Of a stretch of 64,000 nt of DNA, positions 1-64,000 are shown piece after piece. Below the pieces are notes generated by a model. That model made no database searches and was not told where the DNA came from. It saw only the letters and a list, made by a program, of their open reading frames with translations. The stretch's first letter is position 1; the number at the start of each line of letters is the position of its first letter. Position numbers and translations under genes: made by a program. This DNA comes from Erythrobacter sp. Lineage in GTDB: Bacteria > Pseudomonadota > Alphaproteobacteria > Sphingomonadales > Sphingomonadaceae. The stretch spans positions 102,851 to 166,850 of the forward strand of contig JBDWMF010000011.1 of NCBI GenBank assembly GCA_039972775.1. The letters are read 5' to 3'.

Positions 1-1739
1 ACTTCAACTCATCATTCCACTTGCCGAACTTCGCGGGCGTGAACCCAGCCTTTAACGAAGATGTGAATGATCACCCGTTCCGCTATTATGGCAATATCCG
101 TCCTACCAACGAACAAGACAGTTTCGACATTTCGGCAAAGATTGAGCATGATTTTGGCAGTGTCGCGCTGACCGCATGGGCACTTTATTCCGATGTTGAT
201 CAACTGCTCACAGCGGACGGTACATCAGCTGACTTTGCGCGCTTTATTTCTGCAGCCGATCCAGCGGCGGCGAACGTCGTGAACAGCTGCTTCACCTCAA
301 CCGCTAACCTCACCGGCTTTCCCGTAAATCAGCCGGGTTTTGTCGGTGCAGTGCCCGTGCCATTCATCTTTGATCCGGCAAATGGGTCAACTTTTGGAGC
401 ATACAGCCCCAGCACATGCGATGGCACGCAGCTGCAAATACGCGAGCAATCGGACATTAGCGGCGAGATCCGACTTGCATCAACTGACGGGGGGCCTTTG
501 AATTGGCAGGTTGGCGCATACTTCCTCAGCATTGACCGCGAAACCGGCGTCAGCATTGGCGGCGATACGGGTGCAGGCGTCAGCCGCGAACTGTTCAATG
601 CACCGGGCAGTGCGAACCCAACATCGCTGCTGCTCAATGACACATTCGATACCACCGTATTCGCAGTCTTTGGCAATGCGGAATATGCATTTGGCGGTTT
701 TACCGCCGGCCTTGCGCTGCGTTATGATGTTGAGGATCGCTCGTCAGAAAGCTTGGTTCCTGCAGGCGCGCTCGACCCGTTTACCGGCGGGCCGATCAAT
801 CCCGGCCTAGCGTTTGGCGCATTTGCACCGGTCGAGGCGACGTTCAAACAAATACAGCCCAAAGTCAGCCTTAGCTGGCAGCCCAATCCCGACCTCAACT
901 TTTACGCAAACTGGGGCATTGGATTTAAGTCTGGCGGATTTAACAACCAAGGGTCAGCCGCGATCATTGATGCCAATTTCGTGCAATTTATTGGCGCGGA
1001 TGTGACCATCGAAGATCAATATGACAAGGAAGTCTCCTCAGCATTCGAAGTCGGCGTGAAGGGCGAGCTTCTTAATGGAGCGGTCACGTTTGATCTTGCT
1101 GGCTATTACACCAATATCGAAGACATGCAGTTCTTTGAGTTCTTCGTCGGCTCATTCGGACTGCTGCGCGTTGTTTCCAACATCGATGATGTCGATGTTT
1201 ACGGTGTTGAATTCAACACCAGCGCTGAAATTATTGAGGGTTGGAAATTCTTCGGCTCGGTCAATTTAACGGACAGCGAAATCAAGGCAAACTCTTCGCG
1301 CCCCACAACGGTCGGGAACAAATCGCCTTATACAGCTGACTACACGATCAATCTGGGCACAGAAATCGATGTACCGTTCAACGATAGCGTGAACCTCGTG
1401 ATGCGCGCTGATTACCGGATCACCGGCCCAACATGGTTCCACTCATTCCAGAACCAAGAAGCACCAACATTGTTTTCTGGCCTATTGCCAATCTCAGCAT
1501 TGGCTCTGCCTGATTTTGTAGGGAACGCGAATTACGGCGTGGCGCGTCGCGATGCCTTTGGCGTGCTCAACCTGCGCGCCGGGATTGAGACGGACAATAT
1601 CACCGCTGCAATCTTCGCCAACAATGCGCTTAACCGAAAGTACCTCAATGAGGTGATCCCAGCAATCGAATTTGGCGGATCATTCATTTCACCCGGCGCG
1701 CGCCGTCTGGTGGGCGTAGAGGTCGGCTTTAAGTTCTAG
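1..1739 (+). CDS. TonB-dependent receptor, C-terminal ~570 aa (5' end lies outside the window)
   Basis: The frame is open from the window edge. The sequence is beta-barrel-like and ends in GVEVGFKF, with the terminal aromatic residue typical of TonB-dependent receptor and outer-membrane barrels. Confidence 0.85.
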   Translation, partial: FNSSFHLPNFAGVNPAFNEDVNDHPFRYYGNIRPTNEQDSFDISAKIEHDFGSVALTAWALYSDVDQLLTADGTSADFARFISAADPAAANVVNSCFTSTANLTGFPVNQPGFVGAVPVPFIFDPANGSTFGAYSPSTCDGTQLQIREQSDISGEIRLASTDGGPLNWQVGAYFLSIDRETGVSIGGDTGAGVSRELFNAPGSANPTSLLLNDTFDTTVFAVFGNAEYAFGGFTAGLALRYDVEDRSSESLVPAGALDPFTGGPINPGLAFGAFAPVEATFKQIQPKVSLSWQPNPDLNFYANWGIGFKSGGFNNQGSAAIIDANFVQFIGADVTIEDQYDKEVSSAFEVGVKGELLNGAVTFDLAGYYTNIEDMQFFEFFVGSFGLLRVVSNIDDVDVYGVEFNTSAEIIEGWKFFGSVNLTDSEIKANSSRPTTVGNKSPYTADYTINLGTEIDVPFNDSVNLVMRADYRITGPTWFHSFQNQEAPTLFSGLLPISALALPDFVGNANYGVARRDAFGVLNLRAGIETDNITAAIFANNALNRKYLNEVIPAIEFGGSFISPGARRLVGVEVGFKF

Positions 1740-1767
1740 AGCCGCAGCAACGCCATCAGGCAATGGA

Positions 1768-2394
1768 GTGGCTATGAGTGAATTGGACGCCAATTACGCG
1801 CAAGCATACGGACAGAAAGCGGGCTTTGGCAAAAAGCCTGCGCTGGTCATGGTCGATTTTGTTGAAGGGTATTTTGACCCGTCATGCGATCTCTATGCCG
1901 ATGTAGATGATACACTCGCCAGTGCTTTGAGAGTTCGCGAGGCAGCACACTTGGCTGGCATTCCAGTAATCCTTACCAATGTCGTCTATCATCCTAGCGC
2001 GATGGATGGCGGGCGGTTTTATGAAAAGGCAAAGCCGCTTCGTTACTTTCTTGCCGGAAGTCCGATGGGCGCTTGGCCAAAGGGGCTGGAGCCGCGCAAA
2101 GATGAGTTGATCATCTCCAAACAGTACCCGAGCGCATTTTTCGGGACTTCACTTGCCGCAACGCTGACAAGCCTAGGCGTCGACAATGTGATCCTAACCG
2201 GCCTTACCACCAGTGGCTGCATCCGCGCGTCCTGCGTTGATGCAATGTCGCACGGCTTTATCACTACCGTGGTGCGCGAAGCCGTGGGCGACAGGCATGA
2301 AGCCCCTCATGAAGCGAACCTGTTCGACATGGATGCGAAATATGCTGATGTTGTGACTGAGACCGAGATATTGGAGCATTTGCGCACGATATAA
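1768..2394 (+). CDS. isochorismatase-family cysteine hydrolase
   Basis: 208 aa. It has the LVMVDF N-terminal strand and a LTGLTTSGCIRASCVDA nucleophile-Cys region, both characteristic of the isochorismatase/N-carbamoylsarcosine amidase fold. Confidence 0.85.
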   Translation: MAMSELDANYAQAYGQKAGFGKKPALVMVDFVEGYFDPSCDLYADVDDTLASALRVREAAHLAGIPVILTNVVYHPSAMDGGRFYEKAKPLRYFLAGSPMGAWPKGLEPRKDELIISKQYPSAFFGTSLAATLTSLGVDNVILTGLTTSGCIRASCVDAMSHGFITTVVREAVGDRHEAPHEANLFDMDAKYADVVTETEILEHLRTI

Positions 2395-2395
2395 A

Positions 2396-2426
2396 AAAGG
2401 ACTTTCCCACTAGAGCTGAGTCCTTT
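2396..2426 (+). terminator. weak candidate hairpin after the hydrolase gene
   Basis: AAAGGACT (2396-2403) pairs with AGTCCTTT (2419-2426) across a 15-nt loop. The downstream CTTG is only weakly T-rich. Confidence 0.3.
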
Positions 2427-2489
2427 CTTGAAAAATTCCACCTATCGCTGCGCCGCCTCTATGCGCAATCATTGCAAATGCCTGCTCAC

Positions 2490-2942
2490 TCACTCTTCAA
2501 TTCGGGTGTTCTGATCGTGGATCAATCGCCATTCATTGTCTTCCAACTGGAATGTCAGGACAAGCCAAGCGTTGCGCGCCGGGCCATCTGCGGTATCCTT
2601 AAAGCTGTATTTGATAAGGGCCGTAGATTGAGTGGTGCCTTCAATAACCTTCTCAATTTTTGTGTCGAACACCCAATCGCTATCTTCAAACCAAGTCTTG
2701 TGAAATTCCAAAACGGCGGTTGTACTGTCGAGAACCGTTCCGCCCGGGAAGATGACATAGAGATCATCAGTCTTCGTCAAAGTCCCTCGAAACGCTTCAT
2801 AGTCACGTGTTTCCACCGCCTCTAAATGGCTCGCGACGGAATTACGAAAATCTGGGCGTTCAGGGGCAGTTTGGTCGGTACAGCCTGTCACAGCGACCAG
2901 AAACAAGGAAATGAGTGCGAAGGCTCGATTGCTGTGCTTCAT
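2490..2942 (-). CDS. lipoprotein with an NTF2/SnoaL-like (DUF4440-type) domain
   Basis: 150 aa. It has a signal peptide with lipobox LVAVTGC, and the C-terminal WRLIHDQNT is typical of NTF2-like folds. Confidence 0.6.
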   Translation of the reverse strand: MKHSNRAFALISLFLVAVTGCTDQTAPERPDFRNSVASHLEAVETRDYEAFRGTLTKTDDLYVIFPGGTVLDSTTAVLEFHKTWFEDSDWVFDTKIEKVIEGTTQSTALIKYSFKDTADGPARNAWLVLTFQLEDNEWRLIHDQNTRIEE

Positions 2943-2958
2943 ACTTTATACTCCGTAT

Positions 2959-3423
2959 TTAGACGAGAAATTGGATCAGTGCGGCCAGCCCATTGATAGC
3001 AAATTCAAGCGCATCGACCACAAATATGAAATACATGGGACCAGTTTTCACATCCCAATAGCTTTCATCCCGCCGTCCGCCATTCTTCAAAATCGGCACG
3101 TTGAAAATAAACTGAGAGAAATGGGCGGCAGCTAGCGCAACCAACAAGACGCCTCGTTCTAACGGATCTGTAAACAGCTCTGCACCCGTTGCCCAAACAA
3201 TCAGCAGAGCGAGTGAAAGGACGGCAAACGCGCCGTTCATCCCGCCGAGAAACCGCACAAGCGCAGCAATAGTAGGCAAAATTGGGGAACTGCGGAGAGA
3301 CTTTGGAACGAACAATTTGGCCGACGCCTCATGTTGGAAACTCCAGTATCGAAACGCCGCGCTAAACCATAACAGGCTAGCCAAAAGTGCAAATGGGTAG
3401 GAATACTCAGCTAGAATAGTCAT
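2959..3423 (-). CDS. hypothetical integral membrane protein
   Basis: 154 aa with about four hydrophobic segments. It sits in a co-directional gene string. I recognise no family. Confidence 0.5.
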   Translation of the reverse strand: MTILAEYSYPFALLASLLWFSAAFRYWSFQHEASAKLFVPKSLRSSPILPTIAALVRFLGGMNGAFAVLSLALLIVWATGAELFTDPLERGVLLVALAAAHFSQFIFNVPILKNGGRRDESYWDVKTGPMYFIFVVDALEFAINGLAALIQFLV

Positions 3424-3486
3424 ATTGATTGCTCACTATTGCCAAGGCTTGATGGTAGCAGATCATGGAGCCTTAAGCAGCAAAGA

Positions 3487-4203
3487 TCATTTTGAAAGCG
3501 CTAATGCTTTGATCAATTTGGTTGCTAGAAGCGATGGTTGATCAGCGCTCTTCCAATGGCTCGCACCAGCCAATTTGATGCGGGGAATGCTGCTCCTTTG
3601 TAGCCAGCGCTGCGAAGCCCGCGGCACATTTTCAGGATTGTAAAGATATACTGGAAAATCCGCTCGGGCCAAAACATCCCCCGGCGTGACATTTTGAGAA
3701 TATCGATGGGCATCACGGCCTAATTCCCAAAGCGCTATCGGGTCTGCGCATTCGACTCTACTTCGATATCGGTCGATGGCGGGATTGTCCTTTGCAAGTT
3801 TATGTAGTCTCCGGATAAATGCTCTGTGAAAAGCCATTGGTGTGTCGTAACCGGCGGCTGTTCCAGAGAAGTACGCATCCTCTGCTGTGAGGTTTCCTTC
3901 TAAAGAAAGAACAGTTGTTATGGTTGAACCAGGTCTTTGAGCAGCCAATGAGGCAGAAATCGAAGCGACCGAGTGCGCCAGTACTATTTGGGAACCTATC
4001 GCCTTGGCTTTCTCATCGATTACTTTTGCCAGCAAGTTTAGTGTTGCGGGCACACCATTTGGGCGTGGAGCTCCAAAGCCCGGCAAATTGAGGGGAACGA
4101 TTTCCACCTCTAGCGAAAGCTTGGACGCTATCAGCGGCGCAAACATAGTGCTGTCATCGCCAAATCCTGGCACGCAAAGCATTGTCTTCATGATCGACAC
4201 CAA
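3487..4203 (-). CDS. alpha/beta-fold hydrolase
   Basis: 238 aa. It has an N-terminal VPGFGDD strand-turn and a nucleophile-elbow-like LAHSVAS (G/A-x-S-x-G/A-type) motif. The start could be the internal MKTML at 4191. Confidence 0.7.
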   Translation of the reverse strand: MVSIMKTMLCVPGFGDDSTMFAPLIASKLSLEVEIVPLNLPGFGAPRPNGVPATLNLLAKVIDEKAKAIGSQIVLAHSVASISASLAAQRPGSTITTVLSLEGNLTAEDAYFSGTAAGYDTPMAFHRAFIRRLHKLAKDNPAIDRYRSRVECADPIALWELGRDAHRYSQNVTPGDVLARADFPVYLYNPENVPRASQRWLQRSSIPRIKLAGASHWKSADQPSLLATKLIKALALSK

Positions 4204-4232
4204 GCTGGTTCAGTACACCTTATTCGACCCGG

Positions 4233-4685
4233 CTAAACCCACCGTCTGACAGAAGCTAAATAGGCCTGATAATCATCGCCAAATTTCGCCAGCAAGGCCC
4301 TCTCCTCAGGTTTGATCTGAACCCGACTAATAATCACAATGAAGCCGGTCAGGACTAGGGCGTTAAGAGGGTTACCAAGGTAGCAAGCGATCCCGCCAAG
4401 GATCAATAGCATGCCTAAATACATCGGATTACGGCTGAAGGAGAAGACCCCATGTTGAACAATCTTCACGGTACTTTCAGGGCTAAATGGATTGATCGTG
4501 GTTGCATGGCGCTTGAACTGAACGGCTGCGACGATCATCAACCCAGCACCCATTGCTACCAGAAAAACCGATACTAAGACTTGACCGGGAAACTGAAAAT
4601 TCGTCGCTGGCAAAAGCCCAGCAATGCCGACCATTGGAATGACAGACAGCAATGTAATGACGGGTGGCGGGACTTTGATGGCCAT
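4233..4685 (-). CDS. isoprenylcysteine carboxyl methyltransferase (ICMT)-family membrane methyltransferase
   Basis: 150 aa and polytopic. RNPMYLGMLL and the C-terminal E..L...FGDDY..Y...V.RW pattern are typical of the ICMT/PEMT family. Confidence 0.75.
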   Translation of the reverse strand: MAIKVPPPVITLLSVIPMVGIAGLLPATNFQFPGQVLVSVFLVAMGAGLMIVAAVQFKRHATTINPFSPESTVKIVQHGVFSFSRNPMYLGMLLILGGIACYLGNPLNALVLTGFIVIISRVQIKPEERALLAKFGDDYQAYLASVRRWV

Positions 4686-4732
4686 GCTTACCTCCGTGGA
4701 TCTCGACGCTATTTCTGGGAACTCAAACTGAC

Positions 4733-5122
4733 TTACTTATGATCAAGGACGGTTGATTTCATTGTGAATGCCAAAGCTAGCGTGGCCAGTCCGGGCAGAA
4801 TGACGCCAAAAAAGTCAGATTGCCAAATCCGGTCAAAGGGAAAGCCGCGATGTCCCCAAACTTGCAAATGAAACAGAGCATGCATGAACGGCCAGGCGGC
4901 TGCAAAAAGGGCCACGTCCCTCTTCTGATGATAGCTTCCGTAGAAAAGCCCTGCACCGCTTGCGAGAAAGGCGAAAGACACATCTCTTATGAAATGGGCA
5001 TTATACGGGCCCATCTCAGCCAATCCCGGTGTCACATCGTAAAATGTGACCGGGAAAACAAAGATGAAAGCTCCCGTTAGGATGAAGTAGCCCGCCAGAA
5101 TATATAGGATCAGTCTTTGCAT
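4733..5122 (-). CDS. hypothetical membrane protein
   Basis: I chose the start at MQRLILY (5122) so that the gene abuts the TetR stop at 5124. It has four hydrophobic segments. I recognise no family. Confidence 0.5.
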   Translation of the reverse strand: MQRLILYILAGYFILTGAFIFVFPVTFYDVTPGLAEMGPYNAHFIRDVSFAFLASGAGLFYGSYHQKRDVALFAAAWPFMHALFHLQVWGHRGFPFDRIWQSDFFGVILPGLATLALAFTMKSTVLDHK

Positions 5123-5123
5123 A

Positions 5124-5723
5124 TCAGCCTCCAGTGTCATCGCCATTACATAAGAAAAGAGTGAGCAATTCACTCAAGTCACTTTCCAAATCTGCCAGCT
5201 TTTGGTGCTCCAAAAACTCAAGCCCGATCATACTGCTGTAAAGTAGATTTGCCTTCAGCTTGCTTTGGTCAGCATTCAGACCAAGTTGAGCAAACAGCTT
5301 TGCAATATAGTCCAGCCTAGTGCTGTTGACCTTGCGCACACTCGATCGGACATTTTTGTCGAAACGGGACCAATCCCTGATCGCGGCCTCCATCATCAAC
5401 CCGCCATAATGAAGTCCGCCCGATGCGGCATCGCGGCTGTTAGTGATGCGCGCGCTAAGGTCTTGAAGCTTTTCTTTGGGGCTTAGCTCGCGCTCTTCAT
5501 TCCGATCGATAATTGCCTGCGTGCCCCATGCCTCCCAATGGGACATCATGGCCGACTTGAGCGCGGCTTGATCCTTAAAATGCCAATAGAACGACCCTTT
5601 GCTGACTTTCATCTCGCGGGCGATTTTTTCGATCTTAACGGCTTCCGGGCCGCCAGTGGTAAGCGCACGGAAACCGCCCTTGATCCAGTCTTCCCTAGTA
5701 AGCGCTTCTGTTTTCGAGGGCAT
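5124..5723 (-). CDS. TetR/AcrR-family transcriptional regulator
   Basis: 199 aa with an N-terminal helix-turn-helix, IAREMKVSKGSFYWHFKDQAAL. Confidence 0.9.
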   Translation of the reverse strand: MPSKTEALTREDWIKGGFRALTTGGPEAVKIEKIAREMKVSKGSFYWHFKDQAALKSAMMSHWEAWGTQAIIDRNEERELSPKEKLQDLSARITNSRDAASGGLHYGGLMMEAAIRDWSRFDKNVRSSVRKVNSTRLDYIAKLFAQLGLNADQSKLKANLLYSSMIGLEFLEHQKLADLESDLSELLTLFLCNGDDTGG

Positions 5724-5919
5724 TGTTCACCTGAGCACTGACCACCGCCCAATTGCGATGGAAACACCGCGACCCGTTTTCAGGCCTGCTTACGCATCAG
5801 GTAGTAAAGGTCGCATTCGGAGTCAATACGCCTGCGTATGGTGATTGTCTCAACGGATCTCTTTTAGGAGCTAATTCTAAGTGACCGCATGCTGAAGATC
5901 AGCCCAAATTAAAGGCCTA

Positions 5920-6122
5920 TCACTCCTTTGGGGCGTTGGCCTTTCTCAACGTCAATTTGGAGAAAGTTGCTTGAGCAAAATTGTTGTCTGTTCAATCTAT
6001 TTGACCGTATCCAGCTCACCGGATTCCACATCAACATCCACACCAATGTCGAGAGACTTCTGACAGCCCTCTTCATTCGCAATGCCAACATCGACCTATT
6101 TGACCGGCTCGCGCATGACCTC
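5920..6122 (-). pseudogene. composite relic: 3' end of a PL7 alginate lyase gene fused to an internal kdgK fragment
   Basis: The minus strand of 5920-5988 translates to DNNFAQATFSKLTLRKANAPKE*, compared with the C-terminus GDFAQATFSKLILGESSAPQE* of the intact PL7 gene at 39951. Segment 6007-6122 aligns by hand to kdgK 41434-41549 at about 108 of 116 positions. It translates to ...[30 protein letters not shown] with an in-frame stop. Confidence 0.65.
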
Positions 6123-6139
6123 TGGGGCCACCAAAGGTC

Positions 6140-6227
6140 GCCTCAAATGCAAGGAATTGGTAGACGCGCGTGCTTCAGGTGCACGTATTCGCAAGGATGT
6201 GGAGGTTCGAGTCCTCTTCTGGCACCA
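6140..6227 (+). tRNA. tRNA-Leu(CAG)-derived sequence, probably a 5'-defective pseudogene
   Basis: GGAATTGGTAGACGCG (D region), CGTGC-TTCAGGT-GCACG (anticodon arm, CAG), a long variable arm, GGAGG-TTCGAGT-CCTCT (T arm) and ...GGCACCA are all present. However, the 5' acceptor and D-stem bases do not pair properly, and the 3' acceptor strand is one nucleotide short. Confidence 0.5.
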
Positions 6228-6329
6228 TCTACCCCCTTTAAAGTTGTTACAAGAACCCCAGAATTCTGCCAAAAATGAGCAGTTTCTGATAGCTAATGTT
6301 CACCCCTGCTCGCCTGCAATCGCAAACTA

Positions 6330-6351
6330 TTGGGGGCCACGTTGGGGGCCA
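6330..6351. repeat. two direct copies of TTGGGGGCCA separated by 2 nt
   Basis: The copies lie at 6330-6339 and 6342-6351, between the tRNA relic and the integrase stub. A related CTGGGGCCAC sits at 6122-6131 on the other side of the tRNA. Confidence 0.5.
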
Positions 6352-6382
6352 GTCTAACTTGGCGAGTGCAGCTGGCCTCCAT

Positions 6383-6430
6383 ATGGCTTTGACCAATACG
6401 GCGATCCGCGATGCAAAACCCAGAGATAAG
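6383..6430 (+). pseudogene. N-terminal 16 codons of a tyrosine integrase (P4-like, DUF4102-type N-terminus), truncated
   Basis: It translates to MALTNTAIRDAKPRDK, the characteristic start of tRNA-targeting integrases. The reading frame then runs into IS6-derived sequence at 6431. Confidence 0.55.
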
Positions 6431-6564
6431 ATTGGCGGCCGGATAGGCGGCGTTCTGAATTGAAATAGCGAAAAGGACTGGCTGGTTTGCGGGGTCTTGG
6501 CATGCGCCCTGCCCTAGCTGATCACATGAGATCCGCTAGCCGGTGCATTTAGTCTGACAACACC
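6431..6564 (-). mobile_element. IS6-family remnant (heavily deleted; right end retained)
   Basis: ATTGGCGGCCGGATAGGCGGCGTTCTGAATTGAA matches the transposase 3' region of the copies at 39481 and 59815. It joins directly to the transposase 5' region (…GGACTGGCTGGTTTGCGGGGTCT…) and ends in CATTTAGTCTGACAACACC, the right inverted repeat of the intact IS at 23115-23133. Confidence 0.7.
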
Positions 6565-6650
6565 ATCCACTCTCATAATCCCTGCTTAAATAGACTGCTC
6601 AATTAGCCAATGGCCACTCGCCATAATACGCCTTTATCTTAGCTACTGCA

Positions 6651-7991
6651 TTGGGCGGCCGAGCGGAGTCGAGAACGATAGTGATGACAAGGGGCAATCT
6701 GGCATTGGTGAAGAGCCCAAGCACGCTAGCAGATGTTGATCTGTTCGGGCCGGGCGCGCAGCAGCATTGGTACGCAGCCTATGACATTATGCATCAACAC
6801 GGCCCTGTTGTTCGCTTGCCCGGCCAAGGACGAACGGCTCAGATGGATGCCTACATACTGACAAAGCACGAGGATATTTCGCGCGTAGTCAAAGACTGGG
6901 AGCGGTTCCCGCCCACTTTGTCGCTTTTGATCGATAGCATAAAACAGTCTGGCCAACTGCCACAGGCAATGCCTGATCTTGATGCTATGGTGATGTCTAT
7001 TTTCTCTCTTCGGCCAACGCCTGAATTGTGGCGCGCGCACCGGCAAGAACTGACCGATCCTTGGGTTGGGCCCGGCGCCGTCCGCCATAAAGATATGATT
7101 GAAAGCCATGTCGACCATTTGATCGATCAATGGATTAGCGAGGGTGAATTGGATTTTGTAAGCCAGTTCGCGCGCCCGCTACCCCAGCGCACAATGGCCT
7201 CCGTGCTTGGCTTTCCGATGGAGGATATTGGAAAGTTGGAAACCTGGGGCGATGCGCAGGTCATGGCCTATGTCCATGGACGCGGTCACAACAATATTCT
7301 GACCGAGGAGCAAACACGGCAAAAGTTCGAATTGCTTGATGGGTTTGGCCAATATGTACGCGCAAAAACGCTGGAGAAGCGCGAAAATCCCGCCGATGAT
7401 ATGGTCTCCTTTCTCACGCAGGTTCATTATCGCGCGCTCGACCGCAAGCTGACCGATCAAGAGATCAATGGTGTGGTCTATGCGATGCTGATCGGCGGAT
7501 TGGAAACCACCCAATATGCGCTGGCCGAACAGGCGCAATTGATTTGCGAGCGGCCTGGATTGTTCCAAAAGCTGAAGCAGGATCGCAGCTTGATCCGCAT
7601 CTTTATAGAAGAAAGCATGCGGTTGCGCTCCCCCACTCAAGGGCTTTCAACGCGGGTCACATCGCGCGATGAAGTGTTTCAGGGCATCAAAGTACCCGCT
7701 GGATCATCGCTCCATTTGCGCTGGGCTGCCGCCAATATTGATCCTGTCGAATTTGACGATCCCAAACAGTTAAAGCTCGATCGCAAGGCCGTCACCCGCC
7801 ATCTGGCATTTTCTGCCGGTCCGCGCGTTTGTCCTGGCGCTGGGCTTTCCCGAATAGAGCAAAGTATTGCATGGAACCGGCTTTTCGACCGGATCGACAA
7901 TATTTCTTATGGCGAGGGGAATGACTTCGCCTGCCAGCCTGGAATCATGCTGGGCACAAACAAGCTCAACCTGATATTCACCAAGGCATGA
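6651..7991 (+). CDS. cytochrome P450
   Basis: It has the I-helix AMLIGGLETT, the EESMRLR (ExxR) motif and the haem-binding loop FSAGPRVCPGAGLS. An alternative ATG start lies at 6684. Confidence 0.9.
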   Translation: MGGRAESRTIVMTRGNLALVKSPSTLADVDLFGPGAQQHWYAAYDIMHQHGPVVRLPGQGRTAQMDAYILTKHEDISRVVKDWERFPPTLSLLIDSIKQSGQLPQAMPDLDAMVMSIFSLRPTPELWRAHRQELTDPWVGPGAVRHKDMIESHVDHLIDQWISEGELDFVSQFARPLPQRTMASVLGFPMEDIGKLETWGDAQVMAYVHGRGHNNILTEEQTRQKFELLDGFGQYVRAKTLEKRENPADDMVSFLTQVHYRALDRKLTDQEINGVVYAMLIGGLETTQYALAEQAQLICERPGLFQKLKQDRSLIRIFIEESMRLRSPTQGLSTRVTSRDEVFQGIKVPAGSSLHLRWAAANIDPVEFDDPKQLKLDRKAVTRHLAFSAGPRVCPGAGLSRIEQSIAWNRLFDRIDNISYGEGNDFACQPGIMLGTNKLNLIFTKA

Positions 7992-8013
7992 CGCCCAGAC
8001 TTAGGAGAACGCT

Positions 8014-8415
8014 GTGACAACTCTGCTCGCTCACATCCGAATCAAATCCGGAAAGCTAGAGAAATGGGAAGCGATCATGGCCGATATGGCGGCGCAGACC
8101 TTTGCACACGAAACCGGCGTGGTGCGTTATGAATATTGGAAAGGGCAGCAAGAAAATTTCTATTATTGCCAGCTTTCATTCGAGGACAAATGGGCATTCT
8201 ATCGTCACCAAATGTCAGACCATCATGAGGGCCATGACTTTGCTGACGTGCTGGAGGATATCAGACTTGAATATCTAAGCCCGGTCGAAGGTTCTGGCGG
8301 CGGCCTTGCGTCCACTACTGATCCAGAGCTTACAGATGATATGGATGAACTTCTGCAGGTCGCTCAGGAACGCTTCCCGCTAGACATCGCCCATTGGTGG
8401 GCTGCCCGAAACTAG
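8014..8415 (+). CDS. ABM (antibiotic-biosynthesis-monooxygenase)-like / Dabb-fold protein
   Basis: 133 aa with a GTG start 20 nt after the P450 stop. LAHIRIKSGKLEKWEAIM...VRYEYWK fits the ferredoxin-like ABM pattern. Confidence 0.55.
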   Translation: MTTLLAHIRIKSGKLEKWEAIMADMAAQTFAHETGVVRYEYWKGQQENFYYCQLSFEDKWAFYRHQMSDHHEGHDFADVLEDIRLEYLSPVEGSGGGLASTTDPELTDDMDELLQVAQERFPLDIAHWWAARN

Positions 8416-8469
8416 CCTGCTCTTAGCTCGGAAATAATCGGTAGGCTCAATATCTGGGTGCTATCAGAC

Positions 8470-8610
8470 GGTGTTGTCAGATTAAAGTTCTCTACTTGTT
8501 TTTCTGTCGCTCAACCGATTTGACAGCCATTGCAAATGTTGACTTTTCTCGTGGCCCGAACCGATCTAAAATGAAAATCGAAGGCCGAAGAACTTTAGTC
8601 TGACAGCACC
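8470..8610. mobile_element. MITE-like 141-bp element with IS6-type terminal inverted repeats
   Basis: GGTGTTGTCAGATTAAAG at 8470 and CTTTAGTCTGACAGCACC ending at 8610 match 16 of 18 as an inverted repeat. The interior is unrelated to the transposase. Confidence 0.6.
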
Positions 8611-8738
8611 CGGCGAAGAGTTGAAACGGTGGAATGGACCGGCGGATTTACGTCGTCTGGGCATTGTCCGCGCCCTACCCGCTCAGCACAAACTTCAATC
8701 AGGTACATTTGGTCTGACAACACCGCTCTGACAGTGCC
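8611..8738 (-). mobile_element. IS6-family right-end remnant plus an extra orphan inverted repeat
   Basis: 8611-8724 aligns with the transposase 5' end and right inverted repeat of the intact IS (…GTCTGGGCATTGTCCGCGCCCTACCC…CATTTGGTCTGACAACACC). It is followed by GCTCTGACAGTGCC (8725-8738), the right-end type of the copies at 39907 and 60106. Confidence 0.65.
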
Positions 8739-8745
8739 CACCCAA

Positions 8746-9966
8746 CTAGTAATTCCACATCGTTCCGTCTTCGAGCCTGACGATGGCGTGATAGCGACGA
8801 TCAAACGAATATTTCTCTGCTTCCTTTTCGTCGAAATCCACACCCAGTCCAGGCGCATCGCTGACATAAAACAATCCGTTCTCAGCCTTGTGTTCAGACG
8901 GGAAAAGCGCATCGCATTCGGGTGTGCCAAGAACGAGATATTCCTGGATACCGAAATTGGGTGCCCAGGCATTCAGGTGGGCCTGGGCTGCCATTGAAAT
9001 GGGCGAATGGCTTGGCGCACCGTGGAACCCGGTTCTGATGTTGTGGATCGCAGCCAGTTCGACGATCCGTCTCACGTGGGTAATGCCGCCAGCATAGGTC
9101 ACCGACACCCGAATGAAATCGAGCAATTCTTCCTCGATCATGTCTTTGCAGTCCCAGATCGAGTTAAACACCTCGCCAATGGCGATGGGAACTGTGGTGT
9201 GCTGCCGGATGAGCCGCAATGCATATTGGTCATCAGCCGGCGTCGGATCTTCCATCCAGAACAGATTGTATTTTTCGATTTCCTTGCCAAATGCGGCCGC
9301 CTCACGAGGAAGCAGGCGGTGGTGAACATCATGCAGAAGCTTCAATTCCGGTCCAAAACGATCTCGTACAGCTTCAAAAACACTTGGCATGTAGCGTAGA
9401 TATTTTTCCGAATCCCAAATCTCTTGGTCCGGCAGCTTTCCATACTCCGTGATGAAATGTTTCGTGTCGCCCCCTTTGCCGGTCGCGTAGCCGCCTTCGG
9501 ACATGCCGGGAATTCCGCATTGAAGGCGAATGGCTTTGTATCCCTCCTCAACATAGTGGGCGACTGAATCGAGCAGGATATCCAATGTGGGTCCGGTAGC
9601 GTGCGCATAGAGCAAAGCGCCATCTCGGCTTTTGCCGCCAAACAGCTGATAGAGTGGAAGGCCCGCAATCTTGCCCTTAATATCCCATAGAGCCATATCA
9701 ATCGCACCATAGGCTGCCATGGCGATGGGGCCTCTGCGAAAATAAGCGCCTCGATAGAAATATTGCCAGATATCCTCGCTGTTGCGCGGATCCATGCCGA
9801 TCAAGCAAGGTATCAGATATTCTTTCAAATATTCTGCCGTCAGAGTTTCACGGGTGTTCAGCGTACCGTCGCCAATCCCATAGATTCCAGCATCCGTCAT
9901 AATTTTCAGGGTAACGTAATTTTTGCCTGGCCCCCCAACGAACACTTGCGCACTTGTAATCTTCAT
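8746..9966 (-). CDS. enolase-superfamily D-mannonate/D-galactonate dehydratase (ManD-type)
   Basis: I chose the start at MKITSAQVFV (ATG 9966, preceded by GGAGGA). The N-terminus ...GKNYVTLKIMTDAGIYGIGDGTLN...AIDMALWDIKGK... is typical of ManD. The longer ORF running to 10227 overlaps the divergent gene. Confidence 0.85.
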   Translation of the reverse strand: MKITSAQVFVGGPGKNYVTLKIMTDAGIYGIGDGTLNTRETLTAEYLKEYLIPCLIGMDPRNSEDIWQYFYRGAYFRRGPIAMAAYGAIDMALWDIKGKIAGLPLYQLFGGKSRDGALLYAHATGPTLDILLDSVAHYVEEGYKAIRLQCGIPGMSEGGYATGKGGDTKHFITEYGKLPDQEIWDSEKYLRYMPSVFEAVRDRFGPELKLLHDVHHRLLPREAAAFGKEIEKYNLFWMEDPTPADDQYALRLIRQHTTVPIAIGEVFNSIWDCKDMIEEELLDFIRVSVTYAGGITHVRRIVELAAIHNIRTGFHGAPSHSPISMAAQAHLNAWAPNFGIQEYLVLGTPECDALFPSEHKAENGLFYVSDAPGLGVDFDEKEAEKYSFDRRYHAIVRLEDGTMWNY

Positions 9967-10007
9967 GGTTTCCTCCGATAGTTTTATCATTAATTCCGGA
10001 GAGAGAG

Positions 10008-11156
10008 ATGAGCAATGCACTAAAGGTTTTGGTGCAAGGCACTGGTTTTGCCGGACAGGGTCATGCTGATGCGTTTCGTTCGCTGGGCGCAGGGATCGTG
10101 GGCATGGTTGGCCGCACCCCGCATGTTGTCGAAGATGTGACAGCACAAATGTCCATTCCCTATGGCGGCACAGATTGGGACAAGGCGCTAAAGGAATGCC
10201 AACCCGATATCGTCTCCATCGGGACACCTGGCGGCGCGCATTACGACGCGATCAAAGCCGCAATCGCCCATGGTGCTCACATCTTTTGCGACAAGCCTAT
10301 GGCGACCACAGGGGCGGAGACACGCGAATTATTTGACCTTTCGCAGACCAAAGGAATTAAGACGGCATTTGCGGCGAGTTTCCGCTACATGCCTCATATC
10401 ATCCATGCCAAGCGCTTGGTTGAACAAGGGATCATTGGCGAACCCCAAGAGGCCGAGTGCATCTCACACTTCGATCTTGAAAAAGACATCCCCTTTGGTT
10501 GGTCTCATCGTGCCGAAGAAGGCGGCGGTCGGTTAAACAATAATTTCACTCATAAATTGTCCATCGTGACTTCGGTTATTGGCGAAACAATACTTTCGGT
10601 TTCAGGTGATGTTCGCGATGATCTAAAACGCGCACCCATCGTTAGCGGCGTACACAATTTCAAAACCCGCCGCGAACACATTCCCGAAGATTTGGGCGAC
10701 CCTTCTCTTGAGTGGGGAGAGTCTAACGTGGAATGGAGTTACACGGTTTTGGCGCAGCTAAAGAGCCAAATGGCCAGCAATCCCGTGTCGGTCCTGTTTA
10801 AGCATGGTGGGTTACAGCCCCGATTTAACGAGGACTACATCGCTTTTTACGGCAGCGAAGGGGCAATCTATATCAAGGGCCACTATGGCAACGGACCGCT
10901 CTATGTCTTTGGCAAAGACAAAAGCTGGAACGAAACCCAATTGCCTCCTGATATTGCGGCCCGCGTGCCAAAAGCCAAAGGGGATACAGAGCAATGTTGG
11001 CACTATCTCATTCGAGAATTTCTTAGCGATATAAGGGGCGAAAAGTCGGCAAACTATCCGACGTTTAAAGACGGCAGTCAGTATCAGCAGATTATCGATA
11101 TCATTCGCCGAAACGACAGCTGGATTGATATCCAGAGCTTAACCGCAGGGCGTTAG
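10008..11156 (+). CDS. Gfo/Idh/MocA-family oxidoreductase
   Basis: 382 aa with an N-terminal Rossmann segment KVLVQGTGFAGQGHADAF. It is divergent from the ManD-type gene. Confidence 0.85.
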   Translation: MSNALKVLVQGTGFAGQGHADAFRSLGAGIVGMVGRTPHVVEDVTAQMSIPYGGTDWDKALKECQPDIVSIGTPGGAHYDAIKAAIAHGAHIFCDKPMATTGAETRELFDLSQTKGIKTAFAASFRYMPHIIHAKRLVEQGIIGEPQEAECISHFDLEKDIPFGWSHRAEEGGGRLNNNFTHKLSIVTSVIGETILSVSGDVRDDLKRAPIVSGVHNFKTRREHIPEDLGDPSLEWGESNVEWSYTVLAQLKSQMASNPVSVLFKHGGLQPRFNEDYIAFYGSEGAIYIKGHYGNGPLYVFGKDKSWNETQLPPDIAARVPKAKGDTEQCWHYLIREFLSDIRGEKSANYPTFKDGSQYQQIIDIIRRNDSWIDIQSLTAGR

Positions 11157-11159
11157 GCA

Positions 11160-12929
11160 ATGTCGCAAATCGAAATTTCAAACATCGAATATCTGGTGAT
11201 TGTCGGATATCTGGTTTTGATTGTTGCCGTTGGCATCGTGTTTCGAAAATTCTCATCCGATACGAAAGACTATTTTATTGGCGGCGCCAAGGGAAGTTGG
11301 TGGCTGGTTGGCAGCAGCGCCTTTATGAGCGCATTTAGCGCATGGACTTTCACCGGGGCCGCTGGTGTGGCCTTCGAGTCTGGGTTCTCTGTGATGATCA
11401 TATTTTTGGGAAATGCCTTTGGCTTTTTTCTGAATTTTCTGTTCCTAGGACCATGGCTCAGGCAAATGCGAGTGACCACATTTCCAGAAGCCATCGCTGG
11501 CCGCTTTGGAGAGGTTACGCGAAACTTCTATGCTCTGTTTGAGATGCCGATACGGTTACTTTACTCCGCAATGGCGCTGTATGGCCTTGGAATCTTTTGC
11601 TCGGCTGTATTTGGCTATGACATATATCATGTCATCTTGGTCTGCGGCATTGTGGTGTTGTTCTATTCAGCCACAGGCGGCCGCTGGGCTGTGATGGCCA
11701 CAGACTTTCTGCAAGGCCTGATTTTGGTGCCGCTTACGCTGATCATTGCTTGGCTATGTATCGATCAGCTTGGCGGAATTGACGGCATGTTTGAGAAAAT
11801 CGAAGCTCAGGGGCTTTCGGAAAAGTTCCAGATGATAAATTCTGCGGAACTGTTTGCCGGAGCTTATACTTGGGGATGGGCCAGCGCCATGGTCACAAAA
11901 GGGTTTCTGGTTTTCAACTCAATGTATGCAGGCCCAAGATATTTTTCGGTTAAAGACGGCAGAGAGGCGCGCAAGGCGGCAATTCTGGCATCGGTTCTTT
12001 TCTTGGTCGGCGGTCTTGTCTGGTTCTTGCCGCCGATAACGGCAAAGCTCCTTTACGCTGAGCAAGTTATGGGGCTGGCCATTAGTAAGCCGGCAGAAGC
12101 TGCCTATGCTATCGCTAGCATTAACGTCCTACCCACCGGATTGATTGGATTGGTTGTTGTGGCCATTCTGACCGCCACGATGAGCTCAATGGACACAGGT
12201 TTAAACACCAATGTCGCCATCATGATAAGGGACATCTATCCCAAACTTGTCCGCCGGTTCAGCTGGACTGAGAAACCGGAAACAGTCTTGCTAAGCTATG
12301 GCCGATTGCTGACGTGGATAATGGGTGTGCTGGTGATCTTGCTCGCTCTGCAACTCGCTCGGCAGGAGGGTAGAGGCATATTTGAAATCATGCTGGATAT
12401 TGGCGCGCTCCTGATGTCCCCTATTCAAATCCCGCTCATTTGGGGGTTGTTTATCCGGCGAACGCCATGGTGGGCGGCGTTGTCGTCGATCGCCTTTGGT
12501 TTTGCGGTGTCACTTATAGCGTTTCTTGGCGTGCCGCTGTCGGCATTCGGTTTTCCAGCTGAGGCGGCATGGACGTTTCAGATGAAATTTTTTGGAGTGT
12601 TCGCTGCGGGTTCTCTAGGCTTCTTGATTTCCATTCCGTTTGCTCCGTCCAAAGGTTCCCCGCACCGGCGCAAAGTTGACGCTTTTATCACGAATATGAA
12701 AACCCCAATCGATTTCGAGACAGAGATCGGTCCCGGGAATGATTTGGCCCAGCTAAAGGTAATCGGACGGTTTGGGGCTGCCGTAGCTCTCTTTATCGCG
12801 GCTATGTTGTTCATTCCAAATCCACCGAACGGGCGCTTGGCCATCGTTGCATTGGCGTTGACTATTGGAGGGATCAGCCTGGTGATGATAAGGCAGGGCA
12901 AAGGCTTGACCTTTTCCGATCAAGCCTAG
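11160..12929 (+). CDS. sodium:solute symporter (SSS) family transporter
   Basis: 589 aa with more than 12 hydrophobic segments. It starts 3 nt after the oxidoreductase stop. Confidence 0.85.
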   Translation: MSQIEISNIEYLVIVGYLVLIVAVGIVFRKFSSDTKDYFIGGAKGSWWLVGSSAFMSAFSAWTFTGAAGVAFESGFSVMIIFLGNAFGFFLNFLFLGPWLRQMRVTTFPEAIAGRFGEVTRNFYALFEMPIRLLYSAMALYGLGIFCSAVFGYDIYHVILVCGIVVLFYSATGGRWAVMATDFLQGLILVPLTLIIAWLCIDQLGGIDGMFEKIEAQGLSEKFQMINSAELFAGAYTWGWASAMVTKGFLVFNSMYAGPRYFSVKDGREARKAAILASVLFLVGGLVWFLPPITAKLLYAEQVMGLAISKPAEAAYAIASINVLPTGLIGLVVVAILTATMSSMDTGLNTNVAIMIRDIYPKLVRRFSWTEKPETVLLSYGRLLTWIMGVLVILLALQLARQEGRGIFEIMLDIGALLMSPIQIPLIWGLFIRRTPWWAALSSIAFGFAVSLIAFLGVPLSAFGFPAEAAWTFQMKFFGVFAAGSLGFLISIPFAPSKGSPHRRKVDAFITNMKTPIDFETEIGPGNDLAQLKVIGRFGAAVALFIAAMLFIPNPPNGRLAIVALALTIGGISLVMIRQGKGLTFSDQA

Positions 12930-13684
12930 CGAGATAACCAACCCCCATCCACAGGTAGAGTTATTCCCTGAACGTAGTCAGAGCTACTAGAAGCCAGAAA
13001 CACGACAGCACCTGCCAGATCAGACGGCTGTCCCCAACGACCGCTCGGGATACGTCCCAAAATTTCCGCGTTGCGTTGTTTGTTCGCTTTCAAGGCCGCC
13101 GTATTGTTCGTATCGAAATAGCCTGGCGCGATCGCGTTGACGTTGATCCCATGCTGCGCCCATTCATTGGCCAGTGCTCTGGTCAGTCCGCTGACACCGC
13201 TTTTGGATGCCGTGTAAGAGGGCACGTGAATGCCGCCTTGAAAGCTCAACATCGAGGCGATGTTTATGATCTTCCCGGCCTGCTCATGGGTGACAAGATG
13301 CTTTGCAAAAGCCTGAGATAGAAAGAAGAGCGTTCTTAGGTTTACATTCGTCACAGAGTCCCACTCGCCTGGCGTAAGCTCAAGAGCGGCGTTGCGTATG
13401 ATGGTTCCAGCGTTGTTGACAAGAATATCGGCTCGTCCAAACTTCGCTATGACCTCAGCAACAATTCTGCCGACCGAACTTGCGTCGCCTAAATCGGCAA
13501 AAATGAACTCTGACCTGACGCCTGTCTTAGCAATGTCCTCGAGAGTTTCCGTTGGTTGCGTTCTCCCAATAATGGCTATGTCAGCGCCAGCTTGGGCGAG
13601 TGCAAGAGCCATGCCTTGCCCCAAGCCGGTGTTACCGCCAGTCACAAGGGCAACCTTTCCGCTCAGATCAAACATGGTGCGCAA
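12926..13684 (-). CDS. kduD: SDR oxidoreductase, 2-dehydro-3-deoxy-D-gluconate 5-dehydrogenase (KduD)-like
   Basis: GKVALVTGGNTGLGQGMALALAQAGADI closely resembles the KduD N-terminus, and the YTASK catalytic motif is present. The likely ATG start is at 13675. Confidence 0.75.
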   Translation of the reverse strand: MRTMFDLSGKVALVTGGNTGLGQGMALALAQAGADIAIIGRTQPTETLEDIAKTGVRSEFIFADLGDASSVGRIVAEVIAKFGRADILVNNAGTIIRNAALELTPGEWDSVTNVNLRTLFFLSQAFAKHLVTHEQAGKIINIASMLSFQGGIHVPSYTASKSGVSGLTRALANEWAQHGINVNAIAPGYFDTNNTAALKANKQRNAEILGRIPSGRWGQPSDLAGAVVFLASSSSDYVQGITLPVDGGWLSR

Positions 13685-14105
13685 CTACTGATTTTGACAT
13701 TGGTAACTCCATGTGTGGTTGGACGCTGATCGTATATTGAATCATACCCCTTGCGCCAAGAAGCATGAACAACATCGTTGTTTTCAATATCTGCGTCTCG
13801 CCAAGATGCGGCAAATAGATCGACTTAGTCTCGTTCTCAGCCACCTTTTCCCATTCCTCGGTTTGTTAGCATACCCATAAAGTCCCATCCACAGCATCCA
13901 AATCCGACCGCAGCAAAGACAAATTTCGGTTCTCTTAGATTTTGCCGACAGGTCACTACTGCGCTTTGTAAGTTGGATCCGGGCAAGGACACGCGTGCCA
14001 GTAAGGCCAAGTCTGCGCGAACGTTTGCGTCCCTATGACGTCAAGATTGCCGCTGACGGCACGTTCTGGGTCGTGGACGTAATGACGGCTTTCGGTAGCA
14101 GCAAG

Positions 14106-14276
14106 TTAGAAGCCGACGTTCCGCAATCGGCCCAGTAGAGGTCGAAAGTCTCGTTCGTGTGAATGTCCGCTTCCACCCCCAATAACGGGTGCTCAACGGT
14201 AGCACGGCAAGTGCTCGAAGCTGGCTGTCAGCTAGCTAGGTTCTAGCGTTAGAAGCGGCTGTTCTGCCAACGACCC
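14106..14276. repeat. imperfect 28-nt direct repeat pair with an inverted partial copy between them
   Basis: TTAGAAGCCGACGTTCCGCAATCGGCCC (14106-14133) and TTAGAAGCGGCTGTTCTGCCAACGACCC (14249-14276) match 21 of 28 by hand. GAATGTCCGCTTC at 14161 is a partial inverted copy. Confidence 0.4.
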
Positions 14277-14458
14277 AGTTGCAGCCATTCAGGGGGCCGA
14301 CCACGAGGTACTTAAGGATGGTGAACTGAACGTCCAAAACTCAAAGCCTGTGCTCCACCCATCCACCTAGCAGCAGATCTTATGTAACTTTTGCCTCAAC
14401 TTGCGCGAAAGCTTCTTCATACGCCGCCTAAAACAGGCGCGCACGCTGCGAGGAGAAA

Positions 14459-15313
14459 ATGATGACTAACAGGCTTAAATCCATTGTGATGCTTTGCATT
14501 CTGCCCGCGCTCGCCGGTTGTTCAACAATTGAGCGCTTGGCCATTCCAAAATCTGACCTCATCTCGACTGAGCTCCTCGAATCCGGCTCCCAAAGTCAAA
14601 TCTCGCATCAAGCTTGGGATGCATTTCTGCAGAACTATACTGAGCTTGGGGACGATAATATTGTTCGGGTCAATTATGCGGCGGTGAGCGAGGAAAACAA
14701 ACAAAAGTTGGAAACCTATATCCAGCAACTGAGCGGGCAGGACACCTCTCTACTCACCCGCGATGCGCAGCTAGCTTATTGGATTAACCTGTATAATGCG
14801 CTGACCGTTTCTGTCATACTGGACCATTATCCGGTGAAGTCGATCCGCAATATCAGAAATGGCCTAACGGATTTTGGACCATGGAATGAGAAGCGTGTTG
14901 AAGTGAACGGGCGCGAGCTCAGCCTGCATGATATTGAGAATGGCATTGTCCGCCCGCTGTGGCCTGATGAGCCGCGCTCGCATTATGCTTTGAATTGCGC
15001 GGCTATTGGTTGCCCCAATCTTGCGCAAACGGCCTATACTGCGGACAATATTCAGCAACGCCTTCAAGAACAAGCGGTTCTATATGTGAACAGTCCGCGC
15101 GGTGTTTCTTTGGCGGCTGACGGCGGGCTGACCATCTCCAAAATCTACAGTTGGTACCGCGGCGATTTTGGTGGATCGGAAACCTCGACAATTAGTCATT
15201 TGCGCGAATATGCCGCCCCTGATTTGAAGCAGGCACTGGGGCAGTCCACCAAGATTGATCGCTACATTTACGATTGGTCGCTGAATGATACCTCGACAAA
15301 TGTGCAGCCCTAA
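14459..15313 (+). CDS. DUF547 domain-containing lipoprotein
   Basis: It has the lipobox LPALAGC. YWINLYNALTV...LSLHDIENGIVRP...HYALNCAAIGCPNL is the DUF547 signature. Confidence 0.8.
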   Translation: MMTNRLKSIVMLCILPALAGCSTIERLAIPKSDLISTELLESGSQSQISHQAWDAFLQNYTELGDDNIVRVNYAAVSEENKQKLETYIQQLSGQDTSLLTRDAQLAYWINLYNALTVSVILDHYPVKSIRNIRNGLTDFGPWNEKRVEVNGRELSLHDIENGIVRPLWPDEPRSHYALNCAAIGCPNLAQTAYTADNIQQRLQEQAVLYVNSPRGVSLAADGGLTISKIYSWYRGDFGGSETSTISHLREYAAPDLKQALGQSTKIDRYIYDWSLNDTSTNVQP

Positions 15314-15364
15314 TCTGCTATAACTCAGCTCGCTTGGGCCGAGCCTACTGCCACCCGACAGCCG

Positions 15365-16318
15365 CTAAACAGTGCAGCTCGCGCCGCCAAGGACACAGAA
15401 GCGCGCGCAATGCGGGTGGTTGAGCTTAACGTCAGAGCTAGCCTCCTCCAAAGTTGCCCCTAAGTCGAAATCGCTTTGATACGGCAAAAGCGTGCAAGCC
15501 GTGACTCGAGGCGATGCTTCACCTTTGCGCTTCACTACCATACGGCTGTTGGCGCACATCAAGCTTTGCGGAGCGACGTCCAAAACGCTCCAACAATGCG
15601 TGCTGATCTCGGCAATATCGGCATCTGTGTCCATCTGCGGGAACAGGATTAGCTGCGCAGGATCAAGGGCATCAATCGGCAATCTGTATTTGGCAAACAG
15701 GTTTGTAAACCCGGCGCGGGCGGCAGAGTCTTTCTCATCGCCAAAATGCCGCCCAGCCACAGCGATATTGAATCCGTTTTGGGCAAGCCATTTCAGCCCG
15801 TCTATGGCCTTGTCCCAGCTGGGCCCGCGTTCTGCCTCGTGAACTGATTGAGAATAGTGATCGAGGCTCACCCGAATGGTCATCTGAGCGCAATTGAGCT
15901 CCAGCAATTCTTTCTCAAGCCGGCGCATTGGGCGCATGGCGTTGGACAGCACCAGCACATCAAAACCGCGCTCAAGGCAAAGGCGCAATATCTCAATGAT
16001 CTGGGGGTTCATAAATGGCTCGCCCCCGGTAAAGGCGATTTCGCGCGTCGCAAGGCTGCTCTCTGCAATCTCATCGAGATAGGTTCGAACCTCTTTGAGT
16101 GTCAGATAGACGAGCGCATCGTTTTTGGGTGAGCTTTCAATATAGCAGGACTTGCATGCCAGATTGCACAATGTGCCCGTGTTGAACCACAATGTTTCGA
16201 GTGCCTCCAACTTTACCGAAGCTCGCTCTTCACCCTTTGCTGTCACCAAGGGATCAGAAAACTTCTTGGGCGTCATCGGCAAGGTTTCTTGAAGCGCAAA
16301 TGGAGATTGATCGTTCAT
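15365..16318 (-). CDS. radical SAM protein with a Cys-rich C-terminus (ArsS-like)
   Basis: It has the CNLACKSCY (CxxxCxxC) cluster motif and the C-terminal HPHCARFCVLGGASC. The genomic context matches the ArsS-type neighbourhood. Confidence 0.8.
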   Translation of the reverse strand: MNDQSPFALQETLPMTPKKFSDPLVTAKGEERASVKLEALETLWFNTGTLCNLACKSCYIESSPKNDALVYLTLKEVRTYLDEIAESSLATREIAFTGGEPFMNPQIIEILRLCLERGFDVLVLSNAMRPMRRLEKELLELNCAQMTIRVSLDHYSQSVHEAERGPSWDKAIDGLKWLAQNGFNIAVAGRHFGDEKDSAARAGFTNLFAKYRLPIDALDPAQLILFPQMDTDADIAEISTHCWSVLDVAPQSLMCANSRMVVKRKGEASPRVTACTLLPYQSDFDLGATLEEASSDVKLNHPHCARFCVLGGASCTV

Positions 16319-16372
16319 TAATAAGGTTCCTCGAGAACACGACTGTTTTGGTTACAAGAACATAGGCGGCAT

Positions 16373-17059
16373 TCAGGAAGGTTTCTCCAATCCCATTTCA
16401 TTCAAAAGCCATGGCCAAAGCTTTAAATCTTCGGGAGTATCGCAATCTGACAAGGGCTCCAACAGCAAGGGCTCCACTCCCATTTTCTCCAACCGAACCA
16501 GGGTTTCGGGCAAGACCTGATCGGTACTCCATTGCATGTCGGTAAAAAGTTGCGGCATCGGCTTTCGCATCCCGATGAGATAATAGCCGCCGTCAAACGC
16601 AGGTCCGATCACGACCGAGTGTGTCGCCAATCCAGCAATGGCAGCATGGACATGCTCTAAACTAAGATCCGGCGTATCTGATCCGAAGAAGATTGCTGGC
16701 GCATCTTCAGTAAATGCTAAAAGGCGCGAGGAAAGATCGCCATCCGCCTGCTGCTCTAACGTAGCAGCACTTCCCAACCAGTTGGTGAAAGCGCGTTCAG
16801 TTTCGCCAGTGTAAGCCACGGTGACGGGACAACCCGTCATCACCAATTTACCAAAAATTTGTTCGGCCAGTCGGCGTTGGATGTTCGCTGCTTGGACTGC
16901 ACCGACAGCGGGAATCAATCGAGTTTTGCACTCCCCAGCTTTTGGGTAGCGGACGAACAGTACAAGGCGCGGTAAGGATGAAATGGGCGTCTTCTTCTCA
17001 TGGCTTGGATCAACCGGCTTCACGTCTCGAACCCGCTCTAAACCTTGTTGAGCGACCAA
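16373..17059 (-). CDS. DUF2064 / TIGR04282-type putative glycosyltransferase
   Basis: LVLFVRYPKAGECKTRL...GSDTPDL...GPAFDGGYYLIG...WSTDQVL...L.DCDTPEDL matches the DUF2064 pattern. Confidence 0.8.
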   Translation of the reverse strand: MVAQQGLERVRDVKPVDPSHEKKTPISSLPRLVLFVRYPKAGECKTRLIPAVGAVQAANIQRRLAEQIFGKLVMTGCPVTVAYTGETERAFTNWLGSAATLEQQADGDLSSRLLAFTEDAPAIFFGSDTPDLSLEHVHAAIAGLATHSVVIGPAFDGGYYLIGMRKPMPQLFTDMQWSTDQVLPETLVRLEKMGVEPLLLEPLSDCDTPEDLKLWPWLLNEMGLEKPS

Positions 17060-17901
17060 TCATAATCATAACCTGCCACACTTTCAGCATCCTCTAGCAG
17101 CACGGCAGCTGGCCCAATCGCGTATTCGCGAGCATGATCCAAGACCGCTTGGACAGAGCCCCAATCGTCTTGATACCACTCGTAGATGTTGGAGGCGATG
17201 ATTGAGCCAGGTTTTCCGCCAAAGCCGCGAGGATGATTGACATAGGCTGACGCAGCCTCTTCCAGCATGGCTTCCAATTTCGCTCCCGTATAGGCTCGAG
17301 CGGCTAGGTTGGGGCATCCAATCGAGGCGCAATTGACCGCATAGTGTATTCTCACATCTTGCCATTCGGGCCGCAAAATATCGTGCTCAATATTGTCGAG
17401 GCTTAGCACGCGGCCGCCCACTGTCACCGCATCATCTTTCCATGGCCCCGATCCAAACAACCCAATGTCACGGATGGAATCGAGCGGTAAATTCTCAAGA
17501 ATGATTGCCACGGTCGCAGCGTTGTAGAGATTGACCCAAAAGGCGAATTGTTCGTCGGCGCCAAAGTCCTCAATGGCTATGGCTTGCATCGCATTGAGAT
17601 AGGTTTTCAGTGCATCTTCGGCTTCGCCCTTCATCCGCTTGTAATCGACCAGATTCACGCCGCTAGCCTCCTCTTTCACATATTCTTGCAGCAAAGCGTC
17701 CCACTGCGAATGGTCGATGCTTGCGGTCGAATTTGAATTTGTAGTGAAACTTTCTTCTTCCAAACTTCCTGCTCCTGATGCGCCGCATGCGGCCAAAAGT
17801 GCGGTGGCAGGCAAGGCGCCCAGCAAAGTCCGCCTTTGCATATTCAGATGGTTTGAGTGCCCTGTGAATGCTGTGGGTACCGTATGTTGATGGCCGCGCA
17901 T
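17038..17901 (-). CDS. DUF547 domain-containing protein (second paralogue), secreted or lipoprotein
   Basis: FWVNLYNAATV...LSLDNIEHDILRP...HYAVNCASIGCPNL. The likely start is MQRRTLLGALPATALLAACG at 17841. Its 3' end overlaps the start of the downstream DUF2064 gene by 22 nt. Confidence 0.8.
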   Translation of the reverse strand: MRGHQHTVPTAFTGHSNHLNMQRRTLLGALPATALLAACGASGAGSLEEESFTTNSNSTASIDHSQWDALLQEYVKEEASGVNLVDYKRMKGEAEDALKTYLNAMQAIAIEDFGADEQFAFWVNLYNAATVAIILENLPLDSIRDIGLFGSGPWKDDAVTVGGRVLSLDNIEHDILRPEWQDVRIHYAVNCASIGCPNLAARAYTGAKLEAMLEEAASAYVNHPRGFGGKPGSIIASNIYEWYQDDWGSVQAVLDHAREYAIGPAAVLLEDAESVAGYDYDWSLNKV

Positions 17902-17989
17902 AACAAATCCTCTTCCGAACTGGGGTCAAAACTATATTCGCGCACTCAGCAGAATTGTTACACTTATTTTCATTCACCAAGCTGCGGTG

Positions 17990-20035
17990 TCATTCAGATG
18001 GGCGTCGCCCGAGCCACGCATTGCGACTAGCTTTGTCGAAGTCACCAAAGGCTTCCCGTGCAATCACATAAAGAATTTTACAGCCAGCCGCGAGTACACC
18101 GCCAATCGTGCCCGAGATTTTGGAGATGCCAACGCGCCTGCGATAATGCGTAGGACGTTCGCAGATCTTCATATTCATTTTGGCAGCACGTACCTGCATT
18201 TCGATAGTCCAGCCAAAATCACGATCCGTCATTTGCAGCTTTTCCAATGCGTCGCGGCGTATCGATCTGAAGGGGCCAAGGTCGGTGTAACGCACGCCCC
18301 AGATCAACCTAACCAAGGCGGGCGCGAGCCAGTTTCCAAACCGCTGCGGCATGCTCATGGCACCAGGCTCAATCTGTCCCAATACGCGTGAGCCTATGAC
18401 CATGTCGGCCTCTCCCGCCGCAATCGGAGCGATTAACCCGGCCGCATCTTCAGGAACATCGGACAAGTCAGCGTCCATAAACAGAATGATATTGCTGCTC
18501 TGATCGGCTACTGCCAAGCCCGCCAAGCAGGCAGCGCCATACCCTCTTTCTGGCTGCGAGACGAGGATCGCTCCCGCCTGCTTCGCGACCAAAGATGTCC
18601 GGTCTGTCGAGCCATTGTCCGCGACAATGATCTCGACAAACCCACCGGGATTGGCGCCTAAGATGCCGCGCACGGCATCTCCCACGGAGCTTTCTTCATT
18701 CAGTGCCGGAATTATAACCGAAACCCTTGGTTCAATAGCATCTCTTGTGCTTGCCTTTACTCGCCTCCGGGCCATTTTTTGGCGCCAGAGATCGTACAAA
18801 ATCGCCGTTCCGATCAGTGTCCATTGCGCATATTGCGCGACCGGATGAACCTCAAATTCGTTGAGCGTGAAGTCCTCCAAATTGAGCCCAGTCAGATAAG
18901 AAAGCGGCAATGCGGCGGAGGCGACATAGGGCCAGACCTCCTTGCGTCCGACTGCTAGAGGTAGCAACCACATTAGGTACCAAGTGTTGACCGCTGGAGC
19001 GAACAGCAAGATCACCCCAAAAATTGCTGCCAACGGAACTTCTTCGAAACTGCGCGACCGAGCATGCAGCCAAAATACAATGAGACCAGCGATAGCGAGC
19101 GCAGTCAGCCTTCCCCAGGTGGGGCCGAGGACAAGAAAAAGTGGCAGATATGCAATTGGGTTGAAATGCCAAGTGGTGGCAAATGTCTGAGTTGAATCCA
19201 GTCCGGCACCATGGCCTTGAAACACAAAAACTCCATAAAGCAGCAGCAATGTACCAATTGCGCTAAACAGTGCTCTTGGACGTAGCCGCAGCAATATCGG
19301 CCAAGCGGCCAGCGCCACCAGTTTGACGCCCGCAGCAAAAGCCAGAAGACATCCAGCCCATACCGGGTGACGCCTACCCGCAAGCACAGCTGCAAATATC
19401 ATCAAGCCCACAAAAATATCTGCATGCAGATGCAGAGTACTCTCCGCTACAACCAGTGGGTTCCATGCGAACAAAGCAACGCGATCAGCGCGATATTTAC
19501 GAAGCAGCAACGCACCAAGAAGGATAGAGGCGCAAGCGAATACTATTCGCAGGCCCAACTCATCCGTGCCAGAAAACAGGCTGGTGAATGCGAAGATTAT
19601 CTGGAGAACGGGCCCGTATATGGTCGGATATTGGGGGTAGTTTATCCATTCGAGCACGCCCTGCATCGCTGGGGGTATATTCTCATCTCCCACAAAATCT
19701 GCCGGCGAAATTCCATAGGGTGTTCCGGTCTCAAGAACGCGCCACCCATCCCAAATGAAACGGTAATAATCGTCTTCAAAAACGGTCTCGCCAAATAATG
19801 CGATACCATGGCCGATAATCGCGATCGCCAGAAGAATCACAGGCTTGATCTGAGCAGAACGCCAAAGCAAGGCGCTGCTCATGGCGCTGCCGATAGTCAA
19901 TACGCTGACATAGGTGAGAACCGAGGGCGCCAATTCTCTGGACAAGATCGTCAGCGCAAGGATCGTCGCCAAATAGGCCAGCGCCCCGCAGACCGCTTGG
20001 CTGCGAGACGCATTGGTTGAATCTGTCTCAGGCAC
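17990..20035 (-). CDS. fusion protein: ~430-aa polytopic membrane domain plus a C-terminal family-2 glycosyltransferase (TIGR04283-like)
   Basis: The C-terminus VSVIIPALNEE...IIVADNGSTDRT...GYGAACLAG...ILFMDADLSD is a GT-A/GT2 signature. The N-terminal half has more than 10 hydrophobic helices. Confidence 0.8.
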   Translation of the reverse strand: MPETDSTNASRSQAVCGALAYLATILALTILSRELAPSVLTYVSVLTIGSAMSSALLWRSAQIKPVILLAIAIIGHGIALFGETVFEDDYYRFIWDGWRVLETGTPYGISPADFVGDENIPPAMQGVLEWINYPQYPTIYGPVLQIIFAFTSLFSGTDELGLRIVFACASILLGALLLRKYRADRVALFAWNPLVVAESTLHLHADIFVGLMIFAAVLAGRRHPVWAGCLLAFAAGVKLVALAAWPILLRLRPRALFSAIGTLLLLYGVFVFQGHGAGLDSTQTFATTWHFNPIAYLPLFLVLGPTWGRLTALAIAGLIVFWLHARSRSFEEVPLAAIFGVILLFAPAVNTWYLMWLLPLAVGRKEVWPYVASAALPLSYLTGLNLEDFTLNEFEVHPVAQYAQWTLIGTAILYDLWRQKMARRRVKASTRDAIEPRVSVIIPALNEESSVGDAVRGILGANPGGFVEIIVADNGSTDRTSLVAKQAGAILVSQPERGYGAACLAGLAVADQSSNIILFMDADLSDVPEDAAGLIAPIAAGEADMVIGSRVLGQIEPGAMSMPQRFGNWLAPALVRLIWGVRYTDLGPFRSIRRDALEKLQMTDRDFGWTIEMQVRAAKMNMKICERPTHYRRRVGISKISGTIGGVLAAGCKILYVIAREAFGDFDKASRNAWLGRRPSE

Positions 20036-20068
20036 AGTTGCTTTGCCCGATGCGGCTATACTGATGGT

Positions 20069-20404
20069 TTAGACACCGAACCGCTGCCGCAAATAGAACA
20101 GAACAGCTTGACGGTTTTTGTCGTTCAGCTCGAACTTTCCATTCCGCACGGCCTGGGCGACCTCAGGTGCAGTCTGCCGGTTCAGCTTGCCGTTGTACTC
20201 ACATTTTTTGCAGGTGATGCGCTTGCGCACTTGCGATTTGCCGCGGCGTTCCAGACGATCAGCTTGTGAGACCTGTGAACCCGCGCTGGAACCGCTTCCA
20301 AAACCACCAAAGCCGCCTCCGCCACCACCAGAACCTGATGCGGCTGCTGGAGCGGACATCACGGCTAAGCCAAGCGCAGCCACTGTTATTATTACGTTTT
20401 GCAT
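20069..20404 (-). CDS. small secreted protein with a Gly-rich linker, hypothetical
   Basis: 111 aa. GGAGGA lies 7 nt upstream of the ATG. It has the signal peptide ...AVMSAPAAA, then SGSGGGGGGFGGFGSGS, then a basic C-terminal domain containing CKKC. Confidence 0.55.
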   Translation of the reverse strand: MQNVIITVAALGLAVMSAPAAASGSGGGGGGFGGFGSGSSAGSQVSQADRLERRGKSQVRKRITCKKCEYNGKLNRQTAPEVAQAVRNGKFELNDKNRQAVLFYLRQRFGV

Positions 20405-20486
20405 AGTTCTGATCCTCCGTCGAAATCGTTCTCAAACCTTTATTCGGATGTCCGGCAGAATTGGTTACAAAAAACTGACAACAAAC

Positions 20487-21044
20487 TTATGAGCCATAGG
20501 AGATTAACTGCTTGCGCTCGAGCAGACGCCCCCAGCTGTCATCATACGGATGAATGCTTTCAGTCGCTGCCCCCGCTTTATTTTGGAGCGGGCGCCCCTG
20601 ATTGTGCCAACCAAACAGGCCGTACTTCAAATTCACCACATCAGCGGCTCCTTGCGCCTTGAGTGCACTTTGGATTCGGCTAGCGAAATTGCTGGAACGT
20701 GCACCGACCGAGCAATAGAAAACCGCTGTCTTACCGCTTGCCAAAGTTCCATAGCTCGCCAAGAACTCCGCGGTCGGCATTTCCGGAGAAATACGAATTG
20801 CGCCGGAAATATGGCTGACCGCAAACTCATCCCCCGCGCGGGTGTCAAAGACGATATGCGAAGCAGGGTTCGATCTCGAAAGCTGTTCAGCAGAGATATG
20901 CGCCACCGACGGGGATTTCGCCGCAATACCTTGGTGCACGCCGACCAATCCATCTTCTGCATCCAACCACAGCGCGGCTGCCCCGCCAAGCAAGACTACG
21001 CCAACAATCGCGCTCAATCCAAGGTTTCGCAATCCAATACTCAT
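20487..21044 (-). CDS. membrane-anchored rhodanese-domain sulfurtransferase
   Basis: It has an N-terminal transmembrane helix, followed by ...FDTRAGDEF..SHISGAI... and the active-site loop FYCSVGARS. Confidence 0.8.
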   Translation of the reverse strand: MSIGLRNLGLSAIVGVVLLGGAAALWLDAEDGLVGVHQGIAAKSPSVAHISAEQLSRSNPASHIVFDTRAGDEFAVSHISGAIRISPEMPTAEFLASYGTLASGKTAVFYCSVGARSSNFASRIQSALKAQGAADVVNLKYGLFGWHNQGRPLQNKAGAATESIHPYDDSWGRLLERKQLISYGS

Positions 21045-22009
21045 TATGTCTTGCCTCGTTTTGTAAAAGGCCGAACCAAATAATCCCGCCAGTTTTCGAG
21101 TGGTTCATAGCCATCAATGCCGGTCGGATGAAAAGTTTCATCGGCGGGCATATGCTGCGTGCCAAAAATGCGGTCGTAGAAAGAGAAGAAGGAGCAGTAA
21201 TTTCGGCCCCAATGCTCAATCTCTCGGGAATGATGAAAATGGTGATAGATGTTGTCCGCTAATAAGTGGCGAAGCAGCGGCGGGAATGACAGCGCCGGAT
21301 TGTCCGAATGCATGTAATAATTCGAGACGAGGTAGAATGTCGTTAGCACGGCAACATAGCTCTGCGGGTTCTCAACAATCACAATGAGCGGCACTGTTAT
21401 GACCGCCAGATAGATCGCATCCTGCGCCCAGTGAGAATAGCTGCGCGCGGCGTTCATACCCTCGATTTGGTGATGGATAGCGTGCAACCGCCACAATATT
21501 GGAAAGTGATGCAGGGCGCGATGGAGCCAATATTCAAACAGACCAACCAGCAACATAAATAGAACCGGAAACAAGACTAATAGAGGTCCCAAGTCCCGCG
21601 GTTGGAATAATGGCCTAGTCTCAATCGCAGTCAGGCCAATAAATACAGCAGATTGGAGCACAATGGCGATCACGATAGCGGTTAGGCCATAAAGTAACCC
21701 CTCCGCATAACGCGCGCGAAAATCGCTAAAACCCAATTGCCGCCACTCAAACAAAGCAAACAACAAAACCACCCCGATGTAGGAAAATACGCCATTGGCC
21801 AATGCGGCTGCAAAGCCAGCCTCAATGAAGCTTGCGCCATATTCTTCTAACCGAAAACCAATCTCGAATTGAATCCAATCAACAAAACGCAGCAACCCTT
21901 CAGCAAGGCCCAGCAATATGCCAAAGGTGAGCACAAACCGGAGCGTGCTGCGGCCCTCCACCGCCTCATCCGGCGGATTTGCATCGGTCCAATCCATTCT
22001 TTTAGCCAC
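21044..22009 (-). CDS. fatty acid hydroxylase / sterol desaturase-family membrane di-iron enzyme
   Basis: It has His boxes HRALHH, HAIHH and HHFHH. Its stop overlaps the rhodanese ATG as TAATG. Confidence 0.85.
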   Translation of the reverse strand: MAKRMDWTDANPPDEAVEGRSTLRFVLTFGILLGLAEGLLRFVDWIQFEIGFRLEEYGASFIEAGFAAALANGVFSYIGVVLLFALFEWRQLGFSDFRARYAEGLLYGLTAIVIAIVLQSAVFIGLTAIETRPLFQPRDLGPLLVLFPVLFMLLVGLFEYWLHRALHHFPILWRLHAIHHQIEGMNAARSYSHWAQDAIYLAVITVPLIVIVENPQSYVAVLTTFYLVSNYYMHSDNPALSFPPLLRHLLADNIYHHFHHSREIEHWGRNYCSFFSFYDRIFGTQHMPADETFHPTGIDGYEPLENWRDYLVRPFTKRGKT

Positions 22010-22113
22010 ACATCACCCCGCCGCACATCCTGAAAGTTGCGAGTTTTAATTCGATCCGATGGCGCGTTTGGTTACACGGGGAATCAATGGACTGACGGCT
22101 GGGGGTAGGTGGC

Positions 22114-22213
22114 GGTGCTGTCAGTCTAATCGTAAATTGTCTCCGACTGGCGTAGATTGCCCTAGACTGGCCGGCTGAGACCTCAATTAAGTGCGATTGC
22201 TCTGACAGTGCAC
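22114..22213. mobile_element. MITE-like ~100-bp derivative of the IS6-family element
   Basis: The left 45 nt (GGTGCTGTCAGTCTAATCGTAAATTGTCTCCGACTGGCG) matches the left end of the IS at 22291. The right end, GATTGCTCTGACAGTGCAC, is an IS6-type inverted repeat. Confidence 0.6.
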
Positions 22214-22290
22214 AATAAATCATGGCGCGATCGATAGAGATGTAACATCCTCAAAACAAAGCCACTTGAGAGTTGACCTTGCCCTCCAAT

Positions 22291-23133
22291 GGTGCTGTCA
22301 GTCTAATCGCAACTTGTCTCCGATTGGCGCAGCTATGGCAAAGTCGAACTAGATTTAGGCAGCAAGATTTTGCCACTCAGCAAATGCGGCTGAGCGGCTT
22401 TCCTTGAAGGTTTGTCTGTCGACGAGGTGACGCTGCGAGTTGAAATGGTTGTGGATGTTGGCGTGAACGGAAGCGAACTTTTGCAGTGATTTCATTCGCC
22501 GGAACCGCTGCATAACACGCTCTTTTCGTCGGAACGGAAGGTGGCTATTTTCCGCTCGATTATTCTTCCAGCGACCCATTTCCTGCCTGTCCAGATTGCC
22601 AAGTTCACGCATCGCAGCAGGGTATGATTTGAGACCGTCAGTAACGATTTCTTCTGCTTGGCCGTGTCGTTTCAATGCCTTGCGTAGAAACTTAAACGCG
22701 GCCTTTTTATCCCGTTTCTTAGTGACATAGCTCTCGAGAATTTCACCTTCGTGGTCGACCGCCCGCCACAGATAATGGGTCTCGCCGTTGATCTTCACAA
22801 AGACCTCGTCAACATGCCAACGCCAGTTTCTAAACCCGCGCATCCGGCTAATCCGCTGGCGTTTGATATCGGCCGCAAACAGCGGACCAAACCGGTTCCA
22901 CCACATTCGAACAGTTTCATGACTGATGTCGATGCCCCGTTCCGAAAGCAGGTCCTCGACGTTTCGCAATGAGAGAGGAAACCGGACATACAACATCACA
23001 ACCAAGCGGATCACTTCAGGTGATGAGTTGAAATAACGAAACGGACTGGCTGGTTTTGCGAAGTCTGGGCATGGCCCCTGCCCTACCCGTTCGTGCCTGA
23101 TTTTCAATCTGGTACATTTAGTCTGACAACACC
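22291..23133 (-). mobile_element. intact IS6-family insertion sequence (843 bp)
   Basis: The terminal inverted repeats are GGTGCTGTCAGTCTAATCG (22291) and the reverse complement of CATTTAGTCTGACAACACC (ends 23133). It has a single transposase ORF. I see no 8-bp target duplication. Confidence 0.9.
22355..23107 (-). CDS. IS6-family (IS26-like) DDE transposase
   Basis: 250 aa. ...FRYFNSSPEVIRLVVMLYVRFPLSLRNVEDLLSERGIDISHETVRMWWNRFGP...WHVDEVFVKINGE..YLWRAVD..G... aligns in layout with IS26-type transposases. Confidence 0.9.
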   Translation of the reverse strand: MKIRHERVGQGPCPDFAKPASPFRYFNSSPEVIRLVVMLYVRFPLSLRNVEDLLSERGIDISHETVRMWWNRFGPLFAADIKRQRISRMRGFRNWRWHVDEVFVKINGETHYLWRAVDHEGEILESYVTKKRDKKAAFKFLRKALKRHGQAEEIVTDGLKSYPAAMRELGNLDRQEMGRWKNNRAENSHLPFRRKERVMQRFRRMKSLQKFASVHANIHNHFNSQRHLVDRQTFKESRSAAFAEWQNLAA

Positions 23134-23134
23134 A

Positions 23135-23269
23135 TTGGCAGGCACAGCAGGCATGTTTGGTGAGGAAGAATTGGGCAAGAAAGCAGCAGCTTTCGAGCGC
23201 GCGTTAAGATCCGGTGTCGGCGATGAAGTGCGCGAACAATTAGCGCGGGAATTGCTGGATGCTGCTTAG
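23135..23269 (+). pseudogene. 3' fragment of an Hpt-like (histidine phosphotransfer) gene cut by the IS
   Basis: The frame opens directly at the IS boundary: LAGTAGMFGEEELGKKAAAFERALRSG...LLDAA*. This resembles the H-x-LKGSAG-x-G helix region of Hpt domains. The phospho-His codon itself is missing. Confidence 0.4.
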
Positions 23270-23296
23270 TCCCCCTTCCTTCCAGAAACGCAAAAC

Positions 23297-23320
23297 GGCG
23301 AGACCCGCTAAGGTCTCGCC
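23297..23320 (-). terminator. rho-independent terminator of the Oar-like receptor gene (possibly bidirectional)
   Basis: GGCGAGACC-CGCTAA-GGTCTCGCC forms a perfect 9-bp stem. On the minus strand it is followed by GTTTTGCGTTTCT. Confidence 0.7.
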
Positions 23321-23350
23321 GTCTTGTAACCGGTATTGGTAGCTTACAAA

Positions 23351-26300
23351 TTAGAATTCGTAACGAGCACCGATTTGAATACGCCAAGCTGATGGCCCAA
23401 TCGCAAGGAAGTTCTGATCATCAGGGTTGAAACCGCTAATAATGTAGCGTCCTTGATCATCCACGCCGCCGTCTGCAACATCGACCAGTCCGCTAAACCC
23501 GCCGCGTGAACGCAGCAAGTTTGCGCCGCTGTCTAGCAGGTTCAAGAAGTTGGCAAAGTCTGCAAACACTTCGATGCGGTCTTCTTTAATGCCGGTTAGG
23601 CTGCCTAGGAATGGCAGTTCTTGGCTCACCCGGACGTCGAGATCAAAATGCCAATCATTGCGGCATGTATTCCGTTTGATCGATTCACCTGCGGTAAAGC
23701 CACAGCCCGATGCATTGACATAGTCAATCACCGACTGAACAGCCGCAGGATCAGACAGTGGCGATACGTTTGCGTCGGTCACGCTGCTTGGAACGTAAAG
23801 CAGTGCGTTATCATTACCTGAAGACGGATCAGCAAACACGCCGCCACCATCAAATGTCAGACTGTAAGGGCGGCCTTCACGTGCGCGGAAGAAGAAGCCC
23901 AAGCTAGTGTCATAACCATCTATGAACTGCTCCCGGAAGTTAAGCGCCGCAGTGAAGTTATGGCGTGTTTCCGTAGTTGCGGTCGAAACAGCAGGATCTT
24001 GACGGTCAAATGCGCCAGTAACGTCAAACGATGATGTCGCCGTCGATGATTGGTTTGCACGCGCATTGTTCGAATCGGTGAACGAGTAACCGAATTGAAC
24101 GCTTGTGCTGCCGCCTTGCGTGATCAGACCGCTATCAAACTGCTTGCCCAAAATCACCGAGATCGAGTGCGAGTTTGAACTGCGGCCGTTGGTTAGCTGG
24201 ATGTTGTCGTCCCGGCGCGTGTTATAACATGCGGCAGACAGACCGGTGTAAACCGGCGGCGTGCCGCCTTGGTTCTGCAACACGGCGTCACAACCTGCAT
24301 TCGTCGAATCAACCGCCTGGTAAATCGGACGACCATCGACCGTAAAGCCAGTGTTGTTCACACCCTGACGAATATCAGGAGCAAGCGACAAATCGACAAA
24401 GTTGAGCGGATTGTTGAAACGCGAATAGATGTAATCAAGCTGCAAGTCCCAATCGCTAAAGAAGCCTGCCTCTGCACCAATTGTGGTTTTGAACGCGAGG
24501 CTCGCACGGGTAACCGTTGGCACATCAAAGTCAGGTGCCGTTGATTGCACATCAGCTAAACCAGCCTCTGCACTAGCTACACCCGCTGCGATCGCGCATT
24601 GAGGAAAACCAGTGAAAGCACCGCCACTTAGAACACTAATTTGACCGGTTGCAGCGTCAATAGTCAGATCACCGGCAGCACAATCAAACGTATCGCCATT
24701 TGCGCTCGAGAAGCCGTTGTTGGAGAAAGCGTTGGAGTAATACACAACGGGATCACCACCAGAGAAGATACCGACACCGCCGGTAAGGCTGCTGTCAGAG
24801 AAAAATCCTTCATTGTCGAATTCGTAGCTAGCTGAAAGCCGCGGCAGCAGAACCGTATCTATCCGAGCGAATGAATTCGCGTTGGTAAAGCCATAACGAT
24901 CAAAGAAGTTCGGGTTGGCTTGTGGTGCATCACCATCATATAATTGCACACGAATACCAGCGTTGACTGTCAGTTGGTCAGTCGCCTGCCATTCATCCTG
25001 AGCATAGACCGAGTAAATGGTACGGCCAAAAGTCGCCGCTGCATTATTGATGTCGCCGCCTTGCGCAGCTGCAATCGTTGCACCGCCCAATGCACCGCCA
25101 TTTACCAAATCATCCGCGCCACCGAAGACACTGGAGAAGAAGCCGTCTGCGACCAAACCATTTTCAAAGTCAGCAAGGTCTTCGAAAAAGATCGTACCAG
25201 TTGCGTTGATTGCGAACAGGTTGAACACTTCCAGATCGTTGATTTCAGCGCCAAGCTTAATGAAGTGGCCACTGCCAGCATCATAGCTGAGCTGGAAACG
25301 GGCTTGATCAATGCGTGTGTCGAGCTGGTTGGCAGAGCGGAAAATTCCCGGGCCCGTGCTCAATATACCGTTTCCTGTGGTGCCACTGCCATCTGGTGTC
25401 ACACCGACTGCCAAACGAACGGTTGGGTTATCTGATTGCGCTTCGCCAAATCCAACTGGACCTTGAACGTCGCCAACTTCTGCACGGCTAACTCGTAGTT
25501 CAGTTGATAGGCTATCGCTCCACTGGGAATAAAGGCGCAGCGAGTAATAATCGGAGGTCGTGCCTTCGTCTTCGAAGCTGTTGAAACCAGTTAAATTCTG
25601 GCCACCGAAATCGCTTTCGATGTTGGTTTCTTCCAGTCGCTGGTAAGTCGCCTCAAGCCGGTGATCATCGTTGATTACAGCGTCAAGACGTCCAAAGTAA
25701 CGCACGTTACCTTCTGCCAAAGTGGTCGGATACCCGCCAATATCTTGGCCATAAACCCGATTTGCGATCTCTGCGAATTGATCGAACTGAGCTTGACTTA
25801 CAAAGTTTGCTTCATTGGTGAAGCCGCCGCCAGCTGGGCCAAAGTTGTTACCCTGCCCCAAATCGGCTTCCTCGTAACCGAGGGAGAAGAACAGACGATC
25901 AGGAATGATCGGACCTGAAAGCGTCGCGCCCCAGCGCTTTTCGCTGCTGGCATTTAGAGGCGAGCCATCAATGCTGTTGGCGTAAAGGCCTTCATCAAAA
26001 TAGGTGTAGAATGCAGAGCCATGAAACTCATTGCCGCCAGCTTTGGTTACAACATTAATGAGGCAGCCAGTGAATTCAGAATATTCAACGTCGTATGGAG
26101 CAAATTCAACCGAGGTTTGCTCGATCACGTCAAAAGGTAAGGGAAGCGAGTTTCTGGCAGCGAAGGGCGTTCCGTTCAGGCCGAATGCGTCAGATTGAAC
26201 AATCCCGTCAACCGTGAAAGTGTTCGTCCGGTCATTACCGCCAAGGCAAGAAATCCGGTCAACATCATTGCTTGATTCAAGACTTACACGAGGGTCGATG

Positions 26301-26794
26301 CGGATGATGTCGCGGATGTCGCGGGTGATCGATGGAAATGCCTCAAGTTCAGCTGCGCCAAATGCTGTACCAGGGCCAACTGCAAGCTGGGTTGCGCCAG
26401 CACGGCTGCCTGTAACAACAATCGTATTATCCGATCCGCCTGCAGACGTAGCAGCAAGTTGGAAAGAGAAGTCTGTATTGCCAGAGATATTGATGAAAAC
26501 GTTCTCAACCGTTTGACCTTCATATCCAGGTGCAGTGGCTGTAACAGTGTAAGGGCCACCCGGTTGCAATGAGCCAGTCCGGAATGATCCGTCGGCGCCG
26601 CCATCCAAGGTGCGAACTGAACCAGTCCGCGTATCGGTCACTGTTACTGTTGCGCCAGAAACAGGATTGCCTGCATCATCAGATACATTGCCCTCAACAC
26701 CTGACGTGATCGACTGAGCAGCTGCAGGAGCTGCGATAGTTGCGGCGGCCGTCAAGCTGACGACGCTGGCTGCGAGAAGATATTTGATTTTCAT
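23351..26794 (-). CDS. TonB-dependent receptor with an N-terminal carboxypeptidase-regulatory-like domain (Oar-type)
   Basis: I chose the start at MKIKYLLAASV (26794), which begins a signal peptide. The N-terminal domain GNVSDDAGNPVSGATVTVTD...GSFRTGSLQPGGPYTVTATAPGY is followed by plug and barrel, and the protein ends in ...IGARYEF. Confidence 0.9.
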   Translation of the reverse strand: MKIKYLLAASVVSLTAAATIAAPAAAQSITSGVEGNVSDDAGNPVSGATVTVTDTRTGSVRTLDGGADGSFRTGSLQPGGPYTVTATAPGYEGQTVENVFINISGNTDFSFQLAATSAGGSDNTIVVTGSRAGATQLAVGPGTAFGAAELEAFPSITRDIRDIIRIDPRVSLESSNDVDRISCLGGNDRTNTFTVDGIVQSDAFGLNGTPFAARNSLPLPFDVIEQTSVEFAPYDVEYSEFTGCLINVVTKAGGNEFHGSAFYTYFDEGLYANSIDGSPLNASSEKRWGATLSGPIIPDRLFFSLGYEEADLGQGNNFGPAGGGFTNEANFVSQAQFDQFAEIANRVYGQDIGGYPTTLAEGNVRYFGRLDAVINDDHRLEATYQRLEETNIESDFGGQNLTGFNSFEDEGTTSDYYSLRLYSQWSDSLSTELRVSRAEVGDVQGPVGFGEAQSDNPTVRLAVGVTPDGSGTTGNGILSTGPGIFRSANQLDTRIDQARFQLSYDAGSGHFIKLGAEINDLEVFNLFAINATGTIFFEDLADFENGLVADGFFSSVFGGADDLVNGGALGGATIAAAQGGDINNAAATFGRTIYSVYAQDEWQATDQLTVNAGIRVQLYDGDAPQANPNFFDRYGFTNANSFARIDTVLLPRLSASYEFDNEGFFSDSSLTGGVGIFSGGDPVVYYSNAFSNNGFSSANGDTFDCAAGDLTIDAATGQISVLSGGAFTGFPQCAIAAGVASAEAGLADVQSTAPDFDVPTVTRASLAFKTTIGAEAGFFSDWDLQLDYIYSRFNNPLNFVDLSLAPDIRQGVNNTGFTVDGRPIYQAVDSTNAGCDAVLQNQGGTPPVYTGLSAACYNTRRDDNIQLTNGRSSNSHSISVILGKQFDSGLITQGGSTSVQFGYSFTDSNNARANQSSTATSSFDVTGAFDRQDPAVSTATTETRHNFTAALNFREQFIDGYDTSLGFFFRAREGRPYSLTFDGGGVFADPSSGNDNALLYVPSSVTDANVSPLSDPAAVQSVIDYVNASGCGFTAGESIKRNTCRNDWHFDLDVRVSQELPFLGSLTGIKEDRIEVFADFANFLNLLDSGANLLRSRGGFSGLVDVADGGVDDQGRYIISGFNPDDQNFLAIGPSAWRIQIGARYEF

Positions 26795-27087
26795 AACGGA
26801 TACCCCTGGTTCCATTGGTGATCGAACTTACGCTCTTAAAACGGCGAGAATCGCATGCGCGTTTTCTACCCTTTCCGTTAGGCGCGATGACGTCTTCACA
26901 GAAGGGAGGATTGTGACAAAATCGCGAAAGTTCACCGCACATTTACAGTGAAAGCGTGCGTGGCCTGCTTGTCCACAGGTACAAAATGCTGGATTCCCTA
27001 GGGCAAACCTAGTGCTGTTGCCGCATCGCAACATAAATCAGCTTTTTGGGGACAGGGCATTCTCGCCCCAGCCGCGACTCGGCGACC

Positions 27088-28017
27088 TCATGCCAAATTG
27101 ATCTCGCGCAGTCGCTGAAGCAGAAATTCATGACTTGAGATCGGTTCTGGCGCGTCCGATTCGCGCCCCTTTTCAATGCAACTCGGCAAAGTCTCAATCA
27201 CATAATCAGGCCGGAAATGCAGAAAGAAAGGCATGGAGAAACGCGACCTTTTCGCAGCATCGCCCGCCGGATTGACCACGCGGTGCGTTGTCGACTTCAA
27301 ACGACCATTGGTCAGCCGGTCCAGCATATCGCCAATATTTACGACCAGCGCGCCTTCTTGCGCTGGAATGGGCAGCCATGTGCCATCAGCCTTGAGCAGC
27401 TCCAGGCCGGCTTCCTCAGCCCCCAATAATAGCGTGATCGTATTGATGTCGCCATGTGCTGCTGCGCGAATAGCTCCGGATGGCACATCGTCACCCAAAG
27501 GCGGATAATGCAGCAGGCGCATCACCGAATTGCCATTGTCGACCGTGTTGGCAAAGAAATGCTGGTCGAGCCCCAAATGCAGCGCAATCGCCTCTAGCAC
27601 TTTTAAACCAGCTTCATCGAAAGCGGCATAAAGTTCGCTGAACACAGCTTCAAACTCAGCCACTTCAGCGGGCCAAATATTGGGTGCCATATACTCAGCG
27701 AGAGCATGGCCCGAAGGCAATTCACGGCCAACATGCCAAAACTCTTTCAAATCGTGGACATCGGCATCTTTCGCTTTTTCCGTGCCGAAAGACGTATATC
27801 CGCGTGCGCCGCCGCTACCCTCTAATTTGTAGGATAGTTTTGTGTCCGTAGGCAGCGCAAAAAACGCCTTGGAGGCTTCTTCTGCACGATCAATTAAATC
27901 TTGCTGGATGCCGTGATCGCGGATGACCGCAAAGCCATATTCGGCAAAGCTAGCGCCCAACGCATCGGCAATGTTTCCAAGCGGCTGGTCGATCGAAACG
28001 GAGGCGATGTCAGTCAT
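27088..28017 (-). CDS. 2-oxoglutarate/Fe(II)-dependent oxygenase (isopenicillin-N-synthase family)
   Basis: 309 aa. ...LLHYPPL...AAAHGDINTITLL...TNGRLKSTTHRVVNP contains the H-x-D...H facial triad and the RxS-type motif. Confidence 0.85.
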   Translation of the reverse strand: MTDIASVSIDQPLGNIADALGASFAEYGFAVIRDHGIQQDLIDRAEEASKAFFALPTDTKLSYKLEGSGGARGYTSFGTEKAKDADVHDLKEFWHVGRELPSGHALAEYMAPNIWPAEVAEFEAVFSELYAAFDEAGLKVLEAIALHLGLDQHFFANTVDNGNSVMRLLHYPPLGDDVPSGAIRAAAHGDINTITLLLGAEEAGLELLKADGTWLPIPAQEGALVVNIGDMLDRLTNGRLKSTTHRVVNPAGDAAKRSRFSMPFFLHFRPDYVIETLPSCIEKGRESDAPEPISSHEFLLQRLREINLA

Positions 28018-28028
28018 AGGTTAGCTCG

Positions 28029-29282
28029 TTAATAGGGAAGGAAAAGCCCGGCCAGCGCCGCGCTCATCAAATTGGCAAGGCTGCCTGCTGCCAGCGCTTT
28101 CAGGCCCAGCTTGGCGATGACAGGCCGCTGATTGGGGGCAAGCCCGCCAGTGACCGCCATTTGGATCGCAATCGAACTGAAATTGGCAAAGCCGCACAAG
28201 GCAAAAGTCATGATTGCGCGGCTGCGCGTGGTGAGCCCTTCTATTGCGCCAAGTTCGATAAAGGCGACAAATTCATTGAGAACGATTTTGGTGCCGAACA
28301 ATCCGCCCGCCAGTTTCGCCTGCTCCCAATCACCGATACCGATCAGATACATGACCGGTGCAAAAACATAGCCAAGGATTTGCTGGAACGAGATATCGCC
28401 ATAGCCAAACCAGCCGCCAACGCCGCTCAATAGACCATTGGCCAGCGCCACCAGCGCGACAAATACCATCACCATTGCGCCAACCGCCACGGCCAGCTTC
28501 ACGCCGGTTTGCGTGCCTTGGGCAGCAGCCTCGATCACATTGGCAGGCTTGTGGCCTTCTTCAAACGTTTCAGAGACCGTGACGTTTTCCATCTTTTTGT
28601 CATGCTTTGCGGCCTCTTCTGGATCATCGGGCATGATAATCTTGGCCATCAAAATGCCGCCCGGTGCCGACATAAAGGCTGCCGCCAGCAGATAAGGCAC
28701 AGCATCATCCCCGAGGAATGCAGCGTAAGCGGCAAGGATCGTGCCTGCGACGCCTGCCATGCCGACGCACATTAAAGTGAACAGGCGCGATGGCGGCAAT
28801 GATGCCAGATAAGGGCGCACAACCAGCGGACTTTCCGATTGGCCGACGAAGATATTGGCCGCTGCGCCCAAGGCTTCAACCTTGCTAATGCCGGTAATCC
28901 AGCCGATCGCGCCGCCCAGCCAGCGCACCAGCAATTGCATGATGCCCCAATGATAAAGGATCGCCACAAGGGCTGCGAAAAACACAATCACCGGCAGCGC
29001 TGCGATAAGGAATGTTTGCGCGAAAGGATTGCTATCCATCGGCCCGAACAAAGTCTCAATCCCGGCAAGCGAATAGCTGAGCAGAGCGATTACGCCATCG
29101 GAAAGAAATTCGATAACCCCCACGCCGAAACTGGTCCGCAAAACCAGCAGAGCCATCAACACTTGCAAGGCAAAGGCCGCGCCAACCACGCGTAACTTGA
29201 TCTGCTTTTTCCGATTGGACAGCAGGAACGCGATGGCAAGGATCGCGAGAATTCCAGCAAGACTGGTAACAAATGGCGGCAT
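28029..29282 (-). CDS. NupC/CNT-family nucleoside transporter
   Basis: I chose the start at MPPFVTSLAGIL (29282). It is polytopic, and ...GQSESPLVVRPYL... and ...ALCGFANFSSIAIQ... are typical of concentrative nucleoside transporters. Confidence 0.85.
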   Translation of the reverse strand: MPPFVTSLAGILAILAIAFLLSNRKKQIKLRVVGAAFALQVLMALLVLRTSFGVGVIEFLSDGVIALLSYSLAGIETLFGPMDSNPFAQTFLIAALPVIVFFAALVAILYHWGIMQLLVRWLGGAIGWITGISKVEALGAAANIFVGQSESPLVVRPYLASLPPSRLFTLMCVGMAGVAGTILAAYAAFLGDDAVPYLLAAAFMSAPGGILMAKIIMPDDPEEAAKHDKKMENVTVSETFEEGHKPANVIEAAAQGTQTGVKLAVAVGAMVMVFVALVALANGLLSGVGGWFGYGDISFQQILGYVFAPVMYLIGIGDWEQAKLAGGLFGTKIVLNEFVAFIELGAIEGLTTRSRAIMTFALCGFANFSSIAIQMAVTGGLAPNQRPVIAKLGLKALAAGSLANLMSAALAGLFLPY

Positions 29283-29448
29283 ATATCCCTCTGGCAAATC
29301 AAAATAACGCTCAGACGGAATCGTCCAGCCTAGCGAGTAAGCTGTGGGGTCTCGCCTTTTGATGCGCAACAGTCAAATTCCCACAGGCTTTTGCAACCGA
29401 AGCTTAGCTACGCTTTTCTTTTGATGCGGTCCGCCATAGGTTTGTCTC

Positions 29449-30135
29449 ATGAGTTCAACATCACCCAACTTCACTCCTGAACCTCAACCCAACATGCCAT
29501 TGGGCCTGTTCGTATATCTGATGCTCTACGGCGGAATGACGGTGCTGGCCGGAGTGCTCGCTTACAAACAAGTACAATTACCGCCTACCGATCTTGCCGT
29601 GGAATCGGGCATTTTCGCGTTTCTAATTTTGGTGGTGATTTCCAGCACAGTCTCGCAGCTTTACGGGCAAAAGCTCGCGACGCGCATAGTATGGCTGGGT
29701 TTTATCCCATTGCTAATCGCAAGCGCGCTGATGCAATTGGTGTTGAACTTGCCAGCCTCAACAGAAATGCTGGAATTTCGCGCCGATGACCTCGCTGCAT
29801 TTGAGCGGGTGCACAATACAGTATGGCGGGTTTGGGCGGCAGGCCCAGCTGCCTATATTGTATCGCTGCTGCTCAACATTTGGATTTTTTCCAAGCTGAA
29901 AGGCAGCGGGGAAAGCGGCACATTAGGATTGATGATCCGCGGCGCAATAGCCTCTGCACTCAGTCAAGCGGTGGACTCGGTCATATTCATCACGCTGGCG
30001 TTCTATGGCGAATTTGAAATTACGAACCTGCTGATCGGCCAAGTTTTGGCAAAGGTCGCACTCAGCTTTGTCCTCGTGCCGTTTCTGATCACTGGCGGGG
30101 TGAAGCTCGCGCAATGGCTTGATGCGCGCGAATAG
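29449..30135 (+). CDS. yhhQ: queuosine-precursor transporter (YhhQ/DUF165 family)
   Basis: 228 aa with six transmembrane segments. ...SQAVDSVIFITLAFYGEF... is characteristic of YhhQ. Confidence 0.75.
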   Translation: MSSTSPNFTPEPQPNMPLGLFVYLMLYGGMTVLAGVLAYKQVQLPPTDLAVESGIFAFLILVVISSTVSQLYGQKLATRIVWLGFIPLLIASALMQLVLNLPASTEMLEFRADDLAAFERVHNTVWRVWAAGPAAYIVSLLLNIWIFSKLKGSGESGTLGLMIRGAIASALSQAVDSVIFITLAFYGEFEITNLLIGQVLAKVALSFVLVPFLITGGVKLAQWLDARE

Positions 30136-32067
30136 TTAAATCGCAAACACAGCATAGCTGGCAGGTTTCAACGCACGGACGCCGATAGTCGGATCACCTT
30201 TGATCGAGGCTGGAACGACACGTGTTTCGGCCGAATAGTTGAACACATAAATATGTGTGCTTGTCCGGCGGATCCGCATGCCTTCTGGCAGTTCATAGTT
30301 GTCTAGCCCTGCATCGCTGACAGCCAGCGCAATCACTTCATCCAGCACAGCGCCGGACGGCCACGTTGCCAAATAGCGCGTCCTACCGTGCTTAAAGGAT
30401 GCAGGAGTTCCGTCTTTCGCAACCAATTCTGCTTCTGCCGCGCCCTCAACATGGTCCAGCCAATGCGCTATTTCCCAGCCTTCGGCGGCGTGGGTCACAT
30501 TGGGGCTAAGGCTCTCTGATCGCGTGACCTTAATGCCAAGCAATGCTTCAAGCGGCCCGGGTGCTAAATTATCCGGCATCGCAAAGTCTGTGTCTCGCGA
30601 GCCTGTGCGAGGGCAAACGACGATCTGCCCCGCAAATTGCTCCAACCTCGTCGCACATTCCGCACTGACGATTGGCAGGCAGGGCAGAACCACAAGCGTG
30701 TAGGGATCAAGCGAAGCGCCCGGTTTCACAATGTCCACATTGAGGCCCAATTTGCGCAAAGCAGTGTAGCAATCAAAAACCGCCCAAAACGCAGAACGCC
30801 CTTCACCCTGCGACTGAATTTGCGTCATCCACTCTGCATTAAAGGCAAAGATTATCGCCACATCACGAGAAGTTTGTTCTGGCGCGCCGATCTTCTCGAT
30901 CTGTTTTGAGACACCCTTAACTTCTGCCAAAGCGGGTGCATCAGCGCCGTCAGCGCGCAACAACCCTGCGTGCATTTGCTCCTGAGCTTTTGGATTTTGC
31001 CGCCAGCGAAAATAGCTGACGAGTTCTGCCCCATGCGCCTTTGCCTCCATTGTCCATAGCGCGACCATACCGTCCAAAGGCGCTGGATTGTGCCGCGCCC
31101 AATTCACCGGGCCCGGCTGTTGTTCCAGAACCGACCAACGTTCTCTTGCTGTGGTTCCGCGATAAAGATCATGATGGAATGCTGCGATATCAGGATGCCC
31201 TTGGCGAGCATATTTGCGCTTCTCATCAGGCGTGAAACGGAACATTTCGAGGAAGCCGAGCGGGTAACTGTCCCAGCCCATCACATCCAAATCTGCGCCC
31301 AGATCATGCGCATCAAATCCGGTGTAAAAACCCATCGCGTTGTGGGTAATATCGCGATCCGGAGAAAGCTCCCGCAGAATTTCAACCTGCGCGCGATTGA
31401 ACGCAATCACTTGATCAGAAGAGAAGCGGCGAAACGCCAGCCAAAGCGCAGGGTTCGCCTCCGTTACCGTCAGATTGGGCAGCTCAATCTCGGCAAAGTC
31501 GCGGTATTCCATTGACCAGAATACATTACCCCAAGCGGTGTTGAGAGCATCCACATCGCCGTACCGCTGTTCCAACCAAGCCCGAAACGCATCGTGCGCA
31601 GCAGGCGAAAAGCTCTGCACCGTATCATGGCAACCATATTCATTATCGGTCTGCCACGCAGTCACTGCTGAATGCTGTCCATACCTCAGTGCAACCTCTC
31701 GGGTGATCCGCTTCGCATGCTCCAAATAGCCAACATGGCTAAAGCAATAATGCCGCCGCGAACCGAAACCGCGCTGATTCCCATGCCGGTCCACCGCAAA
31801 CATATCGGGCATTTTGTCACACAGCCATTTGGGCGGTGTGGCTGTCGGCGTTCCCATGATAATCTGAAGGTCTGCTGCATGCAGCACCTCAACCGCATCA
31901 TCGAGCCATTGCCAGTCAAAGACGCCTGGTTCCGGCTCAATCCTGCTCCAAGCAAATTCGCCGATCCTGACTACAGACAACCCTGCATCGACCATCCGGC
32001 GCGCGTCATCCGCCCACTGATCTTGCGGCCAATGTTCCGGATAATAGCAGCAGCCCAATTTCATCAT
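30136..32067 (-). CDS. GH42-family beta-galactosidase
   Basis: The N-terminus LGCCYYPEHWPQDQWADDARRMVDAGLSVVRIGEFAWSRIEP is typical of GH42. The length of 643 aa fits the family. Confidence 0.9.
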   Translation of the reverse strand: MMKLGCCYYPEHWPQDQWADDARRMVDAGLSVVRIGEFAWSRIEPEPGVFDWQWLDDAVEVLHAADLQIIMGTPTATPPKWLCDKMPDMFAVDRHGNQRGFGSRRHYCFSHVGYLEHAKRITREVALRYGQHSAVTAWQTDNEYGCHDTVQSFSPAAHDAFRAWLEQRYGDVDALNTAWGNVFWSMEYRDFAEIELPNLTVTEANPALWLAFRRFSSDQVIAFNRAQVEILRELSPDRDITHNAMGFYTGFDAHDLGADLDVMGWDSYPLGFLEMFRFTPDEKRKYARQGHPDIAAFHHDLYRGTTARERWSVLEQQPGPVNWARHNPAPLDGMVALWTMEAKAHGAELVSYFRWRQNPKAQEQMHAGLLRADGADAPALAEVKGVSKQIEKIGAPEQTSRDVAIIFAFNAEWMTQIQSQGEGRSAFWAVFDCYTALRKLGLNVDIVKPGASLDPYTLVVLPCLPIVSAECATRLEQFAGQIVVCPRTGSRDTDFAMPDNLAPGPLEALLGIKVTRSESLSPNVTHAAEGWEIAHWLDHVEGAAEAELVAKDGTPASFKHGRTRYLATWPSGAVLDEVIALAVSDAGLDNYELPEGMRIRRTSTHIYVFNYSAETRVVPASIKGDPTIGVRALKPASYAVFAI

Positions 32068-32296
32068 TTTTCACCCATCGCGCCATGTGACGTCCGGGTC
32101 AAATCATCAGCGTCACCTCGGCATTTATGGTTAATCAAATGCAAGCACGAGCCTGACCGTATTTTAACCCTCTTCACCTATACGAACACGCTTGGAAAGT
32201 CGGCCGATCCCATTTGGATGCGCCGCCTAGCCAAGGGGTAATTCAAATATATGCGGCATGTAGGCTGGAGGGCCTCCACACCGCTGGAGCAGACAC

Positions 32297-33676
32297 ATGG
32301 AACTTAATCGGCGGAAATTTCTCGCCTCTGGAACAGCGGCAGTCGGATTGGCTGGAATGTCGGCTGGATGCAGCACCGCAGGCTTTGGCCACAAATCATC
32401 ATATTTGACGCAAGTGCTCGCGCCGCAGAACCAAAATACCGTTTTCCATTGGGTCGATGTTGTGCTTCAACAAACGCGTGACCAGCGTGTCCCGCCGCCG
32501 CGCGCAGCCTATAACTACGCTGGGCCCATGCTTGCCGGCTTCCTAGCCGCAAACGCCATTTCACAGCGTTATCACGAGCCATATGGCCTCGGCGCAGCGC
32601 CAGCTGGAGCTGATCCAGAAGTCGCTTACGGCGTCGCTTTCGCGACCGTCGCTGCGCAATGTTTTGGCCAACCATTTATCTTGGAGCGCCGCGAATTTAA
32701 GAACCGCTTTGCCGATAGCGAGGCAAAGTCACTTGGCGTAGAATGGGGCCGCAAAGTTGGCATGTATGTCAACAAAATGCGCACACGCGATGGCGCGCAA
32801 CCGAGCCAAATTAACTACTATCACGGGCGTTATCCGCGCCGCAAAGATGCGCTCAATTGGAACCCAACCGGCGCGACCTACGGCGACAGTCTGGGGCCGC
32901 GGGTCGGTCATTATGATCGCGGGCTTTTCCCGGGCCTAGGCAAGGTAAAGCCTTGGACAATGACGCATTCGGAGCAGTTTCAGCCAGGAGAGTTTTACGA
33001 TCCTGCCAGCCCCGAATTTGCCAAGCAATATGAATATGTTCGCAAGATCGGCTGCGCGGAAAGCGCGATGCGTACCGAGGACGAAGCAGAGATAGCTGTA
33101 TTTTGGGAAGATGGCCCGTGGGGCATCACTCCGCCCGGACACTTTCTCTATATCGCTGTTCAAGTGATGCAGGGACGCGGAATGGACTTCCTAGACACTG
33201 CGCGCGCATTTGCCTTGCTTGGCATGACGCAAGGTGATGCGGCGATCAACGCGTGGAACTGCAAATATCAATACGATATTCTGCGTCCAGAAACTGCAAT
33301 CCGTTACCGCGCTGGTGAATTTGGCAATGCGGGCGTGACGCAGGAAAAGGGTTGGAAAAGCTATATCCCCACCCCCAATTTCCCAGCCTACACATCGGGC
33401 CATTCAACCTTTGGCGCAGCAGGCGCTGAGCTAACCGCTTTGTTGATCGGCACGGACAAAGTTACATTCGATCACACATCGCCTGACCTCAATGGCTTCC
33501 CCCAATTAGAGGGGCGCCGGCGCCGCTGGACCTCGCTTAGCGAAGCAGCTGAAGAAAACGGTATGAGCAGGCTTTATGGCGGAGTGCATTGGGAAATAGA
33601 CCACACCGCAGCAATGGATGCGGGCCGCTCAATCGCACGCCAAGCGTTCCAGCGCTGGTTCCAGCGGAGGGTTTAG
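32297..33676 (+). CDS. Tat-secreted PAP2-superfamily / vanadium-dependent haloperoxidase-like protein
   Basis: It has a twin-arginine signal, NRRKFLASGTAAV. The PAP2 motifs are KYQYDILRP (K-x6-RP), TSGHS and SRLYGGVHWEID (SR-x5-H-x3-D). Confidence 0.75.
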   Translation: MELNRRKFLASGTAAVGLAGMSAGCSTAGFGHKSSYLTQVLAPQNQNTVFHWVDVVLQQTRDQRVPPPRAAYNYAGPMLAGFLAANAISQRYHEPYGLGAAPAGADPEVAYGVAFATVAAQCFGQPFILERREFKNRFADSEAKSLGVEWGRKVGMYVNKMRTRDGAQPSQINYYHGRYPRRKDALNWNPTGATYGDSLGPRVGHYDRGLFPGLGKVKPWTMTHSEQFQPGEFYDPASPEFAKQYEYVRKIGCAESAMRTEDEAEIAVFWEDGPWGITPPGHFLYIAVQVMQGRGMDFLDTARAFALLGMTQGDAAINAWNCKYQYDILRPETAIRYRAGEFGNAGVTQEKGWKSYIPTPNFPAYTSGHSTFGAAGAELTALLIGTDKVTFDHTSPDLNGFPQLEGRRRRWTSLSEAAEENGMSRLYGGVHWEIDHTAAMDAGRSIARQAFQRWFQRRV

Positions 33677-33678
33677 TC

Positions 33679-34716
33679 ATGAGCATTAGAACCATCCGTT
33701 ATGCGCTCGCCGCGAGTGCTAGCTTTGCCGCAATAGCTGGCGCGGCCCCAACTTTGGCACAAGATGTCGCGATCAGTAGCGAACGCCTTGCAAATCTTGA
33801 GGAGCCACTGGCAACAGAAGTTGGTCCGATCACGGTTGAATTTGCCGGATTAATTGATGCCCGCGTCGACTATGATTTCGAAGATGAGGATGGCGGGGAT
33901 GATGCATTAAACCCCGGCATCATCGGTAATTTCGAATTTAATGCCTCAACCCAATTGGGCAATCGCTGGAACGTCGGCGTTGCCTACTTTGGCCAATATG
34001 AGCGCGATGAAATGCTAGGCGGCGATGGCGATTATACCGACCGTATCGCTGGCTTCGTCCAAGGCACTTATGGCACAGCTTTTGGCGGTGAAGTAATGGA
34101 CATTGTGCGCGAAGAAACTCGCCGTGTTCGCGGCGTTGGCAATGCCAATCTCGCTTTTGATGACGCCCTTGGCGCAGCAAAAGGATGGGGCGGCGGCTAT
34201 GTCGGCCAGTTCGGCCCGTCGCGGCTTAGCGCGATCGTGGATGAGGATGGCAATTACGACCTCGGCTTCATGTATCAGCGCCCTGACGGCGCAAATGGAT
34301 ATCGTTACGGCATGCGTTTCACCGATGCGACATATACAGCGCCTGATGGCCTGACAGAGTTTGAATCGAACGCGCTAATGGGCACGTTTGAATATCTCTA
34401 TTCGCGCAGCATTTACAATCTTGGCGGCGGCGTGGAATCATTGGAAGCTGGCCCGACGGTGGCAAAGCGTTGGTTCGTATCAGGCGGATGGCAGCGTCAA
34501 TGGGGCGCGGTCACAACCTCGCTTGAAGGTCACTATGGCGAGATTGAAGGGCAAGCGGAAAAATCCGCAGCATTCGGCCTCGATTATGGTTTTGCCCGCG
34601 GACTTTCGCTTAACCTGGGCGTGAACCATTCCGATGCACAAGTCGTTGTCGATGGCATCACCATCCTTGACGAGAAAGAAACCACAGCGACAACCTCGTT
34701 ACGTTTTGGTTTCTAG
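33679..34716 (+). CDS. outer-membrane beta-barrel (porin-like) protein
   Basis: I chose the start at MSIRTIRYALAASASFAAIAGAAPTLAQ (ATG 33679), which begins a signal peptide. The protein is acidic and Gly/Tyr-rich and ends in SLRFGF. Confidence 0.55.
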   Translation: MSIRTIRYALAASASFAAIAGAAPTLAQDVAISSERLANLEEPLATEVGPITVEFAGLIDARVDYDFEDEDGGDDALNPGIIGNFEFNASTQLGNRWNVGVAYFGQYERDEMLGGDGDYTDRIAGFVQGTYGTAFGGEVMDIVREETRRVRGVGNANLAFDDALGAAKGWGGGYVGQFGPSRLSAIVDEDGNYDLGFMYQRPDGANGYRYGMRFTDATYTAPDGLTEFESNALMGTFEYLYSRSIYNLGGGVESLEAGPTVAKRWFVSGGWQRQWGAVTTSLEGHYGEIEGQAEKSAAFGLDYGFARGLSLNLGVNHSDAQVVVDGITILDEKETTATTSLRFGF

Positions 34717-34770
34717 CTTGTCTCTCCTGCTCCCATCATTAGGGTGCCCAGTGAGATCGGAGAGACCATC

Positions 34771-35406
34771 ATGACCATCACATTTTACGACACATCGACC
34801 GCACCCAGCCCGCGTCGCGCACGTATCATTCTCGCTGAGAAGAACGTTCCGCATGAAGTCGTGCAGATCGACATGATGACAAATGAGCAGCTCTCTCCCG
34901 AGTATCGCAAGATAAATCCAGGCAGCACGATCCCTGCGCTAAAACTAGACGACGGCACCGTGCTCACTGACAATGCCGGTATCGCCGCATATCTAGAGGT
35001 GGAATATCCTGATCCGCCACTACTCGGAACGACTGCTCTGGAAAAAGCGGAGGTCGCGACATGGCAATTTCGGATCGAAAATGGCCTTGGCATGGCTGTC
35101 GCCAGCGCATTTCGAAACGTCCATCCCGCGATGAAGGGACGCGCCCTTCCCGGCCCGCATGACTACGAACAAATTCCGGAATTGGCAGAGCGCGGACTTG
35201 CGCAAATTGAACATTTTTTGACCAGTTTTGACCAACATATGTCGGGACGCGCCTTTATTGCTGGCGAACGCTTTAGTGTGGCGGATGTAACTGCGATCTG
35301 CTTTTTAGACTTCATGCGGGTTACCGGCCGCAAGCTGGATGACAGCCAACCGAATATTCTTGCCTATCGGAAACGCATGGGAGAGCGACCGTCGGTGAAT
35401 TTGTAA
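34771..35406 (+). CDS. glutathione S-transferase
   Basis: I chose the start at MTITFYD (34771). It has a thioredoxin-like N-terminal domain, ...SPRRARIILAEK...INPGSTIPAL, followed by a helical C-terminal domain. Confidence 0.85.
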   Translation: MTITFYDTSTAPSPRRARIILAEKNVPHEVVQIDMMTNEQLSPEYRKINPGSTIPALKLDDGTVLTDNAGIAAYLEVEYPDPPLLGTTALEKAEVATWQFRIENGLGMAVASAFRNVHPAMKGRALPGPHDYEQIPELAERGLAQIEHFLTSFDQHMSGRAFIAGERFSVADVTAICFLDFMRVTGRKLDDSQPNILAYRKRMGERPSVNL

Positions 35407-35419
35407 GAGTAGAAGGTTT

Positions 35420-36727
35420 CTAATCCTGCTCTAACGCCCCGCGCCGTCGCATGATGTCTTTGCTGCGCGCTTCAACAATGCGGAATGCTTTGAAAACGGG
35501 AAAACTAGCATCGGTGCGCCCTTCACGGCCAAGCATCCAGAGCTGCTGGTAAAACCAATAGATCCCAGCAAATCCATCAATCGCTTTGACTGTTTTCAAC
35601 CCTTTTAGGAAGCCTAACCAATCGGGGATCAATCCCAAGCTAGCTTCGTATTTAGGCAGGCTATCCCGCCCATCCATCAACTGCTTCGGAGCATCAGTAA
35701 GCACACACAATGGCCGCCCCAATCCGATTACATCGGCAGCACCAGTTTCCAACGCTTGCTCCATTGCAGCCCGCGTGCGGAAACCGCCTGTAACCATCAG
35801 CGGGACAGAAACATGGTCCTGCATCGCCTTGGCAAAGTCGACGAAATACGCCTCGCGCGCAGCGGTGGATGCTGCGACGTCTTGCGTTTCTTCCTCTTCC
35901 ATGCCAGCCACGCCAAGCAGTTTGGGCTGTTCATAACTACCGCCAGAGATTTCAATCAGATCAACCGATGCAGCCTCAAGCCATTTGACGACTTGCAAAC
36001 TGTCTTCAAAAGCAAATCCGCCTTTTTGGAAATCGGCGCTGTTCAACTTAACGCAAATCGGGAATTCTGGCCCTACAGCGGCGCGAACCGCTGCGACAAT
36101 TTCAAGCAAGAACCGCGCGCGATTTTCTAAACTGCCGCCATATTCATCGGTCCGCAAATTGACCCGCGGAGAGAGGAACTGAGAGATTAAATAGCCATGT
36201 GCACCGTGGATTTGCACGCCGGTGAACCCGGCATCTTGGCACGCTTTTGACGCCATCGCCCACCGCTGAACAAGATCGGCAATCTCCTCTTTAGAGAGCG
36301 GGGATGGCTTACCAAATTGTCCGCCCGGCAGTGCCAATTGCACATCGGATGAAGACTTGGGATTTTTGTTGACGAGCTTTTGCGTCTGCCTTCCGCCATG
36401 GCTGATCTGCGCCCAAAAATGATTGCCATTGCGTGTCGCAGCTTTGGCCCAGCGCGCCAAACGATCTGCCATATCGGCATCAGGCTTAGTCTCAATCACG
36501 ACATTGCCTGGCCGTTCAAGATGATCTTTGTCGATGATGATATTGCCGGAAAGTAGCATGCCCGAACCGCCGTCGGACCAAATACCATAAAGCCGTTCAA
36601 GTTCCGGCGTAGGGCGTCCATCGGGCGTCGCCAGACCTTCGGTCATCGCCGCTTTACTGATCCGATTGGGCAGGACCGCGCCGCATGGTAGAGTAAGGCT
36701 TTGTTGAAGTGCGTTTGTCATTTCCAT
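35420..36727 (-). CDS. NADH:flavin oxidoreductase (Old Yellow Enzyme / 2,4-dienoyl-CoA-reductase-like)
   Basis: I chose the start at MEMTNAL (36727). LPNRISKAAMTEGL..., ...GFTGVQIHGAHGYLISQFLSP and ...GADVIGLGRPL are OYE TIM-barrel hallmarks. Confidence 0.85.
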   Translation of the reverse strand: MEMTNALQQSLTLPCGAVLPNRISKAAMTEGLATPDGRPTPELERLYGIWSDGGSGMLLSGNIIIDKDHLERPGNVVIETKPDADMADRLARWAKAATRNGNHFWAQISHGGRQTQKLVNKNPKSSSDVQLALPGGQFGKPSPLSKEEIADLVQRWAMASKACQDAGFTGVQIHGAHGYLISQFLSPRVNLRTDEYGGSLENRARFLLEIVAAVRAAVGPEFPICVKLNSADFQKGGFAFEDSLQVVKWLEAASVDLIEISGGSYEQPKLLGVAGMEEEETQDVAASTAAREAYFVDFAKAMQDHVSVPLMVTGGFRTRAAMEQALETGAADVIGLGRPLCVLTDAPKQLMDGRDSLPKYEASLGLIPDWLGFLKGLKTVKAIDGFAGIYWFYQQLWMLGREGRTDASFPVFKAFRIVEARSKDIMRRRGALEQD

Positions 36728-36734
36728 CTGATCC

Positions 36735-37901
36735 TTAAGTGCAATCGCCGTCCATGGCTGCGACCCAATCTGCAATTAGCGCAGCGCCTTCTTTGTGAAC
36801 AGTAGTGCGGCCAATTTCTGGCATCATCTTGTCCGCCTCGTCCGATTGCATTCTGTAGACAAGGATAGAGTCGTCTGGATGCCCTGGTCTAATTCCCCAA
36901 CGGCGATTTCCCGTTCCGGCGCCCGCTGCAATAGGCAGCTTGCATTTACCCAAAGCGGCTCCGCTGGCATCCGGCTCCAACGACAATCCAGAAGTATCGG
37001 CAGGGCCAACCGGGCTGTGGCAATGCGAACAATTTATATCGAGGTAAGCGCGCGCGCGCAGGTCAAGCGGTGCCTTTACATCGGTCCAATTGGCGTTCTT
37101 AGGCGCGGCGGTTAGATCATCGGGCGCACCCTTTAGGAAACCTGCATCCGTCAGATTACTTATCTGATTTTGCGTGCCAGCCTTATAGACAAAATCACGG
37201 TTCAGATGCCGCGCCTTTGGACCGATAGGATGGATAGCATCCTCATTGGAATTGGTCGCATGGCAGCTGGCGCATTCATTCACATTGGGCATCACATAGT
37301 TGAAATCTGCGGCGCCTTCATCACTGACCATGCTGAGCGGAATGATCCCGCCAATCCGATTGAGACTGGCCTCGGTCTGCGCATCATTCCAACGGTAGGG
37401 AATAACTTCCCACCCTGCATCGCGCCGAACAAGCACACGCGTTTCGATCAGGCGAATGTTATCAAGCCGCAGCGTGTCTCCAGCGAAAAAATCGTTCGAC
37501 GTATCACGCAAAACTTCGCCTTCATCTGCACCTTCTGCCGTGGGGTAATAAAAGGTCTTGGTGATTACAGTACCAACCGGAAAATCGAGCACCTCGCCTT
37601 CCGTGTATTGAGCAGCAGTGCCACCAGGCATCCAGATCGTGCGTAATTTGTGAGCATAGTCGGTGAAAAGCGGCGTGTTAAGGTCATAAGGCTGTACAGC
37701 CTCGCCCAGCACAAGCGCACTGCCAATATGCTGCAATTGGCCCCATTCAGCGAGCGTTTCCGGGTTGCCTTGCGCGATGAAATTGGGCGCGACCTGCGGG
37801 CCCATTGTCACCGCTTCATCAGCAGGGTCATCCGTCTCTACAGAGCAGCCCATCAGCGCCAAAGCGCCTGCAACCAAAGTCAGAAACGCGCCGCGCATCA
37901 T
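36735..37901 (-). CDS. dihaem c-type cytochrome lipoprotein (uncharacterised family)
   Basis: It has the lipobox ALMGC and two CxxCH motifs, CASCH and CSHCH. Its start codon abuts the stop of the upstream beta-helix gene. Confidence 0.75.
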   Translation of the reverse strand: MMRGAFLTLVAGALALMGCSVETDDPADEAVTMGPQVAPNFIAQGNPETLAEWGQLQHIGSALVLGEAVQPYDLNTPLFTDYAHKLRTIWMPGGTAAQYTEGEVLDFPVGTVITKTFYYPTAEGADEGEVLRDTSNDFFAGDTLRLDNIRLIETRVLVRRDAGWEVIPYRWNDAQTEASLNRIGGIIPLSMVSDEGAADFNYVMPNVNECASCHATNSNEDAIHPIGPKARHLNRDFVYKAGTQNQISNLTDAGFLKGAPDDLTAAPKNANWTDVKAPLDLRARAYLDINCSHCHSPVGPADTSGLSLEPDASGAALGKCKLPIAAGAGTGNRRWGIRPGHPDDSILVYRMQSDEADKMMPEIGRTTVHKEGAALIADWVAAMDGDCT

Positions 37902-39191
37902 TTAGCCTTTGGTGTCGGCCAAGGCGAAACTTACCGGAGCGCGCGGGGTCAGTTTGCAGCGATACAATTCACTTTCTACGCGCGGGTTTTCATTACCGCC
38001 CGGCATATCGGCATTGAGCACATCAACGCCTTCATCGCTGACGCAAATTCGCAAGGCATCAGGCAGTTTGCCCCCGACCTTTTTCTCATCATCCACATAG
38101 CCATCGAACAAGACATCTGGGATTGCGCCATTCATGCCGAACAGCAGGGTCTTGAGTGCTTTCAGTTCCAACCCATCAGGCGAAGTCCCCCCGCCGCTAA
38201 ACGTATTTTCGTAAACCCAAATCCCCTCTGGGTAGGGATCAAAACTGGCTGACTGTTCCTCATCTGCATAACCTGCAGAAAACAGGCTGGAGATGATCAC
38301 GTTGGCGGTGTTGTTATCGGCCACACGATTGCCGAAAATCTCTACATCATCATTGGAATTCACGATGATGCCCGTGCCTGCTGGAACGCTAGCAACGGGT
38401 GTTCCTTCATGGCCGAAATTCTCGGTATTGTTTTCATTGATGTCATTGTCAAAAATGCGCGTGCCCGCTCCACGCTGTTCAAGCTGAGGCATGTTGAACA
38501 CTAGGATACCGCCCGTGTTGTTGGTCGCGGTGTTACCGTACACATCAGCATCAACACTGTTCTCGATCTCAATCCCAGCAACATTATATTCCGCGCGATT
38601 GTTGCGCACGATAATGTTCTTAGACTGACCAACATAAATGCCCGCATCAGAGGCGCCGATTGCGATGCTGTCTTCGATCAGCACATTCTCCGTTTGAACA
38701 GGATAGAGGCCATAGGCGCCATTGTCAGTGGAATAGCCGCCAGTCCATTCGACCCGCACGCCTTTAATTGCGATATTGGTGCCTCCGTTGACCTTGAGCC
38801 CGTCTCCAGTGGTGTCTTCGATTGCGAGATTTTCCAATGTGAAATCGCTGGCAGTGACCAGCATACCTTCCGCGCCGACTTTCTGATTTTGCCAATTGAG
38901 GATCGTCTTATCATGCCCTTCGCCCCGGATTGTCACGCCGTCCACATTCAGAGTGAGCGAGCGGTCGAGGGCATAAACGCCCGCGGGAATAGTGATGACA
39001 TCGCCCGGCTTTGCATCGATCAATTGTTCTTGCAAAGTGGTCTGATATTCGCTGTTCGCCTCGGTCAAATCGCGCGGGCCTTCGTTAGCCGGCTGAGAGG
39101 TGCCCCCGCAGGATGTCAATGCAAGTGACATTAGCCCTGCGAAAACTGCACCCTTCCACTTAATCCCAGCCATCTCGCGTCTCCCCTGCAT
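37902..39191 (-). CDS. parallel beta-helix repeat lipoprotein (uncharacterised family)
   Basis: It has the lipobox LALTSC. Repeated ...N.I.DN.. / G(I/L)Y(V/P) turns (IEDSIAIGASDAGIYVGQSKNIIVRNNRAEYNVAGIEIENS...) are typical of right-handed beta-helices. Confidence 0.75.
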   Translation of the reverse strand: MQGRREMAGIKWKGAVFAGLMSLALTSCGGTSQPANEGPRDLTEANSEYQTTLQEQLIDAKPGDVITIPAGVYALDRSLTLNVDGVTIRGEGHDKTILNWQNQKVGAEGMLVTASDFTLENLAIEDTTGDGLKVNGGTNIAIKGVRVEWTGGYSTDNGAYGLYPVQTENVLIEDSIAIGASDAGIYVGQSKNIIVRNNRAEYNVAGIEIENSVDADVYGNTATNNTGGILVFNMPQLEQRGAGTRIFDNDINENNTENFGHEGTPVASVPAGTGIIVNSNDDVEIFGNRVADNNTANVIISSLFSAGYADEEQSASFDPYPEGIWVYENTFSGGGTSPDGLELKALKTLLFGMNGAIPDVLFDGYVDDEKKVGGKLPDALRICVSDEGVDVLNADMPGGNENPRVESELYRCKLTPRAPVSFALADTKG

Positions 39192-39360
39192 ATTCAGTAG
39201 CGTATTAAAACCGGAGCTTGGCAGAGGGCGCGTTTAAGCTCAACCGGCAATGCAGTTTTAAGACGGCTTTTGAGGTGAGACGATCTCTTGCAGCTCCCCA
39301 TTAAGCGTTGCTCAAACTCGCCCGCAAACCGGCACGCACGCTGGGCATTGGACACGACAG

Positions 39361-39907
39361 GGAGTGCTGTCAGACTAATCACGGGCTTGTCTCCGATTGG
39401 CGCAAGATACCCTTTCCCAGAACTGGTTCAAACCACGGGATTTTGCCACTTAGTCAGTGCTACTGAGCGAGCGCTCTTGTAAGATTGGCAGTCAGATAGG
39501 TGGCGTTCTGAATTGAAGTGATTGTCGACGTTGGCATGGAGATATGTGAACTTCTGTAGTGATTTCATCCGCCGGAACCGCTGGATGACACACTCTTTTC
39601 TTCGGAACGGCAGATTGCTAAGTTCGCGCATGGCAGCTGGGTACGATTTGAGGCCGTCGGTCCAAAGCGATTCCACCACATCCGAACCGTCTCGTGACAG
39701 ATGTCGATGCCACATTCGGTCAGCAGATCCTCGACGTTTCGGAGCGAACGAGGAAAACGAAAATACAACATCACGGCCAAGCGGATCACTTCGGGCGAAG
39801 AGTTGAAATAACGAAACGGACTGGCTGGTTTGCGGGGTCTGGGCATGCGCCCTGCCCTAGCCTCATCCTCTTATCCGTCAGTTAGGTGCATTGGCTCTGA
39901 CAGTGCC
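39361..39907 (-). mobile_element. decayed IS6-family copy (internal deletions, frameshifted transposase)
   Basis: The left end ..GTGCTGTCAGACTAATC...GTCTCCGATTGGCGCA matches the intact IS. The ORF pieces 39565-39846 (…FRYFNSSPEVIRLAVMLYFRFPRSLRNVEDLL…) and 39428-39715 (…GLKSYPAAMRELSNLPFRRKECVIQRFRRMKSLQKF…) lie in different frames. The right end is CATTGGCTCTGACAGTGCC. Confidence 0.8.
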
Positions 39908-39950
39908 CTTTGCGATTACTATCATGGCACTCACAAGGGAACGATATCCT

Positions 39951-41057
39951 TCACTCCTGAGGCGCGCTACTTTCTCCCAAAATCAACTTTGAGAATGTCG
40001 CTTGAGCAAAGTCACCATTGGCTTTGTCAGTTGGCCAATCGCCCGTTCCGGCACATGCTGCTGCCCAAAAACTGCCATCGCTTTTCGTACTACACTGATT
40101 GTAAATGCCAGCCTTGAAATACAATGAGTCCCCGCCATAGCCATAGCGATTATCAAGGGCATCGAATGGACTGCCTGAGCCAGCATTGTTTACCAAACTC
40201 AGCGATTGATTGACTGTCCCCAGTCGCTCGCTGTGAAATGTAAGATGCATGGTATTTCGGTAAACATTGATCGTGTAGCCAAACTCTTCACCCAGAGGAA
40301 TGCCAGCGGTACCGGGATCGCTAGGATCGGACCAAACATTGCCCCAAACTGGGTAAGCGATATCAGTTCGATTGGGATCATTTTTCGCCAAATTGCGTTC
40401 ATAGGTCCAAAAAACTGATCCCATCTTGTGATCTGGAAACTTTTTGAAGAAAATCTTTATCGGCTCGTTTCCATAGCCAAACCCGCTTTGAGTATTGTCA
40501 TATTTAACGGCATGAATCTGACCGATAACTGCGGAATAAGCGGGCTTGCTGTTGGGATTAGCAGAATTTCGTGCAACGTGATCAACCCGCAGAACTGCTT
40601 CCAACTTCCCACCAATGGCAGCAAATTTGTCAGAGTCTTTACGCGCTTGAAGAGCAAAATTATTGCCAGCTCCATGCGTCTTTATCCGAGTGTTTTTGCC
40701 GCGCAGCATTTGCCGCAATTCACTGCGCGTGTTGGAAGAATTCTTGCTAGTCTTCGCCTTATTCGGCGCGACAAAGACCATACCTCCTTCAGAGTTCAGA
40801 TAGAAATAGTCGGGATGCAAATATTGCGAAATTGCATTGACGCCGACTTCGTCGACCTTTCCATCTTGGTTGTCATCAAGAGGAAGCGTGATCTTCCAAT
40901 TGCTTAAATCAAACTGACTGCCCGGCGGCGCTGATGACGCTGGAACTGATGTGTCAGGAGCGGCAGTGGCAACCCCGGTGCATCCGCAAAGCACAAGCGC
41001 TGAAGCAGCCACAATTTTGCGTAAACTCGAACGGAATGAGTGTGAGCGTAGAGCCAT
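39951..41057 (-). CDS. PL7-family alginate lyase (secreted)
   Basis: It has a signal peptide and the PL7 signature blocks RSELRQML, VIGQIHAV and LYFKAGIYNQ. Confidence 0.85.
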   Translation of the reverse strand: MALRSHSFRSSLRKIVAASALVLCGCTGVATAAPDTSVPASSAPPGSQFDLSNWKITLPLDDNQDGKVDEVGVNAISQYLHPDYFYLNSEGGMVFVAPNKAKTSKNSSNTRSELRQMLRGKNTRIKTHGAGNNFALQARKDSDKFAAIGGKLEAVLRVDHVARNSANPNSKPAYSAVIGQIHAVKYDNTQSGFGYGNEPIKIFFKKFPDHKMGSVFWTYERNLAKNDPNRTDIAYPVWGNVWSDPSDPGTAGIPLGEEFGYTINVYRNTMHLTFHSERLGTVNQSLSLVNNAGSGSPFDALDNRYGYGGDSLYFKAGIYNQCSTKSDGSFWAAACAGTGDWPTDKANGDFAQATFSKLILGESSAPQE

Positions 41058-42089
41058 CTATCTGACCACGCGGCCCGAGCCATCGCCGGACATTAGTTTT
41101 TCAACTTCTGGCACGGTGACCCGGTTGAAATCGCCAAGGATAGAGTGCTTCAAGCAACTGGCCGCAACTGCAAACTCCAATGATTGCTGACGATCTTCAT
41201 AGGCGTTCAGTCCATAGATCAAAGCAGAGGCAAAGCTATCTCCGCCGCCGACACGGTCGACAATGTCAGTCATTTCAAACCTGCGCGACAGTTTGAAACC
41301 GCCGTCACGGGTCCGCAAACAAGCCGACCAATTGTTGCGGTCTGCACTCATGCTTTCACGCAGAGTGATCGCAATCGTGTGCATATCGGGATAAATATCG
41401 AGCACCTTTTGCGAAAGCGCTTCATATTTGGCTGTATCCAGCTCACCAGATTCCACATCAACATCCACACTAATGTCGAGAGACTTTTGGCAGTCCTCTT
41501 CATTCGCAATGCCAACATCGACATATTTGACCAGCTCGCGCATTACCTCAGGCGCTGTTTTGCCATATTTCCACAATTTACCGCGGAAGTTGAAATCGCA
41601 AGACACCGTCACACCTGCCGCCTTGGCCGCTTTTACACATTCAAGGGAAAGGTCCGCTGCCGATTGGCTGAGCGCCGGCGTAATGCCGGTAATGTGCAGC
41701 CATTTGGCGCCGTCAAAGATCGCATCCCAATCAAAGTCACCCGGCCCAGCCTGACAGATCGACGACCGGTCGCGGTCATACACTACCTTAGAAGGACGCT
41801 GGTTTGCGCCTGTTTCCAAGAAGTAGATGCCGACCCGGTCGCCGCTGCGTTTCACATGGGCGGTATCCACGCCAAAGCTGCGAAGTTCGCGAATGGCCGC
41901 ATCGCCAATATCATTATCCGGCAACGCCGAGACAAAGCCTGCATTGAAGCCGTAATTGGCCAACGCAACAGCGACATTCGCCTCGCCCCCGCCAAAGGTG
42001 GCTTCGAATGCAGGGGATTGGAAAAAGCGCTCATGACCCGGTGTTTTCAGCCGCAGCATGATTTCACCAAACGAAAGGAAGTCAGTCAT
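41058..42089 (-). CDS. kdgK: 2-dehydro-3-deoxygluconokinase (PfkB family)
   Basis: 343 aa. FGEIMLRL...[12 protein letters not shown] and the C-terminal ...[16 protein letters not shown] are typical of KdgK and PfkB kinases. Confidence 0.9.
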
Positions 42090-42128
42090 TGGGGAGGAGT
42101 TGTCCTGTGTTTGAGTTACGGCTGACGT

Positions 42129-42878
42129 TTATGAAAACGCGAGGCCGCCATTGATGTCGACGTTGGTGCCGGTGATGTAGGATGCTTCATCCGATGCAAG
42201 ATAGGCGACCAGATCAGCGGTTTCCTCAGCCTTGCCTTGACGTTTCAGGCAGGTGGAGTTTGCAACATTTTCGCGCACGGCATCAGGTGTAAACTCATCA
42301 TGGAAAGCGGTGGCAATCATGCCCGGGCACAGCGCATTGGCACGGATGCCCTTCGGACCAAGCTCTTTCGCCAGACCGCGTGTCATGGTCGATAGAGCGC
42401 CTTTCGACGTTGCATAGGCAATCGCCCCGCCGCCGCCGCCATCACGGCCAGCGAGCGATGCGATATTCACAATGGCGCCGCCTTCGCTCATGTGCGGGAC
42501 GGCTGCTTGAGTGACCATAAACGCCGATGTCACATTCAATTGCATGACATAGTTCCAAAACTCTTCATCCATTTCAGCAAGAGTTTTGCGCGCCACCAGG
42601 CCGCCGGCATTATTGACCAGCACATCGACACCGCCAAAGGCATCCGCTGCAGCCGCTACGAGAGCAGTTGCATCGGCTTGCTTGGTTACGTCAGCTTTTA
42701 CCGCAACAGCTTTGCCGCCGGCCGCTTCAACTGCAGCAACGGTTGCATCGGCATCGGCTTGATTGGAGTTGTAGTTCACAACAACATTCGCGCCTTCGCT
42801 GCCTAGCTTTACACAAATCGCGCGGCCAATATCGCGGCTACCGCCGGTTACGATTGCAGTTTTGCCTTCAAATTTCAT
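42129..42878 (-). CDS. SDR-family oxidoreductase, probable DEH (4-deoxy-L-erythro-5-hexoseulose uronate) reductase
   Basis: It has TGGSRDIGRA (the TGxxxGxG variant) and the YATSK catalytic motif. The function is inferred from its position between kdgK and the uronate transporter in an alginate locus. Confidence 0.75.
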   Translation of the reverse strand: MKFEGKTAIVTGGSRDIGRAICVKLGSEGANVVVNYNSNQADADATVAAVEAAGGKAVAVKADVTKQADATALVAAAADAFGGVDVLVNNAGGLVARKTLAEMDEEFWNYVMQLNVTSAFMVTQAAVPHMSEGGAIVNIASLAGRDGGGGGAIAYATSKGALSTMTRGLAKELGPKGIRANALCPGMIATAFHDEFTPDAVRENVANSTCLKRQGKAEETADLVAYLASDEASYITGTNVDINGGLAFS

Positions 42879-42933
42879 AGTCTAAGCCTTGTATTGAAAT
42901 GGTGTTTGAGTTGATGTGTTAAATGCTCGGCGG

Positions 42934-44235
42934 TTAAGCCGATTTGGGTTTGAGTGGTTTGATTTCTCCACACAGCAGCCACACTGCGGCGATTGCTGAA
43001 AGCGCAAGAAATGCTCCAAGGATGAAAACTGACACGTAGTTTGCGCCGACCGTCATAATCGGCACGAGATATGTCAACGCGGCTGCCGTTAGCTTCGCCG
43101 CCATTCCGGCAAACCCAGAAAGTGTACCCACAGTCTTTTTACCGTAGAGATCACTAGGCAGGGTCTGCACATTGCCAATCGCAGTTTGGAAACCAAACAG
43201 AATGGTGAACATCAGGAGCAAAGCAGCCCAAGGCGTTGACGCAACGGACAAGGCCAAAAGGGCAGGCAACATAATGAGGCAGCCAAGTGTGATCGTGAAC
43301 TTACGGGTGCTATTAACACTCCATCCAGCTTTGATGCGGTTTTGCGCAAGCAAGCCGCCGAACCATGCACCGAACATAGCCCCTACATAAGGCAACCACC
43401 CAGAAGCGACCAAATCTTTGACATTGAAGTTGTGGACTTCAAACAAATAGGTCGGGATCCAAACGATAAAGAGCCACCAAATTGGATCGATAGCGGCCGA
43501 AGCAATGATAACGCCCCAGCTTTCTTTGCGCGCGAGCAGCTCGCCGGTTGTTGGATTGTAACCATCATCTGAATCGCCATCAGCGTCGACAACTTCTTGA
43601 CCGGTAAGAATATACTCACGCTCTTCTTCAGACAGCCACTCATGCGACTGAGGTGGACCTTTTACGATAGCGAGCCATGGAACCAACCAAACCAGCCCTA
43701 CCAAACCAACGATAACGAATATGATTTTCCAATCAAAATACATCGCCATATAGCCGATTAGTGGGATCGAGATGATACCGCCAATAGCCGCACCTGAGTT
43801 GAAAATACCTTGCGCCAGAGCACGTTCCTTAGACGGGAACCACTCAGCATTCGCTTTCGCTGCACCAGGCCAGTTGCCTGCCTCGGCAATACCAAGAATT
43901 GACCGAAAAATGCTGAAGCTCAGCACCCCTTGCGCAAGTGCATGAGCAGCAGTTGCAAGTGACCAGACACCTATTGACAGCACAAAACCGAGCCGTGTGC
44001 CGATCCAGTCAAATATCTTGCCGAAAATCGCCTGACCTGCTGCATAGGAAAAAATGAAAACAGTCGACACGATGCCAAGAATGTACTTGTGACCATCAGC
44101 ATCCATCTCTGGAAACAGATCTGGCGCAATGTGGGCGGGCCACAAGACGTTGATTGTTTGGCGGTCGATGTAATTGATAATTGTCGCCAAGGCGACAAGT
44201 CCAACCACCCACCAACGCAGTCCTTGCATTTTCAT
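42934..44235 (-). CDS. MFS transporter (hexuronate/ExuT-like)
   Basis: It has about 12 transmembrane segments, and ...INYIDRQTINVLWP... is typical of the anion:cation symporter subfamily. I chose the start MKMQGLRWW just after the kdgF stop. The ORF track begins at 44250. Confidence 0.85.
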   Translation of the reverse strand: MKMQGLRWWVVGLVALATIINYIDRQTINVLWPAHIAPDLFPEMDADGHKYILGIVSTVFIFSYAAGQAIFGKIFDWIGTRLGFVLSIGVWSLATAAHALAQGVLSFSIFRSILGIAEAGNWPGAAKANAEWFPSKERALAQGIFNSGAAIGGIISIPLIGYMAMYFDWKIIFVIVGLVGLVWLVPWLAIVKGPPQSHEWLSEEEREYILTGQEVVDADGDSDDGYNPTTGELLARKESWGVIIASAAIDPIWWLFIVWIPTYLFEVHNFNVKDLVASGWLPYVGAMFGAWFGGLLAQNRIKAGWSVNSTRKFTITLGCLIMLPALLALSVASTPWAALLLMFTILFGFQTAIGNVQTLPSDLYGKKTVGTLSGFAGMAAKLTAAALTYLVPIMTVGANYVSVFILGAFLALSAIAAVWLLCGEIKPLKPKSA

Positions 44236-44236
44236 T

Positions 44237-44599
44237 CTAGTTCCCCTCACTCAGAAAGTCTTCGCGCACAGGGCTGAAAGTGTCGAGCAATGAGCCCGCT
44301 TCCAAACACACTGATCCGTGAGGCAAATTGGGCGCCATATATGTGCTGTCACCAGCCCCAAGCACTTTCTTTGTCCCATCAATGAAGACTTCGAATTTTC
44401 CGCTTTCAATATAAGTCGCTTGGCTGTGAGGATGCGAATGAACATCGCCCACTGATCCCTTTTCAAACCAAACGCGCACAATCATAATCTCTGGGCCGTA
44501 ACCCAAAATCTGGCGCGAGATCCCTCCCCCAAGATCTTCTTTTTCCGTGTTCGCTGCCTCAACAAAAGCTGGGCTGGATGGGCTAACCAAGGTGGCCAT
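44237..44599 (-). CDS. kdgF: cupin-domain protein KdgF (unsaturated uronate linearisation)
   Basis: 120 aa. The cupin motifs ...GDVHSHPHSQATYIESG... and ...MAPNLPHG are present. It lies between PL17 and the transporter, as in known alginate and pectin loci. Confidence 0.8.
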   Translation of the reverse strand: MATLVSPSSPAFVEAANTEKEDLGGGISRQILGYGPEIMIVRVWFEKGSVGDVHSHPHSQATYIESGKFEVFIDGTKKVLGAGDSTYMAPNLPHGSVCLEAGSLLDTFSPVREDFLSEGN

Positions 44600-46819
44600 T
44601 TACATCTCTCCTGCGGATTGAACGACAGCCATAAAGCCCGTCCAACTTACATCTTTTCCGCGAAATTCGACAGTATGCTTTTTGTTCGCATCCTGGTCGT
44701 AAGATATCGCCAAAGTTGCAGTTTTACCGCCAAGCGTCGTAATTTCTACCAGATCATATTGCCCCAACTGTTGATGCTTGAGGCTAGCGATTTGACTATT
44801 GCTTTCAATCGTCTGCTCTGTCGCACCATCGTATAACCCGTGACTTTCCAACGCGCTAACAAAGGTGCCTTCACCGCCGCTTTGCATTCGCTGGATAATG
44901 ATCGGCTGACGGCGCAAGTTGAAATTGGGATCATTCGCGCCGCTTTCCGCTAGTATCACTTCCATCCCATCTTGGGCAGCAAATCGGTATGTATAGAACC
45001 GCCCATCAAGCAGAATGGTTAGGAAGCTCTTATCACCTTCAGGCTGACCAACCGCATCAACCCAAATGTGCTGATATCCATTGTCATTGCCGAGCACGGG
45101 GCGCGAAGTGACGCTCTTATCCGTGTCAAATCCGACCTGCATGATATGACCATTGTAATGCAGCGGCAGATCAAGCTGATGGCTCCCGTCGCCATTCCCG
45201 CCCTCTGCGCGCAGCACGTCAAGAATAACGGGCGAATCCAGCCCTTCGACGTCAACCATCGCCAACGTGCGGGTGAAGGCGATGCCTGCGTCAGGATAGG
45301 CAGTCGTGATCGCGGCAGTCGTTGCCTGAAGTCCGTCTTTATCGGAGAAATATAGTTGCTGAGGCGCGTGTTGGTCCGCCAACTTCACATCGCCGCCAAA
45401 GTGGCTTTGCTCGTTCACAACCAGCGTGTTGTGCGCAATGGTCTGTTTCGCCCAAGTCTCGTTCTCTGGCAGGTAACGCCCGCCTTCTTTCGCCTCAATA
45501 TTGAGGAAACGCGCCGCACCATAGTCGCGCACCACTTCATTGCCGTTGTCGTAAAGCTGCCAGCTCAATTTATCGAAATGGCCGTGGCCAAAACCTTGGC
45601 TGGCATTTTTCGCTACCAGCGCCGTGTGATCGAGGCCTTCATCCTCGCCCTCGCGCAGGACTGCGATTGCGCCTGCATTGCCTTCTGGCCCATCGGATAA
45701 GAGAACAGAGCGGAAATCAAACGGTTTGGCTTTGCCAGCCGCCAGATCGCGTGTCAGCTCTAGCCCGCTTGGGCGTAGAACGGTACGCCCCTGAAATTCT
45801 GCTATGGAAAGCAAGCCAGGGTCCTTCGTCTGGCCATAAGCAATCGCCACGCCTTCATAAAGCTCAGCGGTGTTCAGGCTTTTATCTTTTATCGCATCGT
45901 TAAACGGAAAAAACAGGCCGCCATAGGTCAGCTGGATCGTGGTGTTGATTGCCTTCAACAAAATTCCATCGCGGTGCTGGAATATCTTACGCTCAGGCTC
46001 ATTGCGCTCAATCGCATCACCAAAAACGATGAAAGGCAGCATAGCAAAGCGCTGATAATATGGCCCTTCGGTGTAATAACCATCGGGCGAAAACAGCAAT
46101 TCAGTTTGGCGGATAAAGCCGGCCTTACCTGACTTGTCCGACCCCAAAAGCGCGCGGTCGACCATATCCTGATCGCCTAGCAAATAGCCCGTCATACCGA
46201 CGCCCGCCGTTGCCCAAGTGGCGTGATTATGGATCTTGTTGAAAGTCGCCTTGCTATCAACCGAAAGGAACTTCGCCGCAGGTCGAAACACATTATTGTC
46301 AATGTTTTCGCGTTCTGCGACCGGCAGAGTATCGCGGATCGCTTCATAGGCTTGCACCGTGTGAACCAACCACATCGCATCGTTCAAAACCTGCCAAAAC
46401 AGCCGCCCAACATTCTGGTTAGCCTTGGCTGGATGATCGCCCAGTGTTGGGTACATTTCGGCATATTCGAGCAACATAGCGCGGATGTATTCGCGGTACT
46501 GTGCCTCGCCTGTAATCTGGAACAATTGGCCAGCCAAATACATGGCGCGGAAATTGCGTTTGTGCTGCTCGTGAGTGTAACCACCGCCTGGATCTTTAGG
46601 TTGAGGAACCACTGGTCCCGCAGCAATCATGCCATCAACAAAGGTACGGGCGCGCGCCATTTCACTTGCATAGAGCGGCGGCAAATCAGTCTTTGCCGTC
46701 ATAGAGCCGGCCTGAACGCTTGCGCTCGGCACAACGCTAGAAGGCGCAGCATTAGCCGCAGGAATAGCAAGACCAAGCGCAACTGCCGCGCCGGTTACGA
46801 TTGTGACAGAACGCTTCAT
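44600..46819 (-). CDS. PL17-type oligoalginate lyase (alginate-lyase domain plus heparinase II/III-like domain)
   Basis: 739 aa with a signal peptide. ...GGGYTHEQHKRNF... and a C-terminal heparinase II/III-like region (...HGHFDKLSW...HNTLVVNEQSH...) are present. The size is typical of PL17. Confidence 0.8.
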   Translation of the reverse strand: MKRSVTIVTGAAVALGLAIPAANAAPSSVVPSASVQAGSMTAKTDLPPLYASEMARARTFVDGMIAAGPVVPQPKDPGGGYTHEQHKRNFRAMYLAGQLFQITGEAQYREYIRAMLLEYAEMYPTLGDHPAKANQNVGRLFWQVLNDAMWLVHTVQAYEAIRDTLPVAERENIDNNVFRPAAKFLSVDSKATFNKIHNHATWATAGVGMTGYLLGDQDMVDRALLGSDKSGKAGFIRQTELLFSPDGYYTEGPYYQRFAMLPFIVFGDAIERNEPERKIFQHRDGILLKAINTTIQLTYGGLFFPFNDAIKDKSLNTAELYEGVAIAYGQTKDPGLLSIAEFQGRTVLRPSGLELTRDLAAGKAKPFDFRSVLLSDGPEGNAGAIAVLREGEDEGLDHTALVAKNASQGFGHGHFDKLSWQLYDNGNEVVRDYGAARFLNIEAKEGGRYLPENETWAKQTIAHNTLVVNEQSHFGGDVKLADQHAPQQLYFSDKDGLQATTAAITTAYPDAGIAFTRTLAMVDVEGLDSPVILDVLRAEGGNGDGSHQLDLPLHYNGHIMQVGFDTDKSVTSRPVLGNDNGYQHIWVDAVGQPEGDKSFLTILLDGRFYTYRFAAQDGMEVILAESGANDPNFNLRRQPIIIQRMQSGGEGTFVSALESHGLYDGATEQTIESNSQIASLKHQQLGQYDLVEITTLGGKTATLAISYDQDANKKHTVEFRGKDVSWTGFMAVVQSAGEM

Positions 46820-49116
46820 GGCTTCACCGTTTCTTCGAAAAGATTATCACGCGATGCCATTCGCGGCGCTCCCTCAAAATTCAACTCTTCGAATATGGGT
46901 TTTGGAGTGTCCGAGAATCGATTTCCAACGACCTGTGTTTTAGGCGTGCCAACCGTATGGACAATCCGCAAGGGCAAGGAGTTCGTGAGCTCGTTACGAT
47001 CAACCATGGTCGTTTGCACGCCGTGCAAATGGATAGAACCGCCGGTGCCATTGGTTGGCGCCTTACCGACATTGCTAAGCGCATTTTCGGTGATCTGCAC
47101 AAATGGACCAAAGGTGCTTTCATCGCGCCCGCCGCGATAAATACTGGCAATCGGTCCGCCAATATTTGCAAAGCTGTTGCGCGCCATGGTTAGATATTCG
47201 ACGTTATATTGCCCGTAATCCTCAGTCTCAGCAGAGGCTTGCAGGATCGTGCCAGTAATATCGCTAAACTTACTGTTCGTGATCGAAACACGCTGCGCCA
47301 TTGAACTTTTGCCGAGCGTGATGACGTTGAAGCTCTTGTTCACGACCAATCCGCGCACGGTTACTTCATCAAGCGCAATTTCAAGGTTCGATTGGATTGG
47401 GAAGCTGCTGGTTTTAATCATCGAATTGCCGACGGAATCTGGCGCAAGCTCACCATCCACGGTTAGTTTTTGGAGCTGCAAATTGCCGCCCTCTTGAAGC
47501 TCGAACAATGATGGGCGGCCAAATTTGATGACCGGTCCATTACCACCATCAACCACGGAGCCTGTTAGCGTTAGTGATTTGTCCAAGGGGATGGTCCGGT
47601 TGACGATGTATTCGCCGGGAGCAAGCATCAAAATATCGCCACCCGCCGCCTGCATTATTGCAGTGACCAGCGTATCTTCGCCCGGCATGACTTCCACGGT
47701 GCGACCCGATGAGCCAAAAGTCTCGCCCTCTTTGGGTTTTGGATAATAGGACGCGCCAACTTTATCGAGGCTCGGCACTTTCAAATCGCGCGGTGCACCA
47801 ACGTCAGCGAGATCGGCATTGGTCGGATAGAGAAGTCCATTTTCGCCGCGAGCCATTTCAACCGGCGTGCGAGTAACTTTACCAGCAAGTTCTGCTTGAA
47901 CATCGCCGCCAGCAACGCGGTTGCCGTCAAAAGTGATGCCAGAGATATCGTCATAGGCCTCTAGGAAACTCTCGCCGTTGAGGCCACTCAGCAGATTGTT
48001 CGCAAAGCTAGTCTTGCTCGGCGCGGCAGAGCGCTCAGTATCCGCACCAACATTGAAAGCGACGCGGCGGCTATCAACGATAGTGTTATTGTCGATTTTG
48101 GCGCCCTCCACCTCAACATAGCGATTGACTGGCGAATTGGGCACGCCATTCATGATAGCGAGCGCGCTGGAGAACGCGTCGCCGCGAAGCCCCTCCATGT
48201 AATTGCCGCGAATGGTCTGGAACCGGTTGATGACCCGAATTCCGCCTGTGTAATCCGCTCCGCCGCCAAGGAAGACATTGCCTTCCACCACATTATTGTC
48301 ACCGTGGCGCAAGGTCAGTGTGCCCCGCGATTTCAGGAACAAGTTCCCGCGAAACACATTGCCGCCAGATTTAGACGAAATGATCTCAACTTCGCCGCTG
48401 GTCCGGTCAAACACATTGCTTTCAACTCGCGAATTGGAATTGAACATGGAATATTTGCTGGTCCCGATCCTCAGAGTTTCGCCGCCATTGGAACCCAAGA
48501 CAGGACGCGGGCCGAAATAATTGTGATCGATCAGATGGTTATTCTCGCGGCTTTCCTCGCTATCGAGCCGGACAGCTAGCGTTACACCTTTATTGGTTTT
48601 GCCGATGAGATTGTTGTGATCAAAGCGATTATTCTTGCCATAAATAGTGACCCAGCGATCATCATCATAGCGGTCAGGCTTAGAGTAGCCATCAATCACC
48701 ATTTCGGTAACGCGGCTATTGCGCGCCGTATCAGACTTGCTGCGGCGGAATGAGATCACTTCGCCGCGCGGGCTGTAGCCATCCTTAAAAACAAAACCTT
48801 TTACCAGCATATGTTCGCCGCCAACGCGCAGGCTGGATTGGCCGGTCAAAACGACTTTGCCAGCCTCTTGTGCGCGGACAGTAATGGGGTTGCCAGCTTC
48901 ACCTTTGCCGGTCACTTCGATTTCAAAATCGCGCCAGACGCCATTGGCAAGGATGATCACATCGCCCGCTTCAACCTGCTTCAGAGCATTCGCATACTGT
49001 GCTTGATCGCGGACAAGGAAATCTTCAGCATAGGCTGGCGCAACAACAAAAGATGCCGTCAAAGCGAACACGCCCAAACGCCCAGGGAGACGCATAACGC
49101 CAAGCTTTGCCAACAT
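46816..49116 (-). CDS. PL6-family (chondroitinase-B-like, two-domain) alginate lyase
   Basis: I chose the start at MLAKLGVMRLPG (49116), with GAAGGGG upstream. The N-terminal block is ...AGDVIILANGVWRDFEI..., and beta-helix repeats occur throughout. Its stop overlaps the PL17 start as ATGA. Confidence 0.8.
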   Translation of the reverse strand: MLAKLGVMRLPGRLGVFALTASFVVAPAYAEDFLVRDQAQYANALKQVEAGDVIILANGVWRDFEIEVTGKGEAGNPITVRAQEAGKVVLTGQSSLRVGGEHMLVKGFVFKDGYSPRGEVISFRRSKSDTARNSRVTEMVIDGYSKPDRYDDDRWVTIYGKNNRFDHNNLIGKTNKGVTLAVRLDSEESRENNHLIDHNYFGPRPVLGSNGGETLRIGTSKYSMFNSNSRVESNVFDRTSGEVEIISSKSGGNVFRGNLFLKSRGTLTLRHGDNNVVEGNVFLGGGADYTGGIRVINRFQTIRGNYMEGLRGDAFSSALAIMNGVPNSPVNRYVEVEGAKIDNNTIVDSRRVAFNVGADTERSAAPSKTSFANNLLSGLNGESFLEAYDDISGITFDGNRVAGGDVQAELAGKVTRTPVEMARGENGLLYPTNADLADVGAPRDLKVPSLDKVGASYYPKPKEGETFGSSGRTVEVMPGEDTLVTAIMQAAGGDILMLAPGEYIVNRTIPLDKSLTLTGSVVDGGNGPVIKFGRPSLFELQEGGNLQLQKLTVDGELAPDSVGNSMIKTSSFPIQSNLEIALDEVTVRGLVVNKSFNVITLGKSSMAQRVSITNSKFSDITGTILQASAETEDYGQYNVEYLTMARNSFANIGGPIASIYRGGRDESTFGPFVQITENALSNVGKAPTNGTGGSIHLHGVQTTMVDRNELTNSLPLRIVHTVGTPKTQVVGNRFSDTPKPIFEELNFEGAPRMASRDNLFEETVKP

Positions 49117-49205
49117 CCATATTCCCCTTCTATTATCGCTTACGACTATAGAAGCGAAGCTCAGACTGTCAATCAATCTGGACTGCCAAAACCATATTTT
49201 CTGTA

Positions 49206-49213
49206 ATACCAAT
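49206..49213. promoter_or_regulatory. ATACCAAT box upstream of the PL6 gene
   Basis: This is one of six direct copies of ATACCAAT that I saw only in intergenic regions of the alginate locus. Confidence 0.4.
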
Positions 49214-49214
49214 T

Positions 49215-49955
49215 TTAGCCGATTTTTCCAGCAGCTGTGAAGCGCTCTCGGCTCTTTGTGGCTTGCTCCCGCAACTCTTCTAAGGCCTGCTTTTCCGTTG
49301 CATCCAGCATTGCTTCAATCAACCGGTGGAAGTGCTCGCGCATTGCCCCACGGGCCGCGGCAGGATCACGTGCCTTCAATGCATCGAATACAGCGCGGTG
49401 CTCATCTGTACGCGTTTCGGCATCATGAACACAAACCGATTCATATGTTGCCTTCACCTCTGGCAACTCTTCACGAATGCGCCAAAATGTTTGGATCGTG
49501 TGCAAAAGAGCTGCATTATTGGATGCCTCAGCAACCGTAAGGTGAAACGCTTCATCAGCCTCATTGGCCGCCGCTTCGTTACCCGAGCGCATTTGTTCAA
49601 TCAGACCTTCAAGCCGCTCAATCCCATCGGCTGTGATATTATGGGCTGCCAATGCGGCGGCCTCAGATTCAACCAGCAATCGAGCCTCGGTCAATTCAAA
49701 AGCGCTGGTTTCAGGAAGAGAGCCGCCACCATTGGGCTGCTCGTCTGCAACGTAGACACCCGACCCCGTTTTAATCTCTAAGCGGCCCACAGCCTGAAGA
49801 GCAATTTCAGCTTCTCGGATTGTCACACGGCTGACGCTAAGGCGTTCGGCAAGCTCACGTTCGCCGGGAAGCCGCGTTCCGGCAGGAAATGCACCTTCAT
49901 CAATAAGCCGAGCAATTTGCTCAGCAACTGATTGAAAAAGTCGCTTACCTGTCAT
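49215..49955 (-). CDS. GntR-family (FadR/FCD subfamily) transcriptional regulator
   Basis: It has an N-terminal winged helix-turn-helix, ...LPGERELAERLSVSRVTIREA..., and a helical FCD-like C-terminal domain. Confidence 0.9.
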   Translation of the reverse strand: MTGKRLFQSVAEQIARLIDEGAFPAGTRLPGERELAERLSVSRVTIREAEIALQAVGRLEIKTGSGVYVADEQPNGGGSLPETSAFELTEARLLVESEAAALAAHNITADGIERLEGLIEQMRSGNEAAANEADEAFHLTVAEASNNAALLHTIQTFWRIREELPEVKATYESVCVHDAETRTDEHRAVFDALKARDPAAARGAMREHFHRLIEAMLDATEKQALEELREQATKSRERFTAAGKIG

Positions 49956-49998
49956 TGCAATCCCTCACCAATGCCACCCCCAAACTGGTGCACCTTAT

Positions 49999-50014
49999 GT
50001 ATAACTATACCAAT
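49999..50014. promoter_or_regulatory. GTATA-N2-TATAC palindrome overlapping an ATACCAAT box, upstream of the GntR gene
   Basis: GTATAACTATACCAAT lies about 45-55 nt upstream of the regulator start. It has the GT...AC symmetry expected of GntR operators. Confidence 0.4.
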
Positions 50015-50046
50015 TCTCTTTTCGCTCATAGCCTATAAGATATTCC

Positions 50047-50072
50047 GGCGCTGCATCCCCCAACGCAGCGCC
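50047..50072 (-). terminator. candidate hairpin after the TonB-dependent receptor gene
   Basis: GGCGCTGC-N10-GCAGCGCC forms an 8-bp stem 12 nt after the stop. The trailing sequence is not strongly U-rich. Confidence 0.35.
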
Positions 50073-50083
50073 GAAAACTCGAA

Positions 50084-53000
50084 CTAGAATTTGAAACGAA
50101 GTCCAGCAAAGTAGCGGGGTCCGTAAACCAACACTTGACTCAAATCATCTGCAGCACCGCGGAAGTCGGTACGCGGTTCGTTGAAGAGGTTGATCCCTTC
50201 AAGAGAGAACCGCACATTATCCGTGATTTTGTATGAAATACGCGCTTCAAATACACCAACATCATCTACAAACCGCAGACGGCCCGGCGTGGAGACAAAC
50301 TGCTGGAAGTAGTCGCTGCGATATTTGTAAACACCTTGCAGACTCAGCGGGCCAGTTTCGTAATAGGCTTGCGCAGAGAGAACGTGCTTGGAGAATCCCG
50401 GAAGGTTACCCGGCGCAACGAGACCATTAATCTGCGTTGTGCTCCCATCCGCATTTTCAATTGTTGAAGCGCCAAGAACATCATCTTCAAACTCAAAGTT
50501 TGAATCTGCATAGTTATAGCTCAACTTGAAGCCCAGGCCATCAAATGGAGCAGGCAGATAGCTGAAACGGTGCGCCGCGGTCACTTCGATACCATAGATC
50601 CGGCTGGTTTCATCAGAGGTTTCGATCCGCGAGGTCAATACCTCAACAGCGCCACCTTCGATGTTATAGGTTTCTAGGGCCGACACGCCTTCAAACCCAC
50701 CATTGAAGCTCTTGTAATAGGCGTTGAAGGCTAGAATCGTATCAGCGTCTGGATACCATTCTAGGCCTGCATCGAAGTTCCACGATAGAAGTGCTTCTGA
50801 GAATGGGTTACCGGTCGAACTCGCGCCGTTGATCCCATTCTGCACTGCCTCTTCACGCGTTGCAAAATCGTCATTGGCATTCAGGCTGAATATCCGGCCC
50901 GCGCCAAGGTCTGAAGGATCAGGACGCGACAGCGAGCGATACACCCCAAAGCGCGCAAGCAGATCAGGTTGGACATCGGCGACAAGATTAAAGCTTGGCA
51001 AAAACTCGGTGTAGGAATTCTTGAACACATTGCGTTCGATATCCACCGTCGGGTCTTCTGCCAATGCAAAACCGAATGTACCATCGCCATCATTGTCGGT
51101 TGTGATCAAGCTCAACGCCGTGCGGAAACCAGTTGAAGTGATCGAGTTGCTCACTACCCTGACACCGATGTTTCCTCGTACCGGAGTGGTGCCAAGCTCT
51201 GTGTCGAAGTTGGCTTGGATGTAACCAGCCCAACTGCGCTCTTCGATATCCGTGTTTTGGATTGAGTCAAAATCACCAGTCGGGAAAACGACATTTCCAT
51301 CGGCATCAATGGTTAAGCCTGACGGATCTTCGCGCTCCAATACGCGGGCAATACAGCGCGCATCAAAGGTCGCAAAAGTGTTCGATGTTCCAATGACATT
51401 CCCATCCAAATCGACATTGGTGATAAGCGGGTTGCCTCCGGAGATCGAAGATAGAAAGCCAGTTTCAGGAAAATTGGTCCGGCATTCTTGGTTGGCAATG
51501 AACAGCGCGCCTGAGCCATCTGTATCATTATAAGTATTTTCAAAACGGCTAGTTCCGTTCGATGCGCCAGGAACGTCACGGTAGACAAGTTGCTGATAGC
51601 GCGTACCGGCCATGAGACTGGAAAAGAAGCCATCCATTTCATATTCGACATCGCCGCGGACAGCCCAAATCTCATTGAAACGGTCTTGCTCCAAATCAGC
51701 GCGCAAACGCGGATCGTTGGCAAACAAAGTGTAATCGGTCACATCGAAGTTCTGTGTGACAAAGTTCAGACCTTCCGAGCCGTTTTGAAAGATCTGGGTC
51801 ACAGTTTCGATCCGGTCATCCGTCCCGTTTGTCCGGTCTGCATTGGGCGTTTGATCGCTCTCAAACGCTTCTGGGAAGAACGGGTTACCATCGGCATCCG
51901 TGTTGCCAAAGATGCTTTCACCGTCCTCTGTCCGGAACCGGATCTGCACAGCCTCCTCGATCCGTTGAGTACGTGAGTAAGACGCGTCAAGCGCTACGTT
52001 CAAGCGGTCAGTCGGACGAAACTCGATAGAAAGACCACCACCGTAATATTCTTCGTCACGCTCGAGATACTCACTTACCGCCTCAACCCGCTGCTCATTA
52101 GTGAACTGACGCAGCGCGCCGGTAGGCGTTGTGATTAAGTCAAAACCTGAAATGGTGTTGGGATCACCGGGGCCGTCAATCCGGCGGCTTTCAGCGAAGT
52201 TCAAATCGCTGCGCTGCTCGGCTTGGACACGCTTGGAGTATTGGAAGTCTGCGTTAATATCGACGTCTGGTGACGGCTGATATTGAATCGCGCCAAAGAA
52301 GCTATCGCGGCGCTCTTCTGTGATGTTTGACCGCAGGGCATAGCTGTTGCGAGCGATCAGGAACTCGTCGGTGACGGTGCCATCGCGCAGTCCAGCGATC
52401 GTGTCGGAGCTCGTGTCGCAATTGCCATCGTCGAAAACGCCATCGCCTGTGTCAGTCGGGTCGATCACACAAGCACGGACCGTGCCCGATACGCGCGCCT
52501 CCTGCTCTGGATTGCTAGAATCAACACGCGAATAACCGAGCGAAACACCCAGCTCACCATCACCAAGATTGAATTGATCGACGTAACTTAGCGTCGCGCG
52601 ATAGCCGAATTTGTTGAAACGCTGATCAGGGTCAATATCAAGATTATCAGGGTTGATGTTGAGTTTAAAATCACCCTGAATACGCTGCTTGCCATAATCG
52701 AGCGGCTTGAGAGTATCGAGCGTAATCTGGCCGGCCACACCGCCCTCGATGTAGCTTGCAGCTTGCGTCTTATAAATACCGACTTTGTTGAACAATTCCG
52801 ATGGGAAAATGCTGAAGTTTACAGAACGGTCGCCGCTACCGTTTGTTGTCGCACGCCCGTTCACCACTGTTGAACTAAGGAAAGGACCAAGGCCGCGGAT
52901 TGAGATTTCTGTTGCGCCGCCATTTTCACGGTGCGAACCAGCACCAGTCAAAGTTTCCAGCGCTTCACCAATCGAAAGCGCAGGAAGGTCACCAATTTCA

Positions 53001-53251
53001 TCCGCCGAAAGCGCGTCAAAGACTTCGGTCGAATTACGCTTTTCATCGATTGAGTTTTGGATAGTCCGGCGGATACCAGTAACAACGATACCACCATCTT
53101 CTTCAGCAATTTCTTCCGCAGCAGCATCTTGTGCAGCAGCCTCTTGTGCAAACGCCGCCTGAGGTACTGCGATCACAGATAGCGCAGAACCCGCCAACAA
53201 AACTGTATTGAAACGCGACGCGTGCGCGCCCTTGCGAAACTTAGACATCAA
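50084..53251 (-). CDS. TonB-dependent receptor (alginate-locus associated)
   Basis: 1055 aa. It has a signal peptide ending AFAQ and a plug region, ...IVVTGIRRTIQNSIDEKR...DEIGDLPALSIGEAL.... It ends in ...AGLRFKF. Confidence 0.9.
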   Translation of the reverse strand: MMSKFRKGAHASRFNTVLLAGSALSVIAVPQAAFAQEAAAQDAAAEEIAEEDGGIVVTGIRRTIQNSIDEKRNSTEVFDALSADEIGDLPALSIGEALETLTGAGSHRENGGATEISIRGLGPFLSSTVVNGRATTNGSGDRSVNFSIFPSELFNKVGIYKTQAASYIEGGVAGQITLDTLKPLDYGKQRIQGDFKLNINPDNLDIDPDQRFNKFGYRATLSYVDQFNLGDGELGVSLGYSRVDSSNPEQEARVSGTVRACVIDPTDTGDGVFDDGNCDTSSDTIAGLRDGTVTDEFLIARNSYALRSNITEERRDSFFGAIQYQPSPDVDINADFQYSKRVQAEQRSDLNFAESRRIDGPGDPNTISGFDLITTPTGALRQFTNEQRVEAVSEYLERDEEYYGGGLSIEFRPTDRLNVALDASYSRTQRIEEAVQIRFRTEDGESIFGNTDADGNPFFPEAFESDQTPNADRTNGTDDRIETVTQIFQNGSEGLNFVTQNFDVTDYTLFANDPRLRADLEQDRFNEIWAVRGDVEYEMDGFFSSLMAGTRYQQLVYRDVPGASNGTSRFENTYNDTDGSGALFIANQECRTNFPETGFLSSISGGNPLITNVDLDGNVIGTSNTFATFDARCIARVLEREDPSGLTIDADGNVVFPTGDFDSIQNTDIEERSWAGYIQANFDTELGTTPVRGNIGVRVVSNSITSTGFRTALSLITTDNDGDGTFGFALAEDPTVDIERNVFKNSYTEFLPSFNLVADVQPDLLARFGVYRSLSRPDPSDLGAGRIFSLNANDDFATREEAVQNGINGASSTGNPFSEALLSWNFDAGLEWYPDADTILAFNAYYKSFNGGFEGVSALETYNIEGGAVEVLTSRIETSDETSRIYGIEVTAAHRFSYLPAPFDGLGFKLSYNYADSNFEFEDDVLGASTIENADGSTTQINGLVAPGNLPGFSKHVLSAQAYYETGPLSLQGVYKYRSDYFQQFVSTPGRLRFVDDVGVFEARISYKITDNVRFSLEGINLFNEPRTDFRGAADDLSQVLVYGPRYFAGLRFKF

Positions 53252-53342
53252 ATTCTCCCAAAGTAAATCTAATTGCGCGCGACGGTAGCCAGAGTCAGAA
53301 TTGAGTCAACCTATTGAACATACCTTTATGCGACTTTTTGTC

Positions 53343-53358
53343 ATACCAATTGGATTAC
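53343..53358. promoter_or_regulatory. ATACCAATTGGATTAC palindromic box upstream of the first receptor gene
   Basis: It has a CCAATTGG core and lies about 95 nt upstream of the start at 53251. Confidence 0.4.
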
Positions 53359-53405
53359 AAGGAGAACTTTGACTTCTGCGCACCCACTTAGCCCACAAAT
53401 AGAAA

Positions 53406-53443
53406 GGGCCGGCGATGCAGATTTATGTCCACACGGCCAGCCC
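53406..53443 (-). terminator. candidate terminator of the second receptor gene
   Basis: On the minus strand, GGGCTGGC...GCCGGCCC forms an 8-bp stem with one G-U pair and a long loop. It is followed by TTTCTATTTG. Confidence 0.4.
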
Positions 53444-53507
53444 TTAATAGGAACCAATTCAGGATTGGGCGAAGCGAATAAGCCCCGCCCTTCCTATCGT
53501 TACACGC

Positions 53508-56500
53508 TTATAGTTTGAACGTTGCACCAAAAGTAATGCGGCGATCAGGCAGACCTTGGAAACAAGTCAGTGCCCCGTCATTGACGCAGAATTGCTCAAT
53601 ATTCGACTTGGTGATGTTCACACCCTCAACACCGATATTGATGTTGTCGGTAAGATCGTAAGTGATGCTTCCGTTAAGCTGACCGCGCGCCCCAGTAACA
53701 GTCGGGAAACCGAATGTTGAGTTGAGCGATGCACCGCCCGCTGTATCCAGCGTCCGGAAGCTGTCACGCCATGTGTAACGAAGGCGAGCCGACAGGCCGT
53801 ACTTCTCATAATACAATGTGGCGTTGTAAGCGTGCTTCGACAGGTCAAGCAGACCCTGAACGCGCGTTACCGGCACTACAAGCGTCGGATTGATCGCTTG
53901 GAATGCATCTTCTGCACGGCCAGAGTTCGTGTTGAACGCCTCGCCACCACTAAACTTTTGGTAAGTGTAGTTCGCCAGAATACCAAAGCCCGATGCAAAG
54001 CCCAATGTGTCTTCGAAGTTCGACAGATCATATTGGAAGGCAACTTCGATACCGGTCTGCTTTGTGTTGGCAGTATCGTTCACCTGCGTTTGGATTGGCA
54101 CACAAATACCATTGCCGAGCTGGTCTGACAGGACGTTACGGTCAGCGATTGGGTTAAAGATACCGCCAGCTTCACATGGATCAGTGATGTCGCGGAAGCC
54201 ATTGGCATCTTCAAACGGCTCTTGAACCTGCGTCACATGAAGGTTTGAACGGTTCTTGTGGAAGAAACCAACGCTGAACACTGCCGCCGGGGCAAAATAC
54301 CAATCAACTGAGGCATCGTATGACCAGATGGTTTCTGGCGCGAGCGATGGATTACCAATCGAAACAGCGGCGTTCGGGCTAGTGCCGAAGCTTACCGATG
54401 AAGATAGCTGATTGAAGTCCGGACGGTTAATGTCACGGCCGGCGCTAGCACGAATGACGATATCGTCAGTCGCCTCTAGGATCAGGTTAACCCGCGGCAA
54501 CCACTCACTATAGCTTCCGCTTGTTACAACCGGCACACCGGTTCCGCCAAGTGTCGTAATACCCAGCGAGTCAATCGATGTATCGACATAACGCACACCC
54601 GCATTGCCGCGCAGCGCGCCAAAGTCGAAATTGGCCTGCAGATAAGCAGCGTGTGTTTCTTCATCAATGCTGAAGAACGCGTCGTTCGAAGGCGTTGGGT
54701 CACCGACTGATCCATTGGTGGTATTCAGCGCCGCCTGAAGGATGTTCAAAGTTCCTTCTTGGTCGTTAAACGCAGCATCTGGATCGATGATTACGAAGTT
54801 GCGGAACGCCAATTCGCGCCCATCAGCTTCGCCAAAGAAATCGTTTCCTTGGACCAGCAATTCCGAGAACAAAGTGCCGCTAGGGCTGTTCGCAATCGAG
54901 CCAGTACCAAAACTAGAACCGATGTCGTTGAATTCGCTCGAACGGCGGTTCCAGCGATAGCCTGCATCAACAGAGGAAATGAAGCCAATCGATGCCGATG
55001 TGTCATAACTAAGGTCGAAACGAATGGCATCGTCTGCGTTTTCAGTGGTGTCTCGGCCAACATTCACGCCATCAAGGACCACATTGGCACCGCTCAGGTC
55101 TGTAAGCTGTCCTACAGTAGGCGCAAACGGCGAAGCGAAATCGACACCAAATGTCAGTGCGCCGCCGGTCAGATCATAGATGAATGGAACGCTGTTATCG
55201 TTTGATGTACCATCTAGCGGCGTCAGCGGGTTAGGATTGATGAAGTTCAGCGTGGTGCTGAGGTTCGGGTTTACTGTATCTGAGCGCGAACGTGACGCTT
55301 CGAAATGCACCGAAAGATCGCCAGTTTCCCAGTCAAACCCCCAACGCAGGATGCTGCTGTCGGTAACACGAGCGCCAGTATCTGATGAGAAACGCAAGTT
55401 TGGATCATCATCATCCTGCGCAAGATTGGGCTGGATCGTGCCCGTCAGAGCCGCCTGGATTGAACCCAAATCAACGCCATCGATTACACCCAGTTCAATC
55501 GTTTCAAACGTATCAGGAACATTGACAGTATCAACGCTGCTGACGCCAGACGCTTGGATACGCGTACTTTCCTGACGACGCTCTTGATCGTTGTAGAAAC
55601 CGTCGACGAATACAGTAAAGTTTGGCGCTGCCTCCCACTCAAACGAGCCGGAAAGGTTGATGGTTTCAAATGAAAAGTCTTCTGTTTCTTGGTTTAAGAA
55701 CTGAATACCCAAGAATGGGAAGTCCGGACCAGGTGCTCCAGCCGCCGTTACGGAGCCATTGGCGAAAATTGGGTTGTCACGGTCGACACGAGGACGGAAA
55801 GAAATCGCGTCCTGCTTTGTGTAGCTACCCGCAATCACAAGGCCCATATCACCAGCGCCGGTTGACCAATTGTCACCAAACGTAGCGGAAATCCGAGGCT
55901 GCACTGATTCAGCGAGCTCTGAATATTCACCCTGCACGCGAACAGCAACAAGCGTCTCGGTTAGGTCCAGCGGACGGATTGTGCGCAGATTGATCGTACC
56001 GCCAACGGCGCCTTCGATTGTTTCCGCTTGAGGCGCCTTAATCACTTCAACCGATGAAATGATCGCTGCGTTCACATCTTCAAAATTGATGCCGCCGCGG
56101 CCCGAACCCGAACCCAGCGTGGTTACGCCGTTAATCGCGGTGCGGTTGTCGTTTGTACCGCGAATTTGAACGCCAGTACCAACACCAGCCGTACGAGTGA
56201 TTTGAACACCCGTTACGTTCTCAAGCACTTCAGCAAGGTTTTGGTCAGGCAGCTTACCGATGTCTTCCGCCTGAATAACTTCGATCAAGCTGTCCGCGTT
56301 ACGCTTTTCGTTAAGAGCGCTTTGAAGTGAACTGCGGATACCCGTAACGATGATCTCGCCACCTTCCGCTTCCCCAGCTGCTGGAGCCGCGTCTTGCGCA
56401 CTCGCCGCCGTTGCGGGCAACATAAGCGCAGGCAAAAACGCTGCAGAAACCATTAACGCTTTGCGATTCAAGCCAAGTTCGCGACCCAAACCAGCACGGG

Positions 56501-56519
56501 GTGTCCGTGTAACTTCCAT
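53508..56519 (-). CDS. TonB-dependent receptor (alginate-locus associated)
   Basis: 1003 aa. It has the plug region ...IIVTGIRSSLQSALNEKR...EDIGKLPDQNLAEVL... and ends in ...TFGATFKL. Confidence 0.9.
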   Translation of the reverse strand: MEVTRTPRAGLGRELGLNRKALMVSAAFLPALMLPATAASAQDAAPAAGEAEGGEIIVTGIRSSLQSALNEKRNADSLIEVIQAEDIGKLPDQNLAEVLENVTGVQITRTAGVGTGVQIRGTNDNRTAINGVTTLGSGSGRGGINFEDVNAAIISSVEVIKAPQAETIEGAVGGTINLRTIRPLDLTETLVAVRVQGEYSELAESVQPRISATFGDNWSTGAGDMGLVIAGSYTKQDAISFRPRVDRDNPIFANGSVTAAGAPGPDFPFLGIQFLNQETEDFSFETINLSGSFEWEAAPNFTVFVDGFYNDQERRQESTRIQASGVSSVDTVNVPDTFETIELGVIDGVDLGSIQAALTGTIQPNLAQDDDDPNLRFSSDTGARVTDSSILRWGFDWETGDLSVHFEASRSRSDTVNPNLSTTLNFINPNPLTPLDGTSNDNSVPFIYDLTGGALTFGVDFASPFAPTVGQLTDLSGANVVLDGVNVGRDTTENADDAIRFDLSYDTSASIGFISSVDAGYRWNRRSSEFNDIGSSFGTGSIANSPSGTLFSELLVQGNDFFGEADGRELAFRNFVIIDPDAAFNDQEGTLNILQAALNTTNGSVGDPTPSNDAFFSIDEETHAAYLQANFDFGALRGNAGVRYVDTSIDSLGITTLGGTGVPVVTSGSYSEWLPRVNLILEATDDIVIRASAGRDINRPDFNQLSSSVSFGTSPNAAVSIGNPSLAPETIWSYDASVDWYFAPAAVFSVGFFHKNRSNLHVTQVQEPFEDANGFRDITDPCEAGGIFNPIADRNVLSDQLGNGICVPIQTQVNDTANTKQTGIEVAFQYDLSNFEDTLGFASGFGILANYTYQKFSGGEAFNTNSGRAEDAFQAINPTLVVPVTRVQGLLDLSKHAYNATLYYEKYGLSARLRYTWRDSFRTLDTAGGASLNSTFGFPTVTGARGQLNGSITYDLTDNINIGVEGVNITKSNIEQFCVNDGALTCFQGLPDRRITFGATFKL

Positions 56520-56557
56520 TTACTCTCTCCCTGTAAACTCAAAATTGAAAATTGGGG

Positions 56558-56648
56558 ATACCAATCCACAATCACATGTCAATATTCAGAACATACCAAT
56601 CCAGCCAAAAGCCAACGCCGTTTGGTATTATAATTATATTATACCAAT
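56558..56648. promoter_or_regulatory. cluster of three ATACCAAT boxes plus one inverted TTGGTAT
   Basis: The boxes lie at 56558-56565, 56593-56600 and 56641-56648, with TTGGTAT at 56622-56628. TTGGTAT-N12-ATACCAA forms an inverted repeat. All lie upstream of the receptor start at 56519. Confidence 0.45.
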
Positions 56649-56881
56649 TAAATGAAGGCTTATGCGAGGTGCTTAAGAAGTTCAACAAAATCACATTAAA
56701 TCATTAAAATTCAATGTCTTGACACACACTAAGCGGCCTATTCAACCATCTACAAAAAAGGGTCGAACGCACTCTTTAGTCCAATGACTGCTATTCAATC
56801 GCTTAGTTTCTAATTGATACCTGACGCATATCTTGTCAGACCTGATGCGAAATTGACACATAATCTTCAGAGGCCGCTGAG

Positions 56882-56898
56882 CCCCCCCCCCTTTTTTT
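56882..56898. repeat. homopolymeric tract C10 T7
   Basis: GCCCCCCCCCCTTTTTTTCC is read directly from the sequence. It lies in a ~700-bp intergenic region. Confidence 0.9.
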
Positions 56899-57098
56899 CC
56901 AAGCGAGCTATTGGGCAAGGCAGCCATGTAAACACCAGCAAAAGCAGATAAACTTAGCCTCAATCTCAGTTTTTTGCCCGCGAAATGTTGCTTATGCTCG
57001 GTCAGAGCTCGGCGCATTGCAACCGAGGAAGGTTCCTGATCCCGCTGTCTTGTCCGCTACAGAACAGCCTCAAGAAATCCGCTCTTTGATAGATATTC

Positions 57099-57115
57099 AA
57101 CCAAATGGTTTGGTT
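57099..57115. promoter_or_regulatory. AACCAAA-TGG-TTTGGTT palindrome upstream of the NRAMP-like/uxuA pair
   Basis: Perfect 7-bp arms lie about 110 nt upstream of the ATG at 57224. The ACCAA core is related to the ATACCAAT box. Confidence 0.35.
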
Positions 57116-57223
57116 AGCCCAATATGCAGGACAATAGCGTGTAGACGATGCGACCAATCAGCCTTATCGATGTATGTCAGGTTAAAAAAGGGGCAGAAAC
57201 GTGACGGTAACCGAGAAGCGCGT

Positions 57224-58483
57224 ATGACATCATTATCGCGCCATGCTGGCTGGAAATCCAAACTTGCCCTTTTCTTGCCCGGGATATTCCTACTCGGCTT
57301 TAACATTGGCACTGGCAGCGTCACGACCATGGCAACCGCTGGTGCGAACTATGGGATGAGCCTGCTCTGGACGGTAATGATCTCATGCGCTGCGACCTAT
57401 TTGATGATCGCAACCTATGGCCGTTATACGCTTGTTACGGGTGAAACCGCCCTTGAGGCTTTTCGTAAGCATATCCACCCAGCCGTTGGCGTATTCTTTA
57501 TAGCCGCATTGGGCGTGGGTGTATGCGCCAGTGTAATGGGCGTTATGGGGATCGTCGCCGAAATCAGTTTTGAATGGTCAAAGACTTTTATCGATGGCGG
57601 GATTGATCCGCTGTATTGGGCGGCATTTTTTTGCGCAGTTGCCTACTTCATTTTTTGGAATGGAAGCACGCAGGTTTTTGAACGCACCTTGGCGGTGATC
57701 GTTGCTATTATGGCGGCCTGCTTTGTGCTCAATTTCTTCATCCTGATGCCTCCGGTCGCAGAAATGGCGGCAGGCCTTATCCCATCAGTGCCCGAAGTTT
57801 CAGAAAGCGAGGCTGGGCCATTTTTGCTCATTGCATCAATGGTGGGAACCACGATTTTTTCAGGCCTGTTTATAATGCGTACTACGCTGGTGAAGGAGGC
57901 TGGCTGGACAATTGAGCACGACCGCCAGCAGCGCCGCGATGCTGGATTCGCAGCGATCATGATGTTTGTTATCAGCGCTTCAATTATGGCCGCAGCGGCG
58001 GGCAGCCTTTTTGCGCAAGGCATCGGTTTGGACCGTGCTTCTCAAATGATAGGGCTGCTCGAGCCGCTGGCCGGTCCACTAGCGGTTTCGATCTTCGCCA
58101 TAGGCATCATTGCAGCGGGCGTATCTTCTCAGTTTCCAAATCTACTGATGATCCCATGGCTGTTATGCGATTTCCGCTCAACACCGCGCGATATGACACA
58201 GTGGAAATACCGACTTTTCGTTGGCGCAATCTCTTTGTTGGGGCTCGTAGTACCACTGTTCGATGCAAGGCCAGTGCTAGTGCTCATCATGTCGCAAGCC
58301 TTTAATGTTGTACTGCTTCCTGTCACGGTTGCCTGCATCATATATCTTGGCAGCAGGGCAGACTTGATGGGTGAATATCGCAATTCACTGCTCACCAACA
58401 TTGGGCTAGTTGGTCTTTTCCTATTCTCCCTACTGACGGGTTATATGGGTTTTCAAGGCCTGATGGGCTTAATCGGCACATAG
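57224..58483 (+). CDS. NRAMP-family transporter-like membrane protein
   Basis: I chose the start at MTSLSRHAGW (57224). ...LPGIFLLGFNIGTGSVTTMATAGANYGMSLLW... matches the NRAMP first-helix region (the D-P-G-N position reads F-N-I-G-T-G). It has about 11 transmembrane segments. Confidence 0.75.
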   Translation: MTSLSRHAGWKSKLALFLPGIFLLGFNIGTGSVTTMATAGANYGMSLLWTVMISCAATYLMIATYGRYTLVTGETALEAFRKHIHPAVGVFFIAALGVGVCASVMGVMGIVAEISFEWSKTFIDGGIDPLYWAAFFCAVAYFIFWNGSTQVFERTLAVIVAIMAACFVLNFFILMPPVAEMAAGLIPSVPEVSESEAGPFLLIASMVGTTIFSGLFIMRTTLVKEAGWTIEHDRQQRRDAGFAAIMMFVISASIMAAAAGSLFAQGIGLDRASQMIGLLEPLAGPLAVSIFAIGIIAAGVSSQFPNLLMIPWLLCDFRSTPRDMTQWKYRLFVGAISLLGLVVPLFDARPVLVLIMSQAFNVVLLPVTVACIIYLGSRADLMGEYRNSLLTNIGLVGLFLFSLLTGYMGFQGLMGLIGT

Positions 58484-58497
58484 GTAGAGATAGGAAT

Positions 58498-59679
58498 ATG
58501 CGCGAATCTTGGCGATGGTTTGGACCGAATGATCCGGTTAGTCTGGATGAAATCCGGCAGACTGGCGCGACCGATATCGTCAGCGCGCTGCACGATATTC
58601 CCATCGGAAAGGCTTGGCCGAGAGAGAAAGTCGCCGCGCATCGTGCTTTGATTGAGGCCGGTAATGTTCCCGGTTCGCAGTTGGAGTGGTCTGTAGTCGA
58701 GAGCATTCCAGTGCATGACGATATTAAGCTCGCGGCACAGGGAAGCGGCGCCTACACCGATGCATGGATCGAAAGCATGGAAAACCTTGCGGCAGAAGGT
58801 ATCAAAACCATCTGCTACAATTTCATGCCGGTGATCGATTGGACGCGAACCGATCTGCGATATCAGCTTCCCAATGGCGCTTTTGCGCTCAGGTTCGATC
58901 AAGATCGTTTCGCGGCATTTGACCTATTCATTTTGCAGCGTGAAGGCGCTGAGAACGATTATCGCGAAACTGAAATCGCGCGCGCCGCTGCTACCCATGC
59001 GGGCATGTCTGATGAGGAGATAGCTCTTCTTACCCAGACCATCATCGCCGGTCTTCCAGGGAAGATGACGGATGCATACTCGCTCGAAGATTTCCGCGCA
59101 GCATTGGCCCGCTATGCAAATGTCGATCACGATACGCTGCGGACCAACCTTGTTCGGTTTTTGAATCGGATCCTTCCAGTCGCTGAAAAGTTAGATGTAA
59201 GGCTGGCAATTCACCCTGATGATCCGCCGTGGGATATGTTTGGATTGCCCCGCGTGATATGTACGCCGGACGATTTAGAGGCGCTCTTCGCTGCTGCGCC
59301 CAGTGAAAACAATGGCATCACTCTGTGTGTTGGCACATATGGAAGCCGGCCAGATAACGACCTGCCGCAAATGGCGCGCGATTACCGCGACCGCATCCAC
59401 TTTGCCCATCTGCGCGGGGTAAGCCGCGATACAGATAAGCCGCGGACCTTCATTGAAGCCAGCCACCTTGATAGCGATATCGATATGGTCAGCGTAATCC
59501 GAAACCTTCTTGAAAACGAGAACGCGAACCAGCGGGAGATTTTCATTAGGCCTGATCATGGGCATTTGATGATGGGCGATGTTAGCAAGGCTTCGAATCC
59601 GGGCTATTCAGCCATTGGCAGGATGAAGGGGCTAGCCGAAATCCGCGGCGTAGTGCGGGCGCTGTCTGCCATCGATTGA
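58498..59679 (+). CDS. uxuA: mannonate dehydratase UxuA
   Basis: The N-terminus is MRESWRWFGPNDPVSLDEIRQTGATDIVSALH. The length of 393 aa is typical of UxuA. Confidence 0.9.
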   Translation: MRESWRWFGPNDPVSLDEIRQTGATDIVSALHDIPIGKAWPREKVAAHRALIEAGNVPGSQLEWSVVESIPVHDDIKLAAQGSGAYTDAWIESMENLAAEGIKTICYNFMPVIDWTRTDLRYQLPNGAFALRFDQDRFAAFDLFILQREGAENDYRETEIARAAATHAGMSDEEIALLTQTIIAGLPGKMTDAYSLEDFRAALARYANVDHDTLRTNLVRFLNRILPVAEKLDVRLAIHPDDPPWDMFGLPRVICTPDDLEALFAAAPSENNGITLCVGTYGSRPDNDLPQMARDYRDRIHFAHLRGVSRDTDKPRTFIEASHLDSDIDMVSVIRNLLENENANQREIFIRPDHGHLMMGDVSKASNPGYSAIGRMKGLAEIRGVVRALSAID

Positions 59680-59694
59680 TGTGTTTTTTTGGGG

Positions 59695-60106
59695 GGTGCT
59701 GTCAGACTAATCACGGGCTTGTCTCCGATTGGCGCAGGTTGCCCTTCCCCGTTCGACTCTCAAGCCATGAGATTTTGCCACTCAGTCAGTGCTACTGAGC
59801 GAGCGGTCTTGTAAGATTGGCGGTCGGATAGGTGGCGTGCTGAATTGAAGTGATTGTGGGCGTTGGCATGGAGATATGTGAACTTCTGTAGTGATTTCAT
59901 CCGCCGGAACCACTGGATGACACGCTCTTTTCTTCGGAACGAGAGAAAGAGGAAAACGGACATACGACATCACGACCAAGTGGATCACTTCGGGCGAAGA
60001 GTTGAAATAACGAAACGGACTGGCTGGTTTGCGGGGTCTTGGCATGCGCCCTGCCCTAGCCTCATCCCCTTATTCGTCAGTTAGATGCATTGGCTCTGAC
60101 AGTGCC
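59695..60106 (-). mobile_element. decayed IS6-family copy (larger internal deletion)
   Basis: The left end GGTGCTGTCAGACTAATCACGGGCTTGTCTCCGATTGGCGCA is near-identical to the copy at 39361. The ORF pieces translate to ...RKERVIQWFRRMKSLQKFTYLHAN...HLSDRQSYK and ...FRYFNSSPEVIHLVVMSYVRFPLSL. The right end is CATTGGCTCTGACAGTGCC. Confidence 0.8.
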
Positions 60107-60215
60107 CTTAAAGCCCACTCGCCATCGATCGGGTTACGCCTAACGTGACGCCCGGCAGGCAAACTTTGGCACTTGATAGAGTATGGCTAGCGGGCACTCA
60201 CCAAACTCTCAATTT

Positions 60216-60249
60216 TGTCCAATCGGATAAATTATACTCCAACCGGACA
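60216..60249. promoter_or_regulatory. imperfect inverted repeat TGTCCAATCGG...CCAACCGGACA upstream of the Rieske oxygenase gene
   Basis: It is read directly from the sequence. It contains TCCAATCGGATAAAT, which recurs as TCCAATTGGATAAAT at 63646. Confidence 0.3.
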
Positions 60250-60372
60250 TTTTATGAGCGATTCTGATAGTGTGAGTATACTATTCACGGGCGCATACAT
60301 TCTGACCAAGGGCGGCGTGGGTTGGCCGTATTGGCCTTAACCTGCATGACACAAACCGAGCGAGAAAGACCA

Positions 60373-61710
60373 ATGGCTGATTATGACTCCGGTGAATTGA
60401 ACGAGAAACTGGCGGATATTTCCAAGCAGCCTGAGCCCAATCTGCGCGGCAATCCCATTTCTCCTGAACGCTATTTCTCTAAAGAATGGATGGACAAGGA
60501 ATGGGATACTGTCTGGACCAAGACATGGCAGATCGCTTGTCTTGAAAGCGAGCTGGCTAAAAAAGGCGATTACACCACCACTTCACTGGGCCGCGAGCGG
60601 ATTCTATGTGTGCACGGCGATGACGGGGAAATCCGTGTGTTTTACAATGTCTGCCAGCACCGCGGATTGGAATTGATGAAGGATGAGTGCGGCAATGAAA
60701 AACGCCTTACCTGCCCTTATCACGCATGGTCATATGATCTGAACGGCAAGCTGCGCTTTGTGCCTGACGAGGCGGATTTCAAACAGGGCAGCCCATGCGG
60801 CAAGCTCAATCTGGTTGAGATCAAATCACAAGTTTGGGCCGGTTTCGTTTGGTACAATATGGACGATGATTGCGTGCCTTTGAAAGAATATCTGGGGCCG
60901 ATTGCCGATCAGATCGACACATATCCGATGGAAGAGTTTAAACGCACGCATTGGGTCACGGTCGAAGGCGACTGGAATTGGAAGCTGGTGCAGGACAATT
61001 TCAGCGAAAGCTATCACGTGCCATTCGTCCATCCCGGCGCCATCCATACACTCGAATATGGGCGCGAGGGATGCCAGTTTGACCATTATCCGCAGGGGCA
61101 TTGCCGCATGCTAATGCCCGGTGGAGGCCCTGCAAAAGCGGTCAAAGGCGGCGAGAAAGAAACGCTAGCAAACCTCAAAGGTGAGATGGACTTTTGGGAA
61201 CTTGATCCAGAAGATTATAAAGGCGGCAATGTGCGCAATATCCGCAAGGATCTGCAGAAAGCCAAGCGCGAGAAGGGTGCAGAGAAAGGCTATGATTTCT
61301 CGACCTATCGCGATGATCAGCTAACCGATAATTGGCATTATACGATCTTCCCGAACCTGTCGTTCAGTCTGAAGCCGGAAAGCAATATTTGGCTGCGCGC
61401 GCGCCCGCATCCCACCGATCCGGAAAAATGCCTTTTCGACATGTGGTTCATGGTGCTGTTTGCGAAAGGGCAGACGGACTATTTCTCTTACGTGATGCAG
61501 GACACCATCTCTACCGAGACAGAGGTTCCCCATATGCAAGGCACGGTCGATGAAGTGACCACTGGCCCGGCGATTGACGAAGATTTGGAAATTTGGCCGC
61601 AGCAGCAACGCGGGCTGCATTCGCGCGGATACCGGCGCGACTATCTCGCGGGGCAAGAAAGCCGGATGCTCTATTTCCACGAAACGCTAGAAGATTGGAT
61701 GGCGCGCTAG
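60373..61710 (+). CDS. Rieske [2Fe-2S] aromatic-ring-hydroxylating oxygenase, alpha subunit
   Basis: I chose the start at MADYDSGEL (60373). It has the Rieske motif CQHRG...CPYHAWSY and a catalytic-domain His region, ...SESYHVPFVHP.... Confidence 0.85.
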   Translation: MADYDSGELNEKLADISKQPEPNLRGNPISPERYFSKEWMDKEWDTVWTKTWQIACLESELAKKGDYTTTSLGRERILCVHGDDGEIRVFYNVCQHRGLELMKDECGNEKRLTCPYHAWSYDLNGKLRFVPDEADFKQGSPCGKLNLVEIKSQVWAGFVWYNMDDDCVPLKEYLGPIADQIDTYPMEEFKRTHWVTVEGDWNWKLVQDNFSESYHVPFVHPGAIHTLEYGREGCQFDHYPQGHCRMLMPGGGPAKAVKGGEKETLANLKGEMDFWELDPEDYKGGNVRNIRKDLQKAKREKGAEKGYDFSTYRDDQLTDNWHYTIFPNLSFSLKPESNIWLRARPHPTDPEKCLFDMWFMVLFAKGQTDYFSYVMQDTISTETEVPHMQGTVDEVTTGPAIDEDLEIWPQQQRGLHSRGYRRDYLAGQESRMLYFHETLEDWMAR

Positions 61711-61746
61711 TCGCGGCACATAAGGGAGAGAGCATTATGAGCCGTC

Positions 61747-62252
61747 TAGAAATTATGGCCGACAAGCTGGAATGCACCGAACTTGTGGCGAAGCTCGCCA
61801 AGGGGATCGACCGCTGCGACGCGGAAATGGTGCGTGCCTGTTTCCACCCTGATGCAACCGATGATCACGGCGCGTTTAAGGGCACAGCAGAGGAATTTAT
61901 CACTTGGGTCATGCCCGTGCTCGATACGATGGAGCGCACGCAGCATGTGATCGGCCAATCGCTGGTCGAAGTGAACGGCGACAAGGCGGCAGGCGAAAGC
62001 TATTTCGTTGCGCATCACAACATCAACACACCCGATGGCGAGATTTTCATGATCGCTGCTGGCCGTTATCTCGACAGTTTTGAACGCCGCGATGGCGCTT
62101 GGAAAATGAGCCACCGTCATGCGATTTACGATTGGAGCAGCACCGTTCCATCAACCGATGGCTGGGACCGCAATGATCCCGAAAATCCCAGTGTTTATGG
62201 CATTCGCGGCACAGGCGATGCATCTTACGCCCACCTTGCCAGCGTGAAATAG
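61747..62252 (+). CDS. NTF2/SnoaL-like protein (possible oxygenase small-subunit analogue)
   Basis: I chose the start at MSRLEIMADKLECTELVAKLAKGIDRCD (61747). The pattern is typical of SnoaL_4-type NTF2 folds. It begins 36 nt after the Rieske gene. Confidence 0.7.
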
Positions 62253-62258
62253 CAATTC

Positions 62259-63593
62259 GTGGCAAGCGGCGCAGGCAGTAAAGCAGAACCCATTTCACAA
62301 GCTTCCGAGCAGGGCGCAGAAATCCCGCGCGGCAAAGCGAACTATGTGCTGGGCGTGCTTTTCATCGTCATCATGCTCAACTTCCTTGACCGGCAAGTTA
62401 TGGCGATTTTGGCCGAGCCGATTAAGCAGGATATGGGCCTGACCGATCAGCAATTGGGGCTGATGACCGGCCTCGCATTCTCACTATTCTACACCACAAT
62501 GGCGATCCCTGTGGCGGCGCTAGCTGACCGCTGGAACCGCAGCTGGATCATCGCGATGGCTGTCACCATTTGGTCGGTTATGACCATGCTGTGCGGCGCA
62601 ACGCAAAACTTTGCGCAAATGTTCCTCGCCCGAATGGGAGTGGGCATCGGGGAAAGTGCCAATTCACCGCCTGCCCAATCACTGATCGCTGAATATTTCC
62701 CGCCGGAAAAACGCGCAGCCGCATTGGGCATTTATGGCTCTGCTGTTCCCATTGGTGCCTTTATCGCATCCGCTGGCGGCGGCTGGCTGGTCGAAAATTT
62801 CAGCTGGCGGATCGCTTTTGTGATTGCAGGCGCGCCGGGCATTTTGGTCGGCCTGATCATGTGGCTGACCGTGAAAGACACGCGGCCGCACAACAAATTA
62901 TCCGAAGTGTTCAAACGCCGCAAGGGCGAGGCATCCTATTCAGAAGCTTTCAAAGAATTGGCGAGCAAGCCAGCCTATTGGCATCTGGTCGCTGGTGGCA
63001 CGATGGTCGCTTTTGTCGCTTTCGGCATAGCCGCCTTTTACGGGAGCCTGTATGTACGCGTATTTGGTCTCGGCTATGCAGAGCTGGGCCTGAAAATCGG
63101 TATTATGATCGGCATTGCAGGCGTGCTTGGCTCTTGGATGGGCGGCTGGATCGGCAATAAGATGGACACCAAAAGCCCCGCCTCTTCATTGCGGGTCGTG
63201 GCCTTAGTTTTCCTGCTGGTAGTGCCGGCAACCTATGCTGCTGGCTTCACATCCTCTGCCAATATTTCCATGCTGTTCTTAAGCGTGCTGACCTTCGCAT
63301 CGACATTTTATTACGGGCCAACATTTGCGTTGATCCAATCCCTTGCCAGTTACCGCACGCGGGCGATGGCGGTGGCGATATTCCTGTTTATCTCTGGCAT
63401 TATCGGCATCGGCTTTGGCCCAGTATTCCTCGGCACAATATCCGACTACCTATCCGGCGGTAATCCCGCGAAAGAAGCTGTTGCGCTGAAGAATGCGATA
63501 ACGATAACAGGTGCATTTAGCGCGTGGACAGCCTTCCATTTCTGGCGCGCGCATTATTGGATCAAGAAGCAAGGCATCGCGGGACCTGCATAA
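62259..63593 (+). CDS. MFS transporter
   Basis: 444 aa with 12 predicted transmembrane segments. It has ...LNFLDRQVMAILAEPIKQDMGL... and a D-R-W-N-R loop. Confidence 0.85.
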   Translation: MASGAGSKAEPISQASEQGAEIPRGKANYVLGVLFIVIMLNFLDRQVMAILAEPIKQDMGLTDQQLGLMTGLAFSLFYTTMAIPVAALADRWNRSWIIAMAVTIWSVMTMLCGATQNFAQMFLARMGVGIGESANSPPAQSLIAEYFPPEKRAAALGIYGSAVPIGAFIASAGGGWLVENFSWRIAFVIAGAPGILVGLIMWLTVKDTRPHNKLSEVFKRRKGEASYSEAFKELASKPAYWHLVAGGTMVAFVAFGIAAFYGSLYVRVFGLGYAELGLKIGIMIGIAGVLGSWMGGWIGNKMDTKSPASSLRVVALVFLLVVPATYAAGFTSSANISMLFLSVLTFASTFYYGPTFALIQSLASYRTRAMAVAIFLFISGIIGIGFGPVFLGTISDYLSGGNPAKEAVALKNAITITGAFSAWTAFHFWRAHYWIKKQGIAGPA

Positions 63594-63643
63594 GCTGTAA
63601 TACCGCTGTCAAAAGCATCAATTGAAATAGCTGCAATAGTTCT

Positions 63644-63657
63644 TATCCAATTGGATA
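63644..63657. promoter_or_regulatory. perfect palindrome TATCCAATTGGATA upstream of the amidohydrolase gene
   Basis: It is read directly from the sequence, about 35 nt upstream of the ATG at 63692. Confidence 0.35.
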
Positions 63658-63691
63658 AATATTCGCATTTCCCTTTCGAAGGACACGAACC

Positions 63692-64000
63692 ATGTATGAT
63701 GCAATTATCCGCGGCGGCACGATTTATGATGGCTTGGGCGGTGCGCCCTTTGTCGCCGACATCGCGCTGAAAGATGGCGTGATCCAAGAAATTGGTGCGA
63801 AGATTGACGGCACTGCATCACGCGAAATTGACGCAGCAGGCTCTATCGTGACGCCGGGCTGGGTTGATGTGCACACGCATTATGATGGTCAGGTCAGCTG
63901 GGACACTGAACTCGCGCCATCCTCTCACAATGGCACCACCACGGTTGTGATGGGCAATTGCGGTGTCGGCTTTGCACCGGTTAAGAAAGGCGAAGAGCAA
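63692..64000 (+). CDS. D-aminoacylase / N-acyl-D-amino-acid deacylase-family amidohydrolase (N-terminal 103 aa; continues beyond the window)
   Basis: [35 protein letters not shown]...[18 protein letters not shown]...[12 protein letters not shown] is the typical N-terminus of this metal-dependent hydrolase family. The frame is open to the window edge. Confidence 0.75.

Follow-up and report, generated by a model that had tools for sequence, protein, structure and literature searches.

An eight-gene cluster in Erythrobacter sp., located in a 64,000-nucleotide stretch of DNA (here called the window), is best read as joining an ArsS-like radical SAM (rSAM) enzyme to machinery that would place a lipid-carried sugar on the cell envelope. 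The cluster is genuine rather than a chance grouping, because the identical gene order is found again in independent genomes. Such co-conservation agrees with a first-pass annotation, which described an arsenosugar-type cluster without arsM. All eight open reading frames were recovered where that annotation had placed them, with each assigned family above the Pfam gathering score. Its family calls, for IS6 as well, are borne out by Pfam and NCBIfam scores, and its interpretation holds in part. The features are as follows.

14459-15313, plus strand: DUF547 lipoprotein, paralogue "a" (PF04784, 88.6 bits; lipobox LAGC)
15365-16318, minus strand: ArsS-like rSAM protein with a C-terminal Cys-rich auxiliary-cluster domain (PF04055, 75.7 bits)
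16373-17059, minus strand: DUF2064/TIGR04282 protein, a CofC-like putative nucleotidyl or glycosyl transferase (DUF2064, 93.5 bits)
17038-17901, minus strand: DUF547 lipoprotein, paralogue "b" (PF04784, 91.7 bits; lipobox LAAC)
17990-20035, minus strand: fusion of a GT-C-like (GT87-like) membrane domain and GT2, 681 aa (PF00535, 88 bits)
20069-20404, minus strand: small secreted Gly-rich protein, 111 aa, with CxxC (signal peptide and Gly-rich stretch)
20487-21044, minus strand: single-domain rhodanese with an N-terminal signal or anchor (PF00581, 51.3 bits)
21044-22009, minus strand: membrane di-iron enzyme of the FA_hydroxylase/sterol-desaturase superfamily (PF04116, 80 bits)
22114-22152, no strand assigned: solo IS6 terminal-repeat remnant, 39 nt, 92% identical to IS positions 12-50
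22280-23144, minus strand: complete IS6-family element (transposase 22355-23107; NF033587, 191 bits against a cut-off of 125)

The fatty-acid hydroxylase gene (FAH) is the first of the cluster. Gaps between genes are at most 148 bp, and there are one or two overlaps. FAH and the rhodanese gene share base 21044, which gives the TAATG junction originally described. The reported 22-nt overlap of DUF547b and DUF2064 exists if DUF2064 begins at TTG 17059, but the alternative in-frame start at GTG 17023 leaves a 14-nt gap and no overlap; the two genes are close-packed under both choices. DUF547b itself probably starts at ATG 17841 rather than at 17901, and the public gene call for an identical protein is 267 aa. 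The gene for DUF547 "a" converges on that of the rSAM protein across 51 bp. The IS6 elements noted upstream of the cluster are present and of that family, but are not plural: one complete element with 27-nt inverted repeats (22280-22306 and 23118-23144) lies 270 bp upstream of the cluster, with the remnant between the two.

The rSAM protein shares the CxxxCxxC motif with ArsS, and its residues C255, C275, C304 and C308 line up with C-terminal cysteines of canonical ArsS. However, its identity to canonical ArsS is 21-26% and is restricted to the core, and a profile-profile alignment likewise spans the rSAM core alone. It scores 62 bits against the ArsS model TIGR04167 (cut-off 300), and the Pfam scan gave no DUF3641 match, so the protein fails the ArsS-type models and the label of ArsS is not supported. 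Its top NCBIfam match, to the Rv1681 family, reaches 92 bits of the required 380. The sequence falls in a sister family of ArsS that has no model of its own, and every family-invariant residue is present in the window protein. Its predicted model has a twitch/SPASM-like rSAM fold, whose closest structural neighbors (BlsE, SuiB, SkfB, MoaA and DesII, at TM about 0.5) are generic fold matches; BlsE is also the top PDB sequence match.

The DUF2064 protein, as proposed, is a true member of TIGR04282 (181.5 bits against 134), and it matches PDB entry 3cgx with an E value of 1.2e-22. The assignment of the GT2 domain to TIGR04283 was not upheld (43.6 bits against 182), and no TIGR04283-type gene is present in the window. 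This domain (Glycos_transf_2, residues 439-600) instead resembles DPM, AglJ and ArnC enzymes, with 124.7 bits against the AglJ model, which is below that model's cut-off, and PDB matches to DPM synthase (5mlz), ArnC and GpgS. The N-terminal membrane domain carries an acidic first-loop motif, EDDYY, and approaches GT87 (21.6 bits against 25), a model that a split homologue at locus L102 passes with 32.7 bits. The fusion thus looks like a polyprenyl-phosphate sugar synthase joined to a GT-C-like domain. Cytoplasmic GT2 synthases and multi-span GT-C enzymes are partners in three-component periplasmic glycosylation systems, such as GtrB/GtrA/Gtr-type systems, ArnC/ArnT and DPM synthase with GT-C. 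Unlike those systems, the window has both parts in one protein, has no GtrA-type flippase, and embeds the glycosyltransferase among DUF547, CxxC, rhodanese and hydroxylase genes.

Signal and lipoprotein sequences are consistent with the earlier view that DUF547, rhodanese and the small protein face the periplasm. Both DUF547 lipoboxes can be read from the sequence, and the DUF547b signal contains RR. A Cys-x4-Cys-Pro motif is invariant in DUF547 (C171 and C176-P177 in DUF547b). The AlphaFold model of DUF547b (pLDDT 84) produced no fold match in the PDB. The small protein matched nothing in Pfam and NCBIfam scans; it is conserved in position across eight related loci, with an invariant TCKxC (CxxC). 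The rhodanese, predicted to be periplasmic from its N-terminal signal or anchor, has the active-site loop CSVGARS and reaches 90.5 bits against NF045521 ("rhoda_near_glyco"; cut-off 145). FAH scores 57 bits against OlsE, whose cut-off is 475.

The rSAM family was surveyed at 80 species-level loci, with partners counted within 10 kb. DUF2064 occurs at 26 loci, a MerA-like reductase at 24, TIGR04283-like GT2s at 16, an SDR at 14, and a four-cysteine ArsM-like gene and VTT at 11 each. FAH accompanies DUF2064, ArsS and ArsS-like genes at 12 of the 80 loci and on a Thiodictyon plasmid. None of the four AS3MT/ArsM cysteines is missing from the ArsM-like proteins, whose top NCBIfam matches are arsenite methyltransferases. 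This separate ArsS-like family, beside ArsM-like genes in sister genomes, was missed by the first-pass annotation, which saw one sequence only. Fusions in the family include DUF2064::rSAM (P0122 and P0198), others with metallophosphoesterase or HD phosphohydrolase domains and, in one distant member, rSAM::ArsM, in the context DUF547, rSAM::ArsM, VTT, Pyr_redox and DUF2064::GT2. About two thirds of the family (Rhodobacterales, Rhodospirillales and others) have housekeeping neighbors and no arsenic-type partner; therefore, an arsenic role for the entire family is unproven.

In the closest Erythrobacteraceae clusters, the order is FAH, small CxxC protein, GT-C::GT2, DUF547, DUF2064, GT2, SDR, ArsM and rSAM. 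Five such genomes have the window's genes with GT2s, SDR and ArsM inserted between DUF2064 and rSAM; a further locus, L090, has this arrangement without the SDR and with FAH not detected. The window and locus L001 lack the inserted genes and have the periplasmic rhodanese instead. L001 repeats the window's seven-gene order from FAH to rSAM at about 74% identity, and the two are sister to the ArsM-bearing clusters in a neighbor-joining tree. Given these ArsM-linked orthologues, the ArsM-less form is a rare, derived minority variant rather than a different system.

The reported absence of arsM and ars genes from the window is supported by tblastn, which found no ArsM-like sequence in the entire 64 kb, and by a Pfam scan of 39 open reading frames (9 from the cluster and IS6, and 30 from the flanks), which found no ars gene. 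VTT, MerA-like, metallophosphoesterase and PhnD-like genes were likewise not found in the window, nor was an MTA-phosphorylase gene in the 64 kb. However, canonical ArsS clusters often lack an adjacent arsM too (Thiodictyon and Burkholderia), which weakens this absence as a mark of novelty. Canonical ArsS has comparable surroundings: in Pseudanabaena it follows VTT, MerA-like, ArsM and VTT genes, in that order. The Thiodictyon order is GT2, sterol desaturase, ArsS, TIGR04282, and that of L102 is DPM-like GT2, GT87-like, DUF2064, ArsS. Orthologues of the window rSAM resemble the cyanobacterial ArsM/ArsS arsenosugar pathway, whose ArsS is TIGR04167, in lying beside four-cysteine ArsM-like, MerA-like and VTT genes, as in Pseudanabaena, and in four or five aligned C-terminal cysteines; the activity of the window enzyme is putative. 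The names of TIGR04282 and TIGR04283, "arsenosugar biosynthesis glycosyltransferase," derive from gene context alone. In relatives of the cluster, a TIGR04283-like GT2 directly follows DUF2064, whereas the window's sole GT2 is the GT-C fusion and its rSAM is of another family. The assignment of the region to an ArsS/TIGR04282-type neighborhood is borne out evolutionarily, although not through ArsS or TIGR04283 themselves. To our knowledge, only ArsS and ArsM have been tested experimentally in such neighborhoods.

We give about an even chance to an arsenosugar-type pathway encoded by one co-transcribed unit of two modules, with ArsM elsewhere, uptake of methylated arsenic, or a shifted substrate. 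An envelope-facing Module 1 would comprise FAH, rhodanese, the CxxC protein, the GT-C::GT2 fusion and the DUF547 lipoprotein. A cytoplasmic Module 2, DUF2064 and the ArsS-like rSAM, would be the minimal core of a Sphingomonadales "arsenosugar-type" system; in fuller versions this core is joined by a TIGR04283-like GT2 and a MerA-like reductase, together with an SDR resembling acyl reductases and a methyltransferase of the AS3MT/ArsM type. Beyond family assignments and gene associations, we infer each step that follows, including the roles given to DUF2064, GT2, DUF547 and FAH. The rSAM enzyme would add a 5'-deoxyadenosyl radical to a trivalent heteroatom, much as ArsS adenosylates DMAs(III) to DDMAA (PMC13598754). 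An MTA-phosphorylase-type enzyme could then cleave the 5'-substituted 5'-deoxyadenosine by phosphorolysis, giving an analogue of ribose-1-phosphate; on Burkholderia plasmids, an MTA phosphorylase gene lies immediately upstream of TIGR04283 and TIGR04282. DUF2064 would activate the analogue with a nucleotide, and the DPM/ArnC-like GT2 domain would load the activated sugar onto polyprenyl phosphate. After flipping, the GT-C domain would pass the sugar to an FAH-modified lipid or glycan of the envelope, and DUF547, the CxxC protein and rhodanese may handle a thiol-reactive group in the periplasm. The window would be a derived form without the added GT2s, SDR and ArsM, either drawing methylated arsenic from elsewhere or outside the cell or shifted in substrate. 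Points against an arsenosugar-type reading are the missing ArsM, VTT, MerA-like and MTA-phosphorylase genes, the sub-cut-off ArsS scores, the core-only alignment, the partnerless family majority and a stand-alone Module 1 in Erythrobacter sp. W53.

A fairly unlikely alternative is that the ArsM-less rhodanese form acts on sulfur or selenium and yields a thio- or seleno-ribosyl envelope lipid, or that rhodanese thiolates As=O to As=S. Among 12 clusters with the GT fusion, rhodanese and ArsM never occur together: rhodanese is present in four (the window, L001, L128 and L130) and ArsM in six others (one-sided Fisher about 0.03, uncorrected for phylogeny), but the clusters are few and phylogenetically grouped. 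Thioredoxin, CcdA, DoxX and MerA-like reductase genes recur near ArsS-type genes, the ArsM-less Thiodictyon and Burkholderia clusters fit as well, and the invariant Cys pairs of DUF547 and the small protein would suit a chalcogen or metalloid relay. However, a periplasmic rhodanese would be separated from a cytoplasmic rSAM, and the FAH and rhodanese pair lies beside GT2s without rSAM in L130 and L128. The window rSAM is also 74-75% identical to ArsM-linked orthologues with its invariant residues complete, and its sequence gives no hint of a changed substrate.

It is distinctly unlikely that the locus instead combines a separate envelope glycosylation operon (FAH to DUF547) with a stranded DUF2064/rSAM arsenic remnant of little or no function. 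The modules do occur apart: W53 has the first without rSAM or DUF2064 nearby, L086 has DUF2064, GT2s and rSAM without the envelope module, and many metagenome loci carry split GT2 and GT-C homologues without any rSAM. IS6 copies and remnants dispersed across the window also indicate rearrangement. Yet DUF2064 and rSAM are both intact, and retention of the arrangement in L001 favors selection over decay. In Roseomonas, Roseococcus and L002, which are distant lineages, DUF547 again adjoins DUF2064 and rSAM, and DUF547 "a" is 44% identical to the one between TIGR04282 and rSAM on a Roseomonas plasmid. The L102 order provides an independent link between the modules. Ordinary envelope sugar modification with no heteroatom is improbable: here, rSAM would abstract hydrogen from a nucleotide sugar, as do BlsE, DesII and AprD4, made by DUF2064 and installed by the GT fusion. 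The structural neighbors and BlsE match, the many partnerless family members and the phosphohydrolase fusions, which hint at nucleotide substrates, agree with this proposal. However, it leaves unexplained the C-terminal cysteine pattern, the ArsM fusion and the adjacency of ArsM-like, MerA-like and VTT genes, a set common to canonical ArsS clusters, and fold matches at this TM value are generic.

HpnH, the adenosylhopane synthase, adds adenosyl to a lipid by rSAM chemistry. Membership of the window rSAM in this family was rejected (TIGR03470, 42 bits; cut-off 225), and no hopanoid genes lie near it; the likeness is that of a mechanistic analogue, an rSAM enzyme leaving adenosyl on its product in a lipid-related gene context.

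Every open reading frame (ORF) that the first-pass annotation placed in the cluster was confirmed at its coordinates, with all family calls above the Pfam gathering score. Seven genes are packed on the minus strand with intergenic gaps of at most 148 bp, and an eighth, on the plus strand, converges on them.

Genes of the cluster and the adjoining transposase, with coordinates in the window
14459-15313, plus strand: DUF547 lipoprotein (PF04784, 88.6 bits, cut-off 27)
15365-16318, minus strand: radical SAM protein (rSAM) with a Cys-rich tail (above the Pfam gathering score)
16373-17059, minus strand: DUF2064 protein (PF09837, 93.5 bits)
17038-17901, minus strand: second DUF547 lipoprotein, DUF547b (PF04784, 91.7 bits, cut-off 27)
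17990-20035, minus strand: glycosyltransferase fusion (Glycos_transf_2), a 681-aa multi-span protein with GT2 at residues 439-600
20069-20404, minus strand: small Gly-rich protein of no family (111 aa, signal peptide)
20487-21044, minus strand: rhodanese (above the Pfam gathering score)
21044-22009, minus strand: FA_hydroxylase (PF04116, 80 bits, cut-off 31)
22355-23107, minus strand: IS6 transposase (NF033587, 191 bits, cut-off 125)

The TAATG overlap reported between the FA_hydroxylase and rhodanese genes is real, one base being common to both ORFs. The 22-nt overlap reported between DUF547b and DUF2064 stands if translation begins at TTG, but becomes a 14-nt gap if the in-frame GTG at 17023 is used; DUF547b itself probably starts at 17841. 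The window flanks carry genes for sugar and alginate utilization, transporters and TonB receptors, and the best matches (~75% identity) are in Erythrobacteraceae. The reported lack of arsenic genes was upheld, in that tblastn detects no ArsM-like sequence (arsenite methyltransferase) in the 64-kb window and no ars resistance gene occurs among the 39 window ORFs scanned. VTT, MerA-like, metallophosphoesterase and PhnD-like genes were also not found in the window, and Rfam and consensus promoter and terminator scans of 13-23.5 kb gave nothing over background. A PAP2/vanadium-haloperoxidase-like protein is encoded ~10 kb from the cluster (32297-33676), and a small PEMT/ICMT-like membrane methyltransferase ~10 kb off its other side (4233-4685). 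Both are taken as unrelated, because relatives have neither of them near the cluster.

The expectation that rSAM would match an ArsS-type model was not borne out. On TIGR04167, the model for arsenosugar radical SAM (seleno)proteins, it scores 62 bits (cut-off 300) and aligns at model positions 3-149 only, and the top NCBIfam match, the Rv1681 family, gives 92 bits against 380. DUF3641 (PF12345), which scores 148 bits in the canonical ArsS of metagenome locus L102, has no match in rSAM at E<=0.01. The curated models thus reject rSAM as a member of TIGR04167. The CxxxCxxC motif of rSAM is intact (C51, C55, C58), as are its conserved residues, and the C-terminal cysteine set typical of ArsS (MC...C...HCxxC...SC/U) is represented. 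In a joint MAFFT alignment with two canonical ArsS sequences, C255, C275, C304 and C308 are invariant, and a terminal HCxxC...SC pattern is common to both groups; the window protein also has C315, in a column that is not invariant. A canonical ArsS annotated by PGAP on a Pseudanabaena plasmid is 26% identical to rSAM, over the radical SAM core only, and hhalign of the two families also aligns the core alone (98.4% probability). Because profile-profile alignment covers only the core, the case for C-terminal homology to ArsS comes solely from the MAFFT cysteine columns.

An AlphaFold model of rSAM (pLDDT 71) has a twitch/SPASM-type fold. Its fold search returned only generic twitch/SPASM radical SAM enzymes, the nearest being BlsE, SuiB, SkfB and MoaA, and no ArsS structure was among the PDB sequence or fold search matches. 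The failure of the models, taken with the shared cysteine columns, leads us to treat rSAM as a putative member of an ArsS-like sister family rather than of TIGR04167. The family is compact (210 cluster representatives at E<=1e-30) and is annotated publicly as "radical SAM protein" and nothing further. It would represent a second, unannotated ArsS-like family that is widespread in Alphaproteobacteria.

The assignment of DUF2064 to the TIGR04282 type was correct (181.5 bits, cut-off 134), and the protein matches PDB 3cgx, a putative nucleotide-diphospho-sugar transferase (E 1.2e-22). The TIGR04283 label failed for the window GT2, which scores 43.6 bits against a cut-off of 182; a separate GT2 in the related locus L004 scores 158.8 bits, and the window has no such gene. 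The window GT2 domain passes no equivalog cut-off (AglJ, 124.7 bits against 325), resembles AglJ, dolichyl-phosphate hexose synthases and ArnC, and has PDB sequence matches to DPM synthase 5mlz (domain residues 12-217), ArnC and GpgS. Its membrane partner scores 21.6 bits on GT87 (PF09594, gathering score 25), and the split homologue in L102 exceeds the cut-off at 32.7 bits; the GT-C-like membrane domain has no sequence match in the PDB. An EDDYYRFIW motif in the first loop is among the conserved stretches picked in the locus search. By sequence resemblance, the fusion reads as a putative GT-C-like domain followed by a GT2 of the polyprenyl-phosphate sugar synthase kind. Metagenomes often carry its homologues in split form (GT2, processive GT2 and GT87-like), and DUF547 precedes some of them.

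The FA_hydroxylase is not OlsE (57 bits, cut-off 475). The best NCBIfam match of the rhodanese is NF045521 "rhoda_near_glyco", at 90.5 bits and under the cut-off of 145; its active-site loop has six residues (CSVGARS), and an N-terminal signal or anchor suggests that it is periplasmic. The small protein occupies the same position in eight loci, with an invariant TCKxC motif. All DUF547 members carry signal or lipoprotein sequences, and residues invariant among distant members include R164, H166, C171, C176-P177 and a terminal YDW. A Foldseek search with the AlphaFold model of DUF547b (17038-17841; pLDDT 84, pTM 0.83) found no PDB neighbor (all E>1, TM<0.3), so the modeled fold seems to be without a solved relative. 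The DUF547 papers listed in a literature search deal with plants, protists or phages, and none of them with a bacterial DUF547 function.

Scanning a single genome for each species produced 533 confirmed rSAM relatives. Partners were sought by phmmer in the best 80 loci (54-75% identity); presence or absence is independent of the neighborhood gene calls, which are greedy longest ORFs.

Partner families matched by phmmer within 10 kb of rSAM, best 80 of 533 relatives
DUF2064: 26/80
MerA-like pyridine-nucleotide disulfide reductase: 24/80
TIGR04283-like GT2: 16/80
NAD_binding_4 acyl-reductase-like SDR: 14/80
FA_hydroxylase: 12/80
Metallophosphoesterase: 12/80
ArsM-like methyltransferase: 11/80
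VTT/DedA: 11/80
DUF547: 2/80
GT-C fusion: 1/80
Rhodanese: 0/80

The ArsM-like proteins retain the four AS3MT/ArsM cysteines (in TDAC, YYGCG, SNCVINL and GECL). Their top NCBIfam matches are arsenite methyltransferases, under cut-off, which is also their label in JGI and UniRef. Members of the rSAM family are fused to DUF2064 (proteins P0122 and P0198), to a calcineurin-like metallophosphoesterase (Metallophos::rSAM; P0121, P0123 and P0155) and to an HD_3/YfbR-like 5'-deoxynucleotidase domain (rSAM::HD; P0125). In Rhodospirillales, a metallophosphoesterase often adjoins rSAM. The phosphoesterase and HD fusions, together with these neighbors, point tentatively to a substrate or product of nucleotide type. 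A literature search found no paper joining DUF2064 and "radical SAM".

Canonical ArsS genes keep comparable company. In Pseudanabaena the order is ArsR ... VTT, "mercuric reductase", ArsM, VTT, ArsS. Thiodictyon has GT2, a sterol-desaturase-family protein, ArsS and TIGR04282, with ArsM not found nearby. On Burkholderia plasmids, where ArsM was again not found nearby, ArsS is accompanied by thioredoxin and CcdA, methylthioadenosine (MTA) phosphorylase, TIGR04283, TIGR04282, an FAD oxidoreductase, a VTT::FAD-oxidoreductase fusion and DoxX. The S-methyl-5'-thioadenosine phosphorylase gene there lies directly 5' of TIGR04283 and TIGR04282 (L133, 7302-9657; L132, 7326-9681), a position that suggests both a route for adenine removal from the ArsS product and the substrate of DUF2064. 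Locus L102 has a DPM-like GT2, a GT87-like membrane protein and DUF2064, followed by canonical ArsS with DUF3641. The L102 ArsS ORF (5489-6481) ends in "...GGGSS" and a stop where other ArsS proteins have a final "SSC", a sequence that would fit a selenocysteine-terminated "(seleno)protein".

An ArsM-less relative of the system is found on Roseomonas haemaphysalidis plasmid p546-1 (L085, 5055-16151). TIGR04282, DUF547, a second, 459-aa radical SAM protein, a window-type rSAM (58% identity), a PhnD/E/C-like ABC transporter and a metallophosphoesterase occur in that order, and the opposite strand encodes a chalcone-isomerase-like protein, DoxX, DUF547, an FAD oxidoreductase and VTT. Because their accessories are common to both contexts, window-type rSAM and canonical ArsS are positional equivalents within a single recurring system.

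The glycosyltransferase fusion is present in 12 clusters. The fuller form, in five of these (L004, L087, L135, L136 and L137), has FA_hydroxylase, the small protein, the fusion, DUF547, DUF2064 and GT2s; SDR and ArsM follow in the opposite orientation, and rSAM comes last. In L090 the arrangement is the same except that the SDR is absent and no FA_hydroxylase was detected. ArsM is thus associated with the orthologous clusters L004, L087, L090 and L135-137; the genome of protein P0027 also carries ArsM. The window and L001 (GCA_947488155.1) have the order FA_hydroxylase, rhodanese, small protein, fusion, DUF547, DUF2064, rSAM. Other gene combinations occur in E. rubeus and in L130, where a reversed rhodanese-FA_hydroxylase pair lies between DUF2064 and the GT2s. 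A neighbor-joining tree places the window with L001 as sister to L004 and L087, within a clade in which linkage to ArsM is frequent. Because of this position, the ArsM-less form is most simply read as derived. Among the 12 clusters, those with rhodanese lack ArsM (4/4) and those with ArsM lack rhodanese (6/6). This mutual exclusion is suggestive only (one-sided Fisher ~0.03, not corrected for phylogeny). A rhodanese homologue is also present on a Calothrix plasmid, in an unannotated context. In Erythrobacter sp. W53 (L128, CP193502.1) the gene for the small CxxC protein occurs twice (4903-5241 and 7471-7815) near FA_hydroxylase, rhodanese, glycosyltransferase and DUF547 genes; the public gene call omits the in-cluster copy.

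To our knowledge, experimental support for a part in arsenosugar biosynthesis exists for ArsM and ArsS alone, and the rest of the system is known at the annotation level. ArsS adenosylates DMAs(III) to DDMAA (PMC13598754; bioRxiv 10.64898/2026.04.29.721666). By analogy, rSAM may carry out an ArsS-type adenosyl transfer, after which adenine would be removed by an MTA-phosphorylase-type enzyme, a step suggested by the dedicated gene in Burkholderia. The resulting ribose-1-phosphate analogue could be nucleotide-activated by DUF2064, through its CofC/MobA-like fold, and placed on polyprenyl phosphate by GT2. Periplasmic transfer by GT-C to a lipid or glycan modified by the FA_hydroxylase would follow, with DUF547, the CxxC protein and rhodanese as putative periplasmic thiol partners. 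The order of MTA-phosphorylase-type cleavage, DUF2064 activation, polyprenyl-phosphate GT2 and GT-C offers a testable route.

Three features of the window locus are new: the use of an unmodeled ArsS-like family, a Gtr-like fusion alongside DUF547 and the CxxC protein, and a rhodanese where ArsM would be. Because ArsM, SDR and the GT2s are missing, the substrate would be methylarsenic from elsewhere or something different. A switch to a sulfur or selenium substrate, to which the rhodanese/ArsM pattern is relevant, we consider fairly unlikely. W53 has only FA_hydroxylase, rhodanese, the small protein, the fusion and DUF547, and the minimal form in L086 has only DUF2064, GT2s and rSAM; it is unlikely, in our estimate, that the window cluster, whose gene order L001 repeats, combines two separable modules, with DUF2064-rSAM as a stranded remnant. 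In Rhodobacterales and many Rhodospirillales, rSAM lies amid housekeeping genes (zwf-pgl-pgi, gyrA, metZ, apaG, folE), with a metallophosphoesterase next door at most. Elsewhere, P0254 is an rSAM::ArsM-like methyltransferase fusion (36% identity; NF008823, 193 bits) in the order DUF547, rSAM::ArsM, VTT, Pyr_redox, DUF2064::GT2. That rSAM is an ordinary sugar-modifying enzyme without heteroatom chemistry seems very unlikely.

A more specific proposal, which we regard as distinctly improbable, is that the form with rhodanese and without ArsM has functionally switched substrate. Here the target that rSAM adenosylates would be a sulfur or selenium species (or inorganic As(III)), and a 5-deoxy-5-heteroatom riboside would be placed on the outer envelope by the Gtr-like fusion. 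The thiol-reactive group would be carried in the periplasm by DUF547, acting as a Cys-x4-Cys protein of new fold. If true, marine Alphaproteobacteria would contain envelope lipids with chalcogen- or metalloid-ribosyl groups, a class not known before. The ArsM-plus and ArsM-minus (rhodanese) forms are natural variants in culturable genera, making comparative experiments easy.

Acyl-ether arsenosugar phospholipids have been described from the surface ocean in a preprint, with aerobic heterotrophic bacteria as the suspected source (bioRxiv 10.1101/2021.03.22.436501). The marine Erythrobacteraceae loci link arsenosugar-type genes to lipid enzymes (FA_hydroxylase and the acyl-reductase-like SDR), and the full clusters, which have both, are candidate loci for these phospholipids.

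Of the IS6 elements that the first-pass annotation placed upstream, one is complete (22280-23144; 865 bp with 27-nt inverted repeats); rather than several elements, there is this one and a 39-nt repeat remnant (22114-22152). Degenerate pieces of the same element, with 76-92% identity, lie at 39364-39859, 59695-60058, 6456-6566, 8612-8724 and 22114-22152, which suggests that IS6 was repeatedly active in this region and then decayed. IS6-mediated loss of the GT2s, SDR and ArsM was rejected, because the element is at the opposite end of the cluster and L001 shares the DUF2064-rSAM junction. Upstream of the convergent DUF547 gene is a 774-bp ORF-free stretch (13685-14458), in which no pseudogene remnants of cluster genes were found. 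Its first 130 bases weakly match (tblastn E 4e-5, 46 aa) a 901-aa HATPase_c_3 protein encoded ~7 kb past rSAM in L001, and may be a gene remnant from rearrangement.

Follow-up and report, generated by a model that had tools for sequence, protein, structure and literature searches.

The window (the whole 64-kb stretch of DNA analysed, from a marine Erythrobacter-like bacterium) contains an alginate locus of 12 genes, which occupies the 19,787 bp between two decayed IS6-type insertion sequences, remL and remR (Table 1). The gene content that an earlier note on this DNA had proposed, from the lyases through to UxuA, is borne out by Pfam, NCBIfam and PDB matches. Both endo- and exo-acting alginate lyases are present (PL7, the AlyGC-like PL6 and the Alg17c-like PL17), with very strong matches to solved lyases; the N-terminal export signal of PL7 was judged by eye, and the true start of PL6 is probably Met33. 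KdgF, a DEH reductase and KdgK make up the monomer pathway, the role of the SDR being assigned by context: it is probably the DEH reductase, given the surrounding genes and a match to the PDB structure of A1-R' (4tkl, E 7e-46) that stands mid-list and is not the top match. KdgK matches positions 244-580 of the aldolase/kinase fusion model NF041633 (E 4e-146), that is, the kinase half only, and it falls below the cut-off of this model because the aldolase half is absent. The ORFs scanned in the window yielded no KDPG aldolase, in agreement with the note, which had named it as the only missing enzyme. A second assembly calls the Nramp gene as 419 aa, from about 57224.

Table 1. Coordinates of the alginate locus, its flanking IS remnants and related elements within the window.
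Feature	Coordinates	Strand	Details
PL7'/kdgK' relic	5920..6128	-	PL7' 3' end 5920-5979; internal kdgK' piece 5998-6128 with in-frame stop
Intact IS6-family element	22291..23133	-	843 bp; 250-aa transposase; reference for comparisons
Left IS6-type remnant (remL)	39363..39907	-	545 bp; terminal repeats AGTGCTGTCAG... / ...CTGACAGTGCC both kept
PL7 alginate lyase, N-terminal export signal	39951..41057	-	PF08787 E 6e-55; PDB 4ozx 1e-41, 4be3
PfkB-family kinase, probable KdgK (2-keto-3-deoxygluconate kinase)	41058..42089	-	PF00294
SDR oxidoreductase, probable DEH reductase	42129..42878	-	PF13561
MFS transporter, anionic-sugar type (D-galactonate transporter subfamily)	42934..44250	-	PF07690; TIGR00893 E 3e-64, below cut-off
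KdgF-like cupin	44237..44599	-	PF07883; PDB 5fq0 KdgF E 3e-18; 2pfw E 1e-35
PL17 exo-oligoalginate lyase	44600..46819	-	PF05426, PF07940, PF22686; PDB Alg17c 4nei E 4e-234
Two-domain PL6 alginate lyase, AlyGC type	46816..49212	-	PF14592; PDB 5gkd E 9e-221, residues 64-777
GntR/FCD-family regulator	49215..49955	-	PF00392, PF07729
TonB-dependent receptor 1 (TBDR1)	50084..53251	-	Plug domain; TIGR01782 E 7e-136, above cut-off
TonB-dependent receptor 2 (TBDR2)	53508..56519	-	In module of nearer relatives L097, L099
Nramp-family divalent-metal transporter	57017..58483	+	PF01566; NF037982 above cut-off
UxuA mannonate dehydratase	58498..59679	+	PF03786 E 1e-115; TIGR00695 E 3e-142
Right IS6-type remnant (remR)	59695..60106	-	412 bp; both termini kept

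In the pathway that we propose, exported PL7 would release oligomers, the TonB-dependent receptors would take these up, and periplasmic PL6 and PL17 would cut them to the unsaturated monomer. The MFS transporter would import the monomer and KdgF, SDR and KdgK would turn it into KDPG, with GntR controlling the process and a KDPG aldolase encoded elsewhere. The Zobellia galactanivorans AUS and Pseudoalteromonas PUL 1 likewise combine PL6, PL7, PL17, KdgF, SDR, KdgK, MFS, TonB-dependent receptor and GntR genes (PMC6262041); unlike them, the present locus has no SusD partner and no aldolase in the cluster, and carries Nramp and UxuA in addition. Horizontal transfer of alginate loci between marine lineages has already been inferred from phylogeny, in a paper that names no transfer vehicle and from whose text the word transposase is absent (PMC6262041).

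The intact IS (22291-23133) served as the alignment reference for setting the limits of the flanking remnants, and the two decayed, directly oriented copies reported earlier as bracketing the locus were recovered at coordinates agreeing within 2 bp. Aligned over their full common length, remL and remR are 93.1% identical (377 matches, 28 mismatches), and they have in common the termini GGTGCTGTCAGACTAATC... (AGTG... in remL) and ...GCATTGGCTCTGACAGTGCC. Each is ~81% identical to the intact IS, so that the remnants are indeed closer to each other than to it, and within the window each is the closest full-length relative of the other (93% versus at most 86% for the rest). As had also been noted, they differ in their internal deletions: two in remL, of 54 bp and ~244 bp, which break its transposase, and in remR a single one of ~430 bp that covers both and whose joint is a TTCGGAAC microhomology. 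These large deletions have removed most of the DDE domain from both remnants; of the 250 residues of the transposase, tblastn recovers only 69 and 96 from remL, in different frames. The right end of the remnants, GGCACTGTCAGAG, starts like the IS26 terminal repeat. Both copies have the same orientation and thus form a direct repeat around the cargo, the layout of a pseudo-compound transposon, and a repeat search of the window returned no inverted IS pairs. With both transposases destroyed, neither flanking IS is competent for transposition, and mobilization in trans by the only intact IS of the window is doubtful, since that element differs from the outer end of remR at 6 of 15 positions.

The hallmarks of movement as one unit are lacking. 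No 8-bp target duplication was seen in any pairing of the flanks of remL and remR, a check that the earlier note had suggested: the outer flanks of the unit (CGACAGGG versus CTTAAAGC) share 3 of 8 positions, and neither remL (CGACAGGG/CTTTGCGA) nor remR (TTTTGGGG/CTTAAAGC) has a duplication of its own. At 7% drift such a duplication should still show. The composition profile, also proposed as a check, is flat, with no step at the locus borders; in GC content, GC3 and tetranucleotide usage the locus agrees with the native block (r = 0.92). The search for the segment elsewhere gave no second IS-locus-IS unit in the genome contigs, metagenome contigs and plasmids searched, and no empty site among the relatives compared, in which the sites hold unrelated genes.

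The intact element is of a different subtype from the remnants. Its transposase (22355-23107) is a single IS6-type DDE transposase that matches PF13610 (DDE_Tnp_IS240, E 1.5e-43) and passes the NCBIfam IS6 equivalog NF033587 (191 bits, cut-off 125), and its length and ends (GGTGCTGTCAG / GGTGTTGTCAG) fit the ~700-890 bp and short terminal inverted repeats of the IS6 family. Its flanks (CCTCCAAT/ATTGGCAG) do not match, and so it too has no target duplication. At least four additional IS6 relics or MITEs lie in the window beyond remL and remR; the pair is therefore not unique. There are five IS6 sites in the 64 kb, all in the same orientation, and this clustering and common orientation are typical of IS26-type arrays. 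IS-end depth (5-6x genome depth at 95% likeness, ~13x at 88%) indicates several more copies elsewhere in the same population, of whose IS6 ends about half appear to fall within this window. Certain unitigs are common to one remnant and other copies yet absent from the partner remnant, so that an origin of remL and remR in one event is not demonstrated, and, with so many relics of this IS crowding region and genome, the two-copy bracket is less telling than first appeared.

The relatives sampled are distant, with ~75% DNA identity in the flank. The block at 28029-39191 is syntenic in two of them (L001 and L003), and past the NosD-like gene the four informative close relatives (L001-L004), which retain the neighbouring block, carry four different, mutually unrelated gene sets, with no alginate or Rieske gene there in any of the four. 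The left junction is thus a break in synteny, with which the IS boundary coincides exactly. The earlier note had held that finding the locus at the same place in IS-free relatives would count against it; none of these four has it by the NosD-like gene. One of them, L002, carries an IS6 remnant of its own at its NosD-like gene, on the corresponding side, followed by a different gene and without an alginate locus, which raises the possibility that the site simply attracts IS6. To the right of the locus lies a Rieske pair that has other neighbours in the relatives L086 and L087.

The gene order of the module recurs, free of IS, in Altererythrobacter sp. RZ02 and in L097, L099 and L100, and the neighbours past PL7, the last gene of the conserved module, vary: an Fe-ADH, a Zn-ADH or, here, the IS and NosD-like gene. 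RZ02 (GCA_012972675.1) has nine genes in identical order (TBDR1-GntR-PL6-PL17-KdgF-MFS-SDR-KdgK-PL7), with KdgK 89% and PL7 79% identical to those of this locus; it differs in lacking both IS6 sequence and TBDR2-Nramp-UxuA and in its neighbours, and its PL6, KdgF and MFS are only 54-57% identical. Compared with L097 the locus is a mosaic, in which GntR, PL6 and MFS are 55-63% identical and their neighbours 77-87%, which points to recombination independent of IS. Homologues of PL17 and PL7 at 62-72% identity are widespread across Erythrobacteraceae genera.

A second alginate locus has left a relic in the same window. The kdgK' piece of the relic (5998-6128) is 90.8% identical to the live kdgK at 41425-41555, and the PL7' piece (5920-5979) is 76% identical to the 3' end of the live PL7 gene; kdgK' is closest to the kdgK of its own genome (91%; the RZ02 copies reach 81% and 75%). 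Third codon positions hold 17 of the 28 differences between relic and live genes, which means that two functional copies coexisted or diverged before one decayed. The relic had been read earlier as independent proof that this locus type has moved or been duplicated in the genome. It does show that a second copy once existed; no IS lies beside the PL7' end, which abuts a TetR gene, and the relic is therefore no duplicate of the present IS-bounded unit.

The organism is known solely from metagenome assemblies, and junctions over IS repeats could be mis-joins in a metagenome-assembled genome, as the Logan unitigs (k = 31) are interrupted within the remnants, where stretches of 34-38 nt are common to the copies. 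We consider this highly improbable. Both junctions recur, at 99.98-99.995% identity, in a second public MAG assembly (GCA_039981875.1), so that remL (L098) and remR (L081) are crossed identically in two separate assemblies; the common stretches are much shorter than a read, the remL interior is tiled by unique single-copy unitigs of 123, 311 and 89 nt, and in four runs (Logan unitigs) the locus stands at flank depth, level from flank through locus to flank. Accepting the arrangement as real, we put at about even chances that the locus represents a fossil pseudo-compound transposon of the IS6/IS26 type or its equivalent, an insertion by way of a translocatable unit or cointegrate, and we infer that the IS pair itself brought the segment in. 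Both copies belong to one IS type, lie in direct orientation and keep both outer termini; the clustering and common orientation of the IS6 sites, the synteny break beyond the NosD-like gene, the IS-free module in other contexts and the relic copy point the same way. Against transposition of the whole unit stand the missing target duplication, empty site, second copy and composition step, the loss of both transposases, the unitigs that link one remnant to other copies and not to its partner, the IS6 remnant of L002, the position of Nramp and UxuA outside the RZ02 module and the relic PL7' end without IS. The pseudo-compound transposon proposed earlier is thus only partly supported: direct copies of one IS type do enclose a self-contained cargo, but that the whole moved in one piece could not be demonstrated.

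The bracket may also be a coincidence, which we regard as a realistic prospect, if short of an even one. The locus would then have arrived in, or been rearranged into, a flexible slot by other means, e.g. genomic-island traffic or homologous recombination among related strains, and two copies of an abundant IS6 element would have come alongside later, whether inserted separately or placed there by IS-IS recombination, before decaying. The very dense IS6 debris and high IS-end depth, the unitigs that one remnant has in common with other copies and not with its partner, the remnant of L002 at the same site without the locus, the lack of a target duplication around the unit, the flat composition and the IS-independent mosaic all suit such a history. 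Simple independent insertions are, however, also unsupported, as an 8-bp duplication is missing around each single remnant too, and the mutual closeness of the remnants, their shared orientation and the exact coincidence of IS boundary and synteny break argue against chance. Vertical inheritance, with the locus ancestral at this site, lost or replaced in the relatives and only later invaded by IS, appears unlikely. It would accord with the wide occurrence of PL17 and PL7 homologues in the family and with a composition indistinguishable from that of the adjoining native block, and the relatives are distant enough for loss in each to be possible; but all four informative relatives lack the locus here and have unrelated gene sets instead, the module of RZ02, L100 and L097 lies in different surroundings, and the relic marks a second location of the locus in the same genome.

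Pseudo-compound transposons of the IS6 family are invariably flanked by direct repeats, while arrays and IS26-based units may go without target repeats, a whole-unit 8-bp duplication not being obligatory (PMC7986276). The missing target repeats here accordingly fit the cointegrate or targeted routes of the family (PMC7986276). Tn610 (IS6100), Tn4352 (IS26) and translocatable-unit arrays (PMC7986276) similarly have two direct copies of one IS6-family element around a cargo, and more copies in the same orientation nearby. In contrast to the Tn610/Tn4352 type, both copies here are deletion remnants without transposase, there is no 8-bp repeat, a second context or circular form is not known, 12 genes of a carbohydrate pathway form the cargo in place of a resistance gene, and the setting is a marine alphaproteobacterial chromosome. 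Within the same order, Sphingomonadales, IS6100 is reported to flank carbazole genes in Sphingomonas sp. XLDN2-5 (PMC2848856) and lin genes for hexachlorocyclohexane in sphingomonads (PMC4478539, PMC5144681); there, too, an IS6-family element flanks whole catabolic sets, whose spread is ascribed to it. The evidence for movement in those cases is reported to be that intact copies are nearly identical between strains and that the clusters occur in several contexts, whereas the IS here belongs to a different subtype, roughly 81%-diverged and now extinct, and the searches gave no second context.

Under the fossil-transposon reading, the setting would be a burst of IS6-family activity in an Erythrobacteraceae lineage, during which a ~20-kb segment would have joined a hypervariable chromosomal slot beside the NosD-like/dihaem-cytochrome/OYE operon, leaving one direct-orientation IS copy at each end. 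The segment would comprise the conserved ten-gene module of the family (TBDR2-TBDR1-GntR-PL6-PL17-KdgF-MFS-SDR-KdgK-PL7) plus Nramp and UxuA, and would have shared the genome with an older homologous copy, of which decay would have left the PL7'/kdgK' relic. Later, internal deletions would have removed both transposase genes while the IS copies drifted to 93% identity. The earlier note had seen in this arrangement a concrete route for the spread of alginate catabolism; with both transposase genes destroyed, the element is now an immobile fossil that no longer offers such a route, and the unit would by now be a fixed part of the chromosome, selected for alginate use.

The alginate-utilization genes in the window lie between two decayed IS6-type remnants (see table), which are identical at 377 of 405 comparable positions (93.1%) in an alignment and have both termini in common. 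Each is ~81% identical to the intact IS6-family element of the window, so that the pair represents a second subtype; over the full length, each is closer to the other than to any further copy in the window. The earlier note's claim that related IS6 remnants flank the locus thus stands. The transposase of the intact element passes the Pfam DDE_Tnp_IS240 and NCBIfam IS6 equivalog models, and on plasmids its closest matches carry IS6-family transposase annotations. Two internal deletions interrupt the left remnant, and a single larger one the right, joined at a TTCGGAAC microhomology; neither retains a usable transposase.

Positions in the window of the IS6 copies, the alginate genes and neighbouring features
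Feature	Position	Strand or orientation	Remark
Relic, PL7 3′-end piece	5920-5979
Relic, kdgK piece	5998-6128
tRNA-like piece	6153-6227		class II, 5′-truncated
Integrase start	6383-6426
IS6 stub	6427-6564	co-oriented with other window copies
Nest of IS6 ends	~8458-8738	co-oriented with other window copies	orphan right end at 8725-8738
98-bp MITE-like copy	22114-22211	co-oriented with other window copies
Intact IS6-family element	22291-23133		843 bp, 250-aa transposase
Block from nucleoside transporter to NosD-like gene	28029-39191
NosD-like gene with adjacent 388-aa gene	36735-39191
NosD-like gene	37902-39191
Left remnant	39363-39907		limits from alignment to intact 843-bp IS
KdgK	41058-42089
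PL7, KdgK, SDR, MFS, KdgF, PL17, PL6, GntR, two TonB-dependent receptors	between remnants	minus
Nramp-family transporter, UxuA	between remnants	plus
Right remnant	59695-60106		limits from alignment to intact 843-bp IS

Both remnants are also spanned, at 99.98-99.995% identity, in a second public assembly (GCA_039981875.1), and the locus forms a single 19,848-bp unitig (39878-59725) in Logan contigs from four sequencing runs; that the junctions are an assembly artefact is very improbable. Run by run, the depth of the locus against its two flanks was 160 versus 193 and 134-177, 18.4 versus 17.6 and 17.3-18.6, 35.5 versus 35 and 34-37.5, and 277-287 versus 273 and 264-289, so that no locus-free sub-population is visible. 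Joints in the reads that appeared to go back, candidates for circular or locus-free forms, were rejected as cross-mapping of a 34-nt repeat, depth being level across the locus. The organism was absent from the long-read runs filed under the same label (X5, X6, X9, X10).

The remnants are separated by 19,787 bp, and profile and structure matches identify between them the lyases, KdgF, KdgK, transporters, GntR regulator, receptors and UxuA that the earlier note had listed. PL6 matches the AlyGC structure (9e-221), PL17 the Alg17c structure (4e-234) and PL7 solved PL7 structures (1e-41), the cupin matches KdgF, and the SDR may be the DEH reductase. All three lyases have export signals predicted from a reading by eye. 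The note was also right about the missing KDPG aldolase, which was not found among the ORFs scanned in the window: KdgK aligns to positions 244-580 of the NCBIfam KHG/KDPG aldolase-sugar kinase fusion model (E 4e-146), the kinase half only, and the aldolase half is absent from it. Only 39 bp separate KdgK from the upstream SDR gene. Exact-protein look-ups of the window PL7 found no record.

The module is common in the Erythrobacteraceae, with PL17 homologues (64-72% identity) spread over many genera. Altererythrobacter sp. RZ02 carries TBDR1-GntR-PL6-PL17-KdgF-MFS-SDR-KdgK-PL7 followed by an Fe-ADH, two further relatives (L097 and L099) carry TBDR2-TBDR1-GntR-PL6-PL17-KdgF-MFS-SDR, and a third (L100) carries KdgK-PL7 followed by a Zn-ADH, all in the same order and IS-free; no IS6 sequence was found in these four module loci. 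The conserved unit is ten genes, with the Nramp transporter and UxuA extras in the window, at least relative to RZ02, and its genomic context was different in every genome seen. Relative to L097, TBDR2, TBDR1, PL17, KdgF and SDR are 77-87% identical and GntR, PL6 and MFS 55-63%, a mosaic which indicates that the locus has also been reshaped by recombination without IS involvement. Against L097 and L099 together, the stretches 42934-44250 and 46816-49955 hold GntR, PL6 and MFS at 55-66%, compared with 71-87% for the intervening and adjacent genes; this pattern suggests that single genes within the operon were exchanged for other alleles. Upstream of the RZ02 module (L088 1-6254) lie a second kdgK, 90% identical to that of the window, a PF05426 (alginate_lyase-domain) lyase, a GH78-like rhamnosidase and a sulfotransferase, which may form a second uronate or ulvan-type cluster.

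The best-matching relatives of the NosD-like gene at the left flank are from Porphyrobacter and Altererythrobacter MAGs (78-90% amino-acid identity), which places the window in the Erythrobacteraceae, and the block ending with this gene is syntenic in L001 and L003, so that the left flank is native backbone. Directly past the gene each relative differs (an SDR and an MFS gene in L001; an IS6 remnant of its own, then a YghU-like GST in L002; a LigJ/PrpF/RraA-type aromatic cluster with a LysR regulator in L003; FecR and a CHASE2 cyclase in L004), and the left IS boundary thus coincides with a hypervariable slot. A common ancestral neighbour was sought by tblastx, and the upstream regions of these four relatives shared nothing. 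In none of the 80 fetched loci do alginate genes or the Rieske gene follow the NosD-like gene; the locus with the same neighbours in IS-free relatives, which the earlier note had said would refute the transposon reading, was thus not seen, and vertical inheritance at this site is unlikely. On the right, two relatives have the Rieske oxygenase together with its SnoaL-fold partner at 84-89% identity (the Rieske relatives are at 89% and 84%), among unrelated neighbours on both sides; no empty site can be rebuilt from that flank. The L100 Zn-ADH beside PL7 was rejected as an ortholog of the ADH beside the Rieske pair in L086, identity being only 30-40%.

The decayed remnant in L002 (245-588; Altererythrobacter MAG JALZVZ010000175.1, a different species) lies on the same side of the NosD-like gene and retains a transposase part absent from both window remnants; the contig stops just past it, within the end of the GST gene. 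Orthology with the left remnant was rejected as unprovable, given the extra transposase part, an identity (70-85%) at the level of the IS family and unalignable spacers. Next to the NosD-like gene, which encodes a beta-helix lipoprotein, lies a 388-aa gene with a weak Cytochrome_P460 match; the two are kept as a pair in nearly all 80 fetched loci, which come from Alpha- and Gammaproteobacteria (Maricaulis, Glycocaulis, Microbulbifer and Rhodanobacter among them). The gene order of the window also occurs, at high identity, in two MAGs that bear the label Marinomonas sp.: L003 (JBDVRS010000006.1) has eight flank genes in common with the window (71-92% amino-acid identity) and L097 (JBDVMM010000241.1) the alginate module. 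Because the window's other relatives are Erythrobacteraceae, mislabelling or mixing of bins is probable.

An 8-bp duplication is absent around the whole unit (CGACAGGG versus CTTAAAGC, 3/8 matching) and likewise around each remnant and the intact IS. With only 7% drift it should remain recognizable, so the absence is real. In IS26-type units and arrays no target repeats are needed, and flanking copies are invariably in direct orientation (IS6 review, PMC7986276); the missing duplication is thus neutral rather than fatal. At the locus borders no step appears in GC, GC3 or tetranucleotide usage, and the composition of the locus correlates with that of the native block at 0.92, which is compatible with a related donor or with long residence; the receptor genes cluster with another receptor gene, an effect of their protein type. 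Plasmid searches yielded no donor: the whole segment gave one trivial Vibrio PL7 match, and the PL17 protein matches at ≤47% identity. The six loci from a metagenome scan with PL7 were uninformative, each having a PL7 gene alone (53-67% identity).

A merely coincidental bracket, in a flexible region dense in IS6 copies, is quite possible and is the main rival reading. In the source runs the depth of the IS ends is 5-6x genome depth at 95% likeness and ~13x at 88%, accompanied by further flanks and another MITE-like copy, and some unitigs are common to the right remnant and another copy without the left, or the reverse. The interior of the remnant subtype reaches only ~1.5-2x, which gives no sign of an intact master copy. 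These copies suggest an old burst of one IS6 subtype, concentrated in the window region, which makes chance bracketing less improbable; such a local concentration is also the expected product of IS26-type local activity. The nest of IS6 ends comprises a left-end fragment on its own, a 141-bp MITE whose inverted repeats are 18 nt long, and a transposase-5′ stub that stops at 8724 and directly adjoins an isolated right end belonging to the remnant subtype (GCTCTGACAGTGCC). The MITE-like copy of this subtype outside the window joins 39402 to 39852 via 17 other letters (ATCGGTTAGGTGGCGTT), at single-genome depth on 3.4-5.1 kb contigs (Logan, runs X1, X3, X4).

The relic of a second alginate locus matches the PL7 3′ end at 76% and kdgK at 91%, and its kdgK piece is closer to the kdgK of its own genome than to either RZ02 copy. 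Third codon positions hold 17 of 28 differences from the live genes (~9 expected), an excess indicating that most divergence arose with both copies under selection; two functional alleles were once present, and one decayed recently. This speaks for a second, closely related locus having arrived in the lineage, and to that extent the earlier note's view of the relic as a sign of movement or duplication holds, without demonstrating the IS pair as carrier. On one side the relic adjoins a TetR gene without an IS; on the other lie the tRNA-like piece, a 15-codon P4-type integrase start (by eye) and the IS6 stub. The tRNA-like piece has a T-arm (GGTTCGAGTCC), a CACCA end and, by eye, a CAG (Leu) anticodon; it scores only E 0.38, and ARAGORN and Rfam at gathering scores call no RNA gene in the window. 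The integrase start (MALTNTAIRDAKPRD) lies ~155 bp past it, cut by the stub at 6427, and together they resemble a genomic-island attachment end that has eroded.

The likeliest history, to which we give an even chance, is IS6-mediated joining: a ~20-kb alginate segment would have been joined into the variable slot by IS6 action, after which both IS copies and the older resident locus would have decayed. The pseudo-compound transposon proposed in the earlier note as a route of spread gains from the remnant pair and the fit of the left slot, and is left without an 8-bp duplication, a usable transposase or a plasmid donor. More tentatively, the window may hold a natural, non-clinical IS26-style translocatable-unit array in a marine alphaproteobacterial chromosome, in which an entire 12-gene polysaccharide-utilization pathway moved as a single IS6-borne unit and took the place of the resident allele. 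The evidence is circumstantial, and the unit is a fossil and a testable lead, its mechanism not demonstrated.

Resistance genes in clinical bacteria are moved by IS6-family elements and, to our knowledge, vehicles of alginate-locus transfer are rarely seen. Such transfer among marine bacteria has been deduced from gene trees (PMC6262041), and an IS6-borne 12-gene unit, if true, would be the first concrete vehicle for this long-inferred spread. IS6-family elements have moved whole catabolic clusters in related sphingomonads, and the IS6100-flanked clusters reported there (PMC2848856, PMC4478539) have the same design as the window unit, as do IS26 pseudo-compound transposons (PMC7986276). The window element is dead and unique so far; relative to known IS6-bounded systems its novelty is cargo and habitat, and an IS6-bounded polysaccharide locus would extend IS6 cluster movement to algal-glycan use in the ocean.
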